From: Flavobacteriales bacterium
GTDB lineage: Bacteria; Bacteroidota; Bacteroidia; Flavobacteriales; UBA7430
Assembly (NCBI GenBank): GCA_002692065.1
Contig: NZJX01000004.1
Span: 1-56,200, forward strand
Direction: 5' to 3'
DNA length: 56,200 nucleotides
Notes under the pieces: generated by a model
Seen by the model: the letters and a program-made list of their open reading frames with translations, nothing else
Databases searched by the model: none
Told to the model about the DNA's origin: nothing
Part shown: positions 1 through 56,200 of the stretch, one piece after another
Position numbering within the stretch: the stretch's first letter is position 1
Layout of the letters: each line of letters opens with the position of its first letter
Program-made: the position numbers and the translations under genes

Positions 1-3000
1 GAAACACTATTGTCAACTACAGGTAAATTTGATAATCTATATGACTCGTCATTTGAAAGATATTGTAAAACATCTTCATGTTGAAGCTTTAATTGATAAC
101 CTTGACCTGGGTGTAAATCGCCAATACCATTAAAACTCCATTCAGGTAAATATGCTAATCCAGTATAGTCTTTAACAATAATCAAATTGTCAGAGGAAGC
201 AAAATCTGAAAAAACTAAATCTGCTGGGGCAGGCTCAATTCTTAGGTAACCTACCATACTCCAGCCAGATGGTAGACTAACAGAATTTTCCTCAGGGAGC
301 ATATATTGTCCGGTATAACTTAAACTATTGGAATTTAATAGCTTAATTTGATAGCCGTGACCAATTTGACAATCACCTATACCGTTAAAACCCCACTCAG
401 GTAAATATGCTAATCCAGAATTATCTTTAGCAATTATAACATCATCATGTATTTGGTATAACATATCTGCCATATCCATACTTTCAGTATACATGTATGT
501 AGAGAACATACTCCATCCCTCCGGAAGATCTATACTTTGCTCCGTTACGAGAGGAATCGCTTCTATTCCAACTAATACAGAAATTCCATTTATTACAAAT
601 TGATCTTGATTTAAAGCACTTTCAAGATAAGTAGCATTAACCTCTATTTGTGTTTGTGAAGAATTATCCCAAACAAACCAATTAAATTGTTCATCAGCAG
701 AAAAACCATCAATTTCGTCAGTAGTAGTGTCGTCACCTTGAACTGCAACTGCATTATTTTCTCCAGTCCATAAGGTGTAACCACCACATTGTAATTCTCC
801 ATTTGAATCATAGTAAAAAGCCCCAATTGCATCTCCAGATTCTAATTGAACACCTTGATCTAAAGAAACTTGAAGAGTAGCATCAATTACCACAGTGTGA
901 TTGGACCCAGTGATTGAAAAATCCCATGGTACAGAGGAAAAAGTACAAGACCCGTCATCCTCCGTTGCATCTGAATCAAAATTTGAGGCAGAATTATCAG
1001 TACATCCGAAAATTGAGAATATACAAGACCCGTTGTCAATACTAGCATTTGGATTAAAGTTTGATGCTTGAGAATCAGTACATCCAGTTGTACCACCACA
1101 ATATTGAGAGAAATAAATTTGGCCTTCATTACCATCTTCTAAGGTTCCACTTGCAAGATCACATAATTCTTCATATTGCAAAGAAAATTCTCCGCCATTC
1201 CATCCATCACCAAACGAATCAAATAAGTTAAATATAAAACCAGCATTATTATTTGGTAAACATAAATTAACTTGATAAGATTCATTAGTTTCATATCCGT
1301 CTCCTGATAAAATAACATCTCCTGAAGATACATCTTCTATTGACCAGCTAATTTCATATCCAAAGTTTTGAGTGTTCAATGTTAATAAAGCATATACTCC
1401 TTCACATTCAAATATACAAGATTCGTCATCTTGTGTAGCATCTGGATTATAATTGAGTGCTGTTTGATCAATACATCCATATACTGTATAAATACAAGAA
1501 TCATCATCTTGTGTTGCGTCAGGATTATAATTTTCAGCAGATTGATCAGTACATCCTAAAATGTAATCACATGAATTATCATCCTGAGTTGCATCAGGAT
1601 TATAATTTTCAGCTAAAGTGTCAGTACAACCATATACTGGTCCACATTCTCCGTCATAGTTTAAACCAAAAAATAATACGCCTTCATTAACTGAACCTTC
1701 TAGGGTACCATACAATAATAAAGAATCATTACTATTTTGAGTAATAGTTACATAATTATTATTCCAACCATCACCATAAGTATCATACATATTAAAAGAT
1801 AAACACCCTTCATGTAAACACAATTCAGTAAAGCCAACTTCTCCCTGATTACCCTGAAGTTCCCAACTCACTTCATACAAATATGATCCTCCGCCCACAT
1901 CAATTGAAACTCCAATTTCTCCATCAAAACATTCGATTGGAGGATATTCACAATTGTTATCATCTTGTGTTGCATCAGGATTATAATTTACCGCTGTGGT
2001 ATCCATACATCCAAATATGTATGTACAGGAATTATCGTCAATTTCGGCTTCAGAGTTATAATTTTCTGCAATTTCATCAGTACATCCATATACTGGACCA
2101 CATTCTCCTTCATGATTTAATCCGAAAAATAAGACTCCCTCATCAACGTAGCCCTCGAGAGTTCCATATAATAAAGTTAATGAGGAATCTCCCTCAGCTT
2201 GTGTTATTGTAACATAATTATTATTCCAACCATCTCCCCAACTATCATACATATTAAATGAAATACATCCATCTTGGAGGCATGCATCATAATTTCCCAC
2301 TCCACCATCAAATCCTTGAACATCCCAACTTACTTCATTTTGCCAGGTACCCCCACCAACTTCAATTGTTACAGAAGTGCCTTCATTACAAATAATTGTC
2401 TGGCAAGAACCATCGTCAGTATTTGCATTTGGATCATACTCTGCATAATTTGGATTTGTACATCCCAATACTGCAATACATTCACCATCATAATCTAAAC
2501 TGAAAAATAGTGCTCCTTCATCCCCATTCTCAAGAGTTCCCTCTAATAGAATTGAATCATTACTATTTTGAGTTATTACTACAAAATTATCATTCCAGCC
2601 ATCTCCCCAACTATCATACATATTAAATACATAACAAGAGTTATTTAAGACACAGTACTGCATTCCAAGACCTGTACCACCATCATTTCCATCAAACTCC
2701 CAACTTAATTCCCAAGAATAGAATCCTCCTACTACCACATCTACAGTTATTGCTTCGTATCCATCACTACAATTTAAAGTTAAACAAGAACCATCATCTG
2801 TATTTGCATCTGGATTATATTCACCATAATTAGAGTCAGTACAACCTAAAACATAATACTCTCCACAATCACCATCAAAATTTACTCCAACTGAAAACTG
2901 ACCTTCTGAACCACTTTCAAGAGTACCATACAATAATGTCGATTGATTACTATTTTGAGTAATAGTTACATAATTATTATTCCAACCATCACCATATGTA

Positions 3001-5387
3001 TCAAACATATTAAATGTTAAGCATGAAGAGTCTTGAAGACAATATTGCATATCAGATCCAATACCCCCCTCATTTCCATTTAATTCCCAACTTACTTCAT
3101 TTTGCCATGTACCACCTCCAATAGATATATTAACTCCTTCAAAACCTTCATTACACTCGATTAATGGGTACTCACAAGATTCATTTTCTACATTAGCCAA
3201 GGAATCATAATTAGTTGCTAATGGATCTAAACAACCATAAATTGCTTCACATTGTTCCTGTGAATTCAATGAAAAAAAGTGGCTTCCAGAAGTTCCCTCA
3301 GGAGAAATTGTCCAGCCGTAAGAAGGAAGAGAAGCAGTAGTAATGACTGAATCATCTATTGAAAATGTTGCTAAACCTCCATTCCAACCATCACCATAAG
3401 AATCAAACATTTGAAACTGCCAGCATCCATTTTCTAAACAAAAACCGTGGTTCCCTTCAGTTTCTCCAAAAGAATATGATTCTGAATATAAATTTTCATC
3501 ATTGAAAATTAAATTCCAGGAAATTTCACCAAACCAATCACTTCCTGAAATATTTAAAGATACACTATTATAATTATCATCACACTGAAGGGTAACACAA
3601 CTTCCATCATCAATATTAGCATTTGGATTGAATTCTGCATAATTTGGATCCATACAACCATATACTGCAATACATTCTGATTGGAAATTTAAACCAAAAA
3701 ATAATACATCTTCAGATCCACTATCCAATGTACCATCTAACAAGATGTTACCATTAGAATTATTTGATATAACTACCATATTCCCATTCCATCCATCACC
3801 ATATGAATCAAACATTATAAAAGGATAACATGAAGAATCAAGTAGACAATACTGCATATTTAATCCTACTCCACCTTCAATGCCATCCAATTCCCAAGTT
3901 ACTTCATTTTGCCATGTACCACCTCCGAGGTTAATTGTTACTCCCTGATAACCCTCATCACATTCAATTGGAGGATATTCGCAGAGTGAGTTATCTTCTT
4001 CCATAGCTTCTGGATTAAAATTTGAAGCTGTTGGATCCATACATCCCTCAATAGGGCCACACTGATCATAAAAATTTAAAGGAAACCACTCGACATTTTC
4101 AAATCCACTTGTAAAAGTTTCATAAAGTAAAGTTGAATCAATATCTGTTTGATTGATAGAAACATAATTACCATTCCATCCATCACCCCAAGAATCATAC
4201 ATCATAAAAGTATAACACCCATTTGCTAGACAAAATTGACTAGATCCTATGTCTCCTGATAGAAGAACACTTGCCCCAGAGGTATCCACACTACCATCAT
4301 CATTTAAAATTACATTTTCTAGTAATTCCCAGCTTACTTCATTTTGATAATATCCACCACCTATATCAATTGATATGGGAGAAAGATCATTGGAAAGACA
4401 ATTACCAAAACAATCTAATCCTTCTTCAGGTCCGTCACCACCGCATGTACCACACTCATCTAATTCTTGACATGAACCATTATCAAAAACTGCTTGAGGG
4501 TTAAAATTACATGCTGTACTATCTGTACAACCGTAATCACTCGTCACTTCGGCATTACTGATTATCCAATCAAAAGCATATGAAACTCTAGCCCATACTC
4601 CAGGATAATTAACATCAGCACATCCATAGCCCCAACTCGTAGCACCAACTAATAACCATCTAGTATTGTCAGAACTTCTAACAACTAGAGGGCCTCCAGA
4701 ATCTCCTTGGCAAGCATCTTCTCCTCCATCAACTAAATCTCCAGCAGTTATCATAGATTCATGAAGTTGTGAACATGGATAACTTCCAGAATTACCATTT
4801 TCGTCTTGAGCAGCTCCACATGCAACATCATTTTCAACAATTGGTGCTTGAGCCATTTGAAGAGTAGATGCCAAAGGACCTCCAGAAGCTGTTGTTCCCC
4901 ATCCAGTGATTGTAGCCATGACTCCACCATCTTCGCTTCCTGCTGTAACCTCTGATGGATCAATTAAATCAATTTTCTGAACAAAATCAGAATAAATAAA
5001 TGTTCCTTCTATTTCGAGCAATGCAAAGTCATGCGATATACTGGTAGGTGAACCATAACTTGGATGAACAATTATTTGTGAAACTGAATATACATCACCA
5101 CCAATAGCAAAAGATGAAGACTCTCCAGCACGGACAAATAAGTTCGATGGACTAGTCCCATTAACACAGTGAGCAGCAGTTAAAACCCATGAATCACCAA
5201 TAATAGATCCCCCACAAAAACCAGATCCTCCTGGACTTGATGTCAAACCAACTTGCCATGGATAATCTTTTATATTTACATCAACGCCCCCTACTACCCT
5301 CTCTTGAGAAAAAACATTATTTGAAATAAGTGAGTAAAATAATATCAAATAGGATGTTTTAACTATTATTTTTTTAATATTTTGCAT
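1..5387 (-). CDS. Giant secreted trypsin-like (S1A) serine protease with Cys-paired repeats, DSxGDGWN modules and a tandem GWS/GWN-YQIK module; 3' end lies outside the window (>1795 aa)
   Basis: Not in the ORF track because it has no stop in the window. Manual translation from ATG 5387 gives MQNIKKIIVKTSYLILFYSLISNNVFS-QER-VVGG..YPWQV..CGGSII..WVLTAAHC..HDFALL..DACQGDSGGPLV..SWGYGCA..YPGVWARVS. Then come 13 GCxD..C repeats and 8 D(S/T)(Y/W/F)GDGWN modules. The same frame is still open at position 1 (..SYRLSNLPVVDNSVS). Confidence 0.93.
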   Translation of the reverse strand, partial: MQNIKKIIVKTSYLILFYSLISNNVFSQERVVGGVDVNIKDYPWQVGLTSSPGGSGFCGGSIIGDSWVLTAAHCVNGTSPSNLFVRAGESSSFAIGGDVYSVSQIIVHPSYGSPTSISHDFALLEIEGTFIYSDFVQKIDLIDPSEVTAGSEDGGVMATITGWGTTASGGPLASTLQMAQAPIVENDVACGAAQDENGNSGSYPCSQLHESMITAGDLVDGGEDACQGDSGGPLVVRSSDNTRWLLVGATSWGYGCADVNYPGVWARVSYAFDWIISNAEVTSDYGCTDSTACNFNPQAVFDNGSCQELDECGTCGGDGPEEGLDCFGNCLSNDLSPISIDIGGGYYQNEVSWELLENVILNDDGSVDTSGASVLLSGDIGSSQFCLANGCYTFMMYDSWGDGWNGNYVSINQTDIDSTLLYETFTSGFENVEWFPLNFYDQCGPIEGCMDPTASNFNPEAMEEDNSLCEYPPIECDEGYQGVTINLGGGTWQNEVTWELDGIEGGVGLNMQYCLLDSSCYPFIMFDSYGDGWNGNMVVISNNSNGNILLDGTLDSGSEDVLFFGLNFQSECIAVYGCMDPNYAEFNPNANIDDGSCVTLQCDDNYNSVSLNISGSDWFGEISWNLIFNDENLYSESYSFGETEGNHGFCLENGCWQFQMFDSYGDGWNGGLATFSIDDSVITTASLPSYGWTISPEGTSGSHFFSLNSQEQCEAIYGCLDPLATNYDSLANVENESCEYPLIECNEGFEGVNISIGGGTWQNEVSWELNGNEGGIGSDMQYCLQDSSCLTFNMFDTYGDGWNNNYVTITQNSNQSTLLYGTLESGSEGQFSVGVNFDGDCGEYYVLGCTDSNYGEYNPDANTDDGSCLTLNCSDGYEAITVDVVVGGFYSWELSWEFDGNDGGTGLGMQYCVLNNSCYVFNMYDSWGDGWNDNFVVITQNSNDSILLEGTLENGDEGALFFSLDYDGECIAVLGCTNPNYAEYDPNANTDDGSCQTIICNEGTSVTIEVGGGTWQNEVSWDVQGFDGGVGNYDACLQDGCISFNMYDSWGDGWNNNYVTITQAEGDSSLTLLYGTLEGYVDEGVLFFGLNHEGECGPVYGCTDEIAENYNSEAEIDDNSCTYIFGCMDTTAVNYNPDATQDDNNCEYPPIECFDGEIGVSIDVGGGSYLYEVSWELQGNQGEVGFTELCLHEGCLSFNMYDTYGDGWNNNYVTITQNSNDSLLLYGTLEGSVNEGVLFFGLNYDGECGPVYGCTDTLAENYNPDATQDDNSCDYILGCTDQSAENYNPDATQDDDSCIYTVYGCIDQTALNYNPDATQDDESCIFECEGVYALLTLNTQNFGYEISWSIEDVSSGDVILSGDGYETNESYQVNLCLPNNNAGFIFNLFDSFGDGWNGGEFSLQYEELCDLASGTLEDGNEGQIYFSQYCGGTTGCTDSQASNFNPNASIDNGSCIFSIFGCTDNSASNFDSDATEDDGSCTFSSVPWDFSITGSNHTVVIDATLQVSLDQGVQLESGDAIGAFYYDSNGELQCGGYTLWTGENNAVAVQGDDTTTDEIDGFSADEQFNWFVWDNSSQTQIEVNATYLESALNQDQFVINGISVLVGIEAIPLVTEQSIDLPEGWSMFSTYMYTESMDMADMLYQIHDDVIIAKDNSGLAYLPEWGFNGIGDCQIGHGYQIKLLNSNSLSYTGQYMLPEENSVSLPSGWSMVGYLRIEPAPADLVFSDFASSDNLIIVKDYTGLAYLPEWSFNGIGDLHPGQGYQLKLQHEDVLQYLSNDESYRLSNLPVVDNSV
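950..4540 (-). repeat. Coding array of alternating Cys-paired repeats and ~100-aa DSxGDGWN modules in the protease
   Basis: D(S/T)xGDGWN near 4180, 3795, 3390, 2990, 2600, 2235, 1770 and 1205 (period ~390-460 bp); shared DNA such as ACTTCATTTTGCCA.GTACC near 2335, 3095 and 3900. Confidence 0.85.
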
Positions 5388-5563
5388 CTTGAAGTATTTT
5401 TATATTTATATCTATGTTAGGCTTAATCTAATTCAATCTTAATTTTAAAAGGATTAACTTAAATTATCTAAGCAAATTAACACTAAAGAATAATTAAATT
5501 TCTAACTTAGTAAAGATAACTATATTTTTTTATTAATTAAATTTCAAAAGAATCTATTTTTAA

Positions 5564-6538
5564 GTGGTTTCAAGTGAGAAAATTTTTAATATCAATTCTA
5601 AAAAAGAATTTGAATCATTAGCAATCGAAATATTTAAATATCAAGCTAAAAAAAATTTAGTTTACAATAAATACATAACCAGCTTGGGAATTGACTTTAT
5701 GAATATTGATGAGTTAGAAAAGATACCTTTTTTGCCAATTAATTTTTTTAAAAGCCAACAAATTATTTCATCAAAAAATAATATTGATAAAGTATTTTTT
5801 AGCAGCGGGACAAGTGGTTTAAGAAGTAAACATTATGTTTTTGATTTAAATCTTTATGAAAAAAGTCTAATTAAATCTTTTGAATATTTTTATGGAAATA
5901 TTAAAAATTATACTTTTTATGCACTTATTCCCTCAATTCAATCATTAAACGAATCCTCACTTGTTTACATGACAAAAAAATTTATACAATTAAGTGAAAA
6001 CGCTAACAGTAATTTTTATTTTAATGATTATAATCATTTATTTAAAAAATTATCAAGTATTCAGAATAAGAAGACAATTTTAATTGGATTAGGATTTGCT
6101 CTTCTGGATTTTTGCAAAAAATTTCCATTAAAGTTAAATAACACTATTGTTATTGAGACTGGGGGTATGAAAAATATCAATAAAGAGATGCATAAGGTTG
6201 AACTACATCAAATTTTAAAAAAAAAATTTAATACTAATCAAATTCACTCTGAATACGGTATGACAGAATTACTTTCTCAATCATATTCAAAAAAAAATGG
6301 TAAATTTAAGAGCCCACCATGGAAAAAAGTTCAATGCAGAGATATAACAGATCCTTTGAGTAGTAATAAAAATTCTGGAGCAATAAATATAATTGATTTA
6401 GCTAATTATCACTCTTGTTCATTTATTGCTACTAATGACTTAGGAAAAATAAATAATGATAATACATTTGAAATATTGGGAAGATTGCAAGAAAGTGATA
6501 TTAGAGGATGTAATCAAATACTTGATCAAATAACTTAA
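5564..6538 (+). CDS. LuxE/PaaK-like acyl-protein synthetase / acyltransferase
   Basis: SSGTSG, IETGGMK, HSEYGMTELLSQ, IDLAN.SCSFIAT.DLG and FEILGR...RGC motifs; GTG start. Confidence 0.85.
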   Translation: MVSSEKIFNINSKKEFESLAIEIFKYQAKKNLVYNKYITSLGIDFMNIDELEKIPFLPINFFKSQQIISSKNNIDKVFFSSGTSGLRSKHYVFDLNLYEKSLIKSFEYFYGNIKNYTFYALIPSIQSLNESSLVYMTKKFIQLSENANSNFYFNDYNHLFKKLSSIQNKKTILIGLGFALLDFCKKFPLKLNNTIVIETGGMKNINKEMHKVELHQILKKKFNTNQIHSEYGMTELLSQSYSKKNGKFKSPPWKKVQCRDITDPLSSNKNSGAINIIDLANYHSCSFIATNDLGKINNDNTFEILGRLQESDIRGCNQILDQIT

Positions 6539-7809
6539 ACTAATTTTATCAAAAAGTAATTTTTTTTACCTTTCTGGATGATAATATATTTATCACCAAT
6601 AATGTCTTTTTGATTAATTATTTTATGCTCATTTACTTTTTTTTTATTGATACTTATCGCGTTAGATCTTAACATTCTCATTACTTCCCCATTAGACTTA
6701 AATATTTTTGATTTCTGGGCTAATAATTCAATTATATTTATTCCATTTATAATTTCATTCATTGATATCTCGTGTTGAGGCACTCCCTCAAAAATATCAA
6801 GTATATCTTTCTCAGATATATTTAACATCTCATCTGTAGTATTTTTCCCAAACAAGATTCTTGAAACTTGAACTGCATTGTTATAAGATTCCTCATCATG
6901 AACTCGGATTGTCAACTCTCTAGCCAAATTTTCTTGTAAAATTCTTAAATGAGGATTTTTTAAATGGGTTTTTATCAAAATTTCAATTTCACTTTTATCT
7001 TTTAGACTAAATATTTTAATAAAATTAATTGCATCAGCATCTGAAGAATTTAACCAATATTGATAAAACTTATAAGGTGATGTTTTTTTTGAATCTAACC
7101 AAAGGTTTCCACTTTCAGTTTTTCCAAATTTAGAACCATCACTTTTTTTAATTAAAGGAGTAGTTAAGGCATATGACTCACCTTTTAGTTTCTTTCTAAT
7201 CAACTCAGTTCCTGAAACAATATTTCCCCATTGATCTGACCCTCCCAACTGTATAATGCAATTTTTATTTTTGAATAAATAATAAAAGTCATACCCTTGT
7301 ATTAGTTGGTAAGTAAATTCAGTAAATGATATTCCTGATTCTAATCTTGATTTAACAGAATCTTTACTCATCATTTGGTTAACACTTATATATTTTCCTA
7401 TATCTCTTATAAAATCAAGAATTTTTATATCCTTGAACCAATCATGATTATTTACAATTTCGGCTGAATTTTCCCCACAATTAAAATCTAAAAACTTTAA
7501 TAATTGTTTTTTTATACCCTTGATATTTTGATTTATAATTTTTTCTGACAGTAAAACTCTTTCTTTTGATTTTCCTGATGGGTCACCTACCATTCCAGTT
7601 GCACCTCCGATCAAAATTATTGGCTTATGTCCACATTTTTGAAAGTGAACAAGAGTCATTATTTGGACTAAATTACCTATATGAAGTGAATCTGCTGTTG
7701 GATCAAAACCAATATATCCAACAATTAATGATTTTTTGAGTTTATCCTCTGTTCCAGGGATAAAATCATGAATCATCCCTCTCCATTGTAGTTGTTTGAA
7801 AAAATTCAT
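6535..7809 (-). CDS. tyrS: Tyrosine--tRNA ligase
   Basis: YIGFDPTADSLHIGN (HIGH), GGSDQWGNI, KFGKT (KMSKS-like), C-terminal S4 domain. Confidence 0.97.
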   Translation of the reverse strand: MNFFKQLQWRGMIHDFIPGTEDKLKKSLIVGYIGFDPTADSLHIGNLVQIMTLVHFQKCGHKPIILIGGATGMVGDPSGKSKERVLLSEKIINQNIKGIKKQLLKFLDFNCGENSAEIVNNHDWFKDIKILDFIRDIGKYISVNQMMSKDSVKSRLESGISFTEFTYQLIQGYDFYYLFKNKNCIIQLGGSDQWGNIVSGTELIRKKLKGESYALTTPLIKKSDGSKFGKTESGNLWLDSKKTSPYKFYQYWLNSSDADAINFIKIFSLKDKSEIEILIKTHLKNPHLRILQENLARELTIRVHDEESYNNAVQVSRILFGKNTTDEMLNISEKDILDIFEGVPQHEISMNEIINGINIIELLAQKSKIFKSNGEVMRMLRSNAISINKKKVNEHKIINQKDIIGDKYIIIQKGKKNYFLIKLV

Positions 7810-8189
7810 AATTTTATATTTGTTTGTTTTATTTTAATCAAAACTGAATCCAAAATCATATCAAATTTATTGGGATTTTCTATACAATTTATTAAATTTT
7901 TCTCAAAATCTTCAATAGAGTAATTTGTTGAATCAAATATTAAAGGGTAATATGTTCCTAAAAATTTTTCTTGCCGACCAAAACTTTGAAGATTATTAAA
8001 TTTTGACTTAGACTCTAATATATATATTTTTGTCAAAATTTTAATCATTTCACTATCACTAATTTTAATATATGTTTCTTTTTTTGAGCAAGAAAAAATT
8101 AATAATAAACTTAAAATTGAAAAAATTAAATTTTTAGAATTAAATAAACTCCAAAGATGTACCTTTATGATTTTCATTAAAAATTCCAT
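7806..8189 (-). CDS. DUF4296-like lipoprotein (start uncertain; overlaps pyrC 3' end)
   Basis: Hydrophobic stretch plus lipobox LIFSC, then ISDSEMIKILTKIYILE; sits between pyrC and tyrS as in many Flavobacteriales. Confidence 0.6.
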   Translation of the reverse strand: MEFLMKIIKVHLWSLFNSKNLIFSILSLLLIFSCSKKETYIKISDSEMIKILTKIYILESKSKFNNLQSFGRQEKFLGTYYPLIFDSTNYSIEDFEKNLINCIENPNKFDMILDSVLIKIKQTNIKL

Positions 8190-9474
8190 TGTTATATACT
8201 AAATTACCATTTACAAATGTTGATTTAATAGATGACTTAAACTTCATTCCTTCTAGAGGTGACCAACCACACTTATACAAAATATTTTTATTATTAACTT
8301 CCCATTCATTTGAAAAGTCTAAAAATACTAAATCAGCATAATAACCTTCTTTAATAAATCCTCTATCTTTAATTTTAAAACATTTAGCTGGAGCATGACA
8401 CATTTTTTCGACTATCCACTCTATACTTAATTTCCCTGAATGAAAAAACTCTAACATTGAAACTAAAGAATGCTGGACCATTGGCCCTCCAGATGGACAG
8501 GTTGGATAAGAATTCATTTTTTCTTCCAAAGTGTGAGGTGCATGATCAGTAGCAATAACGTCAATATTATTATTTACTAATCCATTCAAAATTGCATCTT
8601 TATCATACGAAGTTTTTACTGCAGGATTCCATTTAATTAGTGCCCCTTTATTTTTGTAAAAACTATCGTCAAAAATCAAGTGATGGATACATGCCTCTGA
8701 TGTTATCATTTTTTTTTCTAAAGGAATTTTATTTGAAAAAAAACTGATTTCCTCTTTTGTAGAAATATGAAGAATATGAAGTCTAGAATTATATTTTTTT
8801 GCTAAATCAATTGCTAAAGAGGAAGATTTAATACATGCCTCTCGGTTTCTGATAATTGGATGAAATTTCATAGGAATTTTTTCTCCAAATTGTTGTTTAA
8901 ATTTTTTTAAATTGGATTTAACTATTCTTTCATCTTCACAATGAACTGCAATCAACATATTTGAGTTTGCAAATATTTTCTCTAGTACGTTTAAATTATC
9001 AACTAACATATTTCCAGTTGAAGAGCCCATAAAAATTTTTAATCCTGGAACACTTTTAGGATTAATTTTTAGAATTTCATCATAGTTATCATTGGAAGCA
9101 CCCATATAAAATGAATAATTTGCCAATGAGGTTTTAGATGCAATTTCAAATTTCTGGTCAAGAAATTTTTGATTTAAAGTTTGTGGTATCGTATTTGGCA
9201 TTTCCATGAAAGAAGTAATTCCACCAGCCACTGCAGCCTTAGATTCAGAATATATTGAAGCCTTATGGGTCAGACCTGGTTCTCTAAAATGGACTTGATC
9301 ATCAATAACACCAGGAATCACAAATTTATTGTTAGCATTAATTATATTACTTATTTTTAAATCTATTTTAGGAGAAATTTTTTTTATTCTATCATTTTCT
9401 ATTAATATATCACTTTTGAAAACTTCTCCTGAATTAACAATTTTTGCATCTTTAATTAATTTCAAATTATTCAT
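8140..9474 (-). CDS. pyrC: Dihydroorotase
   Basis: PGVIDDQVHFREPG, EMPNT, HCED, KWNP and IATDHAPH amidohydrolase motifs. Confidence 0.92.
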   Translation of the reverse strand: MNNLKLIKDAKIVNSGEVFKSDILIENDRIKKISPKIDLKISNIINANNKFVIPGVIDDQVHFREPGLTHKASIYSESKAAVAGGITSFMEMPNTIPQTLNQKFLDQKFEIASKTSLANYSFYMGASNDNYDEILKINPKSVPGLKIFMGSSTGNMLVDNLNVLEKIFANSNMLIAVHCEDERIVKSNLKKFKQQFGEKIPMKFHPIIRNREACIKSSSLAIDLAKKYNSRLHILHISTKEEISFFSNKIPLEKKMITSEACIHHLIFDDSFYKNKGALIKWNPAVKTSYDKDAILNGLVNNNIDVIATDHAPHTLEEKMNSYPTCPSGGPMVQHSLVSMLEFFHSGKLSIEWIVEKMCHAPAKCFKIKDRGFIKEGYYADLVFLDFSNEWEVNNKNILYKCGWSPLEGMKFKSSIKSTFVNGNLVYNNGIFNENHKGTSLEFI

Positions 9475-9478
9475 AAAT

Positions 9479-10210
9479 TTATCTTTTATAAGATTTAAAA
9501 AAACTAGCTAATTTTAAATATATTACTCCAAAAAACGCTTCGTAGAATATTGAGGTGCTCATTTTTGAAACGCCATTTGATCTATCCTTAAATATTACTG
9601 GTATTTCTTTAATTTTAAAACCATATTTCCATGCTTTAAACTTCATTTCAATTTGAAATGCATAACCAATGAAAGATATTTTTGAATTCAAAATAGTTAT
9701 TATTAAATTTCTATTATAACACTTAAATCCTGCAGTTGCATCATCAATTGGTAGACCAGTTATAATCTTTACATATCTTGATGCAAAGTAAGACATTAAA
9801 ACCCTCATTATTGGCCAATTTATTACGTTTACTAGACCTCCTAGATATCTTGATCCAATAGATAAATCATAACCATCAATTTCACATGCATTATATAGTC
9901 TTATCAAATCGTCTGGATTATGAGAAAAGTCTGCATCCATTTCAAAAAAATATTCATAATTTTTTTTTAAACCCCATCTAAATCCATCAATGTATGCTGT
10001 CCCCAAACCTAACTTAGCATTTCTTTTTAGTAAATGTATTCTCTTATTTTTTTTTTGAAGAGATAGAATAATTCCCTGAGTTCCATCAGGAGAAGCATCA
10101 TCAACAACCAAAATATCATATTTTTTTTCTAAGCTACTGATTCTTGAAATTATTTTTTCTATATTTTCACGTTCGTTGTATGTTGGAATTATTACTAAAC
10201 TATCTGACAT
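9479..10210 (-). CDS. Polyprenol monophosphomannose synthase-like GT2 glycosyltransferase
   Basis: VIIPTYNE, VDDASPDGT, GLGTAY, EMDADFSH.P, IGSRY, D.TAGFKCY, GYAFQIEMK. Confidence 0.9.
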   Translation of the reverse strand: MSDSLVIIPTYNERENIEKIISRISSLEKKYDILVVDDASPDGTQGIILSLQKKNKRIHLLKRNAKLGLGTAYIDGFRWGLKKNYEYFFEMDADFSHNPDDLIRLYNACEIDGYDLSIGSRYLGGLVNVINWPIMRVLMSYFASRYVKIITGLPIDDATAGFKCYNRNLIITILNSKISFIGYAFQIEMKFKAWKYGFKIKEIPVIFKDRSNGVSKMSTSIFYEAFFGVIYLKLASFFKSYKR

Positions 10211-10214
10211 ATAA

Positions 10215-10222
10215 CAAATTTA
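10215..10222 (-). promoter_or_regulatory. Bacteroidota -7 promoter box TAAATTTG, 4 nt before the GT2 ATG
   Basis: Exact TAnnTTTG match on the minus strand at the head of the GT2-pyrC-tyrS run. Confidence 0.6.
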
Positions 10223-10284
10223 AACTAATTTTAATAAGTTGCATTATGTAGCAATAAATTATTTAATTAAATAATTTCTTTTTT

Positions 10285-10292
10285 TAAATTTG
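10285..10292 (+). promoter_or_regulatory. Bacteroidota -7 promoter box TAAATTTG(C) for the LTD-TBDR-nuclease operon
   Basis: Exact TAnnTTTG match 17 nt upstream of ATG 10310. Confidence 0.6.
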
Positions 10293-10309
10293 CCTCAATT
10301 ATAATTAAA

Positions 10310-11368
10310 ATGAAAAAAATGAAAAAATATTTATTAGCTCTAAGTTTATTTATTTCTCAAATTTTAACTTCACAAGATTGTTCTGATTTATTTATTTCTG
10401 AATATGTGGAGGGTTGGGGAAATAATAAAGTTATTGAATTATTTAATCCAACGATGAATCCTATTGATTTAAGTAATTATGTTTTATCAAGATGGTCTAA
10501 TGGATCTACTTCTCCAACTCCTGTCAATCTATCTGGAACAATAATGCCTAATGATGCTTTTGTAATTTGTATTGACAAAAGAGACCCGAATGGATCAGGA
10601 TTTGAAGCTCCTATTTGGAACGGATGGTATATTTTTACAGATAGTATAACTAACATGTTAGACAGTATTTATACTGAAGAAGAAGATCTTTTATCTAAAG
10701 TAGATCTTTTCATATGTCCAAGCTACGATTGTGCCATGTATTTCAATGGCAATGATGCTGTTACTCTTGAAACAGTTTCTGGAGATTTTATTGATATTTT
10801 TGGAAAAATTGGAGAAGATCCAGGTCTTGGCTGGTCTGACGGAACTGGAGCTATCTGGACTCAAGACCATACTTTAATTCGAAAAAACTCTGTAAAATCC
10901 GGATTTACATATGATCCAGGTCAACCTTATACATTTGATCCAAGTCTTGAATGGGACTCACTACCTGCTAATACTTTTGTTAATCTTGGTTTCCATGATT
11001 GTAATTGTGACAACTACATTGAAGTATCTGGATGTACTGATATTTATGCATCTAATTACGATTCGTTAGCCACTTTAGACGATGGATCCTGCGAGTATAT
11101 GAATGTAAATATCAATAAGTCAATTGATTTTTCAATTTATCCAAACCCCTCAAATCATATTTTAAATATTATTTTTAATGAAAATCAAAATGATTTTAAA
11201 GTAAAAGTGATAAGTACAATAGGTAGAGTCCTATTTGAAAAGAAATTTGGATCTGTTAGATTAAATAAAGTTCAAATAAATTTAATGGATATTTATCCAG
11301 GATCATATTTTGTTGTTATTGAAAGTAATTTCAAAAATTATATTAAAATGATTAGTATTACTCAATAA
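10310..11368 (+). CDS. Lamin-tail-domain (LTD) protein with one Cys-paired repeat and a T9SS type A C-terminal domain
   Basis: Signal peptide ending LTS-Q; LFISEYVEG..NNKVIELFNPT..IDLSNY..FNGNDAV..DHTLIRK (ExeM-type LTD); GCTD..DDGSC; IYPNPS...G.YFV CTD. Confidence 0.85.
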   Translation: MKKMKKYLLALSLFISQILTSQDCSDLFISEYVEGWGNNKVIELFNPTMNPIDLSNYVLSRWSNGSTSPTPVNLSGTIMPNDAFVICIDKRDPNGSGFEAPIWNGWYIFTDSITNMLDSIYTEEEDLLSKVDLFICPSYDCAMYFNGNDAVTLETVSGDFIDIFGKIGEDPGLGWSDGTGAIWTQDHTLIRKNSVKSGFTYDPGQPYTFDPSLEWDSLPANTFVNLGFHDCNCDNYIEVSGCTDIYASNYDSLATLDDGSCEYMNVNINKSIDFSIYPNPSNHILNIIFNENQNDFKVKVISTIGRVLFEKKFGSVRLNKVQINLMDIYPGSYFVVIESNFKNYIKMISITQ

Positions 11369-11376
11369 ACTTTTAA

Positions 11377-14148
11377 ATGAATAAGTATATAGTATTTGTT
11401 TTTACTTTTTTAATTTGTAAAAATTTAAATGCTCAAAATATAATTTCAGGATATATTTACGATTTAGATTCTAAAGAATCTTTAATTGGGGCTAATGTTA
11501 TAGTTAATGAAAAAAAGATTGGAACTGTAACTAATTATAACGGTTTTTTTAAATTAAACCTTCCTAGTGGGATATTTAATCTTACTATTTCTTACGTTGG
11601 GTACAAAGCTGTAAATAAGAGAATTGAAGTCAGAGAATCTAAATCAATTGATTTTTTTCTGGAAACTGAAATTTTAGACGAAATTTTTTTGATTTCAGAC
11701 TTTGCCAGAAGTAGAGAAACCCCAGTTGCATTTTCTAATATTTCACCAAAACAAATTGAAGAAGAATTAGCAAATCAGGATATTCCTCTTATCCTAAATA
11801 ATACTCCAGGAGTTTACGCAACTCAAAGTGGGGGTGGAGATGGAGATGCAAGAATATCTATTAGGGGGTTCAATCAAAGAAATATTGCAGTTTTAATAGA
11901 TGGAGTCCCAGTCAATGATATGGAAAATGGTTGGGTATATTGGTCTAATTGGTTTGGACTCGATATTATGACAAAAACCATACAGGTTCAAAGAGGTCTA
12001 GGAGCATCTAAACTTGCAATTCCTGCTGTTGGTGGAACTTTAAATATTTTAACTAAAGGAGTTGATAATGTTAAAAAAACTATTTTTTCAGAGAATATTG
12101 GTAATAATGGATTATTAAGAACTACTATAGGGCACAACAGTGGGAAATTAAAAAATGGTTGGGGGTACTCAATTGCAGGATCATACAAAAGAGGTAATGG
12201 ATGGGTTGATCAAACATGGACTGAAGGATTTTTTTATTACCTAAAACTTGAAAAAAAAATAAAAAACCATAAAATTTCACTTTCTGCGTTTGGAGCACCT
12301 CAGCAACATGGTCAAAGATCTTACAGGAAAGAAATAGTTCTATATGATAAATCATATGCTTCAGGGTTAGGAATAGATACTACAAATGTCGTTGGTGATT
12401 TTGGTCTTAGATATAATGAACACTGGGGGGAATTAAACAGATACACAGTGATTTTTGATGAAAATGATAACCCAATTGATACTTTATTTAGAGAAAATGA
12501 AAAAATAAATTCTAAAAAAAATTATTATCACAAGCCTCAAATAAGTTTAAATCATTTTTGGAGTAAATCTGATAAATTGATTATTTCAAATGTAATTTAT
12601 GCATCTTTTGGCTCTGGAGGTGGAACTGGAATTACTCCAAGTGTAACTCAAGAATCAGGTGGTTTTGATCAAAATAGACAAATAAATTTTCAATCTATTT
12701 TTAATAATAATTCTGGTAATACTAGACATCCTTTTTTTGGGGACTTTTCAATAGACCCACTTTATAGTCTAACAGAACATAAATCAACTCAAATTCTAAG
12801 AAGTTCAATTAATAATCATAAATGGTTTGGATTATTAACTACTTACAATTACGAATTTAATGAAAACTATACATTATCAGGAGGAATAGATTTAAGAAAG
12901 TATACAGGAGAGCATTACAGAGAAGTTTATGATCTATTAGGAGGAGATTATTTTGTTAGTAATGAAATTGCTGCGGTAGATAGTAATAATATTTTAAGAA
13001 AAGGAGATAAATTTGCATATCACAATGATGGTTTAGTTAAATGGGGGGGGGTATTCCAACAAGTTGAGTTTGATAATACGAATTGGTCAGCTTTTGTAAG
13101 TTTCTCACTTTCATCTTCTGGATATAAAAGAATTGATTACTTTAAACCCTTAGATCTTGTTCTAGAAGACACAACTATTAATCAGATATTATCAATTGGT
13201 GACACATTTATATATAAAAATAATAGCTATACTACTGAATCAAAAGAAGCAAGATTTGCTCAAACTGACTGGAAATGGATTCCTGCTTTTACATTTAAGT
13301 ATGGATTTAATTATAACATCAATGAGTTTCATAATTTTTTTATGAATTCTGGTTTCCTAACAAAAGCTCCCAGATTCAATAATGTTTACGACTTTGATAA
13401 TAGTCTATTTGAAAATATTAAAAATGAACAAATTGCTGCTATTGAACTTGGTCATAGTTATCATAGTGATAAATTTACTACTAATTTAAACCTTTATAAT
13501 ACACAATGGAAAAACAAACCTCAATCAGGAAGTACTATTTTAGATGGAGATTTTGTCAATTACAACATAAATGGAATTGATGCACTTCATCAAGGAATTG
13601 AATTTGACTTTGTTATGAGATTTTCACAAAAATATGAACTCGAATTTTTAAGCTCAATTGGAAATTGGAAATGGACATCTGGAGATAGCATTAGAAGTTA
13701 TGATCAAAATAATAATTTATTAGCTGTAGATTATTTTGATGCAACTGGTGTTCATGTAGGTGACGCTGCTCAATTACAAGTTGGTTCTAGTTTCAAATTT
13801 AAACCAAATAAAAATTCCTACGTGAAATTGAGATTTATGAGGTTTGCAAACCACTATTCGGATTTTAATCCATTTGATTTAAAAGGAGAAAATGCTGGTC
13901 GTGATTCATGGAAAACACCTGCATATGCTCTCTTTGACCTCCATGCTGGATATTCATTAAAAATTAAGAGAACTTTAATAGATTTTAAATTTAATATCCT
14001 AAATTTACTAAACACAATTTATATAACTGATGCATTAAATAATGATGCCTATATACCTGGAAATGAATTTAACTTTGATGCAAGTTCCGCATCGGTCTTC
14101 TTTGGAATGGGTAGAAGGTTTTCAACTTCAATAAAAATTTCTTTTTGA
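11377..14148 (+). CDS. TonB-dependent receptor
   Basis: Signal peptide; N-terminal CarboxypepD_reg-like domain (ESLIGANV); plug (IRGFNQ..VLIDGVPVND..IQVQRG..GGTLNI); beta-barrel ending in Phe. Confidence 0.95.
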   Translation: MNKYIVFVFTFLICKNLNAQNIISGYIYDLDSKESLIGANVIVNEKKIGTVTNYNGFFKLNLPSGIFNLTISYVGYKAVNKRIEVRESKSIDFFLETEILDEIFLISDFARSRETPVAFSNISPKQIEEELANQDIPLILNNTPGVYATQSGGGDGDARISIRGFNQRNIAVLIDGVPVNDMENGWVYWSNWFGLDIMTKTIQVQRGLGASKLAIPAVGGTLNILTKGVDNVKKTIFSENIGNNGLLRTTIGHNSGKLKNGWGYSIAGSYKRGNGWVDQTWTEGFFYYLKLEKKIKNHKISLSAFGAPQQHGQRSYRKEIVLYDKSYASGLGIDTTNVVGDFGLRYNEHWGELNRYTVIFDENDNPIDTLFRENEKINSKKNYYHKPQISLNHFWSKSDKLIISNVIYASFGSGGGTGITPSVTQESGGFDQNRQINFQSIFNNNSGNTRHPFFGDFSIDPLYSLTEHKSTQILRSSINNHKWFGLLTTYNYEFNENYTLSGGIDLRKYTGEHYREVYDLLGGDYFVSNEIAAVDSNNILRKGDKFAYHNDGLVKWGGVFQQVEFDNTNWSAFVSFSLSSSGYKRIDYFKPLDLVLEDTTINQILSIGDTFIYKNNSYTTESKEARFAQTDWKWIPAFTFKYGFNYNINEFHNFFMNSGFLTKAPRFNNVYDFDNSLFENIKNEQIAAIELGHSYHSDKFTTNLNLYNTQWKNKPQSGSTILDGDFVNYNINGIDALHQGIEFDFVMRFSQKYELEFLSSIGNWKWTSGDSIRSYDQNNNLLAVDYFDATGVHVGDAAQLQVGSSFKFKPNKNSYVKLRFMRFANHYSDFNPFDLKGENAGRDSWKTPAYALFDLHAGYSLKIKRTLIDFKFNILNLLNTIYITDALNNDAYIPGNEFNFDASSASVFFGMGRRFSTSIKISF

Positions 14149-14149
14149 C

Positions 14150-17100
14150 ATGAAAAAACATTTATTAATATTATACTTTATTACATTAAATTCAATTTTT
14201 GTAAATTCCCAAAATTCTAATTACTATGAAAATTCCCAAAATTTAGTTGGTGAAGATCTTAAGGAATCTCTTCATAATCTAATTAAAAATCATAATGAGT
14301 TTTCTTACAGTTCTAGTAAACAAATTTTAAAATTAAGTGATGAAGATCCTGCTAATTCCTCAAATATAATACTCATTTATAAAGGGAATTCGATTAATAA
14401 AGATGATTTTGCATCTAACATGGAGCCAAACTTTTGGAATAGGGAACATGTTTGGGTTAAATCACAAGGAGGATTTAATGGTGATGAAACATACGGGAAT
14501 AAAGGTGCTTACAGCGATGCCCATAATCTAAAACCTTGTGATGCAACAATCAATTCAGATAGAGGTACCAAAGATTTTGATAATGGAGGAGTTCCAAACT
14601 CTGAAGCAGTAAATTGTAATTTTACTAGTACAACTTGGGAACCAAGAGATGAAGTGAAAGGAGATGTTGCTAGAATTATTTTTTATATGGATGTCAGATA
14701 CAACGGGGCTGAAGGAGAACCAAATTTGTCGGTGGTAGACTATATTAATAACTCATCTACTCCTTTCCATGGAAAACTTTCAACTCTTCTTGAATGGAAT
14801 GAAATTGACCCTGTTGATGCATTTGAAAGAAGAAGAAATCAAGTAATTTTTAATTGGCAACAAAATAGAAACCCATTTGTTGACTATCCTGATTTTGCAA
14901 ATTTAATTTGGGGAAACTCCTCACCCAATTCCTTGGGGTTTAATGAAGTAAATTTAGAATATTCCAATCCTAGTGAAATTCAAAGCCAAAGTATTTCAGT
15001 AGATATTTCTAATTCATTTATTACCCCAATTGATCAAGTTGAACTTAGATATGCTTCATCATGGTTCGACATTTATGATGATAATGGAATTATCGAAGAA
15101 TACAATTCTTTGATGACATTAAATAGTGAAACAGGTCTTTATGAAGGTAATATTCCTAGTTTCCCGGAAGGAACAGATGTAAAATATACTATCACAATAA
15201 GATTAGATAGCTTTAATAATACTTTCTATGGAAATTATAAAGTTGCTTTAAATCCATTTGAAGGAGAGTTAATATCTATACAAGATGTTCAGGGAAATTC
15301 AGATTACTCACCATATGAGAATGAGACAATATCTACAAAAGGAGTTGTAACAGCAGTTATTGGAGATGATTTCTATATCCAAGATGGTACTTCTCCAAGA
15401 AGTGGGATATATGTTTATACTTCTCCCGTAATTCCCTCTTTGGGTGACAGCGTAATAGTAACTGGGGAAGTTTCAGAATTCCAATGGGAAGATCCAACTG
15501 ATGAAAAAATGACTGAGTTAGCTTATCCAGATGCCGTATATATTCTTAATTCAAATAATCCAATTCCTGAACCTGTTGATATAGAAACTGGCAATCTGAA
15601 TTCGGAAGATTTTGAGGGAATGCTAGTAAAAGTTAATAATGTTACTGTAACTTATGCAACTTTTAACTTTGATGACTATGGACAATGGAAAGTTGATGAT
15701 GGTTCTGGTCAATGTAATATTCACAATACGATTGAAGGATATGAATACCCTGCTGTAGTAGGTGAATACTTATCTTCAATAACTGGGGTTAGTAACTATT
15801 TATTTGGTGAGTGGAAAATTGATTTACGAATGCCTGACGATGTTGATGGTGCTCCGGATACTTTTGCTCCATCAATAGTTAGTTGCGAAGTAATAAACGA
15901 AAGTTCAATTAACTTAATTTTTAATGAAGATTTAGATGAAACTTCTGCTGAAAACATCGAAAATTATTCAATTAATAACAATGTAATAATTAATTCTGCT
16001 AATCAAAATCTTTTTCAAAAATCCAGAGTGGTTTTAAGCGTTTCAAATTTATTAACAGGTAATTACGTTCTAACAATATCTAATGTTGAAGACTTACTTG
16101 GCAATTATATAGTAAATGAAACAATTTCTTTTGACTTCATTGAACTTAATGATCAAATATTGGGGTGTACTGATATAAATGCATTAAATTTTAATGAATT
16201 AGCTAATATTGACGATGGCTCATGCGAATATAATTCAAATCCTATTTTTGAAAAATCATTATTTTTCTCAGAATATGCTGAAGGTAGTTCTTATAATAAA
16301 TATCTTGAAATATATAATCCTACCAATGAGAAAATTAGTCTAGATAATTATGGATTCCCTAGCTGTGCAAATGATCCAACTGATCAAATTTCAATTGGGC
16401 CTCATGAATACTGGAATAATTTCCCACAAGGAGCAGAAATAGAATCTCAAGAAGTTTATATTATAGCTCATCCTCAAGCTGATGACTACATATATGATTT
16501 AGCTGACCATTTTCATCAATATTTAAGTAATGGGAATGATGGATATGCACTAGTTTATGGGACCGAAGAAAATTATGAAATTATTGATAAAATTGGTGAT
16601 TGGGTTGAAGATCCAGGAAATGGTTGGGATGTTGCTGGAGTTAGTGATGCTACTATGGATCACACTTTAATTAGAAAATGTGAAATTAGTAGTGGTAATT
16701 CAGATTGGAATTCATCAGCTGGTACTAATGCAGAAAATTCTGAGTGGATTGTCAATAATAACGAAGATTGGTCAAATCTAGGAATACATAATATTTGTTA
16801 TGATCAAATCATTTTTGGTTGTACTGATGAAAATTCAATAAATTATAATCCTAATGCAACTTTAGATGATGGAAGTTGTATTGATCCAATATTTGGATGC
16901 ATGGATTCTACTTACCAAGAATATGATCCTATGGCAAATGTAAATAATCCAGATGATTGTTTAAATCTTATAGGAATCCATAAAATAAATTTTAATGAAA
17001 GCTTTAAACTTTTTCCAAATCCTAGCGATCAATTAATTAATCTAGTTGCTAATAACAACTTTAAAAAAATTAATATTAGTATTACAAATAATATTGGGAT

Positions 17101-17242
17101 ATTAGTATCAAAAATTGAATTCGGAAATATGAAACAAAATGACAAAATTCAAATTGATATATCTGAACTCAAATCTGGCTTTTATTATATAATTTTAAAT
17201 TCACGAGAATTAAATGTGAGTAGCTACTTTGTGAAAAACTAA
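14150..17242 (+). CDS. Secreted endonuclease I / Bsn-family nuclease with OB-fold region, Ig-like domain, LTD, Cys-paired repeats and T9SS CTD
   Basis: [26 protein letters not shown] and [22 protein letters not shown] (His-Me finger); [35 protein letters not shown] and EGMLV (ExeM-like OB folds); [12 protein letters not shown]; FPNPS CTD. Confidence 0.92.
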
Positions 17243-18921
17243 TTTTTATTTAGAAGATCAATCTGATTTTTAATTTCAAAGTCTTCAATTTTTCTAAACA
17301 ATAAAATTGATTTGGAAATTTTTGAACCTTCAACTAAAATTTTTACTGATTTTGAATCACTCCAATAAGTTTTTTTTAATCCTAAAATTGATTTTAATTT
17401 TTCAGAGGTAAAAGGCAAAAAAGGTTCAGAAACTATTGCCAAAACTGAACATATATGAAGTGAAATATTTAATATTGTCTTAGTTCTAATTAGATTTACT
17501 TTTATTTCTTTCCATGGCTCTTCTTCAGCTAAATATTTATTTCCTAACCTAGGAATATTAATTAATTCAGTTATAGCCTCTTTAAATTTGAACTTTTCAA
17601 TATATTCCTCAATTCTCAATACTAGTTTATTGAGCTCATTTAAAGATTTTTTATCATTTTTACTTATTGAAATCCCTCTTTCTGGGACAATTCCTCCAAA
17701 ATAATTATTTACAAGAGATACAACTCTATTTATAAAATTACCATATATTGAGACTAATTCAGAATTGTTTCTTATTTGAAAATCTTTCCATGTAAAATCA
17801 TTATCTTTTGTTTGAGGTGCAGTTATACAGAGAACGTATCTTAAAACATCTTGCATATCTTTGAAATCAAGCAAATACTTATCTAACCAAACTGCCCAAT
17901 TCCTTGATGTAGAAATTTTTGCTCCTTCTAAATTTAAAAATTCATTAGCAGGAATATTATTAGGTAAGATGAATTCTCCGTGAGCCTCTAACATTACTGG
18001 GAAAATAATGCAGTGAAAAACAATATTATCTTTACCAATAAAATGAATTAATTTTGTTTGAGATGACTTCCAATATGGCTCCCAATCTTTATTTGATTTT
18101 TCTGCCCATTTTTTAGTTGCAGATATATATCCAATTGGTGCGTCAAACCATACATATAAAACCTTATTTTTAGATTTATCGATTGGCAAATTTACACCCC
18201 AATCTAGATCCCTTGTTACAGCTCTTGGTTTTAAGCCTTCATTTAACCATGAATTACATTGACCGAATACATTGGGCCTCCATTCTAATTTTTTTTTTGA
18301 TATCCAACTTTTTAAAGTTGATTGATATTTATCTAATGGTAAATACCAGTGAGTTGTTTTTTTAAGTATTGGAGAATTCCCACTTAATTTAGATTTTGGA
18401 TTAATTAAATCTTTAGGAGATAAGGTAGAACCACATTTTTCACATTGATCACCATAAGCCTCTTTATTACCACAATAGGGACATTCACCTTGAATATATC
18501 TATCTGCTAAAAATTGTTGTTCATATTCATCATAATATTGCAGACTCTCTTTTTTATACAAAATTTTTTTATTGAGTAATTTTAAAAAAAAATCTGAAGC
18601 TGTTCTATGATGTAGTTTATCTGATGTTCTGTAATATATATCAAAACTTATCCCAAAGTCTTTGAATATTTTATCTATTAAATTATGATATTTATCAACA
18701 ATTTTTTGTGGGTGAACTCCTTCCTTTTTTGCTGATATTTTAATTGGAACTCCATGCTCATCTGAGCCGCAGAGAAATAAAACATCTTTTTTATTGAGCC
18801 TTAAATATCTTGCATAAATATCACTTGGTAAATACACACCTGATAGATGGCCTATATGAATTGGGCCATTGGTATATGGTAAAGCGGCAGTTATAGTATA
18901 TCTTTTATATTTTTTACTCAT
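17239..18921 (-). CDS. metG: Methionine--tRNA ligase, short form without the C-terminal tRNA-binding domain
   Basis: [20 protein letters not shown] knuckle, YVWFDA, FIGKDN, KISTS; ATG at 18921 (the track uses TTG 18924). Confidence 0.96.
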
Positions 18922-19033
18922 CAATTTAGTTATACTTATGCAAAGTAAACAAACTTTAATTGAAAACTTAAATTATTATTTAAATTTACTTTATTTAGCA
19001 TAATTAGTATATTTTTATTTAAAAGTTAGATTA

Positions 19034-19933
19034 ATGCAACTATCCAAAAAAATATCTTTAAAAAAAAATGATAATGTCATATTTATTTCTACAGCTAAAT
19101 ATTCCAGAAAAGAAGAATTATCTTTTTCCGTTAAACTATTGGAATCATGGGGATTAAATGTAGATTTTGGAAAAAATTTGTACAAAAGAAATCGTATTTT
19201 TTCTGGATCAATAGATGAAAGATTGAGTGACATTCAATATGCATTAGATAATAATGAATATAAAGCAATTTTTTTTACAAGGGGCGGTTATGGATCAATA
19301 CAAATTTTAGACTTAATTAACTGGATTAAGTTTTCAAACCATCCAAAACTTATGATTGGATTCAGCGATATTACAATTTTTCATTCACATGTAATTAATA
19401 ATTTTAATATTGAAACTATTCATTCAAATATGCCATATTTTTACATAAATTCAAGTAAAAAAAGTATTAAGAATCTCAAAAATATATTATTTGGTAATGC
19501 TATCACATATAAGTTCAAATCCACAAAAAAAAATAAGTTTGGTGAATGTGGAGGTAAAATAATTGGTGGGAATCTTTCAATATTATGTTCACTTTTAGGT
19601 TCAACTAGTCAAATTAACACAAAAAATAATATTCTATTTATTGAAGATGTAGACGAATACTATTATCAAATTGAAAGAATGATATATAGTTTAAAGCGAG
19701 CAGGTTTTTTTGATAGTTTAAAAGGACTAGTAGTTGGAAAATTTAAAAAAATAAAAGATAATAAGATTAAATTTGGGAAAAATTTATATGATATCATACT
19801 TGACTTAACTCATGAATATTCATTTCCCATTGCATTTAATCTTCCAATTGGCCATTTATTTAATAATAACCCTATTATTTTTAACACAAAGATTAAATTA
19901 ATAGTGAATGAGAATTTTGTAATTATCAAATAA
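19034..19933 (+). CDS. LD-carboxypeptidase (peptidase S66)
   Basis: RGGYG, GFSDIT, GGNLS, LFIEDV.E and IGH motifs. Confidence 0.92.
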   Translation: MQLSKKISLKKNDNVIFISTAKYSRKEELSFSVKLLESWGLNVDFGKNLYKRNRIFSGSIDERLSDIQYALDNNEYKAIFFTRGGYGSIQILDLINWIKFSNHPKLMIGFSDITIFHSHVINNFNIETIHSNMPYFYINSSKKSIKNLKNILFGNAITYKFKSTKKNKFGECGGKIIGGNLSILCSLLGSTSQINTKNNILFIEDVDEYYYQIERMIYSLKRAGFFDSLKGLVVGKFKKIKDNKIKFGKNLYDIILDLTHEYSFPIAFNLPIGHLFNNNPIIFNTKIKLIVNENFVIIK

Positions 19934-19981
19934 TTTATACAATATATAACTTAATTTGATGATTAAAATTAAACAATTTAG

Positions 19982-19989
19982 TAATTTTG
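19982..19989 (+). promoter_or_regulatory. -7 box TAATTTTG upstream of aspS-hemACDEF
   Basis: TAnnTTTG match 10 nt before ATG 20000. Confidence 0.5.
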
Positions 19990-19999
19990 AAATAAAAAT

Positions 20000-21745
20000 A
20001 TGTTCAGAACTCATAACTGCGGGGAATTAAACATTTCTCATATTGATCAAAATATTCAACTTTCAGGTTGGATTCAAAAATCTAGAGATTTAGGAGGATT
20101 AACTTTCATTGATTTAAGAGACAGATACGGTATAACTCAACTTATATTCAATATTGAAAAAGATGAAAACTTATGTCTTAAGGCAAGAAAGTTAGGAAGA
20201 GAATGTGTTATTCATATTGAAGGAATTGTTGTTGAGCGAAGTTCTAAAAATAAAAAAATTAAGACTGGTGAAATAGAAATTAATGTCATAAAACTAAATA
20301 TTTTAAATCTCTCTAAATCTCCTCCATTCACAATTGAAAATAATACAGATGGTGGAGATGATCTAAGAATGAAATTTAGATATTTAGATTTAAGAAGACC
20401 CATATCAAAAAATAAAATTATTTTCAGATCAAAAATTGTACAAGAAATAAGAAAGTTTCTTAATTCAAATGAATTTATTGAAATTGAAACTCCAGTTCTA
20501 ATTAAATCAACACCAGAAGGTGCCAGAGATTTTATTGTCCCTAGTCGAATGAATGAAGGTCAGTTTTACGCTTTACCTCAATCACCTCAAACATTCAAAC
20601 AACTTTTAATGGTATCAGGATTTGATAAATATTTTCAAATTGTAAAATGTTTCAGAGATGAAGATCTTAGAGCAGACAGACAACCTGAATTTACCCAAAT
20701 AGACTGTGAAATGTCATTTGTCACTCAAGATGAAATTTTAAATAAATTCGAAAATTTAATTAAGTATTTATTTGACTCAATTTTGAATGTGAAATTAAAT
20801 GACTTTCCAAGAATATCATATGAGGACGCTATGAAAAATTATGGAAATGATAAGCCTGATATTAGATTTGACATGAAACTTCATGAAATAAATAATTTAA
20901 CGAAAAATAAAGGTTTCGAGATTTTTGATAATTCTGAACTAATATTAGGTATAAATGCTAATGAATGTTCCAATTACTCTAGAAAAAGTCTTGATGAAAT
21001 TACTAATTGGGTAAAAAGACCTCAAATTGGTGCTTCTGGATTGATATATATTAAATTCAATACTGATAAATCTATTAAATCCTCAATTGACAAATTTTTT
21101 AATACTTCAGAATTAAAAAAAATATTGGACTATTTTAAAGCTAAACCAGGAGACTTAATTCTTATTTTAAGTGGGATGAAAAATAAAGTAAGAAAACAAA
21201 TGAGTGAGCTACGTATAATGATGGCAAATAGAATGGGATTAATTAAAAAAAATGAATTTGCTCCGATATGGATTATAGATTTCCCCTTACTTGAATGGGA
21301 CGATGAATCAAATAGATTTCATGCAATGCATCATCCTTTTACTTCGCCAAAACAAAATCATATTGATATTCTATCACAGAGTCCTGAAAAAGTTTTAGCA
21401 AATGCTTACGATTTAGTTTTGAATGGAAATGAAATTGGAGGAGGGTCAATCAGAATTCACGATATGAATTTACAAAAACTTCTTTTCAAACTTTTAGGAT
21501 TCAGTGAGAAGGAAGCTCAAAACCAATTTGGTTTCTTGATGAATGCCTTTGAATATGGAGCCCCTCCTCATGGAGGAATTGCTCTTGGTTTAGACAGACT
21601 TTGTGCACTATTGGATGGTAATGAATCAATTAGAGATTATATTGCATTCCCAAAAAATAACTCAGGAAGAGATATCATGATTGATGCTCCATCTCATATT
21701 GATAATAGTCAACTTTCTGAATTAAACTTGAAGTTAGATATTTAA
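20000..21745 (+). CDS. aspS: Aspartate--tRNA ligase
   Basis: [66 protein letters not shown]. Confidence 0.98.
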
Positions 21746-21766
21746 TACATTAAAATACTTTTTAAT

Positions 21767-23002
21767 TTGAATTCAAATAAACATAAATTTTATAGTATTG
21801 GGATCTCACATTGGGAAACTCCAATTGAAATAAGAGAAAAGTATAGTTTAACCAATTATGAAATAGTTAATATATTTAATAAAGCTAAAAAGTTAAAAAT
21901 TGACAGTTTAATAATCATCAGTACATGTAACAGAACACAATTTTTTTCTTTCACAAATAATTTTGAAAAAATAAGATCACTGTTTACAGAAAATACAAAA
22001 TCCCAGGAAAAAAAATTTGAAAAATTTCATTTTGAAATTTCAAATAATGAAGCGATTGAGCAAATTTTTAATCTATGTTGTGGTCTTGACTCAATGATTT
22101 TGGGGGATATGCAAATTTCCAATCAAGTTAAAGAAGCATTAATTTTATCATCTAAAAATAACTTAGTTGACCCCAGAACACATAGGCTTATGCAATATGT
22201 TTTTCAAGCTCACAAGAATGTATTTAATGATACCAATATAAGTAAAGGAGCTGCTTCGGTATCCCATGCTACCGTGTTGTTCATTAGGAATAAATTTAAA
22301 ACACTTAAAAATACAAAGATTTTACTTTTTGGTATTGGTCAAATAGGAAAAATAACTTTGAAAAATATTTCCAATCATGATTGTAAAGAACTAGTGATAA
22401 TTAATAGGTCAAAGTCTAAAATTAGAAATTTGAATTTGAAATCTAAATTCAGGATTGCTAATTTAAATAATCTTAAAAGTGAAATTAACAATTGTGATAT
22501 TTTAATTGTTGCTACTAATTCAGATAAATACACTGTAGATAAAATTCATGTAAATGATACAAAAAAAAACACTTTATTCATTGATTTGTCTGTTCCAAGA
22601 AATATAAATCCAGAAATTTCTGAAATACATAATATTGAATTGGTTGATTTAGATAGCTTACAAAATATTCAAGATGAAACTTTATCAAAAAGAAAATTAA
22701 GTGTTCCTAAAGCAAGAACTATAATTAATTTATATATTAATGAATTTTATGATTGGGAAAAAATGCGAAACCTTTCCCCAACAATTAAAGCTCTTCAGGA
22801 AAAACTTCACGAAATGAGATTAAAAGAGCTTGAAGAACAAAAATTTAGATTAACCAAAAATGAATTTGAAAAAGCTGAAATTTTATCTAAAAGTGTTGTC
22901 AATAAAATAAATAACTTAATTACTGAATACATGAAAACAGAATACAGGAGTTCTGATAAAATTTTAAAAATAATTGAACAAATGTTTAAGATAAGTCAAT
23001 GA
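21767..23002 (+). CDS. hemA: Glutamyl-tRNA reductase
   Basis: STCNRT, GLDSMILG, GIGQIG nucleotide-binding loop, IDLSVPRNI; TTG start. Confidence 0.93.
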   Translation: MNSNKHKFYSIGISHWETPIEIREKYSLTNYEIVNIFNKAKKLKIDSLIIISTCNRTQFFSFTNNFEKIRSLFTENTKSQEKKFEKFHFEISNNEAIEQIFNLCCGLDSMILGDMQISNQVKEALILSSKNNLVDPRTHRLMQYVFQAHKNVFNDTNISKGAASVSHATVLFIRNKFKTLKNTKILLFGIGQIGKITLKNISNHDCKELVIINRSKSKIRNLNLKSKFRIANLNNLKSEINNCDILIVATNSDKYTVDKIHVNDTKKNTLFIDLSVPRNINPEISEIHNIELVDLDSLQNIQDETLSKRKLSVPKARTIINLYINEFYDWEKMRNLSPTIKALQEKLHEMRLKELEEQKFRLTKNEFEKAEILSKSVVNKINNLITEYMKTEYRSSDKILKIIEQMFKISQ

Positions 23003-23895
23003 TAAGAATTGGAACTAGAAAAAGTAAACTTGCGATTTGGCAGGCCAATTTGATTAAAAAAAAATTTGATCACCTAAATATAAAGTCAGATTTAGTTTTA
23101 ATAGATTCCCAAGGAGATAAAATTTTAGATAAGCCGATTAAACTAATTGGTGGAAAAGGTCTTTTCACAAAGGAATTAGATAAAGCTCTTTTAAAAAATG
23201 AAATTGATATTGCAATTCATTCGTACAAAGATGTTCCAACTGAAATAGATGAGAATATAACTGTTTGCTCAGTAATGAAAAGAGGTAATCCCTACGATGC
23301 TATAGTTTATAAATCAAAAAGTAATAAAGTAGATTTTAAAGAATTCAAAGGAGTTGCTACGGGATCTTCAAGACGAAAAGCCCAATGGCTATATAGATTT
23401 AATAATCATAAAATATTCCCGTTAAGAGGAAATGTTGATACTAGAGTTAAAAAACTCAATTTAAATAACTGGGACGGAGCTATTTTTGCTGCAGCTGGAA
23501 TTGAGAGGCTTAATTTCAGTAATTTAAATTACAAAATTTTAAACTGGATGACACCTTGTCCAGCTCAGGGCTCTATTGCGATAATGTGTAACCGTAATAA
23601 TTCAAATATTATCTCTACATGCCAAAAATTTAATGATGAAGAGACTATGATATGTAACACCATAGAAAGAGATTTTCTCAAAAATTTGAACGGAGGATGT
23701 TCATCTCCAATTGGTGGATTAGCTAAAATAAAAAAAAATACAATAGAGTTTAATGGCGAAGTTCTTGATGAATTTGGCCAAAAAAGAATGTCAATAAATC
23801 TTAAAGCTAAATATGATAAATATTCTAGCTTAGGAATTGATGCATCAAAAAAGTTAATAAATCAAGGAGTTATGAGTTTAATTACTAAGAAATGA
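22999..23895 (+). CDS. hemC: Hydroxymethylbilane synthase
   Basis: IGTRKSKLAIWQA, GKGLFTKEL, HSYKDVP, RGNVDTR, GGCSSPIG. Confidence 0.96.
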   Translation: MIRIGTRKSKLAIWQANLIKKKFDHLNIKSDLVLIDSQGDKILDKPIKLIGGKGLFTKELDKALLKNEIDIAIHSYKDVPTEIDENITVCSVMKRGNPYDAIVYKSKSNKVDFKEFKGVATGSSRRKAQWLYRFNNHKIFPLRGNVDTRVKKLNLNNWDGAIFAAAGIERLNFSNLNYKILNWMTPCPAQGSIAIMCNRNNSNIISTCQKFNDEETMICNTIERDFLKNLNGGCSSPIGGLAKIKKNTIEFNGEVLDEFGQKRMSINLKAKYDKYSSLGIDASKKLINQGVMSLITKK

Positions 23896-24548
23896 TTGAA
23901 AAAAATCAAATATGGATAACAAAAAAAATTAATGATACACAAAGAAAATTTGTTGAAGACCTTAATTTAAGTATAATAGAAGAACCTTTAATAGAAATAA
24001 AATATTTAGATTTTCCAAATGATATTCTTCAATTTGATGGGTGGATATTTACAAGTCAAAATGCTTTAAAAAATTTAAAAAATTTAGACTTTAAGGGTAA
24101 AATTTATGTCTTTGGTCAAAAATCTGAAAATATTTTAAAAAAAAAAGGATATAAAAATTATACACTGTCAAAAAAAAATATATTAGATTTAGGAAATAAA
24201 ATATTAAACGATAAATGTAAAAACTTACTTTACCTTTGTGGTAATTTAAGACTTGATATTTTAAGTAACATTTTAAAAAAACACAATATAAATTTAACAG
24301 AATCAGTTGTTTATGAAACTCATCTTGTGCCAAAAAAATTAAATATTAAAAAACATGATAGTATCTTTTTTTTCAGTCCTTCAGCCGTGAAGTCTTTCTC
24401 TTTAAAAAATAATTTTTCAAATGATAATAAATATTATTGTATTGGAGAAACTACTGCAGAAGTTTTAAAAAAATTTGGTCAATCGTCTATAATTCCAAAA
24501 AATTTATCTTTTGAATCTATGATAACCACGCATATCAATAAAAATTAA
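23892..24548 (+). CDS. hemD: Uroporphyrinogen-III synthase
   Basis: IFTSQNA, VVYET, FFSPSAV, CIGETTA; lies between hemC and hemE. Confidence 0.9.
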   Translation: MIEKNQIWITKKINDTQRKFVEDLNLSIIEEPLIEIKYLDFPNDILQFDGWIFTSQNALKNLKNLDFKGKIYVFGQKSENILKKKGYKNYTLSKKNILDLGNKILNDKCKNLLYLCGNLRLDILSNILKKHNINLTESVVYETHLVPKKLNIKKHDSIFFFSPSAVKSFSLKNNFSNDNKYYCIGETTAEVLKKFGQSSIIPKNLSFESMITTHINKN

Positions 24549-25574
24549 ATGAAAAATAAAAATATTAAAAATGATATAATTCTTAAAGTTCTAAATGGAC
24601 AAAGGGTTGATAGGCCACCAGTATGGATGATGAGACAAGCAGGTAGATTTCTTCCTGGATACAGAAAATTAAGATCTGAATTTAGTTTTTTTGAAAGATG
24701 CCAAAATCCAAATCTGGTATCTAAGATAACAATAATGCCAATTAATGATATTAAAACAGATGCTGCCATTATATTTTCAGATATTCTAGTAATACCTCTA
24801 GCTATGGGAATGAATGTTAGTATGATTCCTGATTTCGGTCCTAAATTAGATTCGATAAATAAAAAGGAAGATATTGATAAATTTATCATTCCGGATGTCA
24901 ATAAAAAACTAAATTATGTTTTTGAAGGGATAAAACAAACGATTACAGATTTAGAAAATAAAGTTCCACTAATTGGCTTTGCAGGTTCTCCATGGACAGT
25001 TTTTTGTTACATGATTCAAGGAAGTGGTTCAAAAGACTTTTCTAAAGCTAAAGAATTTTGTTTAAACTATCCTAATTACTCAAAAAAACTTCTTGAACTA
25101 ATTACAATAACTACAATAGATTATATGAGAGGACAAATAAAGTCTGGAATTGATATTTTTCAGCTATTTGATTCTTGGGGAGGTATTTTATCAAAAAAAG
25201 ATTATTTAAAATTTTCCTTCCCATATATTAAAATGATAATTGATCAATGTAATATACCTAATATACTTTTTGCAAAAGGTTGTTGGCATTCTTTAAGAGA
25301 AATTAATAAATTAAAGACAAATGCAATAGGTATAGACTGGTTAATTGAACCTAAATATGCAAGAAATATTCTTGGATATGATAGAGTAGTTCAAGGAAAT
25401 TTAGATCCTTCTTATTTACTTAGTTCAAAGTCAAAAATTAAAAAATTAACATTGGATATGATTAATGAATTCGGATCAAAGAACTATATTGTAAATCTTG
25501 GGCACGGAATTTTACCAAATACTCCTGTTGAAAACGCAAAAACTTTCATTAAAACTGTAAAAGGCTATAGTTAA
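24549..25574 (+). CDS. hemE: Uroporphyrinogen decarboxylase
   Basis: PVWMMRQAGR, IFSDIL, QLFDSW, QGNLDP, NLGHGI. Confidence 0.97.
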   Translation: MKNKNIKNDIILKVLNGQRVDRPPVWMMRQAGRFLPGYRKLRSEFSFFERCQNPNLVSKITIMPINDIKTDAAIIFSDILVIPLAMGMNVSMIPDFGPKLDSINKKEDIDKFIIPDVNKKLNYVFEGIKQTITDLENKVPLIGFAGSPWTVFCYMIQGSGSKDFSKAKEFCLNYPNYSKKLLELITITTIDYMRGQIKSGIDIFQLFDSWGGILSKKDYLKFSFPYIKMIIDQCNIPNILFAKGCWHSLREINKLKTNAIGIDWLIEPKYARNILGYDRVVQGNLDPSYLLSSKSKIKKLTLDMINEFGSKNYIVNLGHGILPNTPVENAKTFIKTVKGYS

Positions 25575-26485
25575 TGGTTGATATAAAGGAAAATTTCACA
25601 TCTCATATAATTGATTTACAAGCAAAAAATTGTAAATCAATTGAAAAAATTGATAAAAAATCTAAATTCAAAAAAGAAAATTGGAAAAGACCTGGAGGGG
25701 GGGGAGGAATTACGATGGTTTTAGAAAACGGAAATATTTTTGAAAAAGCAGCTATTAATACTTCAATTGTTCACGGCAAATTAACAAAATTGTTAAAACA
25801 AAAAATGTCAACTGAATTCAGTAATTTTTATGCTTGTGGAATATCTATTATTATCCACCCAACTAATCCATTTATTCCAACAATTCACTCTAACTTTAGA
25901 TACTTTGAAATTTATGATAATAAAAAAAGAATAAATGAAGCTTGGTTTGGAGGTGGAATAGATTTAACTCCTTATTACATTAATAAGAATGATATTATAT
26001 TTTTTCATACTTTTTTAAAACAAAAATGCGATAAATATGATATCAATTTTTATAATAAATTCAAATCTCAATGTGACCAATACTTTTATAATCACCACAG
26101 AAAAGAAGCTAGAGGAGTAGGAGGTATTTTTTATGATTACCTTGGTAAAGGTGACAAAAAAAATTGGAAAAATCTCATGAATTTTCAAAAAGAGATTAGT
26201 AGTTCTTTTCTTAAGATTTATCTTCCTATTGTAAACAATAATAAAAGTTTATTTTACACCGAAAGTCAAAAATATTGGCAAGAGTTAAGAAGAGGTAGGT
26301 ATGTTGAATTTAATTTGATTCATGATAAAGGTACTCATTTTGGAATTCAAACCAATGGAAGAATTGAGTCAATTTTTGTAAGTCTTCCTCCGAAAGTTAG
26401 GTGGGATTATAATTTTATACCTGAACAAAATTCAAAAGAGCAAGAACTAATAAATATTTTAAAAAACCCTGTAAAATGGATTTAA
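25574..26485 (+). CDS. hemF: Oxygen-dependent coproporphyrinogen III oxidase
   Basis: GGG, HP.NP..PT.H.N.RYF, WFGGG.DLTP, RGVGGIFYD, RRGRYVEFNL, GRIESI. Confidence 0.96.
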   Translation: MVDIKENFTSHIIDLQAKNCKSIEKIDKKSKFKKENWKRPGGGGGITMVLENGNIFEKAAINTSIVHGKLTKLLKQKMSTEFSNFYACGISIIIHPTNPFIPTIHSNFRYFEIYDNKKRINEAWFGGGIDLTPYYINKNDIIFFHTFLKQKCDKYDINFYNKFKSQCDQYFYNHHRKEARGVGGIFYDYLGKGDKKNWKNLMNFQKEISSSFLKIYLPIVNNNKSLFYTESQKYWQELRRGRYVEFNLIHDKGTHFGIQTNGRIESIFVSLPPKVRWDYNFIPEQNSKEQELINILKNPVKWI

Positions 26486-26487
26486 CC

Positions 26488-29265
26488 TTAAAAAACTATA
26501 TTTATTATTTTCTTTGGCACAAAAATTATTTTCATGATTTTTTTATTTTGAATATAGTGTTTAACTTTATCGTGTTTTAAAAGAATTTTCTCAATTTCTA
26601 TCTTATCTTGATCAAGTGAAAATTCTAATTTAAATCTCATTTTACCATTAAATGACACTGGATATAAATATGACTTTTCCTCTAATATTTTAGAATTGAC
26701 ACTGGGATATTTTTGATAGACAATACTTTTATTGTATCCAAGTTTACTCCATAGCTCCTCGCATATATGGGGAGCAAAAGGAGATAAGATTAAAACTAAT
26801 TTTTCAAGAATTTTTTTTGAATAACATTTACTATTAGTTAATAAATTAACTAATACCATTAATGAACTTATTGAGGTATTAAATGAAAATGAATCAATAT
26901 CTTCCTCAACTTTTTGAATTGTCTTATTTAAAACTTTTAAAATTTCAGAACTTGGTTTTATTGAATTAAACTTTAGCCCCCCTTGATCATCATGAAATAA
27001 TTTCCATATTTTTTTTAAAAAATTATGTACTCCATTTATTCCATTTGTGTTCCATGGCTTATATTGTTCAATTGGACCCAAGAACATTTCGTGAATCCTT
27101 AGGGTATCAGCTCCATAATTATCTATTATTTCATCAGGATTAACAACATTATATTTTGATTTTGACATTTTTTCAGTTTCAATACCACAAAAATACTTTC
27201 CATTTTCTAAAATGAATTCTGATTCTTTAAATTCTTGTCTCCATTCTCTGAATCGTTTAATATTTAAAACACTATTTTTGACTAAATTTATATCAACGTG
27301 AATTCTAATTACTTCATATTTATTAATCAATCCATGAGAAACAAAAGTATTTGAATCTTTGATTCTATATACAAAATTTGATTTTCCAAGAATCATCCCC
27401 TGATTCAAAAGCTTTTTAAAAGGTTCATTGATATTAATATGACCAGTATCAAATAAAAACTTAGTAAAAAAACGTGAGTAAAGTAAGTGACCTGTTGCAT
27501 GTTCTGAACCACCAACATATAAATCCACATTTCCCCAATAATTTAACTTGTCTTTAGATACAAATTCTTTACTATTTTTTGGATCCATAAATCTCAAAAA
27601 ATACCAAGAAGAACCAGCCCAACCCGGCATTGTATTTTTTTCAAAGGGCATATTATTTTTATATTCCCAATTTTTAGATCTAGCTAAAGGCGGATCTCCT
27701 TCTTTTGTTGGTAGATACTTTTCAATACTTGGTAATTCTAATGGTAATTTATCATCATCTAAAATTTTTGGGATTCCTAATTTAAAATAAATTGGGAAAG
27801 GCTCACCCCAATATCTTTGTCTTGAAAAAATAGCATCTCTCAAACGATACTGAATTTTCATTAGCCCAATATTATTTTTTTCCAAAAACTTAATTACTTT
27901 ATTGTTTGCTTCAGTGACACCAAGATTATTTAAAAAGTCTGAATTAATAAGCTTTCCCTCTTTCCCTGAATATATTTCATTAGCATTATCTTTACTACTA
28001 ATGACTTTTATTAAAGGTAAATTAAATTTTTTTGCAAATTTAAAATCTCTCAAATCATGAGCTGGAACAGCCATTACAGCTCCAGTTCCATAGGAGGATA
28101 TAACATATTCTGAAATCCATATTGGAATTTCTTTTTTTGTAATTGGATGAATTGCATATGTCCCAGTGAATTCTCCAGTAACCTCTTTTACATCACTTAA
28201 TCTTTCTCTTTCAGACTTTTTATTTGTTTTTACAACATAATTTGAAACTCTTTCATGATAATTTTTTGAAGTGATTTTACTAATCAATTTATGATCTGGT
28301 GCTAATGTTAAATATGTTACTCCAAAAATAGTATCAGGCCTAGTGGTAAATACTTCAATAATATAATTTTCATGTTTATCATTTTTTTTTCCAACCTTAA
28401 ATTTTACTAGTGCTCCATTTGACTTACCAATCCAATTTATTTGTTGTTCTTTTATAGAATGAGTCCAATCAAGTTCTTTAATGTCATCAAGAAGCCTTTG
28501 GGAATAAGCGGAAATTCTTAGAAACCATTGTTCCATTTTTTTTTGAGTAACTGGATAACCACCTCTCTCAGAAAATCCATCTTTAACTTCATCATTTGCA
28601 AGAACTGTTCCTAGTTCTGGACACCAATTTACAAGAGTTTCATCCATATATGCTAATCTATAGCAAAGAAGTATATTTTCTTTTTCATTCTTACTCATTG
28701 AGATCCAATTATCATTTGAAAATCTAAGAACTTTGTTAGAATGTGCTTTTATGTTTAAATTCCCTTCTTTCTCAAAAATTTGTATTAATAATTTAATTGG
28801 TTTTGCTTTATTATCTTTTTTACAGTACCAAGAATTAAAAAACTGTTTAAAGATCCATTGAGTCCATTTATAATAATTTTTATCACTAGTTTTGAGTTCT
28901 CTTTTCCAATCAAATGAAAATCCCATTTTATTAAGCTGTTTTCTATATCTTAAAATATTATTTTTAGTTGTGATTTCTGGGTGTTGACCAGTTTGGATAG
29001 CATATTGTTCAGCCGGTAATCCAAATGAATCATAACCCATAGGATGTAAAACATTATAACCTTTTAATCTCTTAAATCTAGAATAAATATCCGATGCAAT
29101 ATATCCTAATGGATGTCCTACATGGAGACCGGAACCAGATGGATAGGGAAACATATCTAAAACATAAAATTTTGTTTTACTATCATCTTCATTGGATGAA
29201 AAAACATTTTTAATTTTCCAATAATGTTGCCATTTGGATTCAATTTCTTTAAAATTATAACTCAT
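26488..29265 (-). CDS. leuS: Leucine--tRNA ligase
   Basis: MFPYPSGSGLHVGH, FTTRPDT editing domain, SRQRYWG, KMSKS; ATG 29265 (MSYNF) preferred over TTG 29274. Confidence 0.97.
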   Translation of the reverse strand: MSYNFKEIESKWQHYWKIKNVFSSNEDDSKTKFYVLDMFPYPSGSGLHVGHPLGYIASDIYSRFKRLKGYNVLHPMGYDSFGLPAEQYAIQTGQHPEITTKNNILRYRKQLNKMGFSFDWKRELKTSDKNYYKWTQWIFKQFFNSWYCKKDNKAKPIKLLIQIFEKEGNLNIKAHSNKVLRFSNDNWISMSKNEKENILLCYRLAYMDETLVNWCPELGTVLANDEVKDGFSERGGYPVTQKKMEQWFLRISAYSQRLLDDIKELDWTHSIKEQQINWIGKSNGALVKFKVGKKNDKHENYIIEVFTTRPDTIFGVTYLTLAPDHKLISKITSKNYHERVSNYVVKTNKKSERERLSDVKEVTGEFTGTYAIHPITKKEIPIWISEYVISSYGTGAVMAVPAHDLRDFKFAKKFNLPLIKVISSKDNANEIYSGKEGKLINSDFLNNLGVTEANNKVIKFLEKNNIGLMKIQYRLRDAIFSRQRYWGEPFPIYFKLGIPKILDDDKLPLELPSIEKYLPTKEGDPPLARSKNWEYKNNMPFEKNTMPGWAGSSWYFLRFMDPKNSKEFVSKDKLNYWGNVDLYVGGSEHATGHLLYSRFFTKFLFDTGHININEPFKKLLNQGMILGKSNFVYRIKDSNTFVSHGLINKYEVIRIHVDINLVKNSVLNIKRFREWRQEFKESEFILENGKYFCGIETEKMSKSKYNVVNPDEIIDNYGADTLRIHEMFLGPIEQYKPWNTNGINGVHNFLKKIWKLFHDDQGGLKFNSIKPSSEILKVLNKTIQKVEEDIDSFSFNTSISSLMVLVNLLTNSKCYSKKILEKLVLILSPFAPHICEELWSKLGYNKSIVYQKYPSVNSKILEEKSYLYPVSFNGKMRFKLEFSLDQDKIEIEKILLKHDKVKHYIQNKKIMKIIFVPKKIINIVF

Positions 29266-29271
29266 TTTTCT

Positions 29272-29279
29272 CAAAAATA
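29272..29279 (-). promoter_or_regulatory. -7 box TATTTTTG, 6 nt before the leuS ATG
   Basis: TAnnTTTG match on the minus strand. Confidence 0.55.
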
Positions 29280-29376
29280 AAATTCTTTTAAATATAATTA
29301 TTTTAATTTTTTTTATACATCAAATTATTTTATTTTAAATGAATTTATTTAATTAATTTTTTAATTAAGTATTTAC

Positions 29377-29384
29377 TATTTTTG
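29377..29384 (+). promoter_or_regulatory. -7 box TATTTTTG, 4 nt before the glyQS ATG
   Basis: TAnnTTTG match; same spacing as at ffs. Confidence 0.6.
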
Positions 29385-29388
29385 TTTT

Positions 29389-30909
29389 ATGAAGAATAAC
29401 GAAGATATTTTTAAAAAGGTCATTTCTCATTCTAAAGAATATGGATTTGTATTTCAATCAAGCGAGATATATGATGGACTCTCAGCAATTTATGATTATG
29501 GTCCAAATGGAATAGAGTTGAAACTTAATTTAAAAAAATATTGGTGGGACTCTATGGTCAGGGAAAATGAAAATATTGTAGGTCTAGACTCAGCAATACT
29601 GATGCATCCAAAGATATGGAAAGCTTCTGGTCATGTTGATGCTTTCAATGATCCTCTTATTGATAATAAAGATTCTAAAAAAAGATATCGGGCAGATACT
29701 CTTATTGAAAATCATATTGAAAAATTAATTTCTAAAAAAAATAAAGAAATCACAAAAGCTTCAAAAAAGTTTGGAGAAAGATTTAGTGAACAAAAATTTA
29801 TCAGTACTAATACAAGAATAATTGAATATATAACTAAAATTGATTTGATTAAAGAAAAATTTAATTCTTGTCTTAAAAGCGAAAACTTAGAGGGATTAAA
29901 AAATCTTATACTTGATTTAAAAATAGTTTGTCCCATATCTGGTACCTCTAACTGGACTGATGTCAGGCAATTTAATTTAATGTTTGGAACAAATTTTGGT
30001 TCTACAAATGATATTGAATCTAAAATTTGGTTGAGACCAGAAACAGCTCAAGGTATATTTGTTAATTTTTTAAATGTTCAAAAATCTAGCAGATTAAAAA
30101 TTCCATTCGGCATTGCTCAGATTGGTAAAGCTTTCAGAAATGAAATTATTGCAAGACAATTTATATTCAGAATGAGAGAATTTGAACAAATGGAAATGCA
30201 ATTTTTTGTTCAACCAGGGAAAGAAATAACATGGTTCAATAAATGGAAAGAAAACAGAATTAATTGGCATTATAAATTAGGAATAGAAAAGGAAAAACTG
30301 AGATTTCACGATCATGAAAAGTTAGCACATTATGCAAATGCTGCTTGCGATATTGAATATGATTTTCCATTTGGATATAAAGAAATTGAAGGAATTCATT
30401 CAAGAACAAATTTTGATTTAGAATCCCATTCAAGATTATCAGGTAAAAAAATAAAATATTTTGACTCCAAATTAAGTAAAAGTTACACTCCTTTTGTGAT
30501 TGAAACATCAATAGGATTAGATAGAATGTTCTTACTAATTATGTGTAATTCAATTAAGGAAGAATCTTTAAAAGACGGGGAAAAAAGAATATATTTGAAA
30601 TTTCCATTCAATTTATCTCCTGTAAAATTAGCAATTCTTCCCCTAACGAAAAAAAATGATCTTCCAATAATCGCTAGAAAAATATATGATGATTTAAAAA
30701 CACGTTATCATTGTGTAATTGAAGAAAAAGATTCAATTGGTAAAAGATATAGAAGACAAGATGCAATTGGGACCCCCTTTTGTATTACAATAGATAATGA
30801 AAGTCCTCACGATAATAAAGTAACTATTCGAAATCGTGATGACATGACACAAGATAGGATATACATTAACTCAATTAATAATTATATTAACGATAAATTA
30901 ATTTATTAA
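29389..30909 (+). CDS. glyQS: Glycine--tRNA ligase, homodimeric (alpha2) type
   Basis: YDYGP, ASGHVD.F.DP, LRPETAQGIF, FRNEI..FR.REFEQME, SIGKRYRRQDAIGTPFC. Confidence 0.96.
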   Translation: MKNNEDIFKKVISHSKEYGFVFQSSEIYDGLSAIYDYGPNGIELKLNLKKYWWDSMVRENENIVGLDSAILMHPKIWKASGHVDAFNDPLIDNKDSKKRYRADTLIENHIEKLISKKNKEITKASKKFGERFSEQKFISTNTRIIEYITKIDLIKEKFNSCLKSENLEGLKNLILDLKIVCPISGTSNWTDVRQFNLMFGTNFGSTNDIESKIWLRPETAQGIFVNFLNVQKSSRLKIPFGIAQIGKAFRNEIIARQFIFRMREFEQMEMQFFVQPGKEITWFNKWKENRINWHYKLGIEKEKLRFHDHEKLAHYANAACDIEYDFPFGYKEIEGIHSRTNFDLESHSRLSGKKIKYFDSKLSKSYTPFVIETSIGLDRMFLLIMCNSIKEESLKDGEKRIYLKFPFNLSPVKLAILPLTKKNDLPIIARKIYDDLKTRYHCVIEEKDSIGKRYRRQDAIGTPFCITIDNESPHDNKVTIRNRDDMTQDRIYINSINNYINDKLIY

Positions 30910-30936
30910 AATTATAAAGTTTTTGATAATTTAATT

Positions 30937-30944
30937 TATATTTG
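30937..30944 (+). promoter_or_regulatory. -7 box TATATTTG of the SRP RNA gene
   Basis: TAnnTTTG 4 nt before the first paired base of the ffs stem. Confidence 0.7.
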
Positions 30945-30948
30945 ATAT

Positions 30949-31040
30949 ACAAGTGATTAGACAAGTAGCTCCCTTTGAACTCCTCCAGGGTGGAAACACA
31001 GCAAAGGTATTAGGTTGAGCACTGTGATTTAGTCACTTGT
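30949..31040 (+). ncRNA. ffs: Signal recognition particle RNA (small bacterial 4.5S type)
   Basis: Long hairpin closed by ACAAGTGATTAGA / TTTAGTCACTTGT; apical CCAGG-GTG-GAAA-CAC-AGCA matches helix 8 (GNRA tetraloop, CAGG/AGCA internal loop); followed by a T-tract; locally higher GC. Confidence 0.9.
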
Positions 31041-31050
31041 TTTTTTTTTT
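31031..31050 (+). terminator. T11 tract after the ffs closing stem (probable intrinsic termination)
   Basis: Stem end AGTCACTTG followed by T at 31040-31050. Confidence 0.6.
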
Positions 31051-31075
31051 ATGAATTATTAAGTATTTTTATTAA

Positions 31076-34000
31076 ATGAAAAAATATATTTTAATTCTCT
31101 TTTTTTCAAATTTAATATTCTGTAATAATTTATATCCCCAGTGTGGAATTATTGACTCTGAAATTTTAATTCTTAATCAAGAAGATTTTTTATCATACTC
31201 TAATTGCGAATCTATTGATGGTAACGTCGTAATTAACGGAGAAAATATAGATTCGTTAATTTTTTCTAATTTAATATCAATTAATGGTAATTTAAATATT
31301 TTTAATACCAATATTACCTCAATTGCACCATTATCTAGTTTAATGAATGTTAATGAAATTAATATATATAATATTAATCTTTTAGATAACTGCTGTTCAT
31401 CACTTAACTGGCAATCACTAATTGAACTTGGGACTATATCAAATTTAAATATTCACTCCAACTCAACTAATTGTAGTTCAACTATAAGTATAAATATCTC
31501 ATGTTTAGGTCTCTTAGAAGGGTGTACGGATAGTAACTCTTTAAACTTCAATCCATTAGCTACAATTGATGATAATAGTTGTTTAAACGGTCCTGATCTT
31601 CAAGTATCTGCATCAGCTATTATAAATTCTCTGGAAATAAGTACTTTTAATAGTGAAGATAATTGTTTAGTAGCTGAGGGATGTATTTCAGGAATTGGAA
31701 ATAGGAAAATATTAAAATTCACAACAACAATCTCAAATTATGGGAATGAAGATTTTTATATTGGTGAAACTGGGGGAGCTGAAAATTTAAATGAAAATTT
31801 TTACTGGGATGATTGTCATGGTCACGCTCATTATGAGGGTTATGCCAATTATAAGCTATTTTATTACCCATCCTTAGAACAACATCCAACAATTGGACAT
31901 AAAAATGGTTGGTGTGTTATGGACTTAGGTAATGCCGTTACTTCTGAAGCCCCAGATAATGCTAATTATCCTCAATGTGAGTTTGAATACGGATGTTCCA
32001 TCATGGGTATAAGTGCTGGATGTTCCGACACTTATGGATCTGGGTTATCATGTCAATGGGTAGATATTACAGATTTATATGATGGTCAATATATTTTAGG
32101 AGTCTCTACTAATATGGAAACTGAGAATTATACTCCTCAATATGAAACTAATTATTCAAACAATTCAGTATATATATTATTTGAATTTGAAAATAATGAA
32201 ATTATTTCAGTTTCCCATTTTGATGACAATTCTATAACTGAAAATTGTACTATAGATATTGATAATTCTGAATTTGGATTTCATATCTCCAACGAAAATA
32301 ACTTCCTTTATGCTTTTACAAACGAATTTTTCAATGAATCTATTCAAATTAATATTAGTGATAGTATTAATATTAATAATGATGTTTTTGTAATTGACTC
32401 ATTAATAATTAATGATATAACTAATTTACCAGATAGTATTGAATGGAATTGCAGTAACGAAAATTGTACTTTTTATCCTGGTAATTCTTGTCTTGGAATT
32501 TATGGTATTACAACTTATACAGGTGAGTTTTCGCTCATATTTAATTCAACTTTATATTTATCGGATGATAATGACTTATCATCAATAATAAATATTCCAA
32601 ATATATTTCAAAATAATGAACCTGATTTAGAAGAAAATTTAATTAACAACGAAAGCAGTTTAAATGATTTAGATCCAAACTTTACTATATTGATAACTGA
32701 TCCAATATATGGTTGTATAGACTCATTTGCTCTAAATTTTGATAATAATTCAAATTTCGATGATGGTTCTTGTATTTTTCCAAATATTGGATGTACTGAC
32801 TCATTTGCTCTAAATTTTGATAGTTTTGCAAATATCGAAGATGGTTCTTGCGAATACTGTACAGAGGGGATAGAATGGATTGTTAAAATGAATTTATTTG
32901 ACTCATATGGTGACGGATGGAATGGGAATAACTACTACATCATTGATGATCAAAATGATACCATAATCGAAGGAACTCTAGATGATGGTTACGAAGGTGA
33001 AAACTTATTTTGCCTATCTCCGGGGTGTTATTCTATAAGTGTCCCAAATGAAAATCCTTGGCCATATGAAATTTCATGGGAGTTGTCAGCTCAAGGATTC
33101 TCTGAAGTAAACTTAAATGGTGATTGTCCTGATTTAGTTCCATTTAACTTTTTAAGTGATTGTGATTTCAGTATAGGTTGTACAGATTCTTCTGCATTAA
33201 ATTATGATAGTACTGCAGTATTTAATAATGAAGAATGTATATACCCTCTTTTTGGTTGCATTGATTCATCAGCATTAAATTATAATACTAATGCAAATTA
33301 TAGTGATTCTAGTTGTGTATATCCTAATCTATGTAATAATAATGAGAATTCTTTAGTTTTATTTTTATTTGATTCATATGGTGATGGTTGGAATGGAAAT
33401 AACCTCACATTATACAATTCTAGTTATGATTCAATAATTTTTGAAACAACATTAGACTCTGGATATGAGGGAATTGAGACCTTATGTTTAGATAATGAAT
33501 GTTATTTGATATCTGTGACTGGAGGAAATTGGCAAAGCGAAATTACATGGGAAATTAAAAGTACAACTGATGAATTAATTTTAAATGGCAATTCTCCATT
33601 AACCAGCTTTTTTGGTCTAAACTCAACATGTGACTCAATATTTGGATGTTCAAATCCATCTGCAATAAACTATAATCCAAGTGCAGGTTCAGATGACTTT
33701 TCTTGTATTTTTGAATCTTCAGCATGCGAGGACAATTATAATTTAATTAATTTAGAACTTCAAACAGATCCGTATCCAAATGAAACATCTTGGTCAATAA
33801 CAAATGATGAAAATGATACTCTGATTTTTATTGATTATTATGAAAATCAAAATGCTCTGTATTCTGATTCATTCTGCGTTCCACAAAATATATCTCTGAA
33901 CTTTAATCTATATGACTCATATGGTGATGGTCTCACAAGTGGTGCGGGAAATGGAGAATTTAAATTCTTTGTCTGTGGTTTACAAGTATTTTCAGGGTCA

Positions 34001-35101
34001 AGTTTTGAATATCAATTTTCAGGAAATTTTCATGACTGTGAAGGAACATCTATTAGTATCTATGGATGTACAGACAGTATAGCCTTAAATTATAATTTGA
34101 ATGCTAATTATAATAATGGTTCTTGTGAATATGGTGAAATTTTTGGCTGTACAGACGAATTTGCAATTAATTTTAATCCAATGGCTAATATAGATGATGA
34201 TCAATGTGAATATATTTATTGCGATTCAAATAATCACATAATTGAATTAAATATACAAAATACAAATTATGAGAATAATCCTAATATTGAGTATTCAATT
34301 TTATCATTAAATAATCAATCATTATCTTATGATAGTTTATCCAACATAATAAATTTCACTCATTATTATTGCTTAGAGGCTGGATGCTATATATTTTATC
34401 CGAATAATGTCTCAGAAAATCAGTCATACAGCTGGTCTATAAGCTCTGGAAATAAAAAAATAATTTCAGGAGATAATGAAAATAAGACAAGTTTTGAAAT
34501 AAGCTCCATTTGTAACTTAAATTTTGGATGTAATGATGAAAATGCCTTAAATTTTGATTACAGTTCAAATTATAACGATAGTACTTGTATTTATAATGAT
34601 TCCTTAGTAATAAATTTAACAGACGGGTGGAATATGGTTTCTTCATATATTCAATCAGAAAATATGAATATAATTAATCTCACAAATAATATTTTAAATG
34701 AAATTATAATAATAAAAAATAATATAGGTTTAGTCTTCATTCCAGAGTGGAATTTTAATTCAATTGGTAATTGGTCAAATTATGAGGGTTATCAAATAAA
34801 AGTTTCAAATAATTGTGATATAACTTTCTATGGTCAAGCTCTTGTTCCTGAGGAAAATCCTATAATGTTAAATCAAGGTTGGAATTTAATTAGTTATTTT
34901 AGGCAAAATGAGGCTTCGGTAGAAGGTATTTTCTCATTAATAAATAATAATATAATAATAGTTAAAAACTCAATAGGACTTGCTTACTTGCCAGATTGGG
35001 GTTATAATGGAATAGGAAATTTTGAACCAGGTCAAGGGTATCAAATAAAAATGATTATCAATGATGAATTAAATTATTTACCAAATAACTTAAATTATTA
35101 A
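31076..35101 (+). CDS. Large secreted protein: receptor-L-like domain, lysyl-oxidase domain, Cys-paired repeats, DSYGDG modules, C-terminal tandem GWN-YQIK module
   Basis: Signal peptide; LOX motifs [63 protein letters not shown]; 9 GCxD..C repeats; no YPNP-type CTD. Confidence 0.9.
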
Positions 35102-35832
35102 TATTTTAAATTTCCTCTATTTTTTCTGATTGTTTCGTATGCTTCTTTAACTTTGATGAATTTTTCTTCTCCCATCTTTTTTTGAATCTCATTTAAATCA
35201 TTTAACTTATCAGGATGATATTTCATAACCATCTTTCTGTAAGCTTTTTTAATTTCTGAATTACTTGCTGATGAGGAAATTTCCAATATCTTATATGCTT
35301 GATCAGGATCTTTATAAAACATAGCTTTTATTGAATTTAGATCTTTTGTACTAATATTCATATAAAATCCAATTTTTTCTATAACATTAATTTCAGATTT
35401 ATCAATATGTTGATCAGCGAGAGAGATCCCATATAAAAAGTGAATTAGTTGTAGTCTTTGAGCATGTGATATATTTTTTCCAATTTGGATACAAATTTGT
35501 CTCAATGAAATTGAATTGTTATTAATTATATGTTTAAATAGTTTAAAATATTCCTTGGATCTTGAACTCCCAAACATTGTTGAAAATTTATCTCTCACAT
35601 AAATTAATTCTCGATTATCAATTTTGCCATCAGCCTTTATTACATAAGCAGACAATATCAACAAACTAATTTCAAATTGAGCTGCAGATTTACTGACGTT
35701 TTTAAAATGATTTTTAAATTTTTCTTTTTCATCAGCTTTTTCAAATAAAGATCCTAAAGCATAACCTAACATAGCTCCCATTGGACCGGCAAAAACCCAA
35801 CCTAATCCACCAGTTATCCATTTTAATTTCAT
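35098..35832 (-). CDS. DjlA-like co-chaperone (TerB-like domain plus C-terminal J domain)
   Basis: N-terminal GGLGW..GP.GA.LG membrane segment, KADG.ID..E, AY.IL..IKKAYRK..KYHPDK. Confidence 0.9.
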
Positions 35833-35876
35833 AATTTTTTTTTAATAAATTTAGGATAATAATTTAAATTTATATA

Positions 35877-36758
35877 ATGTTTAAAAAATTAAATAATAAA
35901 ATATTTCGCGATCTATTTTGGGTAATAAAGTCAGATCAATTAATTGATATTAAAGAGGCTTTAAAAAAAAAATATCTAAATGAATGTTACGAAAATTTCT
36001 ATTCGTCGTTTAAAAATATTGATTTGTGTGGTGACAATATACTTGTTGATCTAAAAAATAAAACTTTGGGTAAATATTTTGAGATGTTAGTTTTTTTTTG
36101 GTTAAATAAATCAGATAGATTTATTTTAATTGAACATAATTTACCTGTTTTAAATACTCAAAAAAAAACAATTGGTGAAATTGATCTTATTGTTTTTGAT
36201 AAAAAATTGTCAAAATTTTATCACTGGGAAGTATGTGTAAAATATTATTTAGCTTATCAATTTAAAGATAAATTATCATATATAGGACCCAATTCAAATG
36301 ATTTTTTAAATCAAAAACTTGATAAATTAAAAAAAAAACAACTAACTATATTAAATTCTAAAGAAGGTCAAATAATACTAGACAGTTTAAATATTAAAAA
36401 TATTGAATCTAAAGTATTAATGAAAGGAATGATTTTTTATAATCATAATATGATCAAAAATTTTAATTTAGATTTAAATGAAAATCATAGTAAATCTTGG
36501 TGGATTTATGAAAATGAAATTAATGATTTTTTGAATCACAAGGATGAATTTTGTATTTTAGATAAACTTGAATGGATGTCAGATCCTTTTCCAAAATTTT
36601 TATTAAGTTATAATAAATTGACTTCTAAACTGAAAAAACTATTTTCAAAATCAGATAAAAGCATATGTCTTGCAATTTTTAAAAATAAAAAATATTTCAA
36701 TAAGGGTTTTGTTGTAAGCAAAGCTTGGCCAAAAAAAATTAATATTATTTCAAATTAA
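35877..36758 (+). CDS. DUF1853 family protein (PD-(D/E)XK-like)
   Basis: [37 protein letters not shown]. Confidence 0.8.
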
Positions 36759-38289
36759 ATTTAATACCTTGTGCAAGAGGTAAATCTTTAGAGAAATTTA
36801 TTGTATTTGTTTGTCTTCTCATATATGCTTTCCATGCATCGGAACCAGATTCTCTTCCTCCACCAGTTTCTTTTTCTCCTCCAAATGCACCTCCAATTTC
36901 TGCCCCAGAAGTCCCAATATTTACATTTGCTATTCCACAATCTGAACCAAAATGTGATAAAAATAGTTCTGACTCCCTTAAATTATTCGTCATAATCGCA
37001 GATGACAAACCTTGAGGAACAGAATTTTGCATTGATATAGCTTGTTCAATTTTTGAATATTTTAATAAATATAGTATTGGAGCAAATGTTTCTTTTTGAA
37101 CAATTTTAAAAGAATTTTCTGCTTCAGCTAAAACTGGCTGAACATAACAACCAGAGTCAAATGATTCTCCTTTTAAAATGTTACCCCCAAAAATAATATT
37201 TCCTCCTTCATTTTCAACTTGTTTTAATGCTAATTTAAAATTATTAACAGCTGATTTATCAATCAAAGGCCCGACATGATTTTTCTCATTTAACGGATTT
37301 CCAATTTTAATCTGCTTATATGCATCAATAAGTTTATTTTTCACAATTTCATATATTGACTCATGAATTATTAACCTTCTAGTTGACGTACATCTTTGAC
37401 CTGCTGTCCCAACTGCTCCAAAAACAGCACCAATAATAGTCATATCTAAATCAGCATGAGGAGTTACAATTATAGCATTATTTCCACCCAATTCTAATAT
37501 TGACTTTCCAAATCTTTGAGCAACTTTTGCCCCTACAATACTTCCCATTTTGGTTGATCCAGTAGCTGAAATTAATTTTACTCTATTATCATTTGTCAAC
37601 CATTCTCCAATATTATAATCACCACTTATTAATGTTGAAATTCCCTCTGGTAAGTTATTTTCTCTTATTACTTCACTCATTATATTTTGACAAGCAATCG
37701 AACAAAGTGGAGTTTTTTCTGAGGGCTTCCAAATACATACGTTACCACAAATCCAAGCAAGAGCTGAATTCCATGCCCAAACAGCAACTGGAAAATTAAA
37801 TGCCGAGATAATTCCAACTAATCCAAGTGGATGATATTGTTCATACATTCTATGGTTCGATCTTTCTGAATGCATGGTAAATCCGTGTAATTGTCTTGAC
37901 AATCCGACAGCAAAATCACAGATATCTATCATTTCTTGAACTTCCCCCAAGCCTTCTTGATATGACTTTCCCATTTCATAAGAGACTAGGCTTCCTAGAG
38001 ATTTTTTCTTTTCTCTTAATTTATTTCCAAATTTTCTTACAATATCACCTCTTTTTGGAGCTGGAATTGACTTCCAAATTTCGAATGCATTAATACATGT
38101 ATTAATTACCCTCTCATAATCTTCTTTAGTTGTAACTTTAACTTTAGCAATTAATTCACCATTAACAGGTGAAAAAGAATTCAAAATATTTTCACTATTA
38201 TCATACCAGTTTATACCACTAGATGTCCCAGAATTCAATTCATTTATTCTTAAATCACTTAATATATTCTTTAATCCATAATTTTTCAT
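36745..38289 (-). CDS. Aldehyde dehydrogenase family 7 (piperideine-6-carboxylate / aminoadipate-semialdehyde dehydrogenase-like)
   Basis: [58 protein letters not shown]. Confidence 0.92.
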
Positions 38290-38305
38290 AACATTTAAAA
38301 TTTAT

Positions 38306-39635
38306 TTAATTAAATAGTCTAATAATATCATTACCGTTTGCTATAACTAATAAAAACATCAAAATTAAAAATCCAAAAACTTGAGCTCTTTCCAATAATT
38401 TATCAGAGGGTTTTTTACCAGTAATAATTTCACCTAATAAAAACATTACATGACCACCATCAAGAGCAGGAATAGGTAGAATGTTCATAAAGGCTAGAAT
38501 GATTGATAAAAATGCAGTAAAATTCCAAAAATGATACCAATCCCATTCTGACTTAAATTGTTTTCCCATTGTGATAAAACCACCCAAGCCTTTCCAAGCA
38601 CCAGTATTGGGATTTAAAATTAATTTGAATTGTTTCATGTAGGAATTTAATCTATTACTAGCCATTTTTGCTCCAGCAGGAAAAGAACCAAGAAAGGTGT
38701 ATGTTTTTTTACTATATTTTAGTAACTCTGATGGCGAGGTATAATAAATCCCCATTTTTGAGTTACTATTTAATTGAAAATTAAAATTCAAAGTATCTTT
38801 TTCTCTGAGAACCATTAAACTTATCTCATCACTTCTCAAATCCTTTAATTCATTTAAATATTCGGTGAAGTAATATAAGTTTTTTCCATTTAAACCAATT
38901 AATTGGTCTCCAACCCTTACTCCTGCATCAAAAGCTGGAGAATCTTCATCAAACTTTGAAGCAATATATGGCCATGCAGGACTTATAAAACCAGACTCAT
39001 CTTTATTATTTATCAACTTTTCAATAATATTATCAGGAATAACTATAAATTTTTCTTTATCATTTCTCTCAACTTTTACTTGAATTTCCCCTGACAAGAG
39101 AATTGCTTCAGGTAAGTCTGAAAAATTATCATAATATTTTCCATCTACTGATATTATCTTATCACCATTTTTAAACCCTAAATCTTTTGCAAATTGCGAG
39201 CATTCAATTCCGTATTTCATATTCTTAACTTCAAGATATTGTTGTCCCCAATAAAATAAAATCATAGAATATATAATAATTGCAACAATAACATTAACAG
39301 TCACTCCACCTATCATAATTATTAATCTTTGCCAGGCAGGTTTAGATCTGAATTCCCAAGGTTGAATAGGTTTTTCTAATTGCTTTTTATCCATTGACTC
39401 ATCTATCATACCAGCTATTTTGACATATCCGCCTAATGGAATCCAACCAATTCCATATTCAGTTGATCCAATTTTTTTTTTTAAATATTGAAAAATAAGG
39501 GTCAAAAAATAAATAAAACTTTTCGACTTTAGTTTTAAATAGTTTAGCTGGGATAAAGTGACCAAGTTCATGTAAAACTATTAAAATAGAAAGGCTAAGA
39601 AAAAATTGAGATGTTTTAATTAAGATTTCAATCAT
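38306..39635 (-). CDS. rseP: RIP metalloprotease RseP with an apparent +1 frameshift in an A11 run (39472-39482)
   Basis: ATG 39635 overlaps the dxr stop (ATGA) and reads MIEILIKTSQFFLSLSILIVLHELGHFIPAKLFKTKVEKFYLFFDPYFSIFKKK. Removing one A joins it to IGSTEYGIGWIPLGGYVK..NILPIPALDGGH. Confidence 0.9.
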
Positions 39636-40786
39636 TTTATTTGATTTTTTGCAATTAATCTAGCATTTTTATCAGATTCTATATAATCTTCTAAGCTAGG
39701 ATGGTTAATAAATTTGGCTTTCTCTATAGTATTATTAATTATTTCAGACATTTGATGAAACTTTAATTTATCATGTAAAAATGCATTTACTACAACTTCA
39801 TTTGCCGCATTTAGAGTACATGGAACATTACCTCCACGTTTAATAGCATCAAATGCAAGTTTTAAGTGTTTAAATGTTTTTATATCTGGGCTTTCAAAAG
39901 TTAGATTATTAAATTCCTTAAAATTAAACCTTTTAAAATTATTACTCAAACGTTTTGGATATGTTAATGCGAACTGAATAGGTAATTTCATATCTGGTAA
40001 ACCTAATTGTGCAATAATAGATCCATCTCTAAATTGTACCATAGAATGAATTACTGATTGAGGGTGAATTATTACCTCAATTTGATCTGTATTTACTGAA
40101 AATAGCCATTTTGCCTCAATTACTTCTAATCCCTTGTTCATCAAGGTTGAAGAATCAATAGTAACTTTATTCCCCATAGACCAATTTGGATGATTTAGTG
40201 CTTGTTCTTTTGTAACATATTGCAATTGTGAATAATTCATACCTCTAAATGGCCCTCCTGATGCAGTTAGATATATTTTCTCAATTTCATTTCTCATTTC
40301 TCCTTGTAAACATTGAAAAATTGCAGAATGTTCTGAGTCAACAGGAATTATTTTTACATTATTTTTTTTAGCTTTTTCTGTAATTAACTTACCTGCAACA
40401 ACCAAAGTTTCTTTATTTGCAATTGCAACATTTTTCCCAGAATCAATAGCTGAAATTGTCGGTAAGAGTCCTGAATAACCAACTAGAGCAACTAAAATCA
40501 AATCTGAATTAGAATTTTGTACAACATCATTTAACATTGTACTTCCAGAATAAACTTTTATATTATAACTCTCTAATTCTGATTTGACAAAAATATATTT
40601 TGAGTCATCTACTATAACTACTTTTTTTGGAGAAAATAATATAGATTGGGTTACAAGAAGTTTTGCATTTTTATTTGCAGTTAAAAATTCTATTTCAAAA
40701 TAATCATCTAATTCTGAAATTACTGAGAGAGCTTGAGTCCCAATTGACCCAGTTGAACCTAAAATTCCAATTTTTTTTTTTTTCAT
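39632..40786 (-). CDS. dxr: 1-deoxy-D-xylulose-5-phosphate reductoisomerase
   Basis: LGSTGSIG, ANKETLV, PVDSEHSAIFQ, TASGGPFR, HPNWSMG.K, NKGLE, NAANE. Confidence 0.97.
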   Translation of the reverse strand: MKKKKIGILGSTGSIGTQALSVISELDDYFEIEFLTANKNAKLLVTQSILFSPKKVVIVDDSKYIFVKSELESYNIKVYSGSTMLNDVVQNSNSDLILVALVGYSGLLPTISAIDSGKNVAIANKETLVVAGKLITEKAKKNNVKIIPVDSEHSAIFQCLQGEMRNEIEKIYLTASGGPFRGMNYSQLQYVTKEQALNHPNWSMGNKVTIDSSTLMNKGLEVIEAKWLFSVNTDQIEVIIHPQSVIHSMVQFRDGSIIAQLGLPDMKLPIQFALTYPKRLSNNFKRFNFKEFNNLTFESPDIKTFKHLKLAFDAIKRGGNVPCTLNAANEVVVNAFLHDKLKFHQMSEIINNTIEKAKFINHPSLEDYIESDKNARLIAKNQIK

Positions 40787-40837
40787 ATTTATTTATTTGG
40801 TGTTTGAGAATAAATAATGATTTTCAAAAAAATAAAA

Positions 40838-43021
40838 TTATTTTACTATATCCATTTCTTTTACCAAATGACCTGCATTAGCATACTTATCAATAATGAA
40901 TAATACATATCTTATATCACAAGATATTGTCCTTTGAATTTCAGACTCAAAAGCAATATCTCCACTCATCGCTTCCCAGTTACCATCAAAAGCTGTTCCA
41001 ATTAGATGTCCTTCGGAATTTAAGACTGGAGATCCTGAATTTCCTCCTGTTATATCAGTATTGTGAATAAAATTAACGATTAAATTACCTGAACTATCAG
41101 CATATTCTCCGTAATCTTTTTCATTATATAAATTTATTAACTTCTCAGGTAAATCAAATTCAAAATCATTTGGTAAATATTTCTCAATGACACCATCAAG
41201 GGTAGTTTTAAAATCATAATGGACACCATCAGAAGGGATATAGTCTCCAATCTTTCCATAAGTTGTTCTCATTGAAAAGTTTGCATCTGGATAATATTTA
41301 ATTTCAGGGTTCATTTCCTTTAAACCCTTAATAAACAGTCTATTTGCTTTAGATAAATTTAAATTAGCGTCTTTAGATAACCCCCCTTGGCTAAAATACG
41401 AGGATATAACCGATGAGGAAACAATATTCGCTAAATCTCTATCTAAAGATTTTTTATTTGGAGAATTCAAAAATTTAATAAATTTATCTTGATTGGTAAA
41501 TATTGAATTTTCATACAATTTACTTGAAAATTTTTTCCAATTATTTTTGTATTTTTTATCAACTATTTCAAAAAAATCTGGATAAAATTCAGGTGAAACT
41601 TCATTGAAATACTTTTGAAATAGTTTGTAAAACTGTTCTTTATCTAGATTATAATCAAAGTTTTTAAAGTGTTCTAAAGACATTTTTTTTAAATTATCAA
41701 GTAATTTTTCTTTTTCATTTTCTTCTTGTGAATTTATCATAGAGTTAATTATTCTTGAAGCTCTGTAGACAAATAAAACTATATCTGTTCCTCTAATACC
41801 AACTTCAGATAAAAAGTTAGAACTTTTTTCCAAACTATCAATTGAATTATACGAACTTTCAAACAAGTTTAAAACTTGACCATATTCTTCTATATTTTCT
41901 TTACTTAAATTTGAAAACTTATCAAAGTCATCCTCAATTTCTTTCTTTTTATCATAAATACCTAATTTTTTTAAACCCTTAGATTGACCAATATAATATT
42001 TCCAGTAGTTTGCTGTTCTTGCATATTTAGATGAATATTTTATCCTAATCTCCTCATCACTATCCATATACTTTTTCATGATTCCCAATTTAAGATCTCT
42101 TATGTCAACAATAGTAGGCGCGGTAATGTTTAATAACTGATTTACTCCATATGAAGTCAAAAATCTATCAGTTGAACCCGGGTACCCCCATACCATAGTG
42201 AAATCTCCATTTTCAACTCCTTTTATTGAAACTGGTAAATGGTGATAAAAAGCATTATTTTTTTGACGTAATTCTTTTGTTAAAGGAACATTATCTTCTG
42301 AATATTTTGAAGGTTGTCCATCTTTAGAGGCATAAACTCTGAACATTGAAAAGTCACCAGTGTGTCTAGGCCACATCCAATTATCTGTATCTCCTCCATA
42401 CTTTCCAATAGATGAAGGGGGAGCACCAACAAGTCTAACATCAGAAAACCTTTCATATATAAACATATAATATTCATTACCTGCAAAAAAAGATTTTACT
42501 TGAACTATAAAATTATTATCATTTGAATTTTCATTTTTTAGAACTTTTATTTCTTTATCAATTACATTTAACCTTTCCTCTTCACTCATATCAGAATTTA
42601 CATTTTTTAAAACTCTTTGTGTCACATCCTCCATTTTTATCAAAAAATCTACATATAGAGACGGATTAGGTAATTCGTCTTTTTTATCCATAGCCCAAAA
42701 ACCATCAGTCAAATAATCGTTTTCGATAGAGGAATGGTCTTGTATAGCATCGTAACCGCAATGATGATTAGTTAAAAGTAAGCCTTGAGAAGAGATTAAT
42801 TCTCCTGTACAAAATCCACCAAAGCTGACAATTGCATCCTTCAAACTTGAATTATTTATACTATATAATTCTTCAGGAGTTAATTGAAGTCCCGCCTCTT
42901 GCATATCAACTTCATTAAGTCTTTTAATAAACATTGGTAGCCACATACCCTCATCTGCGAGAATGTTATTTGGCATTATAAAAACAAATGATAAAGCAAA
43001 GTATAAATAGAAATTTTTCAT
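40838..43021 (-). CDS. S46 family dipeptidyl peptidase, DPP7-type
   Basis: Signal peptide then DEGMW, TNHHCG, DNWMWPRHTGDF, ITGGNSGSPV; FDGNWE has Gly at the S1 position (DPP7-like; DPP11 has Arg). Confidence 0.93.
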   Translation of the reverse strand: MKNFYLYFALSFVFIMPNNILADEGMWLPMFIKRLNEVDMQEAGLQLTPEELYSINNSSLKDAIVSFGGFCTGELISSQGLLLTNHHCGYDAIQDHSSIENDYLTDGFWAMDKKDELPNPSLYVDFLIKMEDVTQRVLKNVNSDMSEEERLNVIDKEIKVLKNENSNDNNFIVQVKSFFAGNEYYMFIYERFSDVRLVGAPPSSIGKYGGDTDNWMWPRHTGDFSMFRVYASKDGQPSKYSEDNVPLTKELRQKNNAFYHHLPVSIKGVENGDFTMVWGYPGSTDRFLTSYGVNQLLNITAPTIVDIRDLKLGIMKKYMDSDEEIRIKYSSKYARTANYWKYYIGQSKGLKKLGIYDKKKEIEDDFDKFSNLSKENIEEYGQVLNLFESSYNSIDSLEKSSNFLSEVGIRGTDIVLFVYRASRIINSMINSQEENEKEKLLDNLKKMSLEHFKNFDYNLDKEQFYKLFQKYFNEVSPEFYPDFFEIVDKKYKNNWKKFSSKLYENSIFTNQDKFIKFLNSPNKKSLDRDLANIVSSSVISSYFSQGGLSKDANLNLSKANRLFIKGLKEMNPEIKYYPDANFSMRTTYGKIGDYIPSDGVHYDFKTTLDGVIEKYLPNDFEFDLPEKLINLYNEKDYGEYADSSGNLIVNFIHNTDITGGNSGSPVLNSEGHLIGTAFDGNWEAMSGDIAFESEIQRTISCDIRYVLFIIDKYANAGHLVKEMDIVK

Positions 43022-43096
43022 AACTAGTAAATTTTAATAAATGCAAAGAAAAGAAATAAATTTGACTTTATTTTCATAAGATTCATCAAAAAAAAT

Positions 43097-43513
43097 CTAA
43101 TCAAAGTTATATGGATCATTATCAATTTTAAATTCATTTTTTTTAAAAATTTCAATTTCCCTTCTATCTTTTTTAGTAGGCCTCCCCATTCCTGGATTCC
43201 TATTTTCAAAATTTGAATTTAAATATTTAATTGTCTTCAATTTTTTAATTTCAGATAAGGGAGTTAAATCCTTGTAACATAGTCTTGCAATTGAGTATGA
43301 AGACCGAATTTCTAATAATTTTAGCACTTTGAAGCTATATGTTATATTTGATTTTTTGATTTGTATTTCGTCACCTATATTGACAAAACTTGATGGCTTA
43401 CATTTTCTACGACTAATATTTACCTTACCTAGCCTACAAAAGTTTGATGCAATATTTCTTGACTTAAAGATTCTAACACTCCACAACCATTTATCAATCC
43501 TAATCTTATTCAT
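43097..43513 (-). CDS. S4-domain RNA-binding protein (Hsp15/HslR-like)
   Basis: RIDKWLWSVR.FKSR..A, KPS, GRPTKKDRR. Confidence 0.9.
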   Translation of the reverse strand: MNKIRIDKWLWSVRIFKSRNIASNFCRLGKVNISRRKCKPSSFVNIGDEIQIKKSNITYSFKVLKLLEIRSSYSIARLCYKDLTPLSEIKKLKTIKYLNSNFENRNPGMGRPTKKDRREIEIFKKNEFKIDNDPYNFD

Positions 43514-45311
43514 TTAAAAAATTTAAATACAATTAATGCTTTTACCCTCCCAATTAGCTGCTCTAACTCAATAAAATCTAATTTTTTTATTCTCTTTATA
43601 GATTTATACTTTTTAAGAAGTTTTTCTCTGGTTTTATCACCTATGCCTTTAATATTATCAAATTCTGATTTTTTTAAATTTTTGTTTCTAAGATTTCTGT
43701 GCAATCTGAGACAAAATCTATGAGCTTCATTTCTGAGACTTTGAATTAACTTTAGTGATTCTGACCTTTTATCAATATTTATTGGATATGAATTATCAAT
43801 AGTAAAGATTTCTTCTAATCTTTTAGCTATACTTATAATTGAAATTTTATCTTGAATCTCTAAATTAATTAAGGCTTCAAAAGCAGCATTTAATTGTCCT
43901 TTTCCTCCATCAATAACAACTAATTGAGGTAAATCTAATTTTTCTTTGATCAAATATTTATACCTTCTATTTACAACTTCTTTCATTGAGGCAAAGTCGT
44001 CAATACCAACTACTGTATTAATTTTATAATGTCTATAATCTTTTTTACTTGGTTTACCATTTTTAAAAACTACACATGAAGATGTTGGATTTGAACCCTG
44101 TAAATTAGAATTGTCAAAACACTCAATATGTAAAGGAGTTTTATCAAGATTAAGATCTTTTTTTAATTTTTCAAGAACCCTTTCAAACTTTTTATTTTTA
44201 TCTGTTTGTATAGATTTATTAATTCGTTCTATCCTCATGTATTTTGCATTTCTATGAGATAAATTAATCAAATCTTTTTTCTCCCCTATTTTTGGAACGT
44301 AAATTTTTAGGTTTTCTTTGCTAGGGTATGAAACTTCTATATTTGTGATAATTTCATCATTTTTTGAATTAAATTTTAATCTAATCTCAATTATTCCAAT
44401 TATTAAAATTTCTTGATCATTTTCTTGCAATTTTTTTTTGACTTCCAAATTATAAGATTGAATTATCGATCCATTATTAATATTAAAATAATTAATATAA
44501 GCGTAATCATCATCGGAAAGTATAGAAAAAACATCTAAATTTTTTATTTTAGGACTGACTATAGTAGATTTAGATTGATAATTTTGAAGAATCTCTATTT
44601 TTTCTTTTAAATCTTGTGCTTTTTCAAAATTTAAATTTGAAGCATAATTCAACATTTTGTTCTTAGTTGACTTAATTATTTCTGAAAAATTACCTTTCAA
44701 AATTTTTCTTATGTTTGATATTGAATTATCGTAATCATTCTCAGACTGATGTTTTTCACATGGACCATCACACTTTCTAATATGGTAATCTAGACAAACC
44801 TTATATTTTTTTTTATTATGTTTTCTTCATTAAGATCATAATTACATGTTCTAAGTTTATATAATTTTTCTATTAGTTCAATTATTAGTTTGACTGATTT
44901 TAATGAATTATATGGACCAAAATACTCTGACCCATCATTAATTACTTTTCTTGTATAAAGTATTCTTGGAAATCTTTCATTTTTAATACAAATCCATGGA
45001 TAGGTTTTATCATCTTTTAAAAGTATGTTATACTTAGGCTTTAATTTTTTAATTAAATTGTTTTCTAATAATAATGCATCAAGTTCTGTTTTGACAATTA
45101 TAAATTCAAGCTTTTGAATTTTCTTCACTAATAACTTAGTTTTATATGTCATCAAGGAATCTCTATTAAAATAGGATGAAATTCTATTTTTTAAATTTTT
45201 TGCTTTCCCAACATATAAAATTTTATCATTTTTATCGTAATATTGATAAACTCCAGGATTTTTAGGTAAGCTTTTAGTAATATTTTTGAAATTTTGTTGA
45301 TTTAATTTCAT
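43510..45311 (-). CDS. uvrC: Excinuclease ABC subunit C with an apparent one-base deletion in an A9 run (44806-44814)
   Basis: The N-terminal GIY-YIG part (PGVY..YVGKAKNL..KDDKTYP) and the C-terminal part (IECFDNS, IDGGKGQL, RNEAHRF, HhH) join if one A is added, giving KKKYKVCLDYHIRKCDGPC. Confidence 0.92.
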
Positions 45312-45312
45312 T

Positions 45313-46308
45313 TCAAAATTTTAATAATCCGTTTAAATAAGCTTTTTCTGCAATTTGAATTGCATTTTTTGCTGCTCCTTTTCTCAAATTATCAGAAACA
45401 ATCCAAAGATTTACACTATTTTTATATGAATTGTCTTCCCTTATTCTTCCTACAAATACCTCATCTTTATCAGTTGCATATTTTGGCATTGGATAGGTGT
45501 TAGTTTCGGGAAAATCTCTTAAAATAAGTCCCTTTGATTCATTTATAACCTTTCTGATTTCAGCTACCGACGGTTTCTTTTGAAAAGAAATATTAACACT
45601 CTCTGAGTGACTTCTTATAACAGGGACTCTTACAGCAGTAGCAGTGATATCAAATTCACTATCAGAAATTATTTTCTTAGTCTCATTAATTAATTTTAAT
45701 TCCTCTCTTGTATATCCTGATGGATGAAAAGTATCACAATGTGGTATACAGTTATTATATATTTCGTATGGATAATACATTTCATCAACTATTCCTTTCT
45801 TCTCATTGGTCAATTGTCTTACTGCTTCTTTACCAGAGCCTGAGACTGATTGGTATGTTGATACAATTACTCTATTAATTTTATATAGTTTATCTAGTGG
45901 ACTAAGTACCATTACTAATTGAATAGTTGAACAATTTGGATTAGATATAATTTTATCATCTTTAGTCAAAAGATTGAAATTTATTTCTGGTACAATTAAC
46001 TTTATATTTTTATCTAACCTAAAAACTGAAGAATTGTCAATTACTAATGATCCATTTGATGAAAATTTTTCCACCCATTCTTTTGAGCACTCATTTCCTG
46101 CTGAAAAAAAAACTAGATCAGGCTTATTAGCTAAAGTTTCCTCTATACTTTTAATTTTAATTTTTTTATTTTTCCATTTTATATCCTCATCATAAGACCT
46201 TTTAGATGCGGAAAGTAATAATTTATTGATTGGTAATATTGAATTACTCAAAATTTCTAAAATCTTTTTTCCTACCATCCCGGTTATTCCTATAATAGCT
46301 ACATTCAT
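45313..46308 (-). CDS. asd: Aspartate-semialdehyde dehydrogenase
   Basis: G.TG.VG, IDNSS.FR, NPNCSTIQ, STYQSVSGSG, RVPV..HSE, DNLRKGAA; ATG 46308 (MNVAIIG) preferred over the track start 46344. Confidence 0.95.
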   Translation of the reverse strand: MNVAIIGITGMVGKKILEILSNSILPINKLLLSASKRSYDEDIKWKNKKIKIKSIEETLANKPDLVFFSAGNECSKEWVEKFSSNGSLVIDNSSVFRLDKNIKLIVPEINFNLLTKDDKIISNPNCSTIQLVMVLSPLDKLYKINRVIVSTYQSVSGSGKEAVRQLTNEKKGIVDEMYYPYEIYNNCIPHCDTFHPSGYTREELKLINETKKIISDSEFDITATAVRVPVIRSHSESVNISFQKKPSVAEIRKVINESKGLILRDFPETNTYPMPKYATDKDEVFVGRIREDNSYKNSVNLWIVSDNLRKGAAKNAIQIAEKAYLNGLLKF

Positions 46309-46376
46309 TATAAAAAAATTAATATACCTTGTAAATTTAGTCAATTTTAATTCATTATTTAATCAAATTATTTAAG

Positions 46377-46384
46377 TAAATTTG
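46377..46384 (+). promoter_or_regulatory. -7 box TAAATTTG upstream of the bacilliredoxin gene
   Basis: Exact TAnnTTTG 23 nt before ATG 46408. Confidence 0.55.
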
Positions 46385-46407
46385 TGTTTAACTAAAATAA
46401 TATAATT

Positions 46408-46821
46408 ATGTATCCTGAACATATAGTATCACCCATGAGATCAGAACTTACTGAATTAGGTTTTTCTGAATTAAAAACCCCAGACGAAGTTGATAATGTA
46501 CTTTCAAAAAAAGGGACTATCCTTCTTGTTATTAACTCAGTTTGTGGATGTGCTGCCGGTAATGCTCGCCCGGGCGTAAAAAACGCTATTAAACAAGGTA
46601 ATTGTCCTGAATATCTGGCTACTGTTTTTGCTGGTGTAGATAAGGAGGCTGTTGCTAAAGCTCGTGAGTACTTACTCCCTTTTCCACCATCTTCTCCTTG
46701 TATAGCACTTTTCAAAAACGGAGAATTAGTTCACATGATTGAACGTCACCATATAGAGGGTAGAAATCCTAACGACATATCAGAAAACTTAGTTGCTGCT
46801 TTTAATGAATTTTGCACCTAA
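46408..46821 (+). CDS. BrxA/BrxB family bacilliredoxin
   Basis: PMR.ELT..GF.EL, NSVCGCAAG.ARP, TVFAG.D.EA, PSSP..ALFK.G, RHHIEGR. Confidence 0.92.
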   Translation: MYPEHIVSPMRSELTELGFSELKTPDEVDNVLSKKGTILLVINSVCGCAAGNARPGVKNAIKQGNCPEYLATVFAGVDKEAVAKAREYLLPFPPSSPCIALFKNGELVHMIERHHIEGRNPNDISENLVAAFNEFCT

Positions 46822-46827
46822 TTATTT

Positions 46828-49209
46828 TTAGGATCCACATGAAATACAATCATCTGGATTTTCAATTGAACAAGCTATCTGTTCAGAGGAATTTGGTTTA
46901 GGTGTTTCTTTACCCAAAACTGGTTCCAACTCTGATTTTGTTTGTTTCTGGACGGTAAACTTTATCGCATCAACTGCTGACTTGGTCCTGAGATAATACA
47001 TCCCTGTTTTCAATCCTTTTTTCCATGCATGAAAATGCATGGAAGTTAATTTTCCTAAATTTGGATTTTCAACAAATAAATTCAATGACTGAGACTGATC
47101 AATGAAAACTCCTCTTTCTGCAGCCATATCAATAATATCTCTCATACTGAGTTCCCAGACAGTTTTATATAATTCTTTTATGTTATTTGGAATATTTTTT
47201 ATTTTTTGAATCGAGCCGTTACTTCTTAATATTTCATTTTTCAAATCTTCATTCCATAATCCCAATTTAACTAAGTCTTTTAATAAATGTTTATTAACAA
47301 TTATAAACTCACCTGATAAAACTCTTCTCGTATAGATATTTGATGTATAAGGCTCAAAACACTCATTATTTCCTAAAATTTGAGAGGTTGATGCAGTAGG
47401 CATTGGAGCAATTAATAAAGAGTTTCTCACACCATACTTTTTAATTTCTTTTTTTAGTGTATTCCAATCCCATCTACCTGTCATATCATCTGTCTTTTTT
47501 CCCCATAATTCAAACTGAAGTAAGCCTTTAGATATCGGTGATCCTTTGTAGGTTTCGTATGGGCCTAAATTTTTTGACAAATCTTTTGATGCAGTCAAAG
47601 AAGCATAATATATTGTTTCAAATATTTCAATATTTAAAAGTTGAGCCTCTTTTGATGTAAAAGGGTATCTTAATTTTATAAATGTATCTGCTAATCCCTG
47701 AACACCTAAACCGATAGGCCTATGACGCATATTTGAATTTTTTGCTTCTGGAACTGGGTAATAATTTTTGTCAATTACCGCATTTAAATTTTTAGTTACT
47801 TTATATGTAACTTCAAACAACTTATCAAAGTTGAATTTACCATCTTCAACATACATTGGAAGAGCTAAAGAAGCTAAATTACAGACTGCAACTTCATCAG
47901 GTGAGGTATATTCGAGAATTTCAGTACATAAATTAGAAGATCTAATTGTTCCTAAATTTTTTTGATTTGACTTTATGTTACATGAATCCTTAAATAACAT
48001 ATATGGAGTTCCTGTTTCAATTTGAGATTCTATAATTTTATCCCATAGTTCTCTAGCCTTAATTGTTTTTCTTCCTTTTCCTTCAGATTCATATTTTTCA
48101 TATTTATCATTAAATTCATCTCCATAAATATTAGCTAATCCAGGACATTCATTTGGACACATTAGAGTCCAATTTCCATCTTTCTCAACTCTTTCCATAA
48201 AAAGATCAGGTGTCCAAAGTGCATAAAATAGATCTCTAGCTCTCATCTCTTCTTTACCATGATTTTTCCTTAAATCTAGAAATTCAAAAATATCTGCATG
48301 CCAGGGTTCGATATAAATAGCGAAAGATCCTTTTCTTTTTCCTCCTCCTTGATCTACATATCTTGCAGTATCATTGAAAACTCTCAACATTGGGATTATG
48401 CCATTTGATGTTCCGTTTGTTCCTCTGATATATGATCCTTTTGCTCTAATATCGTGAATACTTAAACCAATTCCACCAGCAGATTGGGAAATTTTGGAAC
48501 ATTGCTTTAAGGTATCATAAATTCCATCAATACTGTCATCCTTCATTGTAAGTAAAAAACAAGATGACATTTGAGGCTTTGGAGTACCAGCATTAAATAG
48601 TGTAGGCGTAGCATGAGTGAAATATTTCTTAGACATCATTTCATAAGTTTCAATAACTGAATCAATATCCTCTTTATGAATACCTATCGAAACCCTCATT
48701 ATCATATGTTGGGGTCTTTCAACAACTTGTCCGTTTAACTTCAACAAGTAGGATCTTTCTAAAGTTTTGAATCCAAAATAATCATAACTAAAATCTCTGT
48801 CATATATGATAGTTGAATCTAAAATTTCTTTATTTTTTTCTATAATCTCATAAACATCGTTAGCTAAAAGTGGGGAACTCTTGTTTGTCTTAGGATTCAC
48901 AAATTCGTATAAATCTTTCATTGTATCTGAGAAAGATTTTTTGGTTTTTTTGTGGAGATTGGAGACAGCAATTCTTGCTGCTAATTTTGCATAATCTGGA
49001 TGTTTAATTGTTAAAGATGCGGCAACTTCAGCTGCTAAATTATCGAGCTCGTAGGTTGTAACTCCTTCATAAATCCCCTCTATAACTTTCATTGCCACAT
49101 TAGTAGGATTTACAAGTGAATCTAAACCGTAACAAAGTTTTTGAATTCTAGCAGTAATTTTATCAAATTTAACTGCTTCATTTCTTCCATCTCTTTTTTG
49201 AACAAACAT
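46828..49209 (-). CDS. nrdA: Ribonucleoside-diphosphate reductase class Ia, alpha subunit
   Basis: N-terminal ATP cone (V.KRDG), [38 protein letters not shown]-terminal CISCGS. Confidence 0.97.
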
Positions 49210-49232
49210 AAATTATTATTTATAAAATTAAA

Positions 49233-50216
49233 CTAAAACTCTGCATCCATAGTAAATCCTGAATTTTCTTCTTTACCTAAAACTCCCGCTTTCTGATATT
49301 CAGAAACTCTTTTTTCGAAGAAATTTGTTTTTCCCTGCAATGAAATCATATCCATGAAATCAAATGGATTTTCAACATTATAAACCTTTTCACATTTTAA
49401 TTCTACGAGCAATCTGTCTGTTACAAATTCTAGATATTGTGTCATTAAATCGGCATTCATTCCAATTAATTTGACGGGTAAAGCCTCTGTGATAAACTCT
49501 CTTTCAATATCTAAAGCCTCTGTTAAAATTTGTTTGATTTTTTCTTTTGGGACCTTGTTTACTATATGCTCATTATGTAATAAGCAAGCAAAATCACAAT
49601 GTAAACCTTCGTCTCTTGATATTAGTTCGTTAGAAAAAGTTAATCCTGGCATTAAACCTCTTTTCTTGAGCCAAAATATTGAACAAAACGATCCTGAAAA
49701 AAATATACCCTCAACAGCAGCAAATGCAATAATTCTTTCTGCAAAACTTGGAGATTCAATCCAATTTAAGGCCCATTCTGCCTTCTTTTTGATAGCATCA
49801 AATGTTTCTATTGCAGAGAAAAGCTTATTAGCTTCAGTTTTATTTTTAACATATGTATCTATCAATAATGAATAGGTTTCAGAGTGAATATTTTCCATCA
49901 TTATTTGAAAACCATAGAAAAATTTTGCTTCAGTATACTGAACTTCTGACAAAAAATTTTCTGCTAAGTTTTCATTAACGATTCCGTCAGATGCAGCAAA
50001 AAAAGCAAGAATATGTTTTACAAAATATCTTTCATCTTCATTTAACTTATTATTCCAATCGTCCAAGTCCTGACTCAAATCAATTTCCTCAGCAGTCCAA
50101 AAGCTTGCTTCCTCTTTTTTATAAAACTTCCAAATGTCATGATGTACTATTGGAAAAAGAACGAATCTATCCTTATTTTCTTTTAAAATTGGTTCTTCAA
50201 TAATCTTTTCTTGCAT
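49233..50216 (-). CDS. nrdB: Ribonucleoside-diphosphate reductase class Ia, beta subunit
   Basis: [56 protein letters not shown]. Confidence 0.97.
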
Positions 50217-50244
50217 AACTTATATTTATTTATTTATTAGAGTG

Positions 50245-50272
50245 AAAAAAAGCCCAAAAGAAATTGAGCTTT
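50245..50272 (-). terminator. Terminator-like hairpin 28 nt upstream of nrdB
   Basis: Minus-strand RNA AGCUCAA-uuucuu-UUGGGCU-UUUUUU (7-bp stem with one U-G pair, then a U-tract). Confidence 0.5.
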
Positions 50273-50415
50273 ACAAATATTTTAATAAAAAACATGATAA
50301 ACAATAGGTTAATATTTTTTCTTATTTGAAGTTTTTAACAAATGGTTAGTATCTTAACGAATTATCCATATTTTTAAAGACTTTATATTTTATTTAGAAT
50401 GTTAAAAACAATTTT

Positions 50416-51012
50416 TTATTTCAAATTTTTGATTTTTTTTAAATAATTTTTTGCAACTCTTTGCAACTTGTTATACCATGGTTTTCCAAACTTATTAATC
50501 AATCCTTTTTTTAAAAAAATATAGGTTTCAACCTTTAATTTTTCTCCTAAAATACATGCAGAATTGCAGATTTCCCAATTATGGTAATTCAAAGCTGAAA
50601 GATTCCCAATTACATTAACTCTAATTGGATATAACTCACAAGAAATTGGTTTTTTAAAATTTATTTTATTTTTATTAAACGCTGTTTCAATAGAGCATTT
50701 TAAAATTTTATTTTTATCATAATAAGCATATACACATTCTTTATTTTTTACCAGAGGGGTTTCATAGTCTCCATCATTATCAACTATCCAAGTTCCATTT
50801 GATTCAACCTCTTTAATCCCTTCATCAGTCATGTATTGTTTAATATATTGATAAGAGTGCTCCAATTTTTCTAACTCATTTTTTTCAAGAGGTGCTCCTG
50901 AATTACCCTCAATACAACAGGCACCCTTACATGAAGATAAATCACATACAAACTTTTTTTCTAAAATTTCCTCAGATACTAATGTATTATCGATTTTGAT
51001 CATATTTGACAT
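50416..51012 (-). CDS. DUF3109 family Cys-rich protein
   Basis: FVCDL..CKGACC.EG..GAPL, ECVY, C.IE, KPISC.LYPIR, W.IC..AC. Confidence 0.85.
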   Translation of the reverse strand: MSNMIKIDNTLVSEEILEKKFVCDLSSCKGACCIEGNSGAPLEKNELEKLEHSYQYIKQYMTDEGIKEVESNGTWIVDNDGDYETPLVKNKECVYAYYDKNKILKCSIETAFNKNKINFKKPISCELYPIRVNVIGNLSALNYHNWEICNSACILGEKLKVETYIFLKKGLINKFGKPWYNKLQRVAKNYLKKIKNLK

Positions 51013-51106
51013 CCTTATTTTTTTAATCTAAAATTTAATATTTAAATTTACACTTGTACTATAACAAATTAAGCACCCACAAATATAAATTATTGTCATT
51101 AAAAAT

Positions 51107-51769
51107 ATGAAAAATTTATTTTTTTACTTTGCTCTTTTTTCTCACTTGTTGATACACTCCCAAGATAATGATATCGGTAATTGGTTAATTTATTTTGGGA
51201 ATAAACAAATAAATGAAAAGTATAATTTTCATCACGAAGTTCAATACAGAAACTATAATTTTATTGGTGATAAAGAGCAATTGTTAATTAGATCTGGGAT
51301 TGGAAGAAATTTTTCTGATAATTTAAACCTTTTAATTGGTTATGGATTTATCGACTCTAACAATTATAAAAATAATATCAAATATAGTTCTAAAGAAAAT
51401 AGAATATTTCAACAAATAATACTCAAACAAAATATCTGGAAACTTTCCTTTCAACACAGATACAGATTTGAACAAAGATTTATTGATGGAGACTATAAAA
51501 CAAGATATAGATATTTTCTAAATTTTAATTATCCTATAAATCTAGAGAGTCTTAATTTGAGTAGAAACAATAAATTATTAGTTTATATTAGTTTCTATAA
51601 TGAGATTTTTTTGAATGGTCAAAGTAAAGTTTTTGATAGAAATAGATTATATGGAGGGCTAGGTTTTAAATTAAATAAATATTTAAAATTTGAAATTGGT
51701 TATATGAATCAATTTTTTGAAGATTCTTCAAGAGATCAACTAAATATTATAACATTTTTTAATTTTTAA
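51107..51769 (+). CDS. DUF2490 outer-membrane beta-barrel protein
   Basis: Signal peptide; GNW..YFG, EVQYR, QLL.R.G, E.RIFQQ, HRYRFEQRF, YNEIF, FDRNRLY.GLG; terminal Phe. Confidence 0.85.
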   Translation: MKNLFFYFALFSHLLIHSQDNDIGNWLIYFGNKQINEKYNFHHEVQYRNYNFIGDKEQLLIRSGIGRNFSDNLNLLIGYGFIDSNNYKNNIKYSSKENRIFQQIILKQNIWKLSFQHRYRFEQRFIDGDYKTRYRYFLNFNYPINLESLNLSRNNKLLVYISFYNEIFLNGQSKVFDRNRLYGGLGFKLNKYLKFEIGYMNQFFEDSSRDQLNIITFFNF

Positions 51770-51777
51770 CTAATTAT

Positions 51778-51957
51778 TTAATTTAAAACAGAAGTAATAA
51801 AACTTTTGATTTCATTATTTCGTACTTCTATATGAAATTCTATCGGATTACAACAAACTTCACAATCTTCAATAAATGACTGATTTGAAATTGAATAATC
51901 AACCAACTTTAACTGATTTGCGTCACAATAGGGGCAATAAAAAAAATATTCTAACAA
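51778..51957 (-). CDS. CPXCG-motif cysteine-rich small protein
   Basis: CPYC..VD.S..QS.IEDC.VCC.PI; the likely start is TTG 51957 just after the upstream gene's stop, because the track's longer N-terminus overlaps that gene. Confidence 0.8.
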   Translation of the reverse strand: MLEYFFYCPYCDANQLKLVDYSISNQSFIEDCEVCCNPIEFHIEVRNNEIKSFITSVLN

Positions 51958-51967
51958 GACTAATAAA

Positions 51968-54900
51968 TCAAAATGATATTGAAAAGCTAGTATTAACCTT
52001 AATTTGATATCCAGATCCAGGAGTAAAATTGCCAATCGAATTATAATTAAACTCAGGCCAATATTGGTCTCCGTTATTATCTTTCATAATATCAATATAA
52101 TTATCATTTTCTCCAAGAACTTGACTGATATCAATAATTTCATTTGAACAATATCCAAACATATTCCAACCCTCTTGAAATACGATATTAATTGTATCGC
52201 ATTGAAAATTTTGATTTGATAAATTTATTTGAGAATTTAAAGAATCTAATTGATTTAGAAGTATATTCTGTAAATCTATAACATTTGAATATGCCTCACC
52301 CCAGCTATTTGAACATGAATTATCATCAATATTTGCATTTGAATTGAAGTTTATAAAATTATCATCTGTACAACCCAAAATATTTGAAGTTTCATCATTT
52401 TCTATGTCGGTATTACCAAAAACTAATGAAAAAGGTGAATTAACCTTAATTTGATATCCAGATCCAGGAGTAAAATCTCCTATTGAATTATAATTAAATT
52501 CTGGCCAATACTGATCTCCATTATTATCCTTTAATATTTCTATATAATCATCAAAATCTTTCATTACTTCACCAATATCATTTGGGGTTGAAGCTGTGTA
52601 GCCAAACATATTCCATCCTACTTGAAACTGAACAGTAATCGCACATTGATTAGCAATTACTGAATCAATATGATATTCAATTGACGAAATTTCATCATAT
52701 AAATTAAAATTCATACTTTCTACTGTAGTATATCCTAATTCCCAAGATGTATTGCAAGTACCATCATCAACATTTGCATTTGTATTGAATTCCATATAAT
52801 TAGCATCCATACAACCCAAAATTATACCAATACATGAGCCATTATCAAAATTAGCATTGGGGTCAAAATTTAAAGCATTGGGATCAATACATCCATTGAC
52901 AATATAAATGCAAGAGCCATCATCTACATTGGCTTCTGAATTATAATTATTTGCTAAAAAATCCATGCATCCTAAGTTTATATTAATACAAGAACCATCA
53001 TCAGCATTTGCATGTGAATTAAAATTCAATGAATTAAAGTCCGTACATCCATAAACCATATCAATACATGATCCATTATCAAAATTAGCATTATCATCAT
53101 AATTAAATGCATTTAAATCTGTACAACCAAAAATCAGTTCAATACATGAATTATCGTCAATATTAGCATCTGGATTATAATTTAATGATCCAGAAGTTGT
53201 ACACCCAAGAATGATTTCTTGACAAGAACCATCATCCTCAGTTGCATTCATATTATAATTTAAGGAATTTGGATTCATACATCCCGATATAGGATATCTG
53301 CACGATCCGTCATCTAAATTTGCATTTGGATCAAAGTTTAATGCATTTGAAAATATACATCCTAATATGACTTCTTCACATGATCCATCATTTGTATTTG
53401 CTGAAGGGTTGTAGTTAATTGCATTTAAATTAATACACCCTAAAATTATATCCTCACATGAATAGTCATCAGTATTAGCTGAAGGATTGAAATTAAATGC
53501 TAAAGGATCTGTACAGCCTAATGAGATTGCTTGACAAGAACCATTATCAGTATTAGCAAAAGCATCATAATTAAAAGAGTTAAGATTAATACATCCCAAT
53601 ACTACATCAATACAACTTCCATCATTAAAATTTGATATTGAATTATAATTAAATGCATTAATATCAGTGCAACCTGGTATTACTTCTATACAACTTCCAT
53701 CATCTTCATTTGCTAAATTAAAATAATTTAATGCTAGAGGATCTGTACAACCAAAAATAGAGGGATAAATACAAGAATTATTGTCAACATTTGCCCCAGG
53801 ATCATAATTGCTTGCTATTTCGTCCATACAGCCTAAAATTATACATGTTCCATCTTCAATATTTGCATTTGGATTGTAATTTTCAGCAATAGAATTCATA
53901 CATCCTGAAATTTCTATTAAACAAGAACCATTATCTTGAGTAGCTAAAAAATTATAATTAGATGCTGATATGTTAGTACATCCAAGAATAATTAAAATGC
54001 AAGAGTTATCGTCAACATTTGCAAATGAATCATAATTTTCAGCACTAGGATTTGTACATCCTAGAATTATACAAGAACCGTCATCTTCATTTGCTTCAGG
54101 ATTATAATTAGACGCTATTGGATCTATACATCCTAATACAATATATGTACAAGATGAATCATTTGTGTTTGCTTCAAAATTATAATTAGATGCCAGAAAG
54201 TCTGTACATCCAAATATAATATCAATACAAGATCCATTATCTGTATTTGCTTCAGAATTGTAATTAAATGATAGCGGATTTATACATCCATAAATTATTG
54301 GAATACAAGTACCATCATCTGTATTTGCTTCAGAATTGTAATTAAATGATAGCGGATTTATACATCCTAAAGTTATATCTTCACATGATCCATCATCTGT
54401 ATTTGCCTCAGAATTATAATTATATGATAGCGGATTTATACATCCTAAAGTTATATCTTCACATGATCCATCATCTGTATTTGCTTCAGAATTAAAATTA
54501 TATGATAAACCATTTGTACAACCCAAAATAATATCCTCACAAGATCCATCATCTGTATTTGCCTCAGAATTATAATTATATGATGAACTATTAATACATC
54601 CCATCACAACCGATATACATGACCCATTATCAGTTGTGGCTTGGGAGTTGTAATTGAATGATAATCTATCCGTACATCCCTCAATAATGCATGAATTATC
54701 ATCTTGTGTTGCGTCTAGATCATAATTCAAAGCAATAGGATTCATACACCCAGAATATGTACACGATGAATTATCCACTAAATAAATACCTTGATTTATA
54801 ACATTCTGCAATGAACTGCTAAAGTTAGTTGAATTTGGATCGGCATATGAAATATAATTATTTGCTTGATCATCTATGCAAATTAAATTACTAGAGATTC

Positions 54901-56200
54901 TATTTAAATTGAATAACCCAGAAAATTGACAAGATCCATCATCTTCATTTGCAGCAGGATTGAAATTTGAAGCAAAAGGAACCACACATCCAGGGACAGA
55001 GTACAAACATAAATTATCTTCTGTATTTGCTAGAGAATTATAATTGAATGCTAATTCATCCATACATCCATAAATTACTGGGATACAAGAGTTATCCTCA
55101 GTATTTGCTAGAGAGTTATAATTGAATGCAAGAGGATTTAAACACCCATACAGGAATCCAACACAAGATCCATCATCTGTATTTGCCTGAGAATTATAGT
55201 TGAAGGCTCCAGGAGAAACACAACCATATTGCACAGGTTCACATACACCATTGTCAGTATTTGCAATTGGATCATAATTAAAAGCATTTGGATTTGTACA
55301 ACCATATATGTAACCTTCACATGTTCCATCATCTGTATTTGCCTCAGAACTATAATTGTATGCCCCCTCGTTTAAACATCCATAAATTACTGGGATACAA
55401 CTACTATCATCAATATTTGCAACAGAATTATAATTGAAGGCATCCATATTTGTACATCCAAGAATTACTTCAATACACGATCCATCATCTGTATTTGCCT
55501 GAGAATTATAATTAAAGGCTAATTCATCCATACATCCGCTTATAACTGGTATACAACTTCCATCATCAATATTAACTTGTGAATCAAAATTAAATGCATT
55601 GGGATTATTACATCCATAGATAATATTCACACATGACTCATCATCCGTATTAGCCTGAGAATTATAATTTAATGCTAATTCATCTAAACATCCATAAATT
55701 ATTGCCTCACAGGATTGATCATTTACATTTGCAAGCGGATTATAATTGAACGCTTGGGGATTTGTACAACCATTTACTATTAATACACAAGATCCATCAT
55801 CTGTATTTGCCTGAGAATTGTAATTGAACGCTAATTCATCCATACAACCATCAACAACTGGTATACATGAATCATCATTCGTATTTGCTTGAGAATTATA
55901 ATTGAAGGCTATAGGATTCATACATCCTAAAATTATATCTTCACATGTTCCATCATCTGTATTTGCCTGAGAATTATAATTGGACGCTAATTCATCCATA
56001 CAACCATCAACAACTGGTATACATGAATCATCATTCATATTTGCTTGAGAATTATAATTGAACGCTTGGGGATTCATACATCCAAGAATTACTTCAATAC
56101 ACGATCCATCATCTGTATTTGCCTGAGAATTATAATTGAACGCTAATTCATCCATACAACCATCAACAACTGGTATACATGAATCATCATTCGTATTTGC
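51968..56200 (-). CDS. Giant Cys-paired tandem-repeat protein with a duplicated C-terminal GWN-YQIK module; 5' end lies outside the window (>1410 aa)
   Basis: The frame stays open from 56200 (ANTNDDSCIPVVDGC-MDELA..); about 44 units of ~26 aa; ends ..PGSGYQIKVNTSFSISF. Confidence 0.92.
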   Translation of the reverse strand, partial: ANTNDDSCIPVVDGCMDELAFNYNSQANTDDGSCIEVILGCMNPQAFNYNSQANMNDDSCIPVVDGCMDELASNYNSQANTDDGTCEDIILGCMNPIAFNYNSQANTNDDSCIPVVDGCMDELAFNYNSQANTDDGSCVLIVNGCTNPQAFNYNPLANVNDQSCEAIIYGCLDELALNYNSQANTDDESCVNIIYGCNNPNAFNFDSQVNIDDGSCIPVISGCMDELAFNYNSQANTDDGSCIEVILGCTNMDAFNYNSVANIDDSSCIPVIYGCLNEGAYNYSSEANTDDGTCEGYIYGCTNPNAFNYDPIANTDNGVCEPVQYGCVSPGAFNYNSQANTDDGSCVGFLYGCLNPLAFNYNSLANTEDNSCIPVIYGCMDELAFNYNSLANTEDNLCLYSVPGCVVPFASNFNPAANEDDGSCQFSGLFNLNRISSNLICIDDQANNYISYADPNSTNFSSSLQNVINQGIYLVDNSSCTYSGCMNPIALNYDLDATQDDNSCIIEGCTDRLSFNYNSQATTDNGSCISVVMGCINSSSYNYNSEANTDDGSCEDIILGCTNGLSYNFNSEANTDDGSCEDITLGCINPLSYNYNSEANTDDGSCEDITLGCINPLSFNYNSEANTDDGTCIPIIYGCINPLSFNYNSEANTDNGSCIDIIFGCTDFLASNYNFEANTNDSSCTYIVLGCIDPIASNYNPEANEDDGSCIILGCTNPSAENYDSFANVDDNSCILIILGCTNISASNYNFLATQDNGSCLIEISGCMNSIAENYNPNANIEDGTCIILGCMDEIASNYDPGANVDNNSCIYPSIFGCTDPLALNYFNLANEDDGSCIEVIPGCTDINAFNYNSISNFNDGSCIDVVLGCINLNSFNYDAFANTDNGSCQAISLGCTDPLAFNFNPSANTDDYSCEDIILGCINLNAINYNPSANTNDGSCEEVILGCIFSNALNFDPNANLDDGSCRYPISGCMNPNSLNYNMNATEDDGSCQEIILGCTTSGSLNYNPDANIDDNSCIELIFGCTDLNAFNYDDNANFDNGSCIDMVYGCTDFNSLNFNSHANADDGSCININLGCMDFLANNYNSEANVDDGSCIYIVNGCIDPNALNFDPNANFDNGSCIGIILGCMDANYMEFNTNANVDDGTCNTSWELGYTTVESMNFNLYDEISSIEYHIDSVIANQCAITVQFQVGWNMFGYTASTPNDIGEVMKDFDDYIEILKDNNGDQYWPEFNYNSIGDFTPGSGYQIKVNSPFSLVFGNTDIENDETSNILGCTDDNFINFNSNANIDDNSCSNSWGEAYSNVIDLQNILLNQLDSLNSQINLSNQNFQCDTINIVFQEGWNMFGYCSNEIIDISQVLGENDNYIDIMKDNNGDQYWPEFNYNSIGNFTPGSGYQIKVNTSFSISF
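51992..52476 (-). repeat. 447-bp-period internal duplication of the C-terminal module
   Basis: Identical 38-mer ATTAACCTTAATTTGATATCCAGATCCAGGAGTAAAAT at 51992-52029 and 52439-52476. Confidence 0.9.
52750..56200 (-). repeat. Coding tandem array of ~78-bp units (GCxD/NxxAxNY/FxxxANxDDGSC)
   Basis: About 43 consecutive units, one with an insertion near 54760-54890. Near-identical DNA copies at ~54230-54580. A 156-bp A/B dimer at ~55720-56200 (56104-56200 vs 55792-55888 differ at one base by eye). Confidence 0.95.

Follow-up and report, generated by a model that had tools for sequence, protein, structure and literature searches.

Shared uncatalogued modules around ordinary enzyme heads in exported proteins of a marine flavobacterium

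The type A cargo of Porphyromonas gingivalis includes surface proteases, a peptidyl-arginine deiminase and an M14 carboxypeptidase, and SprB of Flavobacterium johnsoniae is a large, repetitive T9SS surface adhesin. We analysed five genes in a 56,200-nucleotide stretch of Flavobacteriales DNA (hereafter, the window), the products of which (P0001 to P0005) share recurrent modules referred to as R, G, X and T. P0002 and P0003 resemble T9SS type A cargo, with a signal-peptide-like N-terminus (read by eye), an N-terminal domain or enzyme and a C-terminal PF18962/TIGR04183 domain; likewise, C25, PAD_porph and M14 domains occur among the module proteins of this genome, as in P. gingivalis cargo, and SprA is present. 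Unlike such cargo, these proteins have linking modules (R, G, X and T) with no Pfam or NCBIfam model, and T, with no recognised sorting domain after it, ends two of the five proteins and 16 frames in the genome. A 7059-aa protein elsewhere in the genome, of the form X-R(89)-sorting domain, resembles SprB in being a very long, repeat-rich protein with a C-terminal T9SS sorting domain, but the sorting domain here is of type A, not type B, and the Pfam SprB repeat had no match in the window proteins.

Three other systems bear comparison. As in cellulosomes, many enzymes have in common a terminal module that is not catalytic, long repetitive non-catalytic proteins are present and self-association of the tail is predicted; by contrast, cohesins and dockerins were not found in the five proteins, there is no complementary module pair, the repeat protein bears the same tail as the enzymes, and the substrates would be protein and DNA. 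The G module, modelled as a small beta-sandwich, has a calcium-dependent carbohydrate-binding module among its best structural matches (2xhh; CBM36/CBM60, 2xhh and 2xfd), and its two block orders recall the circular permutation described for those CBMs, but G has no sequence match to them and its scores lie within the range of unrelated beta-sandwiches. Finally, R resembles the hinge of perforin-2/MPEG1 (6u23, 6sb3), a 22-residue, two-Cys motif lying between two globular domains (PMC6989145); the animal pore-forming protein has one such motif, whereas R occurs in up to 89 tandem copies in exported bacterial proteins.

Modular architecture of the five proteins

The five genes lie where the preliminary description of the window had placed them:

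3-5387, minus strand: P0001, protease gene (1795 aa; C-terminus lost at the contig end); signal-peptide-like N-terminus, then trypsin head, 13 R alternating with 8 G, X, T pair
4563-5297, minus strand: trypsin domain of P0001 (residues 31-275; PF00089, E 3.2e-51)
936-4538, minus strand: R/G array of P0001 (G beta-sandwiches of ~105 aa bracketed by 25-aa R units)
543-938, minus strand: X module of P0001 (motifs like TGSN..V.I and GDDxTTxxxDG; no Pfam match)
30-560, minus strand: T pair of P0001 (GWN..YQIK twice), followed by 13 residues and the contig end
10310-11368, plus strand: P0002, LTD protein; signal-peptide-like N-terminus, then lamin-tail domain, one R, sorting domain
11033-11092, plus strand: R unit of P0002
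11135-11353, plus strand: T9SS type A sorting domain of P0002
11377-14148, plus strand: TonB-dependent receptor gene (Plug, CarbopepD_reg_2), between the LTD and nuclease genes
14150-17242, plus strand: P0003, nuclease; signal-peptide-like N-terminus, Endonuclease I, ExeM/NucH-like and LTD regions, three R, sorting domain
14249-14890, plus strand: Endonuclease I domain of P0003
17009-17218, plus strand: type A sorting domain of P0003
31076-35101, plus strand: P0004, lysyl-oxidase protein; signal-peptide-like N-terminus, one R, LOX, R/G array, T pair
31649-32203, plus strand: LOX domain of P0004
32705-34594, plus strand: R/G array of P0004
34583-35098, plus strand: T pair of P0004; the protein ends at the last residue of T2
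51968-56200, minus strand: P0005, R-array protein (1410 aa, with 43 R; N-terminus lost at the contig end)
51971-52660, minus strand: T-R-T at the C-terminus of P0005, after the 43 R units

A regular expression and an HMM built from the units gave 13, 1, 3, 9 and 43 copies of R in P0001 to P0005, respectively. The figure of about 44 given earlier for P0005 corresponds to these 43 plus a partial unit cut at the start of the frame; one of the nine regular-expression matches in P0004 is spurious, the HMM giving nine real units. The heads named previously were all recovered (Trypsin, 3.2e-51; LTD, 4.1e-12; Endonuclease_1, 6.7e-38; Lysyl_oxidase, 3.4e-22). No head domain was matched by Pfam in P0005, the N-terminus of which is missing at the contig end, and its description as a pure-repeat protein with an unknown head is thus an artefact of the contig end. 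The GDGW motif recurs as reported, eight times in the protease and three times in the LOX protein (the HMM detected a fourth, degenerate G copy in the latter), and the GWN..YQIK module occurs twice in each of the three proteins for which it had been noted. Contrary to what had been stated, the genes are not all unlinked: 10310-11368 and 14150-17242 flank the TonB-dependent receptor gene on the same strand.

The modules extend far beyond the window. In the 1.65 Mb assembly of the host, a streamlined marine member of the Flavobacteriales equipped with a type IX secretion system, R, G or T was found in 53 frames, amounting to 8.6% of the sequence; this assembly is redundant (identical frames on separate contigs; contamination 6.8%), and genome-wide counts are therefore somewhat inflated. 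Both R and T were present in each of the 16 genomes sampled from the same family. In a phylum sample of 150 genomes, R was present in four and T in 12 of the same genomes, with no overlap, so that the two occur independently elsewhere in the phylum and co-occurrence outside the order was not seen among these 150. None of R, G, X or T is covered by any Pfam or NCBIfam model. The 108 non-module segments of the module-bearing frames yielded, among the best 25 of 32 families, Por_Secre_tail (7), LTD (3), Peptidase_C25, Trypsin, Endonuclease_1 and CUB (2 each), and M14, PAD_porph and LOX (1 each). The enzymes (trypsin, C25, M14, PAD, LOX and endonuclease I) do act on polymers, mostly protein and nucleic acid, and as a set they suggest scavenging of these two.

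Repeat R and the G and X modules

R is a very acidic unit of 25 aa with two invariant cysteines. Its motif, GC..[NE][YF]..C, was found 407 times in the six-frame ORFs of the genome, versus 0 in reversed ORFs and one to three in each of five shuffles, and 69 times in the window versus 0 on reversal. In P0005, the period is 26 aa in 36 of 42 intervals. Every G is flanked by R on both sides, and in P0002 R directly precedes the sorting domain. A four-R profile searched against the PDB matched positions 332-353 of the perforin-2 chain (human 6u23_A, E 6.5e-4; mouse 6sb3_A, E 4.1e-3), a short match of 22 residues at the level of sequence alone; against the single-unit R HMM, this stretch scored 42.2 bits, the 68 units of the window scoring 33.6-62.2. 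The matched region, which separates the MACPF and P2 domains, is described as a truncated EGF-like hinge (PMC6989145). Because one R unit matches this hinge, R is read as a small spacer module, probably EGF-like and closed by a disulfide. The Cys pairing proposed in the preliminary description is a sound inference: both cysteines are kept even where a unit stands alone, and one unit matches the EGF-like hinge. In the structure model, the tandem R units flanking the R-G-R core were poorly predicted (pLDDT 41-57).

The calcium binding also proposed for R was not supported; it is a candidate property for which the sole argument is extreme acidity, and a four-unit stretch gave no match to TSP_3, TSP3_bac, Dockerin_1 or EF-hand models even at E ≤10. 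A wider reading, in which the R arrays would be the functional part, polyanionic and cation-binding or adhesive, binding particles, minerals, polysaccharide gels or cells, with the heads secondary, draws on the composition of the array (162 D+E versus 3 K+R, and 188 Asn, in 1150 residues), on D/N positions conserved across every unit, on tandem arrays of up to 89 copies and on the abundance of the repeat in marine metagenomes (at least 5,491 R-bearing clusters in one length band alone). We nonetheless consider this improbable: a binding role is hard to see for lone units between unrelated modules, the one solved counterpart, as described in the source cited above, is a hinge between domains, and no metal-binding family model matched even at the permissive threshold.

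The ~105-aa G module is beta-rich, and its conserved blocks come in two orders. Its best fold matches were middling (Z 6.6 at best): against 2xhh, VIA gave a Z of 6.6 with an rmsd of 2.6 over 81 residues, within the range of unrelated beta-sandwiches, and Foldseek a probability of 0.84 (E 0.08). X, the fourth recurrent module, is also beta-rich (~130 aa). As accessory modules, G and X most likely bind something.

Secretion, the T module and alternative readings

The N-termini of P0001 to P0004 have a basic-hydrophobic-SQ/AQ, signal-peptide-like pattern (read by eye), the N-terminus of P0005 being missing. Type A sorting domains were detected in P0002 (2e-10) and P0003 (2.3e-9) and are absent from P0004 and P0005, both of which end at T; P0001, cut at its C-terminus by the contig end, lies outside this assessment. 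The genome encodes SprA_N in a frame of 2410 aa (4.9e-167) and has 41 type A (PF18962) and 13 type B sorting-domain matches above the cut-off. PF18962 was present in 14 of 55 module frames and in about 105 of 120 listed R-bearing clusters (counted by hand), whereas none of the 13 type B (CHU_C, PF13585) matches fell in a frame with R, G, T or X (coordinates compared by eye). Complete R-array proteins in the genome have an N-terminal X head and a C-terminal type A sorting domain, the largest being the 7059-aa frame with 89 R units. Display on stalks, as proposed, is plausible, as the polarity fits: heads are N-terminal, R units separate globular modules, and the T9SS sorting domain occupies the C-terminus.

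T (~85 aa) is an alpha/beta module belonging to an unnamed family of 13,470 representative clusters. The T pair was modelled with high confidence (pLDDT 94.1, pTM 0.87); in the fold search, it had no clear relative among solved folds (HPr and RCK-C best, Z about 4), and a beta-sandwich resembling a sorting domain was not found among the matches. Prediction of a single-T homodimer gave an ipSAE of 0.73 (runs 0.73, 0.68 and 0.75) versus 0.00 for the best control, with partner pLDDT values of 87-90 and 100% agreement of contacts between the runs, a mark reached by 20 of 30 proteins solved as one-chain pairs and one of 23 solved as single chains. The predicted interface comprises residues 16-22 and 65-70, corresponding to the GWNMIG and GYQIK motifs. 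A single T is thus predicted to homodimerise through two conserved motifs, which, in paired T, would be expected to be satisfied within one chain.

T is found either exactly at the C-terminus or ahead of X and a T9SS sorting domain. At most 15 residues (mostly 0-1) separate T2 from the C-terminus in 75 of 120 homologues and 77 of 144 further representatives. In the genome, 16 of the 24 T-bearing frames, including P0004 and P0005, end no more than three residues after T; these 16 lack sorting domains of both type A and type B, yet T-ended frames of this kind carry signal-peptide-like N-termini and exoenzyme heads. C-terminal T pairs also occur on chitinase, GH16, M14, C25 and endonuclease I homologues. 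This distribution, the predicted T-T pairing and the fact that the T9SS exports folded proteins favour a role for T, single or paired, as a C-terminal sorting or attachment device, read by the T9SS or a surface component or acting via sorting-domain-bearing T partners. Such a role seems to us unlikely: in 44 of 120 and 61 of 144 homologues the pair lies internally, ahead of X plus an end that is either of type A or short and sorting-like, and so is not the signal in those proteins; helices and strands are combined in the modelled fold; and C-terminal T pairs are found on contigs labelled Bdellovibrionales and Myxococcota, from the phyla of which the T9SS is not known.

The preliminary description also suggested co-assembly on the repeat protein, loosely as in a cellulosome, with R- or T-bearing enzymes docking non-covalently on R-array scaffolds to form multi-enzyme complexes acting on protein and nucleic acid. 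The same non-catalytic modules do occur on many different enzymes, long R-array proteins exist and T is predicted to self-associate; moreover, a distant T-pair homologue (P0113) bears Pfam cohesin domains and a metagenomic protein (P0284) has five T pairs. However, at E ≤0.01 none of the five window proteins was matched by a dockerin or cohesin model (PF00404, PF00963), and neither family was among the best 25 of 32 in the 108 genome segments. The supposed scaffold, P0005, is N-terminally truncated rather than headless, and R-array proteins that are complete bear an X head and a sorting domain of their own, as the enzymes do. As R is present on “scaffold” and “enzymes” alike, there is no complementary module pair; in paired T, the interface motifs would be occupied within the chain; and R and T are uncoupled across the phylum. 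The predicted T-T homodimer, the one result leaning towards assembly, concerns the tail and not the repeats. A cellulosome-like scaffold is therefore unsupported, and we regard it as very improbable; assembly of the secreted proteins on any common scaffold is likewise unsupported.

A lineage-specific module repertoire

We favour the view, with a probability of about 0.68, that the five genes form part of a lineage-specific set of modular exported proteins, located at the surface or outside the cell, in which at least four uncatalogued modules are shuffled around ordinary heads. The toolkit of shuffled modules on exported proteins inferred previously is real and extends to the 53 genome frames and the 16 family genomes. 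The heads would be ordinary catalytic or binding domains; a single R would join neighbouring globular modules, and tandem R arrays would form long stalks. T would pack on a second T via its two conserved motifs, in the same chain if paired and between chains if single. Proteins with a type A sorting domain would leave via the T9SS and be anchored to the cell surface by their C-termini, with the N-terminal head (trypsin, endonuclease I or LTD; X in the array proteins) at the far end of the R stalk. The new elements are the match of R to the perforin-2 hinge, the recognition of T as a large unnamed family and the stalk-like X-R(n)-sorting-domain proteins.

More speculatively, T may be a new C-terminal pairing device, holding T-bearing enzymes that lack a sorting domain at the surface via T partners with X and a sorting domain, a possibility we consider improbable; the enzymes in question include LOX, M14, C25, GH18, GH16 and endonuclease I. 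If true, the acidic R stalks would carry a coat of protein- and nucleic acid-degrading enzymes joined non-covalently, a functional analogue of the cellulosome made from different components and directed at protein and DNA.

Marine Flavobacteriales with small genomes rank among the major consumers of organic matter of high molecular weight. In this genome, many secreted proteases, nucleases and adhesin-like proteins are built from the same few uncatalogued blocks, chiefly R and T, and about 8.6% of the sequence is devoted to proteins whose modules are unnamed in any public family library. The match to perforin-2 provides a first structural handle on the repeat and unexpectedly connects a stalk repeat of bacteria with an immune protein of animals. 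The exactly C-terminal T on enzymes with no known sorting domain raises a testable question, that of how such cargo exits the cell. If R (at least 5,491 clusters) and T (13,470) were named and characterised, a large part of marine protein “dark matter” would gain annotation.

Module genes in the window and across the genome

The window constitutes an entire contig (56.2 kb, ~28% G+C) of a 1.65 Mb genome assembled into 21 contigs, with a completeness of 92% and a contamination of 6.8%. The five genes previously described as sharing a set of modules were all recovered at the positions listed below, with stop-free translations.

Module genes and related features of the window
3-5387, minus strand: protease (P0001)
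543-938, minus strand: module X, immediately ahead of the protease's T pair
10310-11368, plus strand: LTD protein (P0002)
14150-17242, plus strand: nuclease (P0003)
10310-17242, one strand: LTD protein, TonB-dependent receptor and endonuclease I-LTD-ExeM-like protein, head to tail
31076-35101, plus strand: LOX protein (P0004)
32783-33500, plus strand: G copies 1-2 of the LOX protein, with reordered blocks
51968-56200, minus strand: R-array protein (P0005)

The composition of these proteins was largely as reported in the preliminary description. Their heads differed, with Pfam matches to Trypsin (3.2e-51), a lamin-tail domain (LTD; 4.1e-12), Endonuclease I (6.7e-38) and Lysyl oxidase (LOX; 3.4e-22), and weaker LTD and ExeM/NucH-like regions were also present in the endonuclease I protein. 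The 25-aa unit with two cysteines (R) was found in 13, 1, 3, 9 and 43 copies in P0001 to P0005, respectively, plus a partial unit cut at the edge of the P0005 frame. The ~105-aa GDGWN module (G) recurred in the protease (eight copies) and the LOX protein (three to four copies), and three proteins each contained two copies of the ~85-aa GWN..YQIK module (T). The frequency of the R motif is far beyond chance: it occurred 407 times in the six-frame ORFs of the genome, versus 0 times in reversed ORFs and one to three times per shuffle (five shuffles).

Two of the earlier statements required revision. P0005 had been presented as a headless, pure-repeat protein, but its frame leaves the contig at the N-terminus, and the missing part could be a frame on contig C14 (23972-26467) or C20 (9747-14273), both of which leave contig ends; the protease frame leaves the contig at its C-terminal end. 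The five genes had also been considered unlinked, which does not apply to the LTD and nuclease genes, as these lie on the same strand and flank a TonB-dependent receptor gene. This locus looks like one for extracellular DNA degradation and uptake of the products. Housekeeping functions account for the remaining large genes of the window. Interspersed with the module genes are those for four aminoacyl-tRNA synthetases (Tyr, Met, Leu and class II) and for an S46 dipeptidyl-peptidase (jointly, 6535-7809, 17239-18924, 26488-29274, 29389-30909 and 40838-43021); the S46 enzyme would fit a peptide-based diet.

HMMs constructed from the module copies of the window detected R, G and T throughout the genome, extending the recurrence initially described. 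In total, 53 frames carried R (46 frames, 411 copies), T (24 frames, 37 copies) or G (nine frames, 25 copies) and accounted for 47,574 residues (8.6% of the genome), these totals being upper bounds because frames are duplicated between contigs (redundant assembly, contamination). Identical or near-identical module frames were observed on separate contigs (C2/C5/C20, C1/C7 and C10/C19). R arrays reached 70 and 89 units, and the largest frame was 7059 aa long. Contigs C1, C2, C3, C13, C14, C18, C19 and C20 end within R-array or T-cassette genes, as does the window at both ends (1-30 and 56170-56200), indicating that these repeats break the assembly. Most of the 108 non-module segments of the module-bearing frames had no Pfam match; the others included the type A sorting domain (PF18962, the C-terminal domain of T9SS cargo; seven segments), LTD (three), C25 peptidase, trypsin, endonuclease I and CUB (two each), and M14, PAD_porph, LOX, PKD, GH2 and plastocyanin-like domains (one each), this list being incomplete.

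The R unit and the G module

None of R, G, T and X, the fourth module (~130 aa), has a Pfam or NCBIfam model, even at E <= 10 or 1. No PHROGs match was obtained for five module sequences, and X matched neither Pfam nor PHROGs. No description of these modules was found in the main texts of the open-access papers searched, and nothing relevant was retrieved for the DDGSC or GDGWN motifs, for T9SS in Flavobacteria with cysteine-rich repeats, for lysyl oxidase in Bacteroidetes, or for Cryomorphaceae and type IX secretion.

Because the two cysteines are invariant in all R units, lone units included, and the proteins have signal peptides, a disulfide bond inside each unit can reasonably be inferred. 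In the arrays, 36 of 42 intervals correspond to a 26-aa period, and the sequence is extremely acidic (D+E 162 versus K+R 3 over 1150 residues), a composition that would be compatible with cation binding. A search of PDB sequences with a profile of four tandem R units identified chain positions 332-353 of perforin-2/MPEG1 (E 6.5e-4 for human, 4.1e-3 for mouse), a stretch in which the R consensus is nearly complete in the alignment. With the single-unit R HMM, this stretch scored 42.2 bits, against 33.6-62.2 for the units of the window (n = 68) and a median of 34.2 for 342 R units on other contigs. PMC6989145 describes the perforin-2 region between MACPF and P2 as a truncated EGF-like domain, and positions 332-353 would be placed at its end. 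The sole PDB match of P0005 with phmmer, an F-box/LRR protein, was read as compositional, given its periodic Cys/Leu pattern.

Every G module is flanked by R units on both sides, and in the LTD protein (P0002) the sorting domain follows directly after R. Three small proteins have a lipoprotein-like signal (a cysteine after a hydrophobic stretch), with an R unit shortly past that cysteine:

Lipoprotein-like R proteins of the genome (G000)
C11:21718-22320
C16:7463-8125
C17:42027-42902

An AlphaFold model of R-R-G-R-R-R had a mean pLDDT of 78.0 and a confident R-G-R core (block pLDDT 83-96), in which G is modeled as a beta-sandwich. The best structural matches of G were middling, with a Z of 6.6 each for an NMR structure from Bacteroides and for 2xhh, a CBM36/60 permutant. 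Foldseek comparison of the predicted structures, suggested in the preliminary description, yielded 0 matches at E <= 0.001 for the R-G-R model and, against the PDB, for the T pair. When inspected by eye, the block order of G differed from that of the protease copies in two places, LOX copies 1-2 and a contig 8 frame (locus L010, 4379-6340), where DSYGDGWN leads and the W..E.SWE block comes at the end. Such an arrangement suggests an apparent circular permutation, with weak HMM support (i-E 0.5-1) for the displaced block.

The T module, the C-terminal cassette and X

The T-pair model, based on 12 paralogues, was very confident (pLDDT 94.1, pTM 0.87). A VIA-wide comparison returned no Z >= 5, the best value being 4.2 for an HPr chain (rmsd 3.0, 70 aligned), and the ESM Atlas yielded only unnamed clusters for R and the T pair, with the nearest named rows (0.75-0.77) at chance level. 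The modeled T has no convincing relative among solved structures, although we do not claim a new fold. As T1 and T2 pack tightly in the pair model, we examined the pairing between chains of single T modules, which are present in 11 frames of the genome. Prediction with two single-T copies (input alignment of 11 paralogues) gave an ipSAE of 0.73 (0.73, 0.68 and 0.75 in individual runs), versus 0.00 for the best of three controls, with a partner pLDDT of 87-90 and 100% contact agreement between runs; in calibration, 20 of 30 solved one-chain pairs and 1 of 23 solved single chains attained the homodimer mark. The predicted interface is formed by residues 16-22 and 65-70, corresponding to the module-defining GWNMIG and GYQIK motifs. 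Single T modules are, thus, predicted to pair with themselves between chains, this homotypic prediction saying nothing about heterotypic pairing.

The residues past the second T fall into sharply separate length classes. Among the best 120 T-pair homologues, 75 had tails of <= 15 aa (mostly 0-1), 44 had tails of 121-260 aa, and a single tail measured 16-120 aa. For 144 further representatives, the corresponding counts were 77 (<= 15 aa), 29 (151-190 aa, peak at 175-176) and 32 (191-240 aa, peak at 214-218), with the remaining six outside these classes. In the long tails, X comes first and precedes either a type A sorting domain or a ~40-aa end resembling one, X being found after T in 57 of the 63 representatives with tails of more than 150 aa. 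In the 176-aa class (P0013, P0016, P0054, P0078, P0099 and P0102), the conserved ~40-aa end after X is like a shortened sorting domain, and PF18962 was not recorded. The heads of T-pair homologues include lysyl oxidase, C25, GH18, GH16, M14, M43, endonuclease I, trypsin and LVIVD. Eight listed LOX homologues from other assemblies (P0007-P0012, P0018 and P0029) have the arrangement T pair-X-sorting domain, continuing for 215-217 aa beyond the T pair. The LOX gene of the window has its stop codon (35099-35101) exactly past the last T2 residue. Besides the X of the protease, the window showed no trace of this module. Of the 24 T-bearing frames in the genome, 16 terminate <= 3 residues from T, without a type A or type B (PF13585) sorting domain. 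Lipoprotein export was rejected for T-terminal proteins, as their N-termini resemble ordinary signal peptides; only the three small R proteins listed above look like lipoproteins.

X, which was absent from the preliminary description, was found via the sequence following T in some proteins and is present in 24 frames of the genome. It adjoins T pairs on either side, and R-array proteins usually have it as their N-terminal head. A cohesin identity was discarded, the cohesin matches of the homologue P0113 (residues 725-852) being distant from the X module of that protein. The metagenomic protein P0284 (3424 aa) has five T pairs along its length and, according to the HMMs, no R, G or X.

Distribution and arrangement at the cell surface

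All 16 genomes sampled from the same family contained both R and T, with 14-42 matches per genome for T and 30-159 for the four-unit R profile. In 14 other families of the order, R was found in five and T in two of these five. Among 150 evenly sampled genomes of the phylum, R was detected in four genomes from two families, and T in 12 genomes from about ten families, at one to three copies per genome. These two sets did not overlap; R and T are thus independent modules that were combined and amplified in this lineage. An exhaustive profile search identified 13,470 representative clusters with T at E <= 1e-3, 7,672 at 1e-10 and 1,696 at 1e-30. The named public T-pair records are marine MAGs labeled Flavobacteriales, Cryomorphaceae and similar. 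Weaker copies (33-36% identity), also at or near C-termini, lie on contigs labeled Bdellovibrionales and Myxococcota. Two loci with these labels, which may be wrong for MAG contigs (L032 and L033), have two kinds of adjoining T-pair genes: ~300-aa proteins ending with the pair, and ~600-aa proteins in which the pair is followed by a Lys-rich low-complexity tail. In the length band of 775-2468 aa, R-rich proteins formed at least 5,491 clusters; of the 120 clusters listed, about 105 had a type A sorting domain, and one cluster was from a candidate-phylum bacterium. The LOX gene (31076-35101) was present in marine and seawater metagenome runs from several studies. Metatranscriptome contigs from three marine libraries covered 15, 23 and 16 of its 30 bins at 92-99% likeness; as DNA carry-over is possible and several contigs continue into unlike sequence, we do not count them as demonstrated transcription.

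Genes for SprA and for many sorting-domain proteins are present in the genome. Complete module proteins start with a signal peptide and a head, continue with R units, in some cases together with G or X, and close with a C-terminal cassette. In R-array proteins, X directly follows the signal peptide, and the chain ends in a type A sorting domain (e.g. X-R(89)-sorting domain and X-RRR-sorting domain). Type A cargo of the T9SS is exported folded, and its C-terminal end can attach to the cell surface. If this rule holds here, the sorting domain would tie the C-terminus to the surface, the head would be distal and R would form the connection between them. The earlier proposal that heads are displayed away from the cell is therefore plausible, module order and sorting domains being consistent with it, and we assign a probability of about 0.7 to the display of heads on an R connection.

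The accompanying proposal, co-assembly on a cellulosome-like scaffold, is not supported: the frame proposed as the scaffold is truncated, R is present on all partners alike, the five proteins contain no cohesin or dockerin, and R and T are not coupled in other parts of the phylum. The role of T is of greater interest than the scaffold idea. T could simply be a structural dimerizing domain. Alternatively, it might be a device sorting or holding at the surface those proteins that lack a sorting domain, such as the 16 T-ending frames; we consider this unlikely, and the full version of this role, an assembled coat, less likely still. Display of the heads on R remains the reading that we favor. All these readings are computational. 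The proteins would be of an already known kind, as T9SS surface enzymes of modular build and long adhesins made of repeats are both familiar. Their building blocks, including a T module without a recognizable solved fold, are uncatalogued and very abundant in marine data.

Follow-up and report, generated by a model that had tools for sequence, protein, structure and literature searches.

An intact lysyl oxidase-family repeat protein of a Flavobacteriales bacterium without the type-A sorting domain of its relatives

The 56,200-nucleotide stretch of DNA from a Flavobacteriales bacterium that we analyzed (the window hereafter; contig NZJX01000004.1, positions 1 to 56,200) holds a real and intact gene for a long repeat protein. 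Its catalytic domain is a true member of the lysyl oxidase (LOX) family with the fold of human LOXL2. By analogy with family members of known chemistry, we favor the reading that the gene encodes an exported Cu/LTQ amine oxidase whose extracellular substrates would be lysine or other primary amines, and we give this reading a probability of roughly 0.6. The type-A sorting domain has been lost in this copy, which ends at a double-repeat module. The features discussed below are as follows.

31076..35101, + strand: whole gene of the LOX-family repeat protein, including the stop codon (ORF list, translation)
31076..31141, + strand: N-terminal leader, aa 1-22, MKK followed by a hydrophobic run of about 13 residues (read from the translation)
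31202..31495, + strand: receptor-L-domain-like (LRR-type) N-terminal domain, aa ~43-140 (Pfam PF01030)
31520..31582, + strand: first copy of a two-Cys linker of about 21 aa, immediately 5' of the LOX domain (regex on the translation)
31580..32230, + strand: lysyl oxidase catalytic domain, aa ~169-385 (PF01186, 5ZE3, AF2, Foldseek, VIA)
31817..31831, + strand: predicted copper-binding His triad, H248-x-H250-x-H252 (alignment to LOXL2 HxHxH)
31901..31903, + strand: K276, predicted LTQ lysine, within an HK..FC.ED stretch (aligned to LOXL2 Lys653)
32033..32035, + strand: Y320, predicted LTQ tyrosine and fourth metal ligand in the precursor, within GC.D.Y (aligned to LOXL2 Tyr689)
32144..32164, + strand: E357-T-N359-Y-S-N362-N363, putative Ca2+ site in the C-terminal half (alignment to LOXL2)
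32231..32710, + strand: post-LOX region, aa 386-545 (colinear with the ortholog P0004, kept in orthologs)
32711..34600, + strand: stalk, aa 546-1175, four modules of about 105-120 aa (self-comparison, motif positions)
34601..35098, + strand: double-repeat module of about 166 aa, the last domain of the protein, with units at aa 1181-1252 and 1265-1335

The LOX domain and its catalytic residues

An earlier note on this DNA, made from the letters alone, had quoted three LOX-like motifs and had named a Pfam search and a structural match as checks. The three motifs lie in one + frame inside the ORF at 31076-35101, where the note had placed them: the His-triad motif at aa 244-253 (nt 31805-31834), the Lys motif at aa 274-283 (nt 31895-31924), and the Tyr motif at aa 311-333 (nt 32006-32074). 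The span of 31590-32170 that it gave is slightly short, as conservation runs over aa ~169-385 (nt ~31580-32230). The Pfam family PF01186 (Lysyl_oxidase) matched aa 192-376 (nt 31649-32203) with 79.5 bits and E 3.4e-22, above the gathering cut-off of 20.4; the match covered model positions 27-199 of 204 and reached 83.2 bits in a six-frame search of the genome. When all PDB chains were searched with phmmer, human LOXL2 (5ZE3) was the sole match at E ≤ 1 (E 4.7e-14). Comparison of the AF2 model of the domain (pLDDT 88.6, pTM 0.87) by VIA aligned 203 of 227 residues with 5ZE3_A at Z 20.9, an rmsd of 3.3 Å and 28% identity, and the next chain scored only Z 7.8. For the same structure, Foldseek gave E 2.1e-13, TMq 0.68 and probability 1.00. 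Both checks named in the note thereby came out for a LOX domain.

The description of the domain as animal-like, on the other hand, was overstated. By structural alignment the domain shares 28% of its residues with LOXL2, and its identity to a spider LOX is 31%, against 40-78% to more than 100 Bacteroidota proteins. Since its sequence identity to LOXL2 is low, we regard the window LOX as a distant relative of that enzyme and not as specifically animal-like.

The residues predicted to carry catalysis are intact, as the note had claimed. In LOXL2, the equivalents of the His triad, the LTQ Lys and the LTQ Tyr are His626/628/630, Lys653 and Tyr689 (PMC5899467, in the text available). H248, H250, H252, K276 and Y320, together with eight Cys residues, were invariant in 119 of 119 aligned relatives, a count made after the identical protein P0002 and the fragment P0111 had been removed. 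The same catalytic residues and eight Cys were likewise invariant in a 56-row alignment (A1). The LTQ Lys and Tyr of LOXL2 lie 16.6 Å apart in the crystal and the LTQ nonetheless forms upon copper loading, according to the portion of that report at hand (PMC5899467); the Lys-Tyr distance in a model is thus not decisive for LTQ formation.

The alignment also points to a probable structural Ca2+ site in the stretch from E357 to N363. E357, N359, N362 and N363 stand opposite LOXL2 E722, D724, N727 and N728, and E357, N362 and N363 were invariant in 119 of 119 relatives. The Ca ligands given for LOXL2 are these four positions plus D549 and L550 (PMC5899467, available text). The D549/L550 pair falls outside the phmmer alignment; P173-D174-L175, invariant in the relatives, is its likely equivalent to judge from the sequence.

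Several Cys are kept, again as the note had said: C197, C247, C280, C316 and C326 stand opposite LOXL2 C579, C625, C657, C685 and C695. Opposite LOXL2 C573, C663, C732 and C746 there is no Cys, and C673 misses C301 by one position. With only five of ten LOXL2 catalytic-domain Cys matched, the animal five-disulfide pattern is absent from the window LOX domain. This pattern is a trait of animal LOX and not of the whole Pfam family, the bacterial family having its own eight invariant Cys.

Architecture of the protein and its possible role outside the cell

The window LOX protein has 1341 aa, begins with ATG, and contains 55 Cys and 15% Asn. An identical 1341-aa protein (P0002) belongs to a cluster whose 10 member sequences come from 7 contigs, and DNA contigs of two other studies span the stop codon and the next gene, one with 0 differences (X3 record 23) and another in X6 record 31. 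In two metatranscriptome libraries, contigs cover parts of the gene including the LOX domain (X15 record 1 and X16 record 10); contigs from RNA libraries do not prove transcription, and the stretches of the gene that they leave uncovered are uninformative on expression. The many apparent joints at 32777-33400, considered as variants of the gene, were rejected, for they fall in repeat linkers and derive from other repeat proteins.

As described in the note, this is a long repeat protein with a hydrophobic leader, the LOX domain at its N-terminal end and Cys-rich repeats. The leader, which has an equivalent in the ortholog P0004, is probably a Sec signal peptide to judge by its composition. Behind it, PF01030 matched with E 1.4e-5 and 25.6 bits (cut-off 21.8) when aa 24-148 were scanned alone, and an L-domain of this type is also found in the orthologs P0007 and P0019. 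The two-Cys linker GC.D..A.N[YF]......D..C occurs in 9 copies (regex). The post-LOX region, aa 386-545, had no family match, and Pfam on this piece alone gave nothing below E 0.6. Within the stalk, modules 1 and 2 are 50% identical (E 7e-27), module 4 resembles module 1 with E 1e-7, and module 3 is weaker. Three of the four modules bear a D.YGDG[WL] motif, and single or paired two-Cys linkers lie between modules. No Pfam family was found for the stalk modules, either in the whole protein or in isolated pieces, and against the Atlas their scores stayed at or below 0.80, which is chance level.

The gene neighborhood says little about a substrate. Directly upstream lies a gene for a class II aminoacyl-tRNA synthetase, and downstream are DnaJ/TerB, DUF1853, aldehyde dehydrogenase and M50 protease genes, of which the DnaJ/TerB gene is real, lies on the opposite strand and overlaps the LOX stop. 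At the orthologous loci in G003, G005 and G009, only the synthetase is kept beside LOX and the downstream synteny differs. The aldehyde dehydrogenase was considered as a partner since LOX makes aldehydes, and was rejected because it is absent beside these three orthologs. Across the window and the three loci, we found no conserved neighbor pointing to a substrate of LOX.

On the favored reading, the leader would route the protein through Sec. In the periplasm the 55 Cys would form disulfides, and by homology with LOXL2, Cu(II) would be bound at H248/H250/H252 and Y320 and Ca2+ at E357/N359/N362/N363. Oxidized Y320 would then cross-link with K276 to give the LTQ. The next step, display or release of the protein, is the weakest: orthologs would use the T9SS, and this copy would probably use its terminal module. 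Export or anchoring of the window LOX by way of that module is still probable, because many other exoenzymes of this bacterial family end in the same module. Outside the cell, the enzyme would oxidatively deaminate either lysine side chains, on proteins in solution or in particles, or other primary amines, to an aldehyde, NH3 and H2O2, as suggested by the chemistry of the family and the relaxed specificity of one characterized prokaryotic LOX. We favor a place for it in a surface exoenzyme kit for processing organic nitrogen, beside proteases with the same stalk and tag, and rank matrix cross-linking lower.

In that lower-ranked alternative, an active LOX would have a structural job as an adhesin or matrix hardener, as animal LOX does: its allysine aldehydes would cross-link surface or matrix proteins made by the cell itself, or bind the cell covalently to proteinaceous particles. 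Cross-linking is the classical role of the family (PMC5899467 and PMC4448552, in the text available), a long stalk carries the enzyme next to an LRR-like binding domain, and the many giant Cys-rich surface proteins of the genome, such as a 7059-aa ORF with 42 linker motifs, are possible substrates. Even so, no collagen- or elastin-like substrate was identified, and the available part of Grau-Bove et al. judges the cross-linking of bacterial collagen-like proteins unlikely (PMC4448552). The characterized prokaryotic LOX is promiscuous and not matrix-specific in the account at hand (PMC6452851), and the other carriers of this stalk and tag are degradative enzymes. We therefore hold a structural role to be unlikely.

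The missing sorting domain and the C-terminal double-repeat module

Neither PF18962 nor an NCBIfam sorting domain matched the window LOX protein at E ≤ 1. PF18962 is carried by most relatives and stands at the C-terminus in 30 of the 31 closest (P0003-P0033); in the orthologs P0004 and P0007 it occupies the last ~75 aa, and LOX orthologs in four genomes of the same family carry the T9SS sorting domain. The genome itself has a T9SS, with 41 Por_Secre_tail matches, SprA_N at E 4.9e-167 and GldM_4th at E 3.9e-19. This system, together with the Flavobacteriales MAGs that are the nearest named relatives, agrees with the Bacteroidota host proposed in the note. Its description of the protein as secreted claimed too much given the absent sorting domain, and the protein could remain periplasmic.

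What stands at the C-terminus is the double-repeat module, whose second unit ends 6 aa before the stop with no type-A sorting domain after it. AF2 modeled this module with a pLDDT of 96.0. No PDB match was found (best Foldseek E 0.026; best VIA Z 4.1 among 48,161 chains), Pfam and NCBIfam gave no match, and the ESM Atlas returned unnamed clusters only. A reading of the module as a diverged type-A CTD was not supported, as hhalign of 37 module units against 35 distinct CTDs from the same genome returned a probability of 0.5%. In 17 of the 24 ORFs of this genome that carry the module, its end lies at most 13 aa from the stop. Elsewhere, it is partnered with C25, M43 and M14 peptidases, trypsin, GH16, GH18 and endonuclease I domains, and PF18962 is also present in 21 of 105 module-bearing proteins among the matches listed. 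Also encoded in the window is a protein that combines a trypsin domain with the stalk motifs of the LOX protein and the double-repeat module. The module is an undescribed one, terminal on many secreted enzymes of this bacterial family, and a more original lead than the LOX itself. A role in export or anchoring is our guess from its position and partners. Carried further, the module could be a new lineage-specific export or surface-anchor signal that replaces the type-A CTD in this family of streamlined marine Flavobacteriales and carries displayed proteases, nucleases and glycosidases, with LOX stripping ammonia from lysine and amines of marine organic matter; we offer this as a speculative proposal with a small chance of being right.

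The same C-terminus could instead mark a damaged allele, in which a rearrangement cut off ~220 aa at the end, the T9SS sorting domain among them; the protein would then be trapped in the periplasm or broken down, and the gene would be heading for loss. Colinearity with P0004 holds to residue 1347 of 1564 of that protein, where the window protein ends; no remnant of a sorting domain was found downstream of the stop, which the DnaJ/TerB gene overlaps. Moreover, downstream synteny is unlike that of G003, G005 and G009 while the upstream gene is retained, and no full LOX match came from the one other genome in the genus, which is 79% complete. On the opposite side, the frame runs unbroken through 1341 codons and keeps every catalytic residue, and the same form recurs on the 7 contigs and on the contigs of two further studies, with pieces in two RNA libraries. 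The stop also falls at the boundary of the terminal module; because 17 of 24 module-bearing ORFs stop there, such an ending is normal architecture in this genome. Taken together, we consider a damaged allele quite improbable. That the LOX fold is kept as a non-catalytic binding module is very improbable indeed, for nothing specific speaks for it beyond the differences at half of the LOXL2 disulfide positions, and without catalysis it would be hard to see why the His triad, Lys and Tyr are strictly the same in 119 of 119 relatives.

Relatives and comparison with known systems

The family to which the window LOX belongs is large, with 2528 cluster representatives at E ≤ 1e-3 and 1139 at E ≤ 1e-10, and at least 568 relatives in species genomes. 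From its sequences, the family appears to be under purifying selection. Relatives occur in marine and seawater metagenomes of several studies. In a phylum-wide sample, PF01186 was found at E ≤ 1e-10 in 5 of 300 other genomes, from which we take the family to be patchy, a sample of this kind not proving absence. Our sequence searches returned one animal LOX (spider, P0384) and no actinobacterial, deltaproteobacterial or archaeal LOX. Sequence similarity places the window LOX in a large bacterial (Bacteroidota) branch of the lysyl oxidase family.

The rarity implied in the note did not hold up. In the available text of Grau-Bove et al. (2015; PMC4448552), Bacteroidetes are among five bacterial clades with LOX, with the His and LTQ residues checked, and NCBI names relatives automatically as "lysyl oxidase family protein". 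LOX in Bacteroidetes is already known and auto-annotated, and our finding adds no new kind of system. A study of a Bacteroidota LOX was found neither in a limited literature collection nor among the matches listed for broader queries.

Should the family prove active, aquatic Bacteroidota would have in it a widespread copper amine oxidase that works outside the cell. This could then matter for what bacteria that degrade particles and polymers do with amines and with the lysine bound in proteins, and for the peroxide made at cell surfaces. Bacterial LOX domains with a confidently predicted fold are also possible models for a drug-target family described as lacking an active-state structure in the text available (PMC5899467).

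Of the known systems, human LOXL2 (5ZE3; PMC5899467) shares its fold with the window protein, and its HxHxH copper site, its two LTQ residues, five of its Cys and four positions of its Ca site have aligned counterparts there. LOXL2 has SRCR domains and its LOX domain at the C-terminus, whereas the window protein has no SRCR domain and carries LOX near the N-terminus, followed by ~950 aa of bacterial repeat modules. Far closer are the T9SS-tailed LOX proteins of Bacteroidota (P0004, P0007, P0043 and P0086), the closest of which reach 68-78% identity across the LOX domain and follow the window protein colinearly through its 1341 aa. They share the N-terminal L-domain, the stalk modules and the double-repeat module with the window protein, but run ~220 aa further to PF18962 (Por_Secre_tail), whereas the window protein ends at the double-repeat module. 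HTU-LOX of Haloterrigena turkmenica (PMC6452851) is likewise a prokaryotic LOX, which we liken to ours from its description; it is archaeal and of simple architecture. Once refolded with Cu2+, it was active as a BAPN-sensitive amine oxidase of relaxed specificity, according to the available part of that report, and by analogy it would be the best precedent for working non-animal LOX domains. Set against the survey of Grau-Bove et al., as far as its available text goes (PMC4448552), the present LOX family is large and multi-domain.

The lysyl oxidase domain and its active site

The three peptide motifs on which the earlier note had based its claim of a lysyl oxidase (LOX) were all found where it had placed them, in one frame of a single open reading frame.

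LOX gene and motifs
31076-35101, plus strand: LOX ORF, 1341 aa (ORF list and translation)
31805-31834, plus strand: first motif, aa 244-253 (translation)
31895-31924, plus strand: second motif, aa 274-283 (translation)
32006-32074, plus strand: third motif, aa 311-333 (translation)

Our Pfam scan assigned aa 192-376 to PF01186 (Lysyl_oxidase) with 79.5 bits (E 3.4e-22, cut-off 20.4), while an NCBIfam scan matched no model to the 1341-aa protein. When all PDB chain sequences were searched with phmmer, the sole match at E≤1 was the human LOXL2 crystal structure 5ZE3 (E 4.7e-14). The AlphaFold2 model of the domain (mean pLDDT 88.6, pTM 0.87) also retrieved 5ZE3 in Foldseek (E 2.1e-13, probability 1.00, TMq 0.68; runner-up E 0.013), and VIA-align superposed it on 5ZE3_A with Z 20.9 and an rmsd of 3.3 Å over 203 aligned residues (runner-up Z 7.8). 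Beyond reasonable doubt, this region is a lysyl oxidase catalytic domain. The label "animal-like", however, is too strong for a domain with 28% identity to LOXL2 and 31% to the spider LOX P0384.

In the phmmer alignment, H248, H250 and H252 lie opposite the LOXL2 His triad, K276 opposite the lysine and Y320 opposite the tyrosine of the Lys-Tyr-derived cofactor LTQ. These residues are His626/628/630, Lys653 and Tyr689 in LOXL2, whose crystal has the metal bound by the three His and Tyr689 (PMC5899467). Similarly, E357, N359, N362 and N363 align with E722, D724, N727 and N728, which belong to the six Ca2+ ligands of LOXL2 (PMC5899467). The LTQ precursor residues are 16.6 Å apart in 5ZE3, yet LTQ forms upon copper loading (PMC5899467). 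Alignment A1 set aa 162-388 against 55 relatives; conservation was counted over the LOX domain from 121 proteins, less P0002, which is identical, and P0111, a fragment. The His triad, K276 and Y320 are kept in all 119 remaining relatives, as are eight Cys, P-D-L at 173-175, E357, N362 and N363. The animal disulfide pattern is half retained, with a Cys facing five of the ten Cys positions of the LOXL2 catalytic domain.

The same genome carries a second, divergent LOX-like gene of 684 aa (contig C7, 159051-161105, minus strand; equal to L002:391-2445, minus strand), which reaches only 24 bits against PF01186, over model positions 128-188. In BLAST against the window domain, its HxHxH, Lys and Tyr align and the flanking Cys are replaced. 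The same weak-type match recurs in comparison genomes G001, G005, G017, G024, G025, G034 and G040. We regard this gene as a further lead.

Protein architecture and the terminal double-repeat module

Parts of the LOX protein, all plus strand
N-terminus: basic, hydrophobic leader, read from the translation
After the leader: Receptor-L-domain-like module (PF01030; E 1.4e-5 in a scan of this piece by itself)
Before the LOX domain: 21-aa two-Cys linker
aa 192-376 by Pfam: LOX domain
160 aa after the LOX domain: conserved, without family match
~630-aa stalk: four modules of ~105-120 aa
34601-35098: ~166-aa double-repeat module at the end of the ORF (repeat analysis)

The domain order puts the enzyme at the opposite end from the C-terminus with the ~630-aa stalk behind it, in agreement with the proposed enzyme held on a stalk. 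Three of the four stalk modules contain D.YGDG[WL], modules 1 and 2 share 50% identity, and eight further two-Cys linkers separate the modules of this protein, which has 55 Cys in total. Across the 1.65-Mb genome, the linker motif GC.D..A.N[YF] (21 aa) occurs 203 times in 46 ORFs, although this and the other copy counts for the genome may be slightly inflated because duplicated stretches or two close strains are probably present in the assembly. Its contamination rating is 6.8%, and several of the matches to Por_Secre_tail (PF18962, the T9SS type-A sorting domain or CTD) are paired, with identical score and ORF length, on contigs C7/C1, C10/C19, C2/C7, C8/C12 and C4/C10. One 7059-aa ORF (contig C13, 5512-26688, minus strand) has 42 linker copies and a T9SS CTD, and giant Cys-rich surface proteins take up a large share of this streamlined genome.

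Further terminal modules in the window
39-545, minus strand: copy in ORF 3-5387 (repeat search)
51995-52738, minus strand: terminal-module region of ORF 51968-56155 (repeat search)

The window thus has three carriers of the terminal module, and its genome has 37 units in 24 ORFs. In 17 of the 24, no more than 13 aa separate the last unit from the stop; three carriers continue for ~220 aa with a CTD, and two run off contig ends. The module matches nothing in Pfam or NCBIfam and has no detectable similarity to the CTDs of this genome. Its fold prediction is very confident (AF2 pLDDT 96.0, pTM 0.88), and Foldseek and VIA-align gave no PDB structural match (best Z 4.1). Within the same family, every one of the 16 further genomes contains it (14-46 matches each), and so do three genomes from two more families; a search of 21 genomes from the order's other 15 families found none. 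Its partners elsewhere are C25, M43 and M14 peptidases, trypsin, GH16, GH18, GH2, endonuclease I and Kazal domains, and 21 of 105 listed terminal-module proteins also contain PF18962. Because the module sits at the C-terminus of many different secreted enzymes, we regard it as a candidate new sorting or anchoring domain, which is undescribed and is the most original lead from the LOX locus.

ORF 3-5387 (minus strand) encodes at least 1795 aa before running off the window, with an N-terminal trypsin domain (PF00089, E 3.2e-51), 10 two-Cys linkers, eight D.YGDG motifs and the terminal module; its predicted product is a protease carried by a stalk like that of LOX. ORF 51968-56155 (minus strand, 1395 aa), which matches no Pfam family at E≤0.01, has 15 two-Cys linkers and a pair of terminal-module units that lie apart; it ends 1 aa past the last unit.

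Proposed function, export and the 3' end of the gene

With a probability of roughly 0.6, we interpret the protein from its sequence as an exported Cu/LTQ amine oxidase. Following Sec export and disulfide formation, copper would be bound at the His triad with Y320, and Y320 and K276 would self-process to LTQ. Displayed on the cell or released from it, the enzyme would then oxidatively deaminate lysine side chains or other primary amines, yielding aldehyde, ammonia and hydrogen peroxide. We favor the view that it belongs to the exoenzymes with which the cell processes organic nitrogen, since the proteins sharing its stalk and tag are degradative enzymes and the Haloterrigena turkmenica LOX (HTU-LOX) is promiscuous. 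Against this degradative company, it appears rather unlikely that the same enzyme serves cross-linking or adhesion. In two metatranscriptome libraries, contigs match parts of the gene, the LOX domain among them, which is a hint of expression only.

The claim that the protein is secreted needs qualifying: a leader is present and the genome encodes a T9SS (41 CTD matches, SprA, GldM), but the window copy lacks the T9SS sorting domain. It is colinear with its ortholog P0004 (1564 aa) up to P0004 residue 1347, where P0004 and a second ortholog, P0007, run on to end in PF18962, the terminus found in 30 of the 31 closest relatives (P0003-P0033). Neither Pfam nor NCBIfam detected PF18962 or another sorting domain in the window protein, and no remnant lies downstream of its stop. 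The LOX gene meets a convergent DnaJ + TerB gene (35098-35832, minus strand), with a 4-base overlap at the LOX stop codon. The 3' end has likely been rearranged, since the same upstream synthetase gene adjoins LOX in comparison genomes G003, G005 and G009 but the downstream genes differ; the block 35098-43500 adjoins LOX in none of the three. An assembly error was ruled out as the source of the short form, which is present on 7 contigs and whose stop is bridged in records of two other studies, X3 record 23 (924 nt, 0 differences) and X6 record 31 (1346 nt, 16 differences).

The missing domain could mean that this is a stranded allele whose export signal was lost. We consider this improbable given that the reading frame is intact, the stop falls cleanly at a domain boundary and a module-terminal ending is frequent in this genome. 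A non-catalytic domain is scarcely credible with invariant catalytic residues.

T9SS cargo genes elsewhere in the window
10310-11368, plus strand: T9SS cargo gene with Por_Secre_tail (Pfam)
11377-14148: TonB-dependent receptor gene between the two cargo genes (Pfam)
14150-17242, plus strand: T9SS cargo gene with Por_Secre_tail (Pfam)

One of the cargo genes encodes a Lamin-tail-domain protein; in the product of the other, a Lamin tail domain accompanies an Endonuclease I.

Distribution and known lysyl oxidases

A word-indexed protein search returned 128 proteins. The closest 31 relatives (P0003-P0033; 1525-1734 aa) are 68-78% identical in the LOX domain, and the remainder 38-50%, save the fragment P0111 (64% over 46% of the query). 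The NCBI name "lysyl oxidase family protein" is attached to several of them, which come from MAGs of Flavobacteriales or Bacteroidota. Exhaustive HMMER searching of 1.84 billion representatives found 2528 relatives at E≤1e-3, 1139 at ≤1e-10 and 182 at ≤1e-30, and at least 568 stretches of one-genome-per-species contigs encode one. The 78 loci kept are nearly all from Flavobacteriales, Saprospiraceae, Chitinophagales or unclassified Bacteroidota MAGs. Occurrence is patchy: a full-type match was seen in 8 of the 16 further same-family genomes and in both genomes of one other family in the order, and 5 of 300 genomes sampled evenly across the phylum have a match.

Our literature search found no study on a Bacteroidota LOX, with none among the matches listed for looser queries, and HTU-LOX was the sole characterised prokaryotic LOX found. 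This archaeal enzyme has BAPN-sensitive amine oxidase activity and a relaxed specificity (PMC6452851). Grau-Bove et al. 2015 (PMC4448552) list Bacteroidetes as one of five bacterial clades with LOX and describe the prokaryotic LOX known at the time as nearly all single-domain. The LOX protein of the window belongs to a known, already annotated kind of protein.

What the first reader, a model, noticed from the sequence alone, without database searches (positions are those of the whole stretch)
34600..35101. Unnamed paired 'GWN...KxNxG..YxPEW/FxxNxIG...GYQIK' module: possible docking, anchoring or alternative export signal
Seen: a ~75-aa unit occurs exactly twice in each of three giant proteins: protease ~70-530 (GWSMFSTY..AKDNSGLAYLPEWGFNGIGD..GHGYQIK), LOX protein ~34600-35085, and repeat protein ~51970-52190 and ~52420-52640. 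In the last two it forms the extreme C-terminus and no YPNP-type T9SS CTD follows, whereas the LTD and nuclease proteins have a classical CTD and lack this module. In the protease more sequence follows, so a CTD beyond the window edge is possible. Inference: a dockerin-like interaction or cell-anchoring domain, or a non-canonical sorting signal.
Basis: partly seen in the sequence, partly recalled or inferred. Interest (0 to 1): 0.78.

Follow-up and report, generated by a model that had tools for sequence, protein, structure and literature searches.

The report
Unannotated self-pairing tail domain of secreted enzymes
A roughly 80-residue protein module with no name in any database ends many exported enzymes of small marine flavobacteria; it seems to zip into pairs and is a new domain that sits beside the known type IX secretion signal, not a copy of it.

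Summary
The ~80-aa module occurs twice in each of the three window proteins, at the stated places. It is also a genome-wide family: 37 modules in 24 ORFs.

It matches nothing in Pfam, NCBIfam or PDB sequences. A profile finds 10,253 protein clusters at E<=0.001.

Position is strict. Of 150 representatives, 76 end at the module, 33 continue with an Ig-like "X" domain plus a type A T9SS CTD, 32 continue with X plus a short CTD-like tail, and 9 do something else.

The module is not a CTD:
- The type A, B and C models miss it.
- Profile comparison with the genome's own CTDs gives 0.5% probability.
- A confident model (pLDDT 94.8) is alpha/beta, with best PDB Z 4.2. The CTD of the same cassette hits solved T9SS CTDs at Z 9.4-10.6.

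Single modules are predicted to homodimerise through the signature GWN and GYQIK strands (0.84 versus 0.01 for controls).

Best reading: a new self-pairing, non-catalytic association domain at the passenger's end. How the CTD-less forms leave the cell is open. The scan's notes hold nothing earlier on this module.

The parts
31076..35101 (+). Gene of the 1341-aa lysyl-oxidase-domain protein. It ends with the tandem pair and has no CTD.
   Evidence: ORF. PF01186 at aa 192-376. An identical 1341-aa cluster, P0004, has 10 members on 7 contigs.
34604..34837 (+). LOX protein, module M1 of the tandem pair (aa 1177-1254)
   Evidence: HMM domain E 5e-33. Falls in the M1 clade, 99/96. Part of the AF2 pair model, pLDDT 94.8.
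34853..35086 (+). LOX protein, module M2 (aa 1260-1337). The stop codon is at 35099-35101.
   Evidence: HMM domain E 7e-34. AF2 pair model pTM 0.87.
3..5387 (-). Gene of the trypsin-domain giant protease. Its 3' end is cut by the contig end.
   Evidence: PF00089 at aa 31-275. The window starts at contig base 1.
531..932 (-). Protease: unannotated Ig-like X domain directly upstream of the pair
   Evidence: X-domain HMM, E 1e-11, aa 1490-1623 of the open frame
306..542 (-). Protease, module M1
   Evidence: HMM domain E 2e-35
51..290 (-). Protease, module M2. It is followed by the start of the linker to X before the contig ends.
   Evidence: HMM domain E 2e-32. Paralogue C1 has the same end and continues into X.
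51968..56200 (-). Gene of the Cys-repeat protein (5' end outside the window). It ends with a module.
52409..52639 (-). Repeat protein, first module (single-type subfamily)
   Evidence: HMM domain E 1e-35. Falls in the clade with the single-type modules, 98/93.
51971..52192 (-). Repeat protein, second module (single-type). It is the extreme C-terminus.
   Evidence: HMM domain E 4e-34
11135..11347 (+). Comparison: classical type A T9SS CTD of the LTD protein (no module)
   Evidence: TIGR04183, 36.9 bits. PF18962.
17009..17239 (+). Comparison: classical type A T9SS CTD of the endonuclease I/LTD protein (no module)
   Evidence: TIGR04183, 30 bits. PF18962 and PF04231.

Best explanation
The module is a previously unannotated, autonomously folding alpha/beta unit of about 80 residues. 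Its working form is a two-module unit.

In tandem proteins (LOX, protease), a distinct first module (M1) and second module (M2) pack in cis into one compact domain of about 165 residues. In single-module proteins, two chains are predicted to pair in trans. In that predicted dimer the two signature motifs, the GWN strand and the GYQIK strand, form the two-fold interface.

The unit is the last passenger domain of Sec-exported proteins in T9SS-bearing Bacteroidota, and it is hugely expanded in one family of small marine Flavobacteriales. When a T9SS signal is present, it is supplied separately by an Ig-like X domain plus a type A CTD, or by X plus a short CTD-like tail.

Inferred, not shown: the unit works as a non-catalytic association domain. 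It would hold very different enzymes at the cell surface, or to one another, or to a common ligand. The candidate site is the conserved stretch outside the interface (the Y-x-P-E ... N-x-I-G loop). On this reading it is not itself the export signal.
For: Family and boundaries:
- 37 modules in 24 ORFs of this genome.
- 10,253 clusters at E<=0.001 and 6,254 at E<=1e-10.

No known family:
- Pfam, NCBIfam and PDB sequences give nothing.
- The nearest ESM Atlas clusters carry no common Pfam family.

Fold:
- The AF2 pair model has pLDDT 94.8 and pTM 0.87. Each module runs strand-strand-helix-helix, then four or more strands.
- Foldseek finds nothing at E<=0.001, and the best VIA hit is Z 4.2 (rmsd 3.0, 70 aligned).

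Separate from the signal:
- In the cassette model (pLDDT 90, pTM 0.50), residues 313-401 hit solved T9SS CTDs. Examples: 8qb1 Z 10.6 (rmsd 1.9, 76 aligned), 6za2 Z 9.9, 5m11 Z 9.5, 8glk_D Z 9.5, 8gl6_D Z 9.4.
- No CTD is among the 50 rows shown for the pair model.
- hhalign of the module against 34 CTDs of the same genome gives probability 0.5%.
- TIGR04183, TIGR04131 and NF033708 have no hit on any module.

Position:
- 150 representatives: 76 terminal, 33 with X + type A CTD, 32 with X + short tail, 9 other.
- The pair-X-CTD cassette recurs in distant genomes of the phylum, for example locus L027.

Cargo is very mixed: LOX, trypsin, C25, M14, M43, GH16, GH18, endonuclease I, thioredoxin-like, PAD, Kazal. 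This argues for a general role rather than a substrate-specific one.

Self-pairing:
- Two copies of a single-type module score 0.84, 0.83 and 0.84. The best of 3 controls scores 0.01.
- That mark was reached by 20 of 30 proteins solved as pairs of one chain, and by 1 of 23 solved as single chains. These counts hold only roughly, because my own alignment was used.
- The runs share at least 86% of contacts, and partner pLDDT is at least 92.
- The interface is residues 2-9, 15-23, 44-45, 63-69 and 81.

M1 modules form one clade, 11 of 11, support 99/96. The pair is therefore inherited as a unit.
Against: - No ligand or partner is known. The association role is inferred from position, cargo breadth and analogy only.
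- 16 of the 24 carriers in this genome end at the module with no A, B or C-type CTD. At least 10 of those 16 show a signal-peptidase-I-like leader, judged by eye; no predictor was run.
- The CTD-less carriers include giant repeat proteins and enzyme families known as T9SS cargo. Something must take them across the outer membrane if they act outside, and the module is the only shared C-terminal feature.
- The same enzyme families occur in both forms. Endonuclease I has a CTD in this window but a terminal pair in P0071, with 52% identity in the catalytic domain.
- The dimer is a prediction. A tandem pair already satisfies its own interface, so trans docking would apply only to single-module proteins.
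- No coordinates were available, so I could not check that the M1-M2 interface equals the predicted homodimer interface.
Confidence: 0.45

Rival explanations
1. Export-related role for the CTD-less forms. Either the terminal pair is a fourth, non-CTD type of T9SS targeting element, or it is a handle by which CTD-less proteins ride out on CTD-bearing partners (piggyback). For single modules this could happen by trans pairing with single-module proteins that carry the short tail.
For: - 16 of 24 carriers in this genome, and 76 of 150 representatives, end at the module with no CTD.
- Cargo families are the same as in the CTD-bearing forms: C25, M43, GH16, CotH, LOX, endonuclease I.
- Most carriers have SPI-type leaders, not lipoprotein leaders (by eye).
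- All 13 module-bearing genomes of 251 sampled have SprA, against a base rate of 199 of 251.
- Passages read from PMC10994853 say type A CTD recognition rests on the size and shape of a plastic pocket rather than on conserved motifs.
- Predicted trans pairing of single modules.
- Two single-module proteins with the short tail exist in this genome, on contig C8.
- A stand-alone protein made of signal peptide, X and CTD exists at C7:153930-154730.
Against: - 65 of 150 representatives keep a separate X + CTD-type tail after the pair.
- Terminal and tailed pairs are intermixed in the tree. The terminal label needs at least 35 changes on 136 rows, and at least 10 are forced by well-supported branches. 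There is therefore no specialised signal subfamily.
- There is no sequence, profile or fold likeness to CTDs, although CTDs in the same library were found with the same method.
- A tandem pair has its interface occupied in cis.
- SprA co-occurrence is weak evidence: the base rate is 79% and relatives are not independent.
- Thioredoxin-like and M14 carriers could well act in the periplasm.
Confidence: 0.2
2. Substrate- or particle-binding module, like a CBM or lectin. It would tether secreted enzymes to algal or detrital polymers rather than to the cell.
For: - It occurs on GH16, GH18 and GH2-like enzymes.
- The conserved aromatic and polar stretch lies outside the predicted interface.
- The two-fold unit would offer two such sites.
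- Single modules are often followed by a lectin-like Lcl_C domain (PF07603) in other proteins.
- There is a weak VIA row to a metagenomic CBM, 5klc, Z 3.3.
Against: - Most carriers are proteases, oxidases, nucleases, inhibitors or redox proteins, not CAZymes.
- No CBM family matches.
- Z 3.3 is at noise level.
Confidence: 0.15
3. Purely structural role. It would be a stabilising or dimerising end-cap or spacer with no targeting function. It would dimerise single-module enzymes and serve as a rigid C-terminal cap or stalk in tandem proteins.
For: - The signature motifs are explained by the interface alone.
- The pair is compact and confidently modelled.
- In the cassette it is flexibly linked to X and the CTD: pTM 0.50, and pLDDT 59 in the linker block.
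Against: - A mere spacer would not be held so strictly at the passenger's end, nor kept at 19 to 63 copies per small genome.
- Conserved residues outside the interface remain unexplained.
- At least one protein consists of only a signal peptide and the pair: P0242, 178 aa.
Confidence: 0.15

Closest known systems
T9SS type A C-terminal domain (TIGR04183 / PF18962)
   Same: About 80 residues. It lies at the C-terminal end of the same kinds of exported enzymes, in T9SS-positive Bacteroidota, and in many copies per genome.
   Different: - No HMM or profile similarity.
- The predicted structure is alpha/beta with two helices. It is not the Ig-like 3+4 beta-sandwich described in the abstract of PMC11285876.
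- It usually comes in twos.
- In 65 of 150 representatives it lies upstream of a real CTD-type tail.
Dockerin (type I, PF00404) of cellulosomes
   Same: A duplicated, internally two-fold C-terminal module on many different secreted enzymes.
   Different: No sequence match. The module is far larger, about 80 residues per repeat; the figure of about 22 residues for a dockerin repeat is recalled, not from a call. No cohesin-like partner was identified. The only predicted interaction is module with module.
Non-covalent surface-anchoring repeats of Gram-positives (Listeria GW modules, SLH domains) - recalled, not tested beyond Pfam
   Same: Tandem repeats of about 80 residues at the C-termini of diverse exoproteins. 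If the association reading is right, they would play the same part.
   Different: No Pfam match to those families at E<=1. The host has a different envelope (an outer membrane). The predicted fold is different.
RCK_C / TrkA_C domains (structural resemblance only)
   Same: Small alpha/beta domains that work as dimers or tandem pseudo-dimers. 9 of the 50 VIA rows are of this kind, at Z 3.3-3.7, for example 4xtt_B with rmsd 2.9 over 62 aligned residues.
   Different: The Z values are at noise level for this library. There is no sequence match. Those domains are cytoplasmic ligand sensors.

Membership tests
T9SS type A CTD (TIGR04183 / PF18962) | Match to the family HMM above its cut-off | tested here: not met
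   A whole-genome scan found 42 places over the cut-off, none on a module. Pfam and NCBIfam give nothing on the pair or the single module at E<=1, while the cassette's own CTD scores 46.6 bits.
T9SS type A CTD (TIGR04183 / PF18962) | Remote homology by profile-profile comparison | tested here: not met
   hhalign of the module profile (34 rows) against 34 CTDs of the same genome gives probability 0.5% over 6 columns.
T9SS type A CTD (TIGR04183 / PF18962) | Ig-like 3+4 all-beta sandwich, beta1-beta7 (abstract of PMC11285876, seen in the listing) | tested here: not met
   DSSP on the AF2 model (pLDDT 94.8) gives two helices between strands 2 and 3 of each module. This rests on a prediction, not a solved structure.
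T9SS type A CTD (TIGR04183 / PF18962) | Structural match to solved CTDs | tested here: inconclusive
   No CTD is among the 50 VIA rows shown for the pair model (best Z 4.2). The cassette's CTD hits solved CTDs at Z 9.4-10.6 in the same library.
T9SS type A CTD (TIGR04183 / PF18962) | Extreme C-terminal position | tested here: inconclusive
   76 of 150 representatives are terminal, but 65 of 150 are followed by X plus a CTD-type tail.
T9SS type A CTD (TIGR04183 / PF18962) | Needed for T9SS export and removed after it | not testable with these tools
   This needs reporter fusions and T9SS mutants.
T9SS type B CTD (TIGR04131) | Match to the family HMM | tested here: not met
   13 places over the cut-off in the genome, none on a module, at E<=1.
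T9SS type C CTD (NF033708, ChiA type; named in review PMC10202324, passages read) | Match to the family HMM | tested here: not met
   No place over the cut-off. The weak hits lie on type A CTDs, not on modules.
Dockerin type I (PF00404) | Match to the family HMM | tested here: not met
   No hit on the three window proteins at E<=0.1, nor on the pair at E<=1. The model does detect a dockerin elsewhere, in P0124.
Carbohydrate-binding modules (any Pfam CBM) | Match to a CBM family or a clear fold match | tested here: inconclusive
   No Pfam CBM hit. The only CBM row in VIA is 5klc, Z 3.3.
RCK_C / TrkA_C | Fold match well above background, or an HMM match | tested here: inconclusive
   Z 3.3-3.7 in 9 of the 50 rows. 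No Pfam hit.

The most novel reading that the evidence does not exclude
The module is the docking element of a so far unknown export and assembly route in marine Flavobacteriales. CTD-less exoenzymes would pair through it with CTD-bearing carriers, or would be recognised through it by the T9SS. They would then be carried through the wide SprA pore and displayed together. That would be a fourth kind of T9SS targeting and a cellulosome-like way of building surface enzyme sets in abundant ocean bacteria.
Probability: 0.15. Interest if true: 0.85.

Novelty: new variant of a known kind. Interest (0 to 1): 0.6.

Why it matters
The carriers are the exoenzymes by which small, probably uncultured marine flavobacteria would attack proteins, nucleic acids and glycans. 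They include proteases, nucleases, glycanases and oxidases.

A domain present 19 to 63 times per 1-2 Mb genome in all 16 sampled relatives, and in more than 10,000 protein clusters, has no name, no solved relative and no known role.

Its fixed place next to the T9SS signal turns one question into an experiment: how do the many exported proteins without a CTD leave the cell? More than half of the family members fetched here (76 of 150 representatives) lack a CTD-type tail.

If the pairing prediction holds, it also gives a simple new dimerisation module.

Tried and rejected
- **Family libraries.** Pfam and NCBIfam scans of the three proteins, the pair, a single module, a signal-peptide-plus-pair protein and short-tail proteins gave nothing for the module, the X domain or the short tail.
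- **PDB sequences.** A profile search gave a best E of 0.71 (PknD-like repeats), which is chance.
- **Fold searches with the pair model.** Foldseek against the PDB found no match at E<=0.001. VIA wide gave a best Z of 4.2; no CTD, dockerin, cohesin or SPOR entry was among the rows shown.
- **ESM Atlas.** The nearest clusters carry no common Pfam family.
- **Earlier notes of the scan.** Nothing by sequence or by words. The two notes on this genome concern an unrelated MbnP/MbnH/YHYH operon.
- **Neighbouring genes as partner.** 24 ORFs of contig C5, which holds five single-module genes, are ordinary housekeeping and transport genes. There is no recurring outer-membrane partner.
- **Pair binds X.** I considered this from the fused and split forms. 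I did not send it as a complex job, because the cis cassette model has pTM 0.50, which fits independent domains. It remains untested.
- **Stand-alone pair proteins.** The near-length search gave only 24 short hits, most on contigs under 10 kb and probably fragments. One clear case is P0242.
- **Specialised terminal subfamily.** Rejected by the tree. That is a FastTree with 60 of 133 branches open; 16 of 152 rows were dropped for not having two adjacent modules, for another tail class, or for being shorter than 150 aa.
- **Literature.** Three full-text searches and passages of PMC10202324, PMC10994853, PMC12618676 and PMC11205867 gave no description of such a module. This is not proof that none is in print. 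CDD and InterPro could not be queried.

Full report
**What is there**

The window is the first 56.2 kb of contig C21 of a 1.65-Mb, 27% G+C genome in 21 contigs. The genome is 92% complete with 6.8% contamination.

- a 1341-aa protein with a lysyl-oxidase domain;
- a trypsin-domain protease of more than 1795 aa, which runs off the contig end;
- a protein of more than 1410 aa, built of short Cys-bracketed repeats.

Each holds two copies of a roughly 80-residue module. The module starts with a strand bearing G-W-N/S and ends with G-Y-Q-I-K plus one more strand. An HMM of the six copies finds them with domain E-values of 1e-32 to 1e-35. It also finds 31 more copies in 21 further ORFs of the genome, and a 34-row profile recovers the same 37.

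Thirteen ORFs have two modules and eleven have one. The 24 ORFs divide as follows:

| Architecture after the module | ORFs |
|---|---|
| Ends at the module | 16 |
| Unannotated ~130-aa domain (here called X) plus a type A T9SS CTD | 3 |
| Short CTD-like tail (two single-module proteins on C8) | 2 |
| Cut by a contig end just after the pair (the window's protease and its paralogue on C1) | 2 |
| DUF285 repeats | 1 |

**Is it known?**

No.
- Pfam and NCBIfam give nothing on the module, even at E<=1. They do find the catalytic domains and the true CTDs in the same proteins.
- A profile search of all PDB sequences gives only chance rows.
- The nearest ESM Atlas clusters carry no common Pfam family.
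- Three literature searches and passages of four T9SS papers mention type A, B and C CTDs only.

The family is nevertheless large. The profile matches 10,253 clusters (50% identity level) at E<=0.001 and 6,254 at E<=1e-10.

**Where it sits**

I re-scanned the proteins returned by the two big searches with the profile. Position is close to all-or-none:

| After the last module | 150 representatives | 120 closer homologues of the LOX pair |
|---|---|---|
| 0-13 residues (terminal) | 76 | 82 |
| 165-192 residues | 32 | 12 |
| 211-238 residues | 33 | 26 |
| Anything else | 9 | 0 |

- The long tail is X plus a type A CTD. 55 of 59 long tails carry the P-N-P motif, and PF18962 is found where tested.
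- The short tail is mostly X plus a C-terminal piece of about 45 residues. That piece looks like the last third of a CTD but is not detected by the CTD models. A few short tails are a lectin-like Lcl_C domain (PF07603) instead, for example in P0214.
- LOX proteins of the same build in other assemblies (1552-1589 aa) carry pair + X + CTD. The window's 1341-aa form, seen on 7 contigs, stops at the pair and is followed by a convergent gene.
- Single-type modules show the same habit. They are terminal, or followed directly by the short tail, or followed by an Lcl_C domain.

**Who has it**

- All 16 sampled genomes of the same family have it, with 19-63 matches each. So do 3 genomes of two other families of the order.
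- None of 21 genomes from 15 further families of the order has it.
- In a sample of 251 genomes across the phylum, 13 have it, mostly as a single pair. Some are in other classes, and some show the same pair-X-CTD cassette.
- All 13 have the SprA translocon, but so do 199 of the 251. This says little.

**It is not a CTD**

The genome has 42 places over the type A cut-off, 13 over the type B cut-off and none over the type C cut-off. None lies on a module. Profile-profile comparison of the module with 34 CTDs of the same genome gives 0.5% probability.

An AF2 model of the LOX pair from only 11 sequences is very confident (pLDDT 94.8, pTM 0.87). Each module runs strand-strand-helix-helix and then four or more strands, and the two modules pack into one body. 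Foldseek finds nothing in the PDB at E<=0.001. A full VIA scan gives a best Z of 4.2 (9s8b_C, rmsd 3.0, 70 aligned), with HPr, cupin-like and RCK_C rows all within one Z unit of each other.

As a positive control, I modelled the cassette of a genome paralogue: pair-X-CTD, pLDDT 90, pTM 0.50. Its last 90 residues hit solved T9SS CTDs at Z 9.4-10.6. These are the mirolase, PorU and PorZ CTDs and the NucA and RemA CTDs bound in the translocon. X and the CTD look like generic tandem Ig/FN3 sandwiches to Foldseek. The pTM of 0.50 and the low-confidence linker suggest that the pair, X and the CTD are independent beads.

**Self-pairing**

A tree of the 34 modules puts all 11 first modules (M1) in one clade (99/96). 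It puts all single-type modules, together with the two modules of the repeat protein, in another (98/93). The tandem pair is therefore an old M1+M2 unit that moves as a whole.

Two copies of a single-type module, taken from a Kazal-domain protein, were folded with controls:
- The scores were 0.84, 0.83 and 0.84, against a best control of 0.01.
- That mark was reached by 20 of 30 proteins solved as pairs of one chain and by 1 of 23 solved as single chains. These counts hold only roughly, because my own 12-row alignment was used.
- The runs share at least 86% of contacts, and partner pLDDT is at least 92.
- The interface is two-fold symmetric. It consists of the first strand, the G-W-N strand and the G-x-G-Y-Q strand.

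So the family's signature motifs are, in the model, the pairing surface. Other conserved positions lie outside it (the Pro, the Asn-x-Ile-Gly and two lysines) and remain unexplained. This is a model's confidence, not a measurement. I could not compare it with the M1-M2 packing, because no coordinates are given.

**What it most likely does**

Shown:
- a new domain family with a novel or at least unrecognised fold;
- a fixed place as the last passenger domain;
- separateness from the T9SS signal;
- very mixed cargo.

Inferred: a non-catalytic association role. This could be retention at the cell surface, binding of a common ligand, or assembly of enzymes. I put this at about 0.45.

**The main open problem**

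Most CTD-less carriers, and the carriers with a tail alike, show signal-peptidase-I-type leaders with Gln after the likely cut. This was read by eye in 16 of the 21 frames printed (20 carriers plus the stand-alone X-CTD protein), and no predictor was run. The CTD-less carriers include giant repeat proteins and enzyme families that are classical T9SS cargo, yet they have no known way across the outer membrane.

A tree of 136 pairs shows terminal and tailed forms thoroughly intermixed. The terminal label needs at least 35 changes, and at least 10 are forced by well-supported branches. The shuffled mean is 44.8, and 1 of 500 shuffles is as low. There is thus no specialised signal version of the pair, and the X-CTD tail is gained or lost often.

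That fits three possibilities:
- the pair is neutral for export;
- export does not depend on the tail;
- the proteins work on either side of the outer membrane.

I therefore keep an export-related role (direct recognition or piggyback) at about 0.2, a substrate-binding role at 0.15 and a purely structural role at 0.15.

**Verdict**

The sorting-signal half is disfavoured but not excluded.

What is new is a large, unannotated domain family with a predicted self-pairing mechanism. It is a new variant of the known kind 'C-terminal accessory module of secreted proteins'.

Noticed in passing
window 51968-56200 (-); also 31076-35101 (+) and 3-5387 (-): A Cys-bracketed repeat of about 33 residues (G-C-T-D ... 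N-Y-N ... D-D-G-S-C) makes up most of the repeat protein, with dozens of copies. It also links domains in the LOX protein, the protease, the nuclease and many module carriers. No Pfam or NCBIfam match.
   Followed up: no
window 3-5387 (-) and 31076-35101 (+): A repeated domain of about 110-130 residues with a D-S-Y-G-D-G-W-N-G motif occurs about nine times in the protease and about three times in the LOX protein. No Pfam match.
   Followed up: no
window 531-932 (-); G000 C7:153930-154730; 24 ORFs genome-wide: The X domain (about 130 aa, Ig-like in the model) is itself unannotated. It occurs before the pair, between the pair and the CTD, and right after the signal peptide of proteins without any module. 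One 267-aa frame (a protein of about 243 aa from its likely start) is just signal peptide + X + type A CTD.
   Followed up: partly
P0145, P0126, P0304-P0306; G000 C8:10663-13590 and C8:14243-18424; C4:1-333: A C-terminal tail of about 45 residues (... N-V-L-G-Q-E-V ... D-G-T-V-E-K ...) replaces the type A CTD in most of the 32 short-tail representatives (of 150). It is not detected by TIGR04183 or PF18962. hhalign against CTDs gives only 6.8% probability over 18 columns. It may be a shortened T9SS signal.
   Followed up: partly
window 1-136 versus G000 C1:106-241; C4:1-333: The assembly breaks inside the repeated pair/X cassette. C21 and C1 both start within paralogous protease-type genes, with 92% nucleotide identity over 137 bases. 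C4 starts with the end of an X domain plus the short tail, which may be the missing end of one of them. Several loci appear twice on different contigs with identical scores (C4/C10, C2/C7, C8/C12, C9/C16, C10/C19), in line with the 6.8% contamination or redundancy figure.
   Followed up: partly
P0124 (3424 aa): One protein holds 10 modules in the interior, together with PKD domains, a Laminin_G_3 domain, cadherin-like domains and a C-terminal type I dockerin. This architecture is unlike the rest of the family.
   Followed up: no
window 10310-17242 (+): An LTD protein with a CTD, a TonB-dependent receptor and an endonuclease I/LTD protein with a CTD lie head to tail. This may be a nucleic-acid scavenging unit.
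   Followed up: no
P0214, P0225, P0231, P0294, P0297-P0300, P0303: In other metagenome proteins, the module (mostly a single one) is followed by an Lcl_C domain (PF07603) instead of a CTD-type tail.
   Followed up: no
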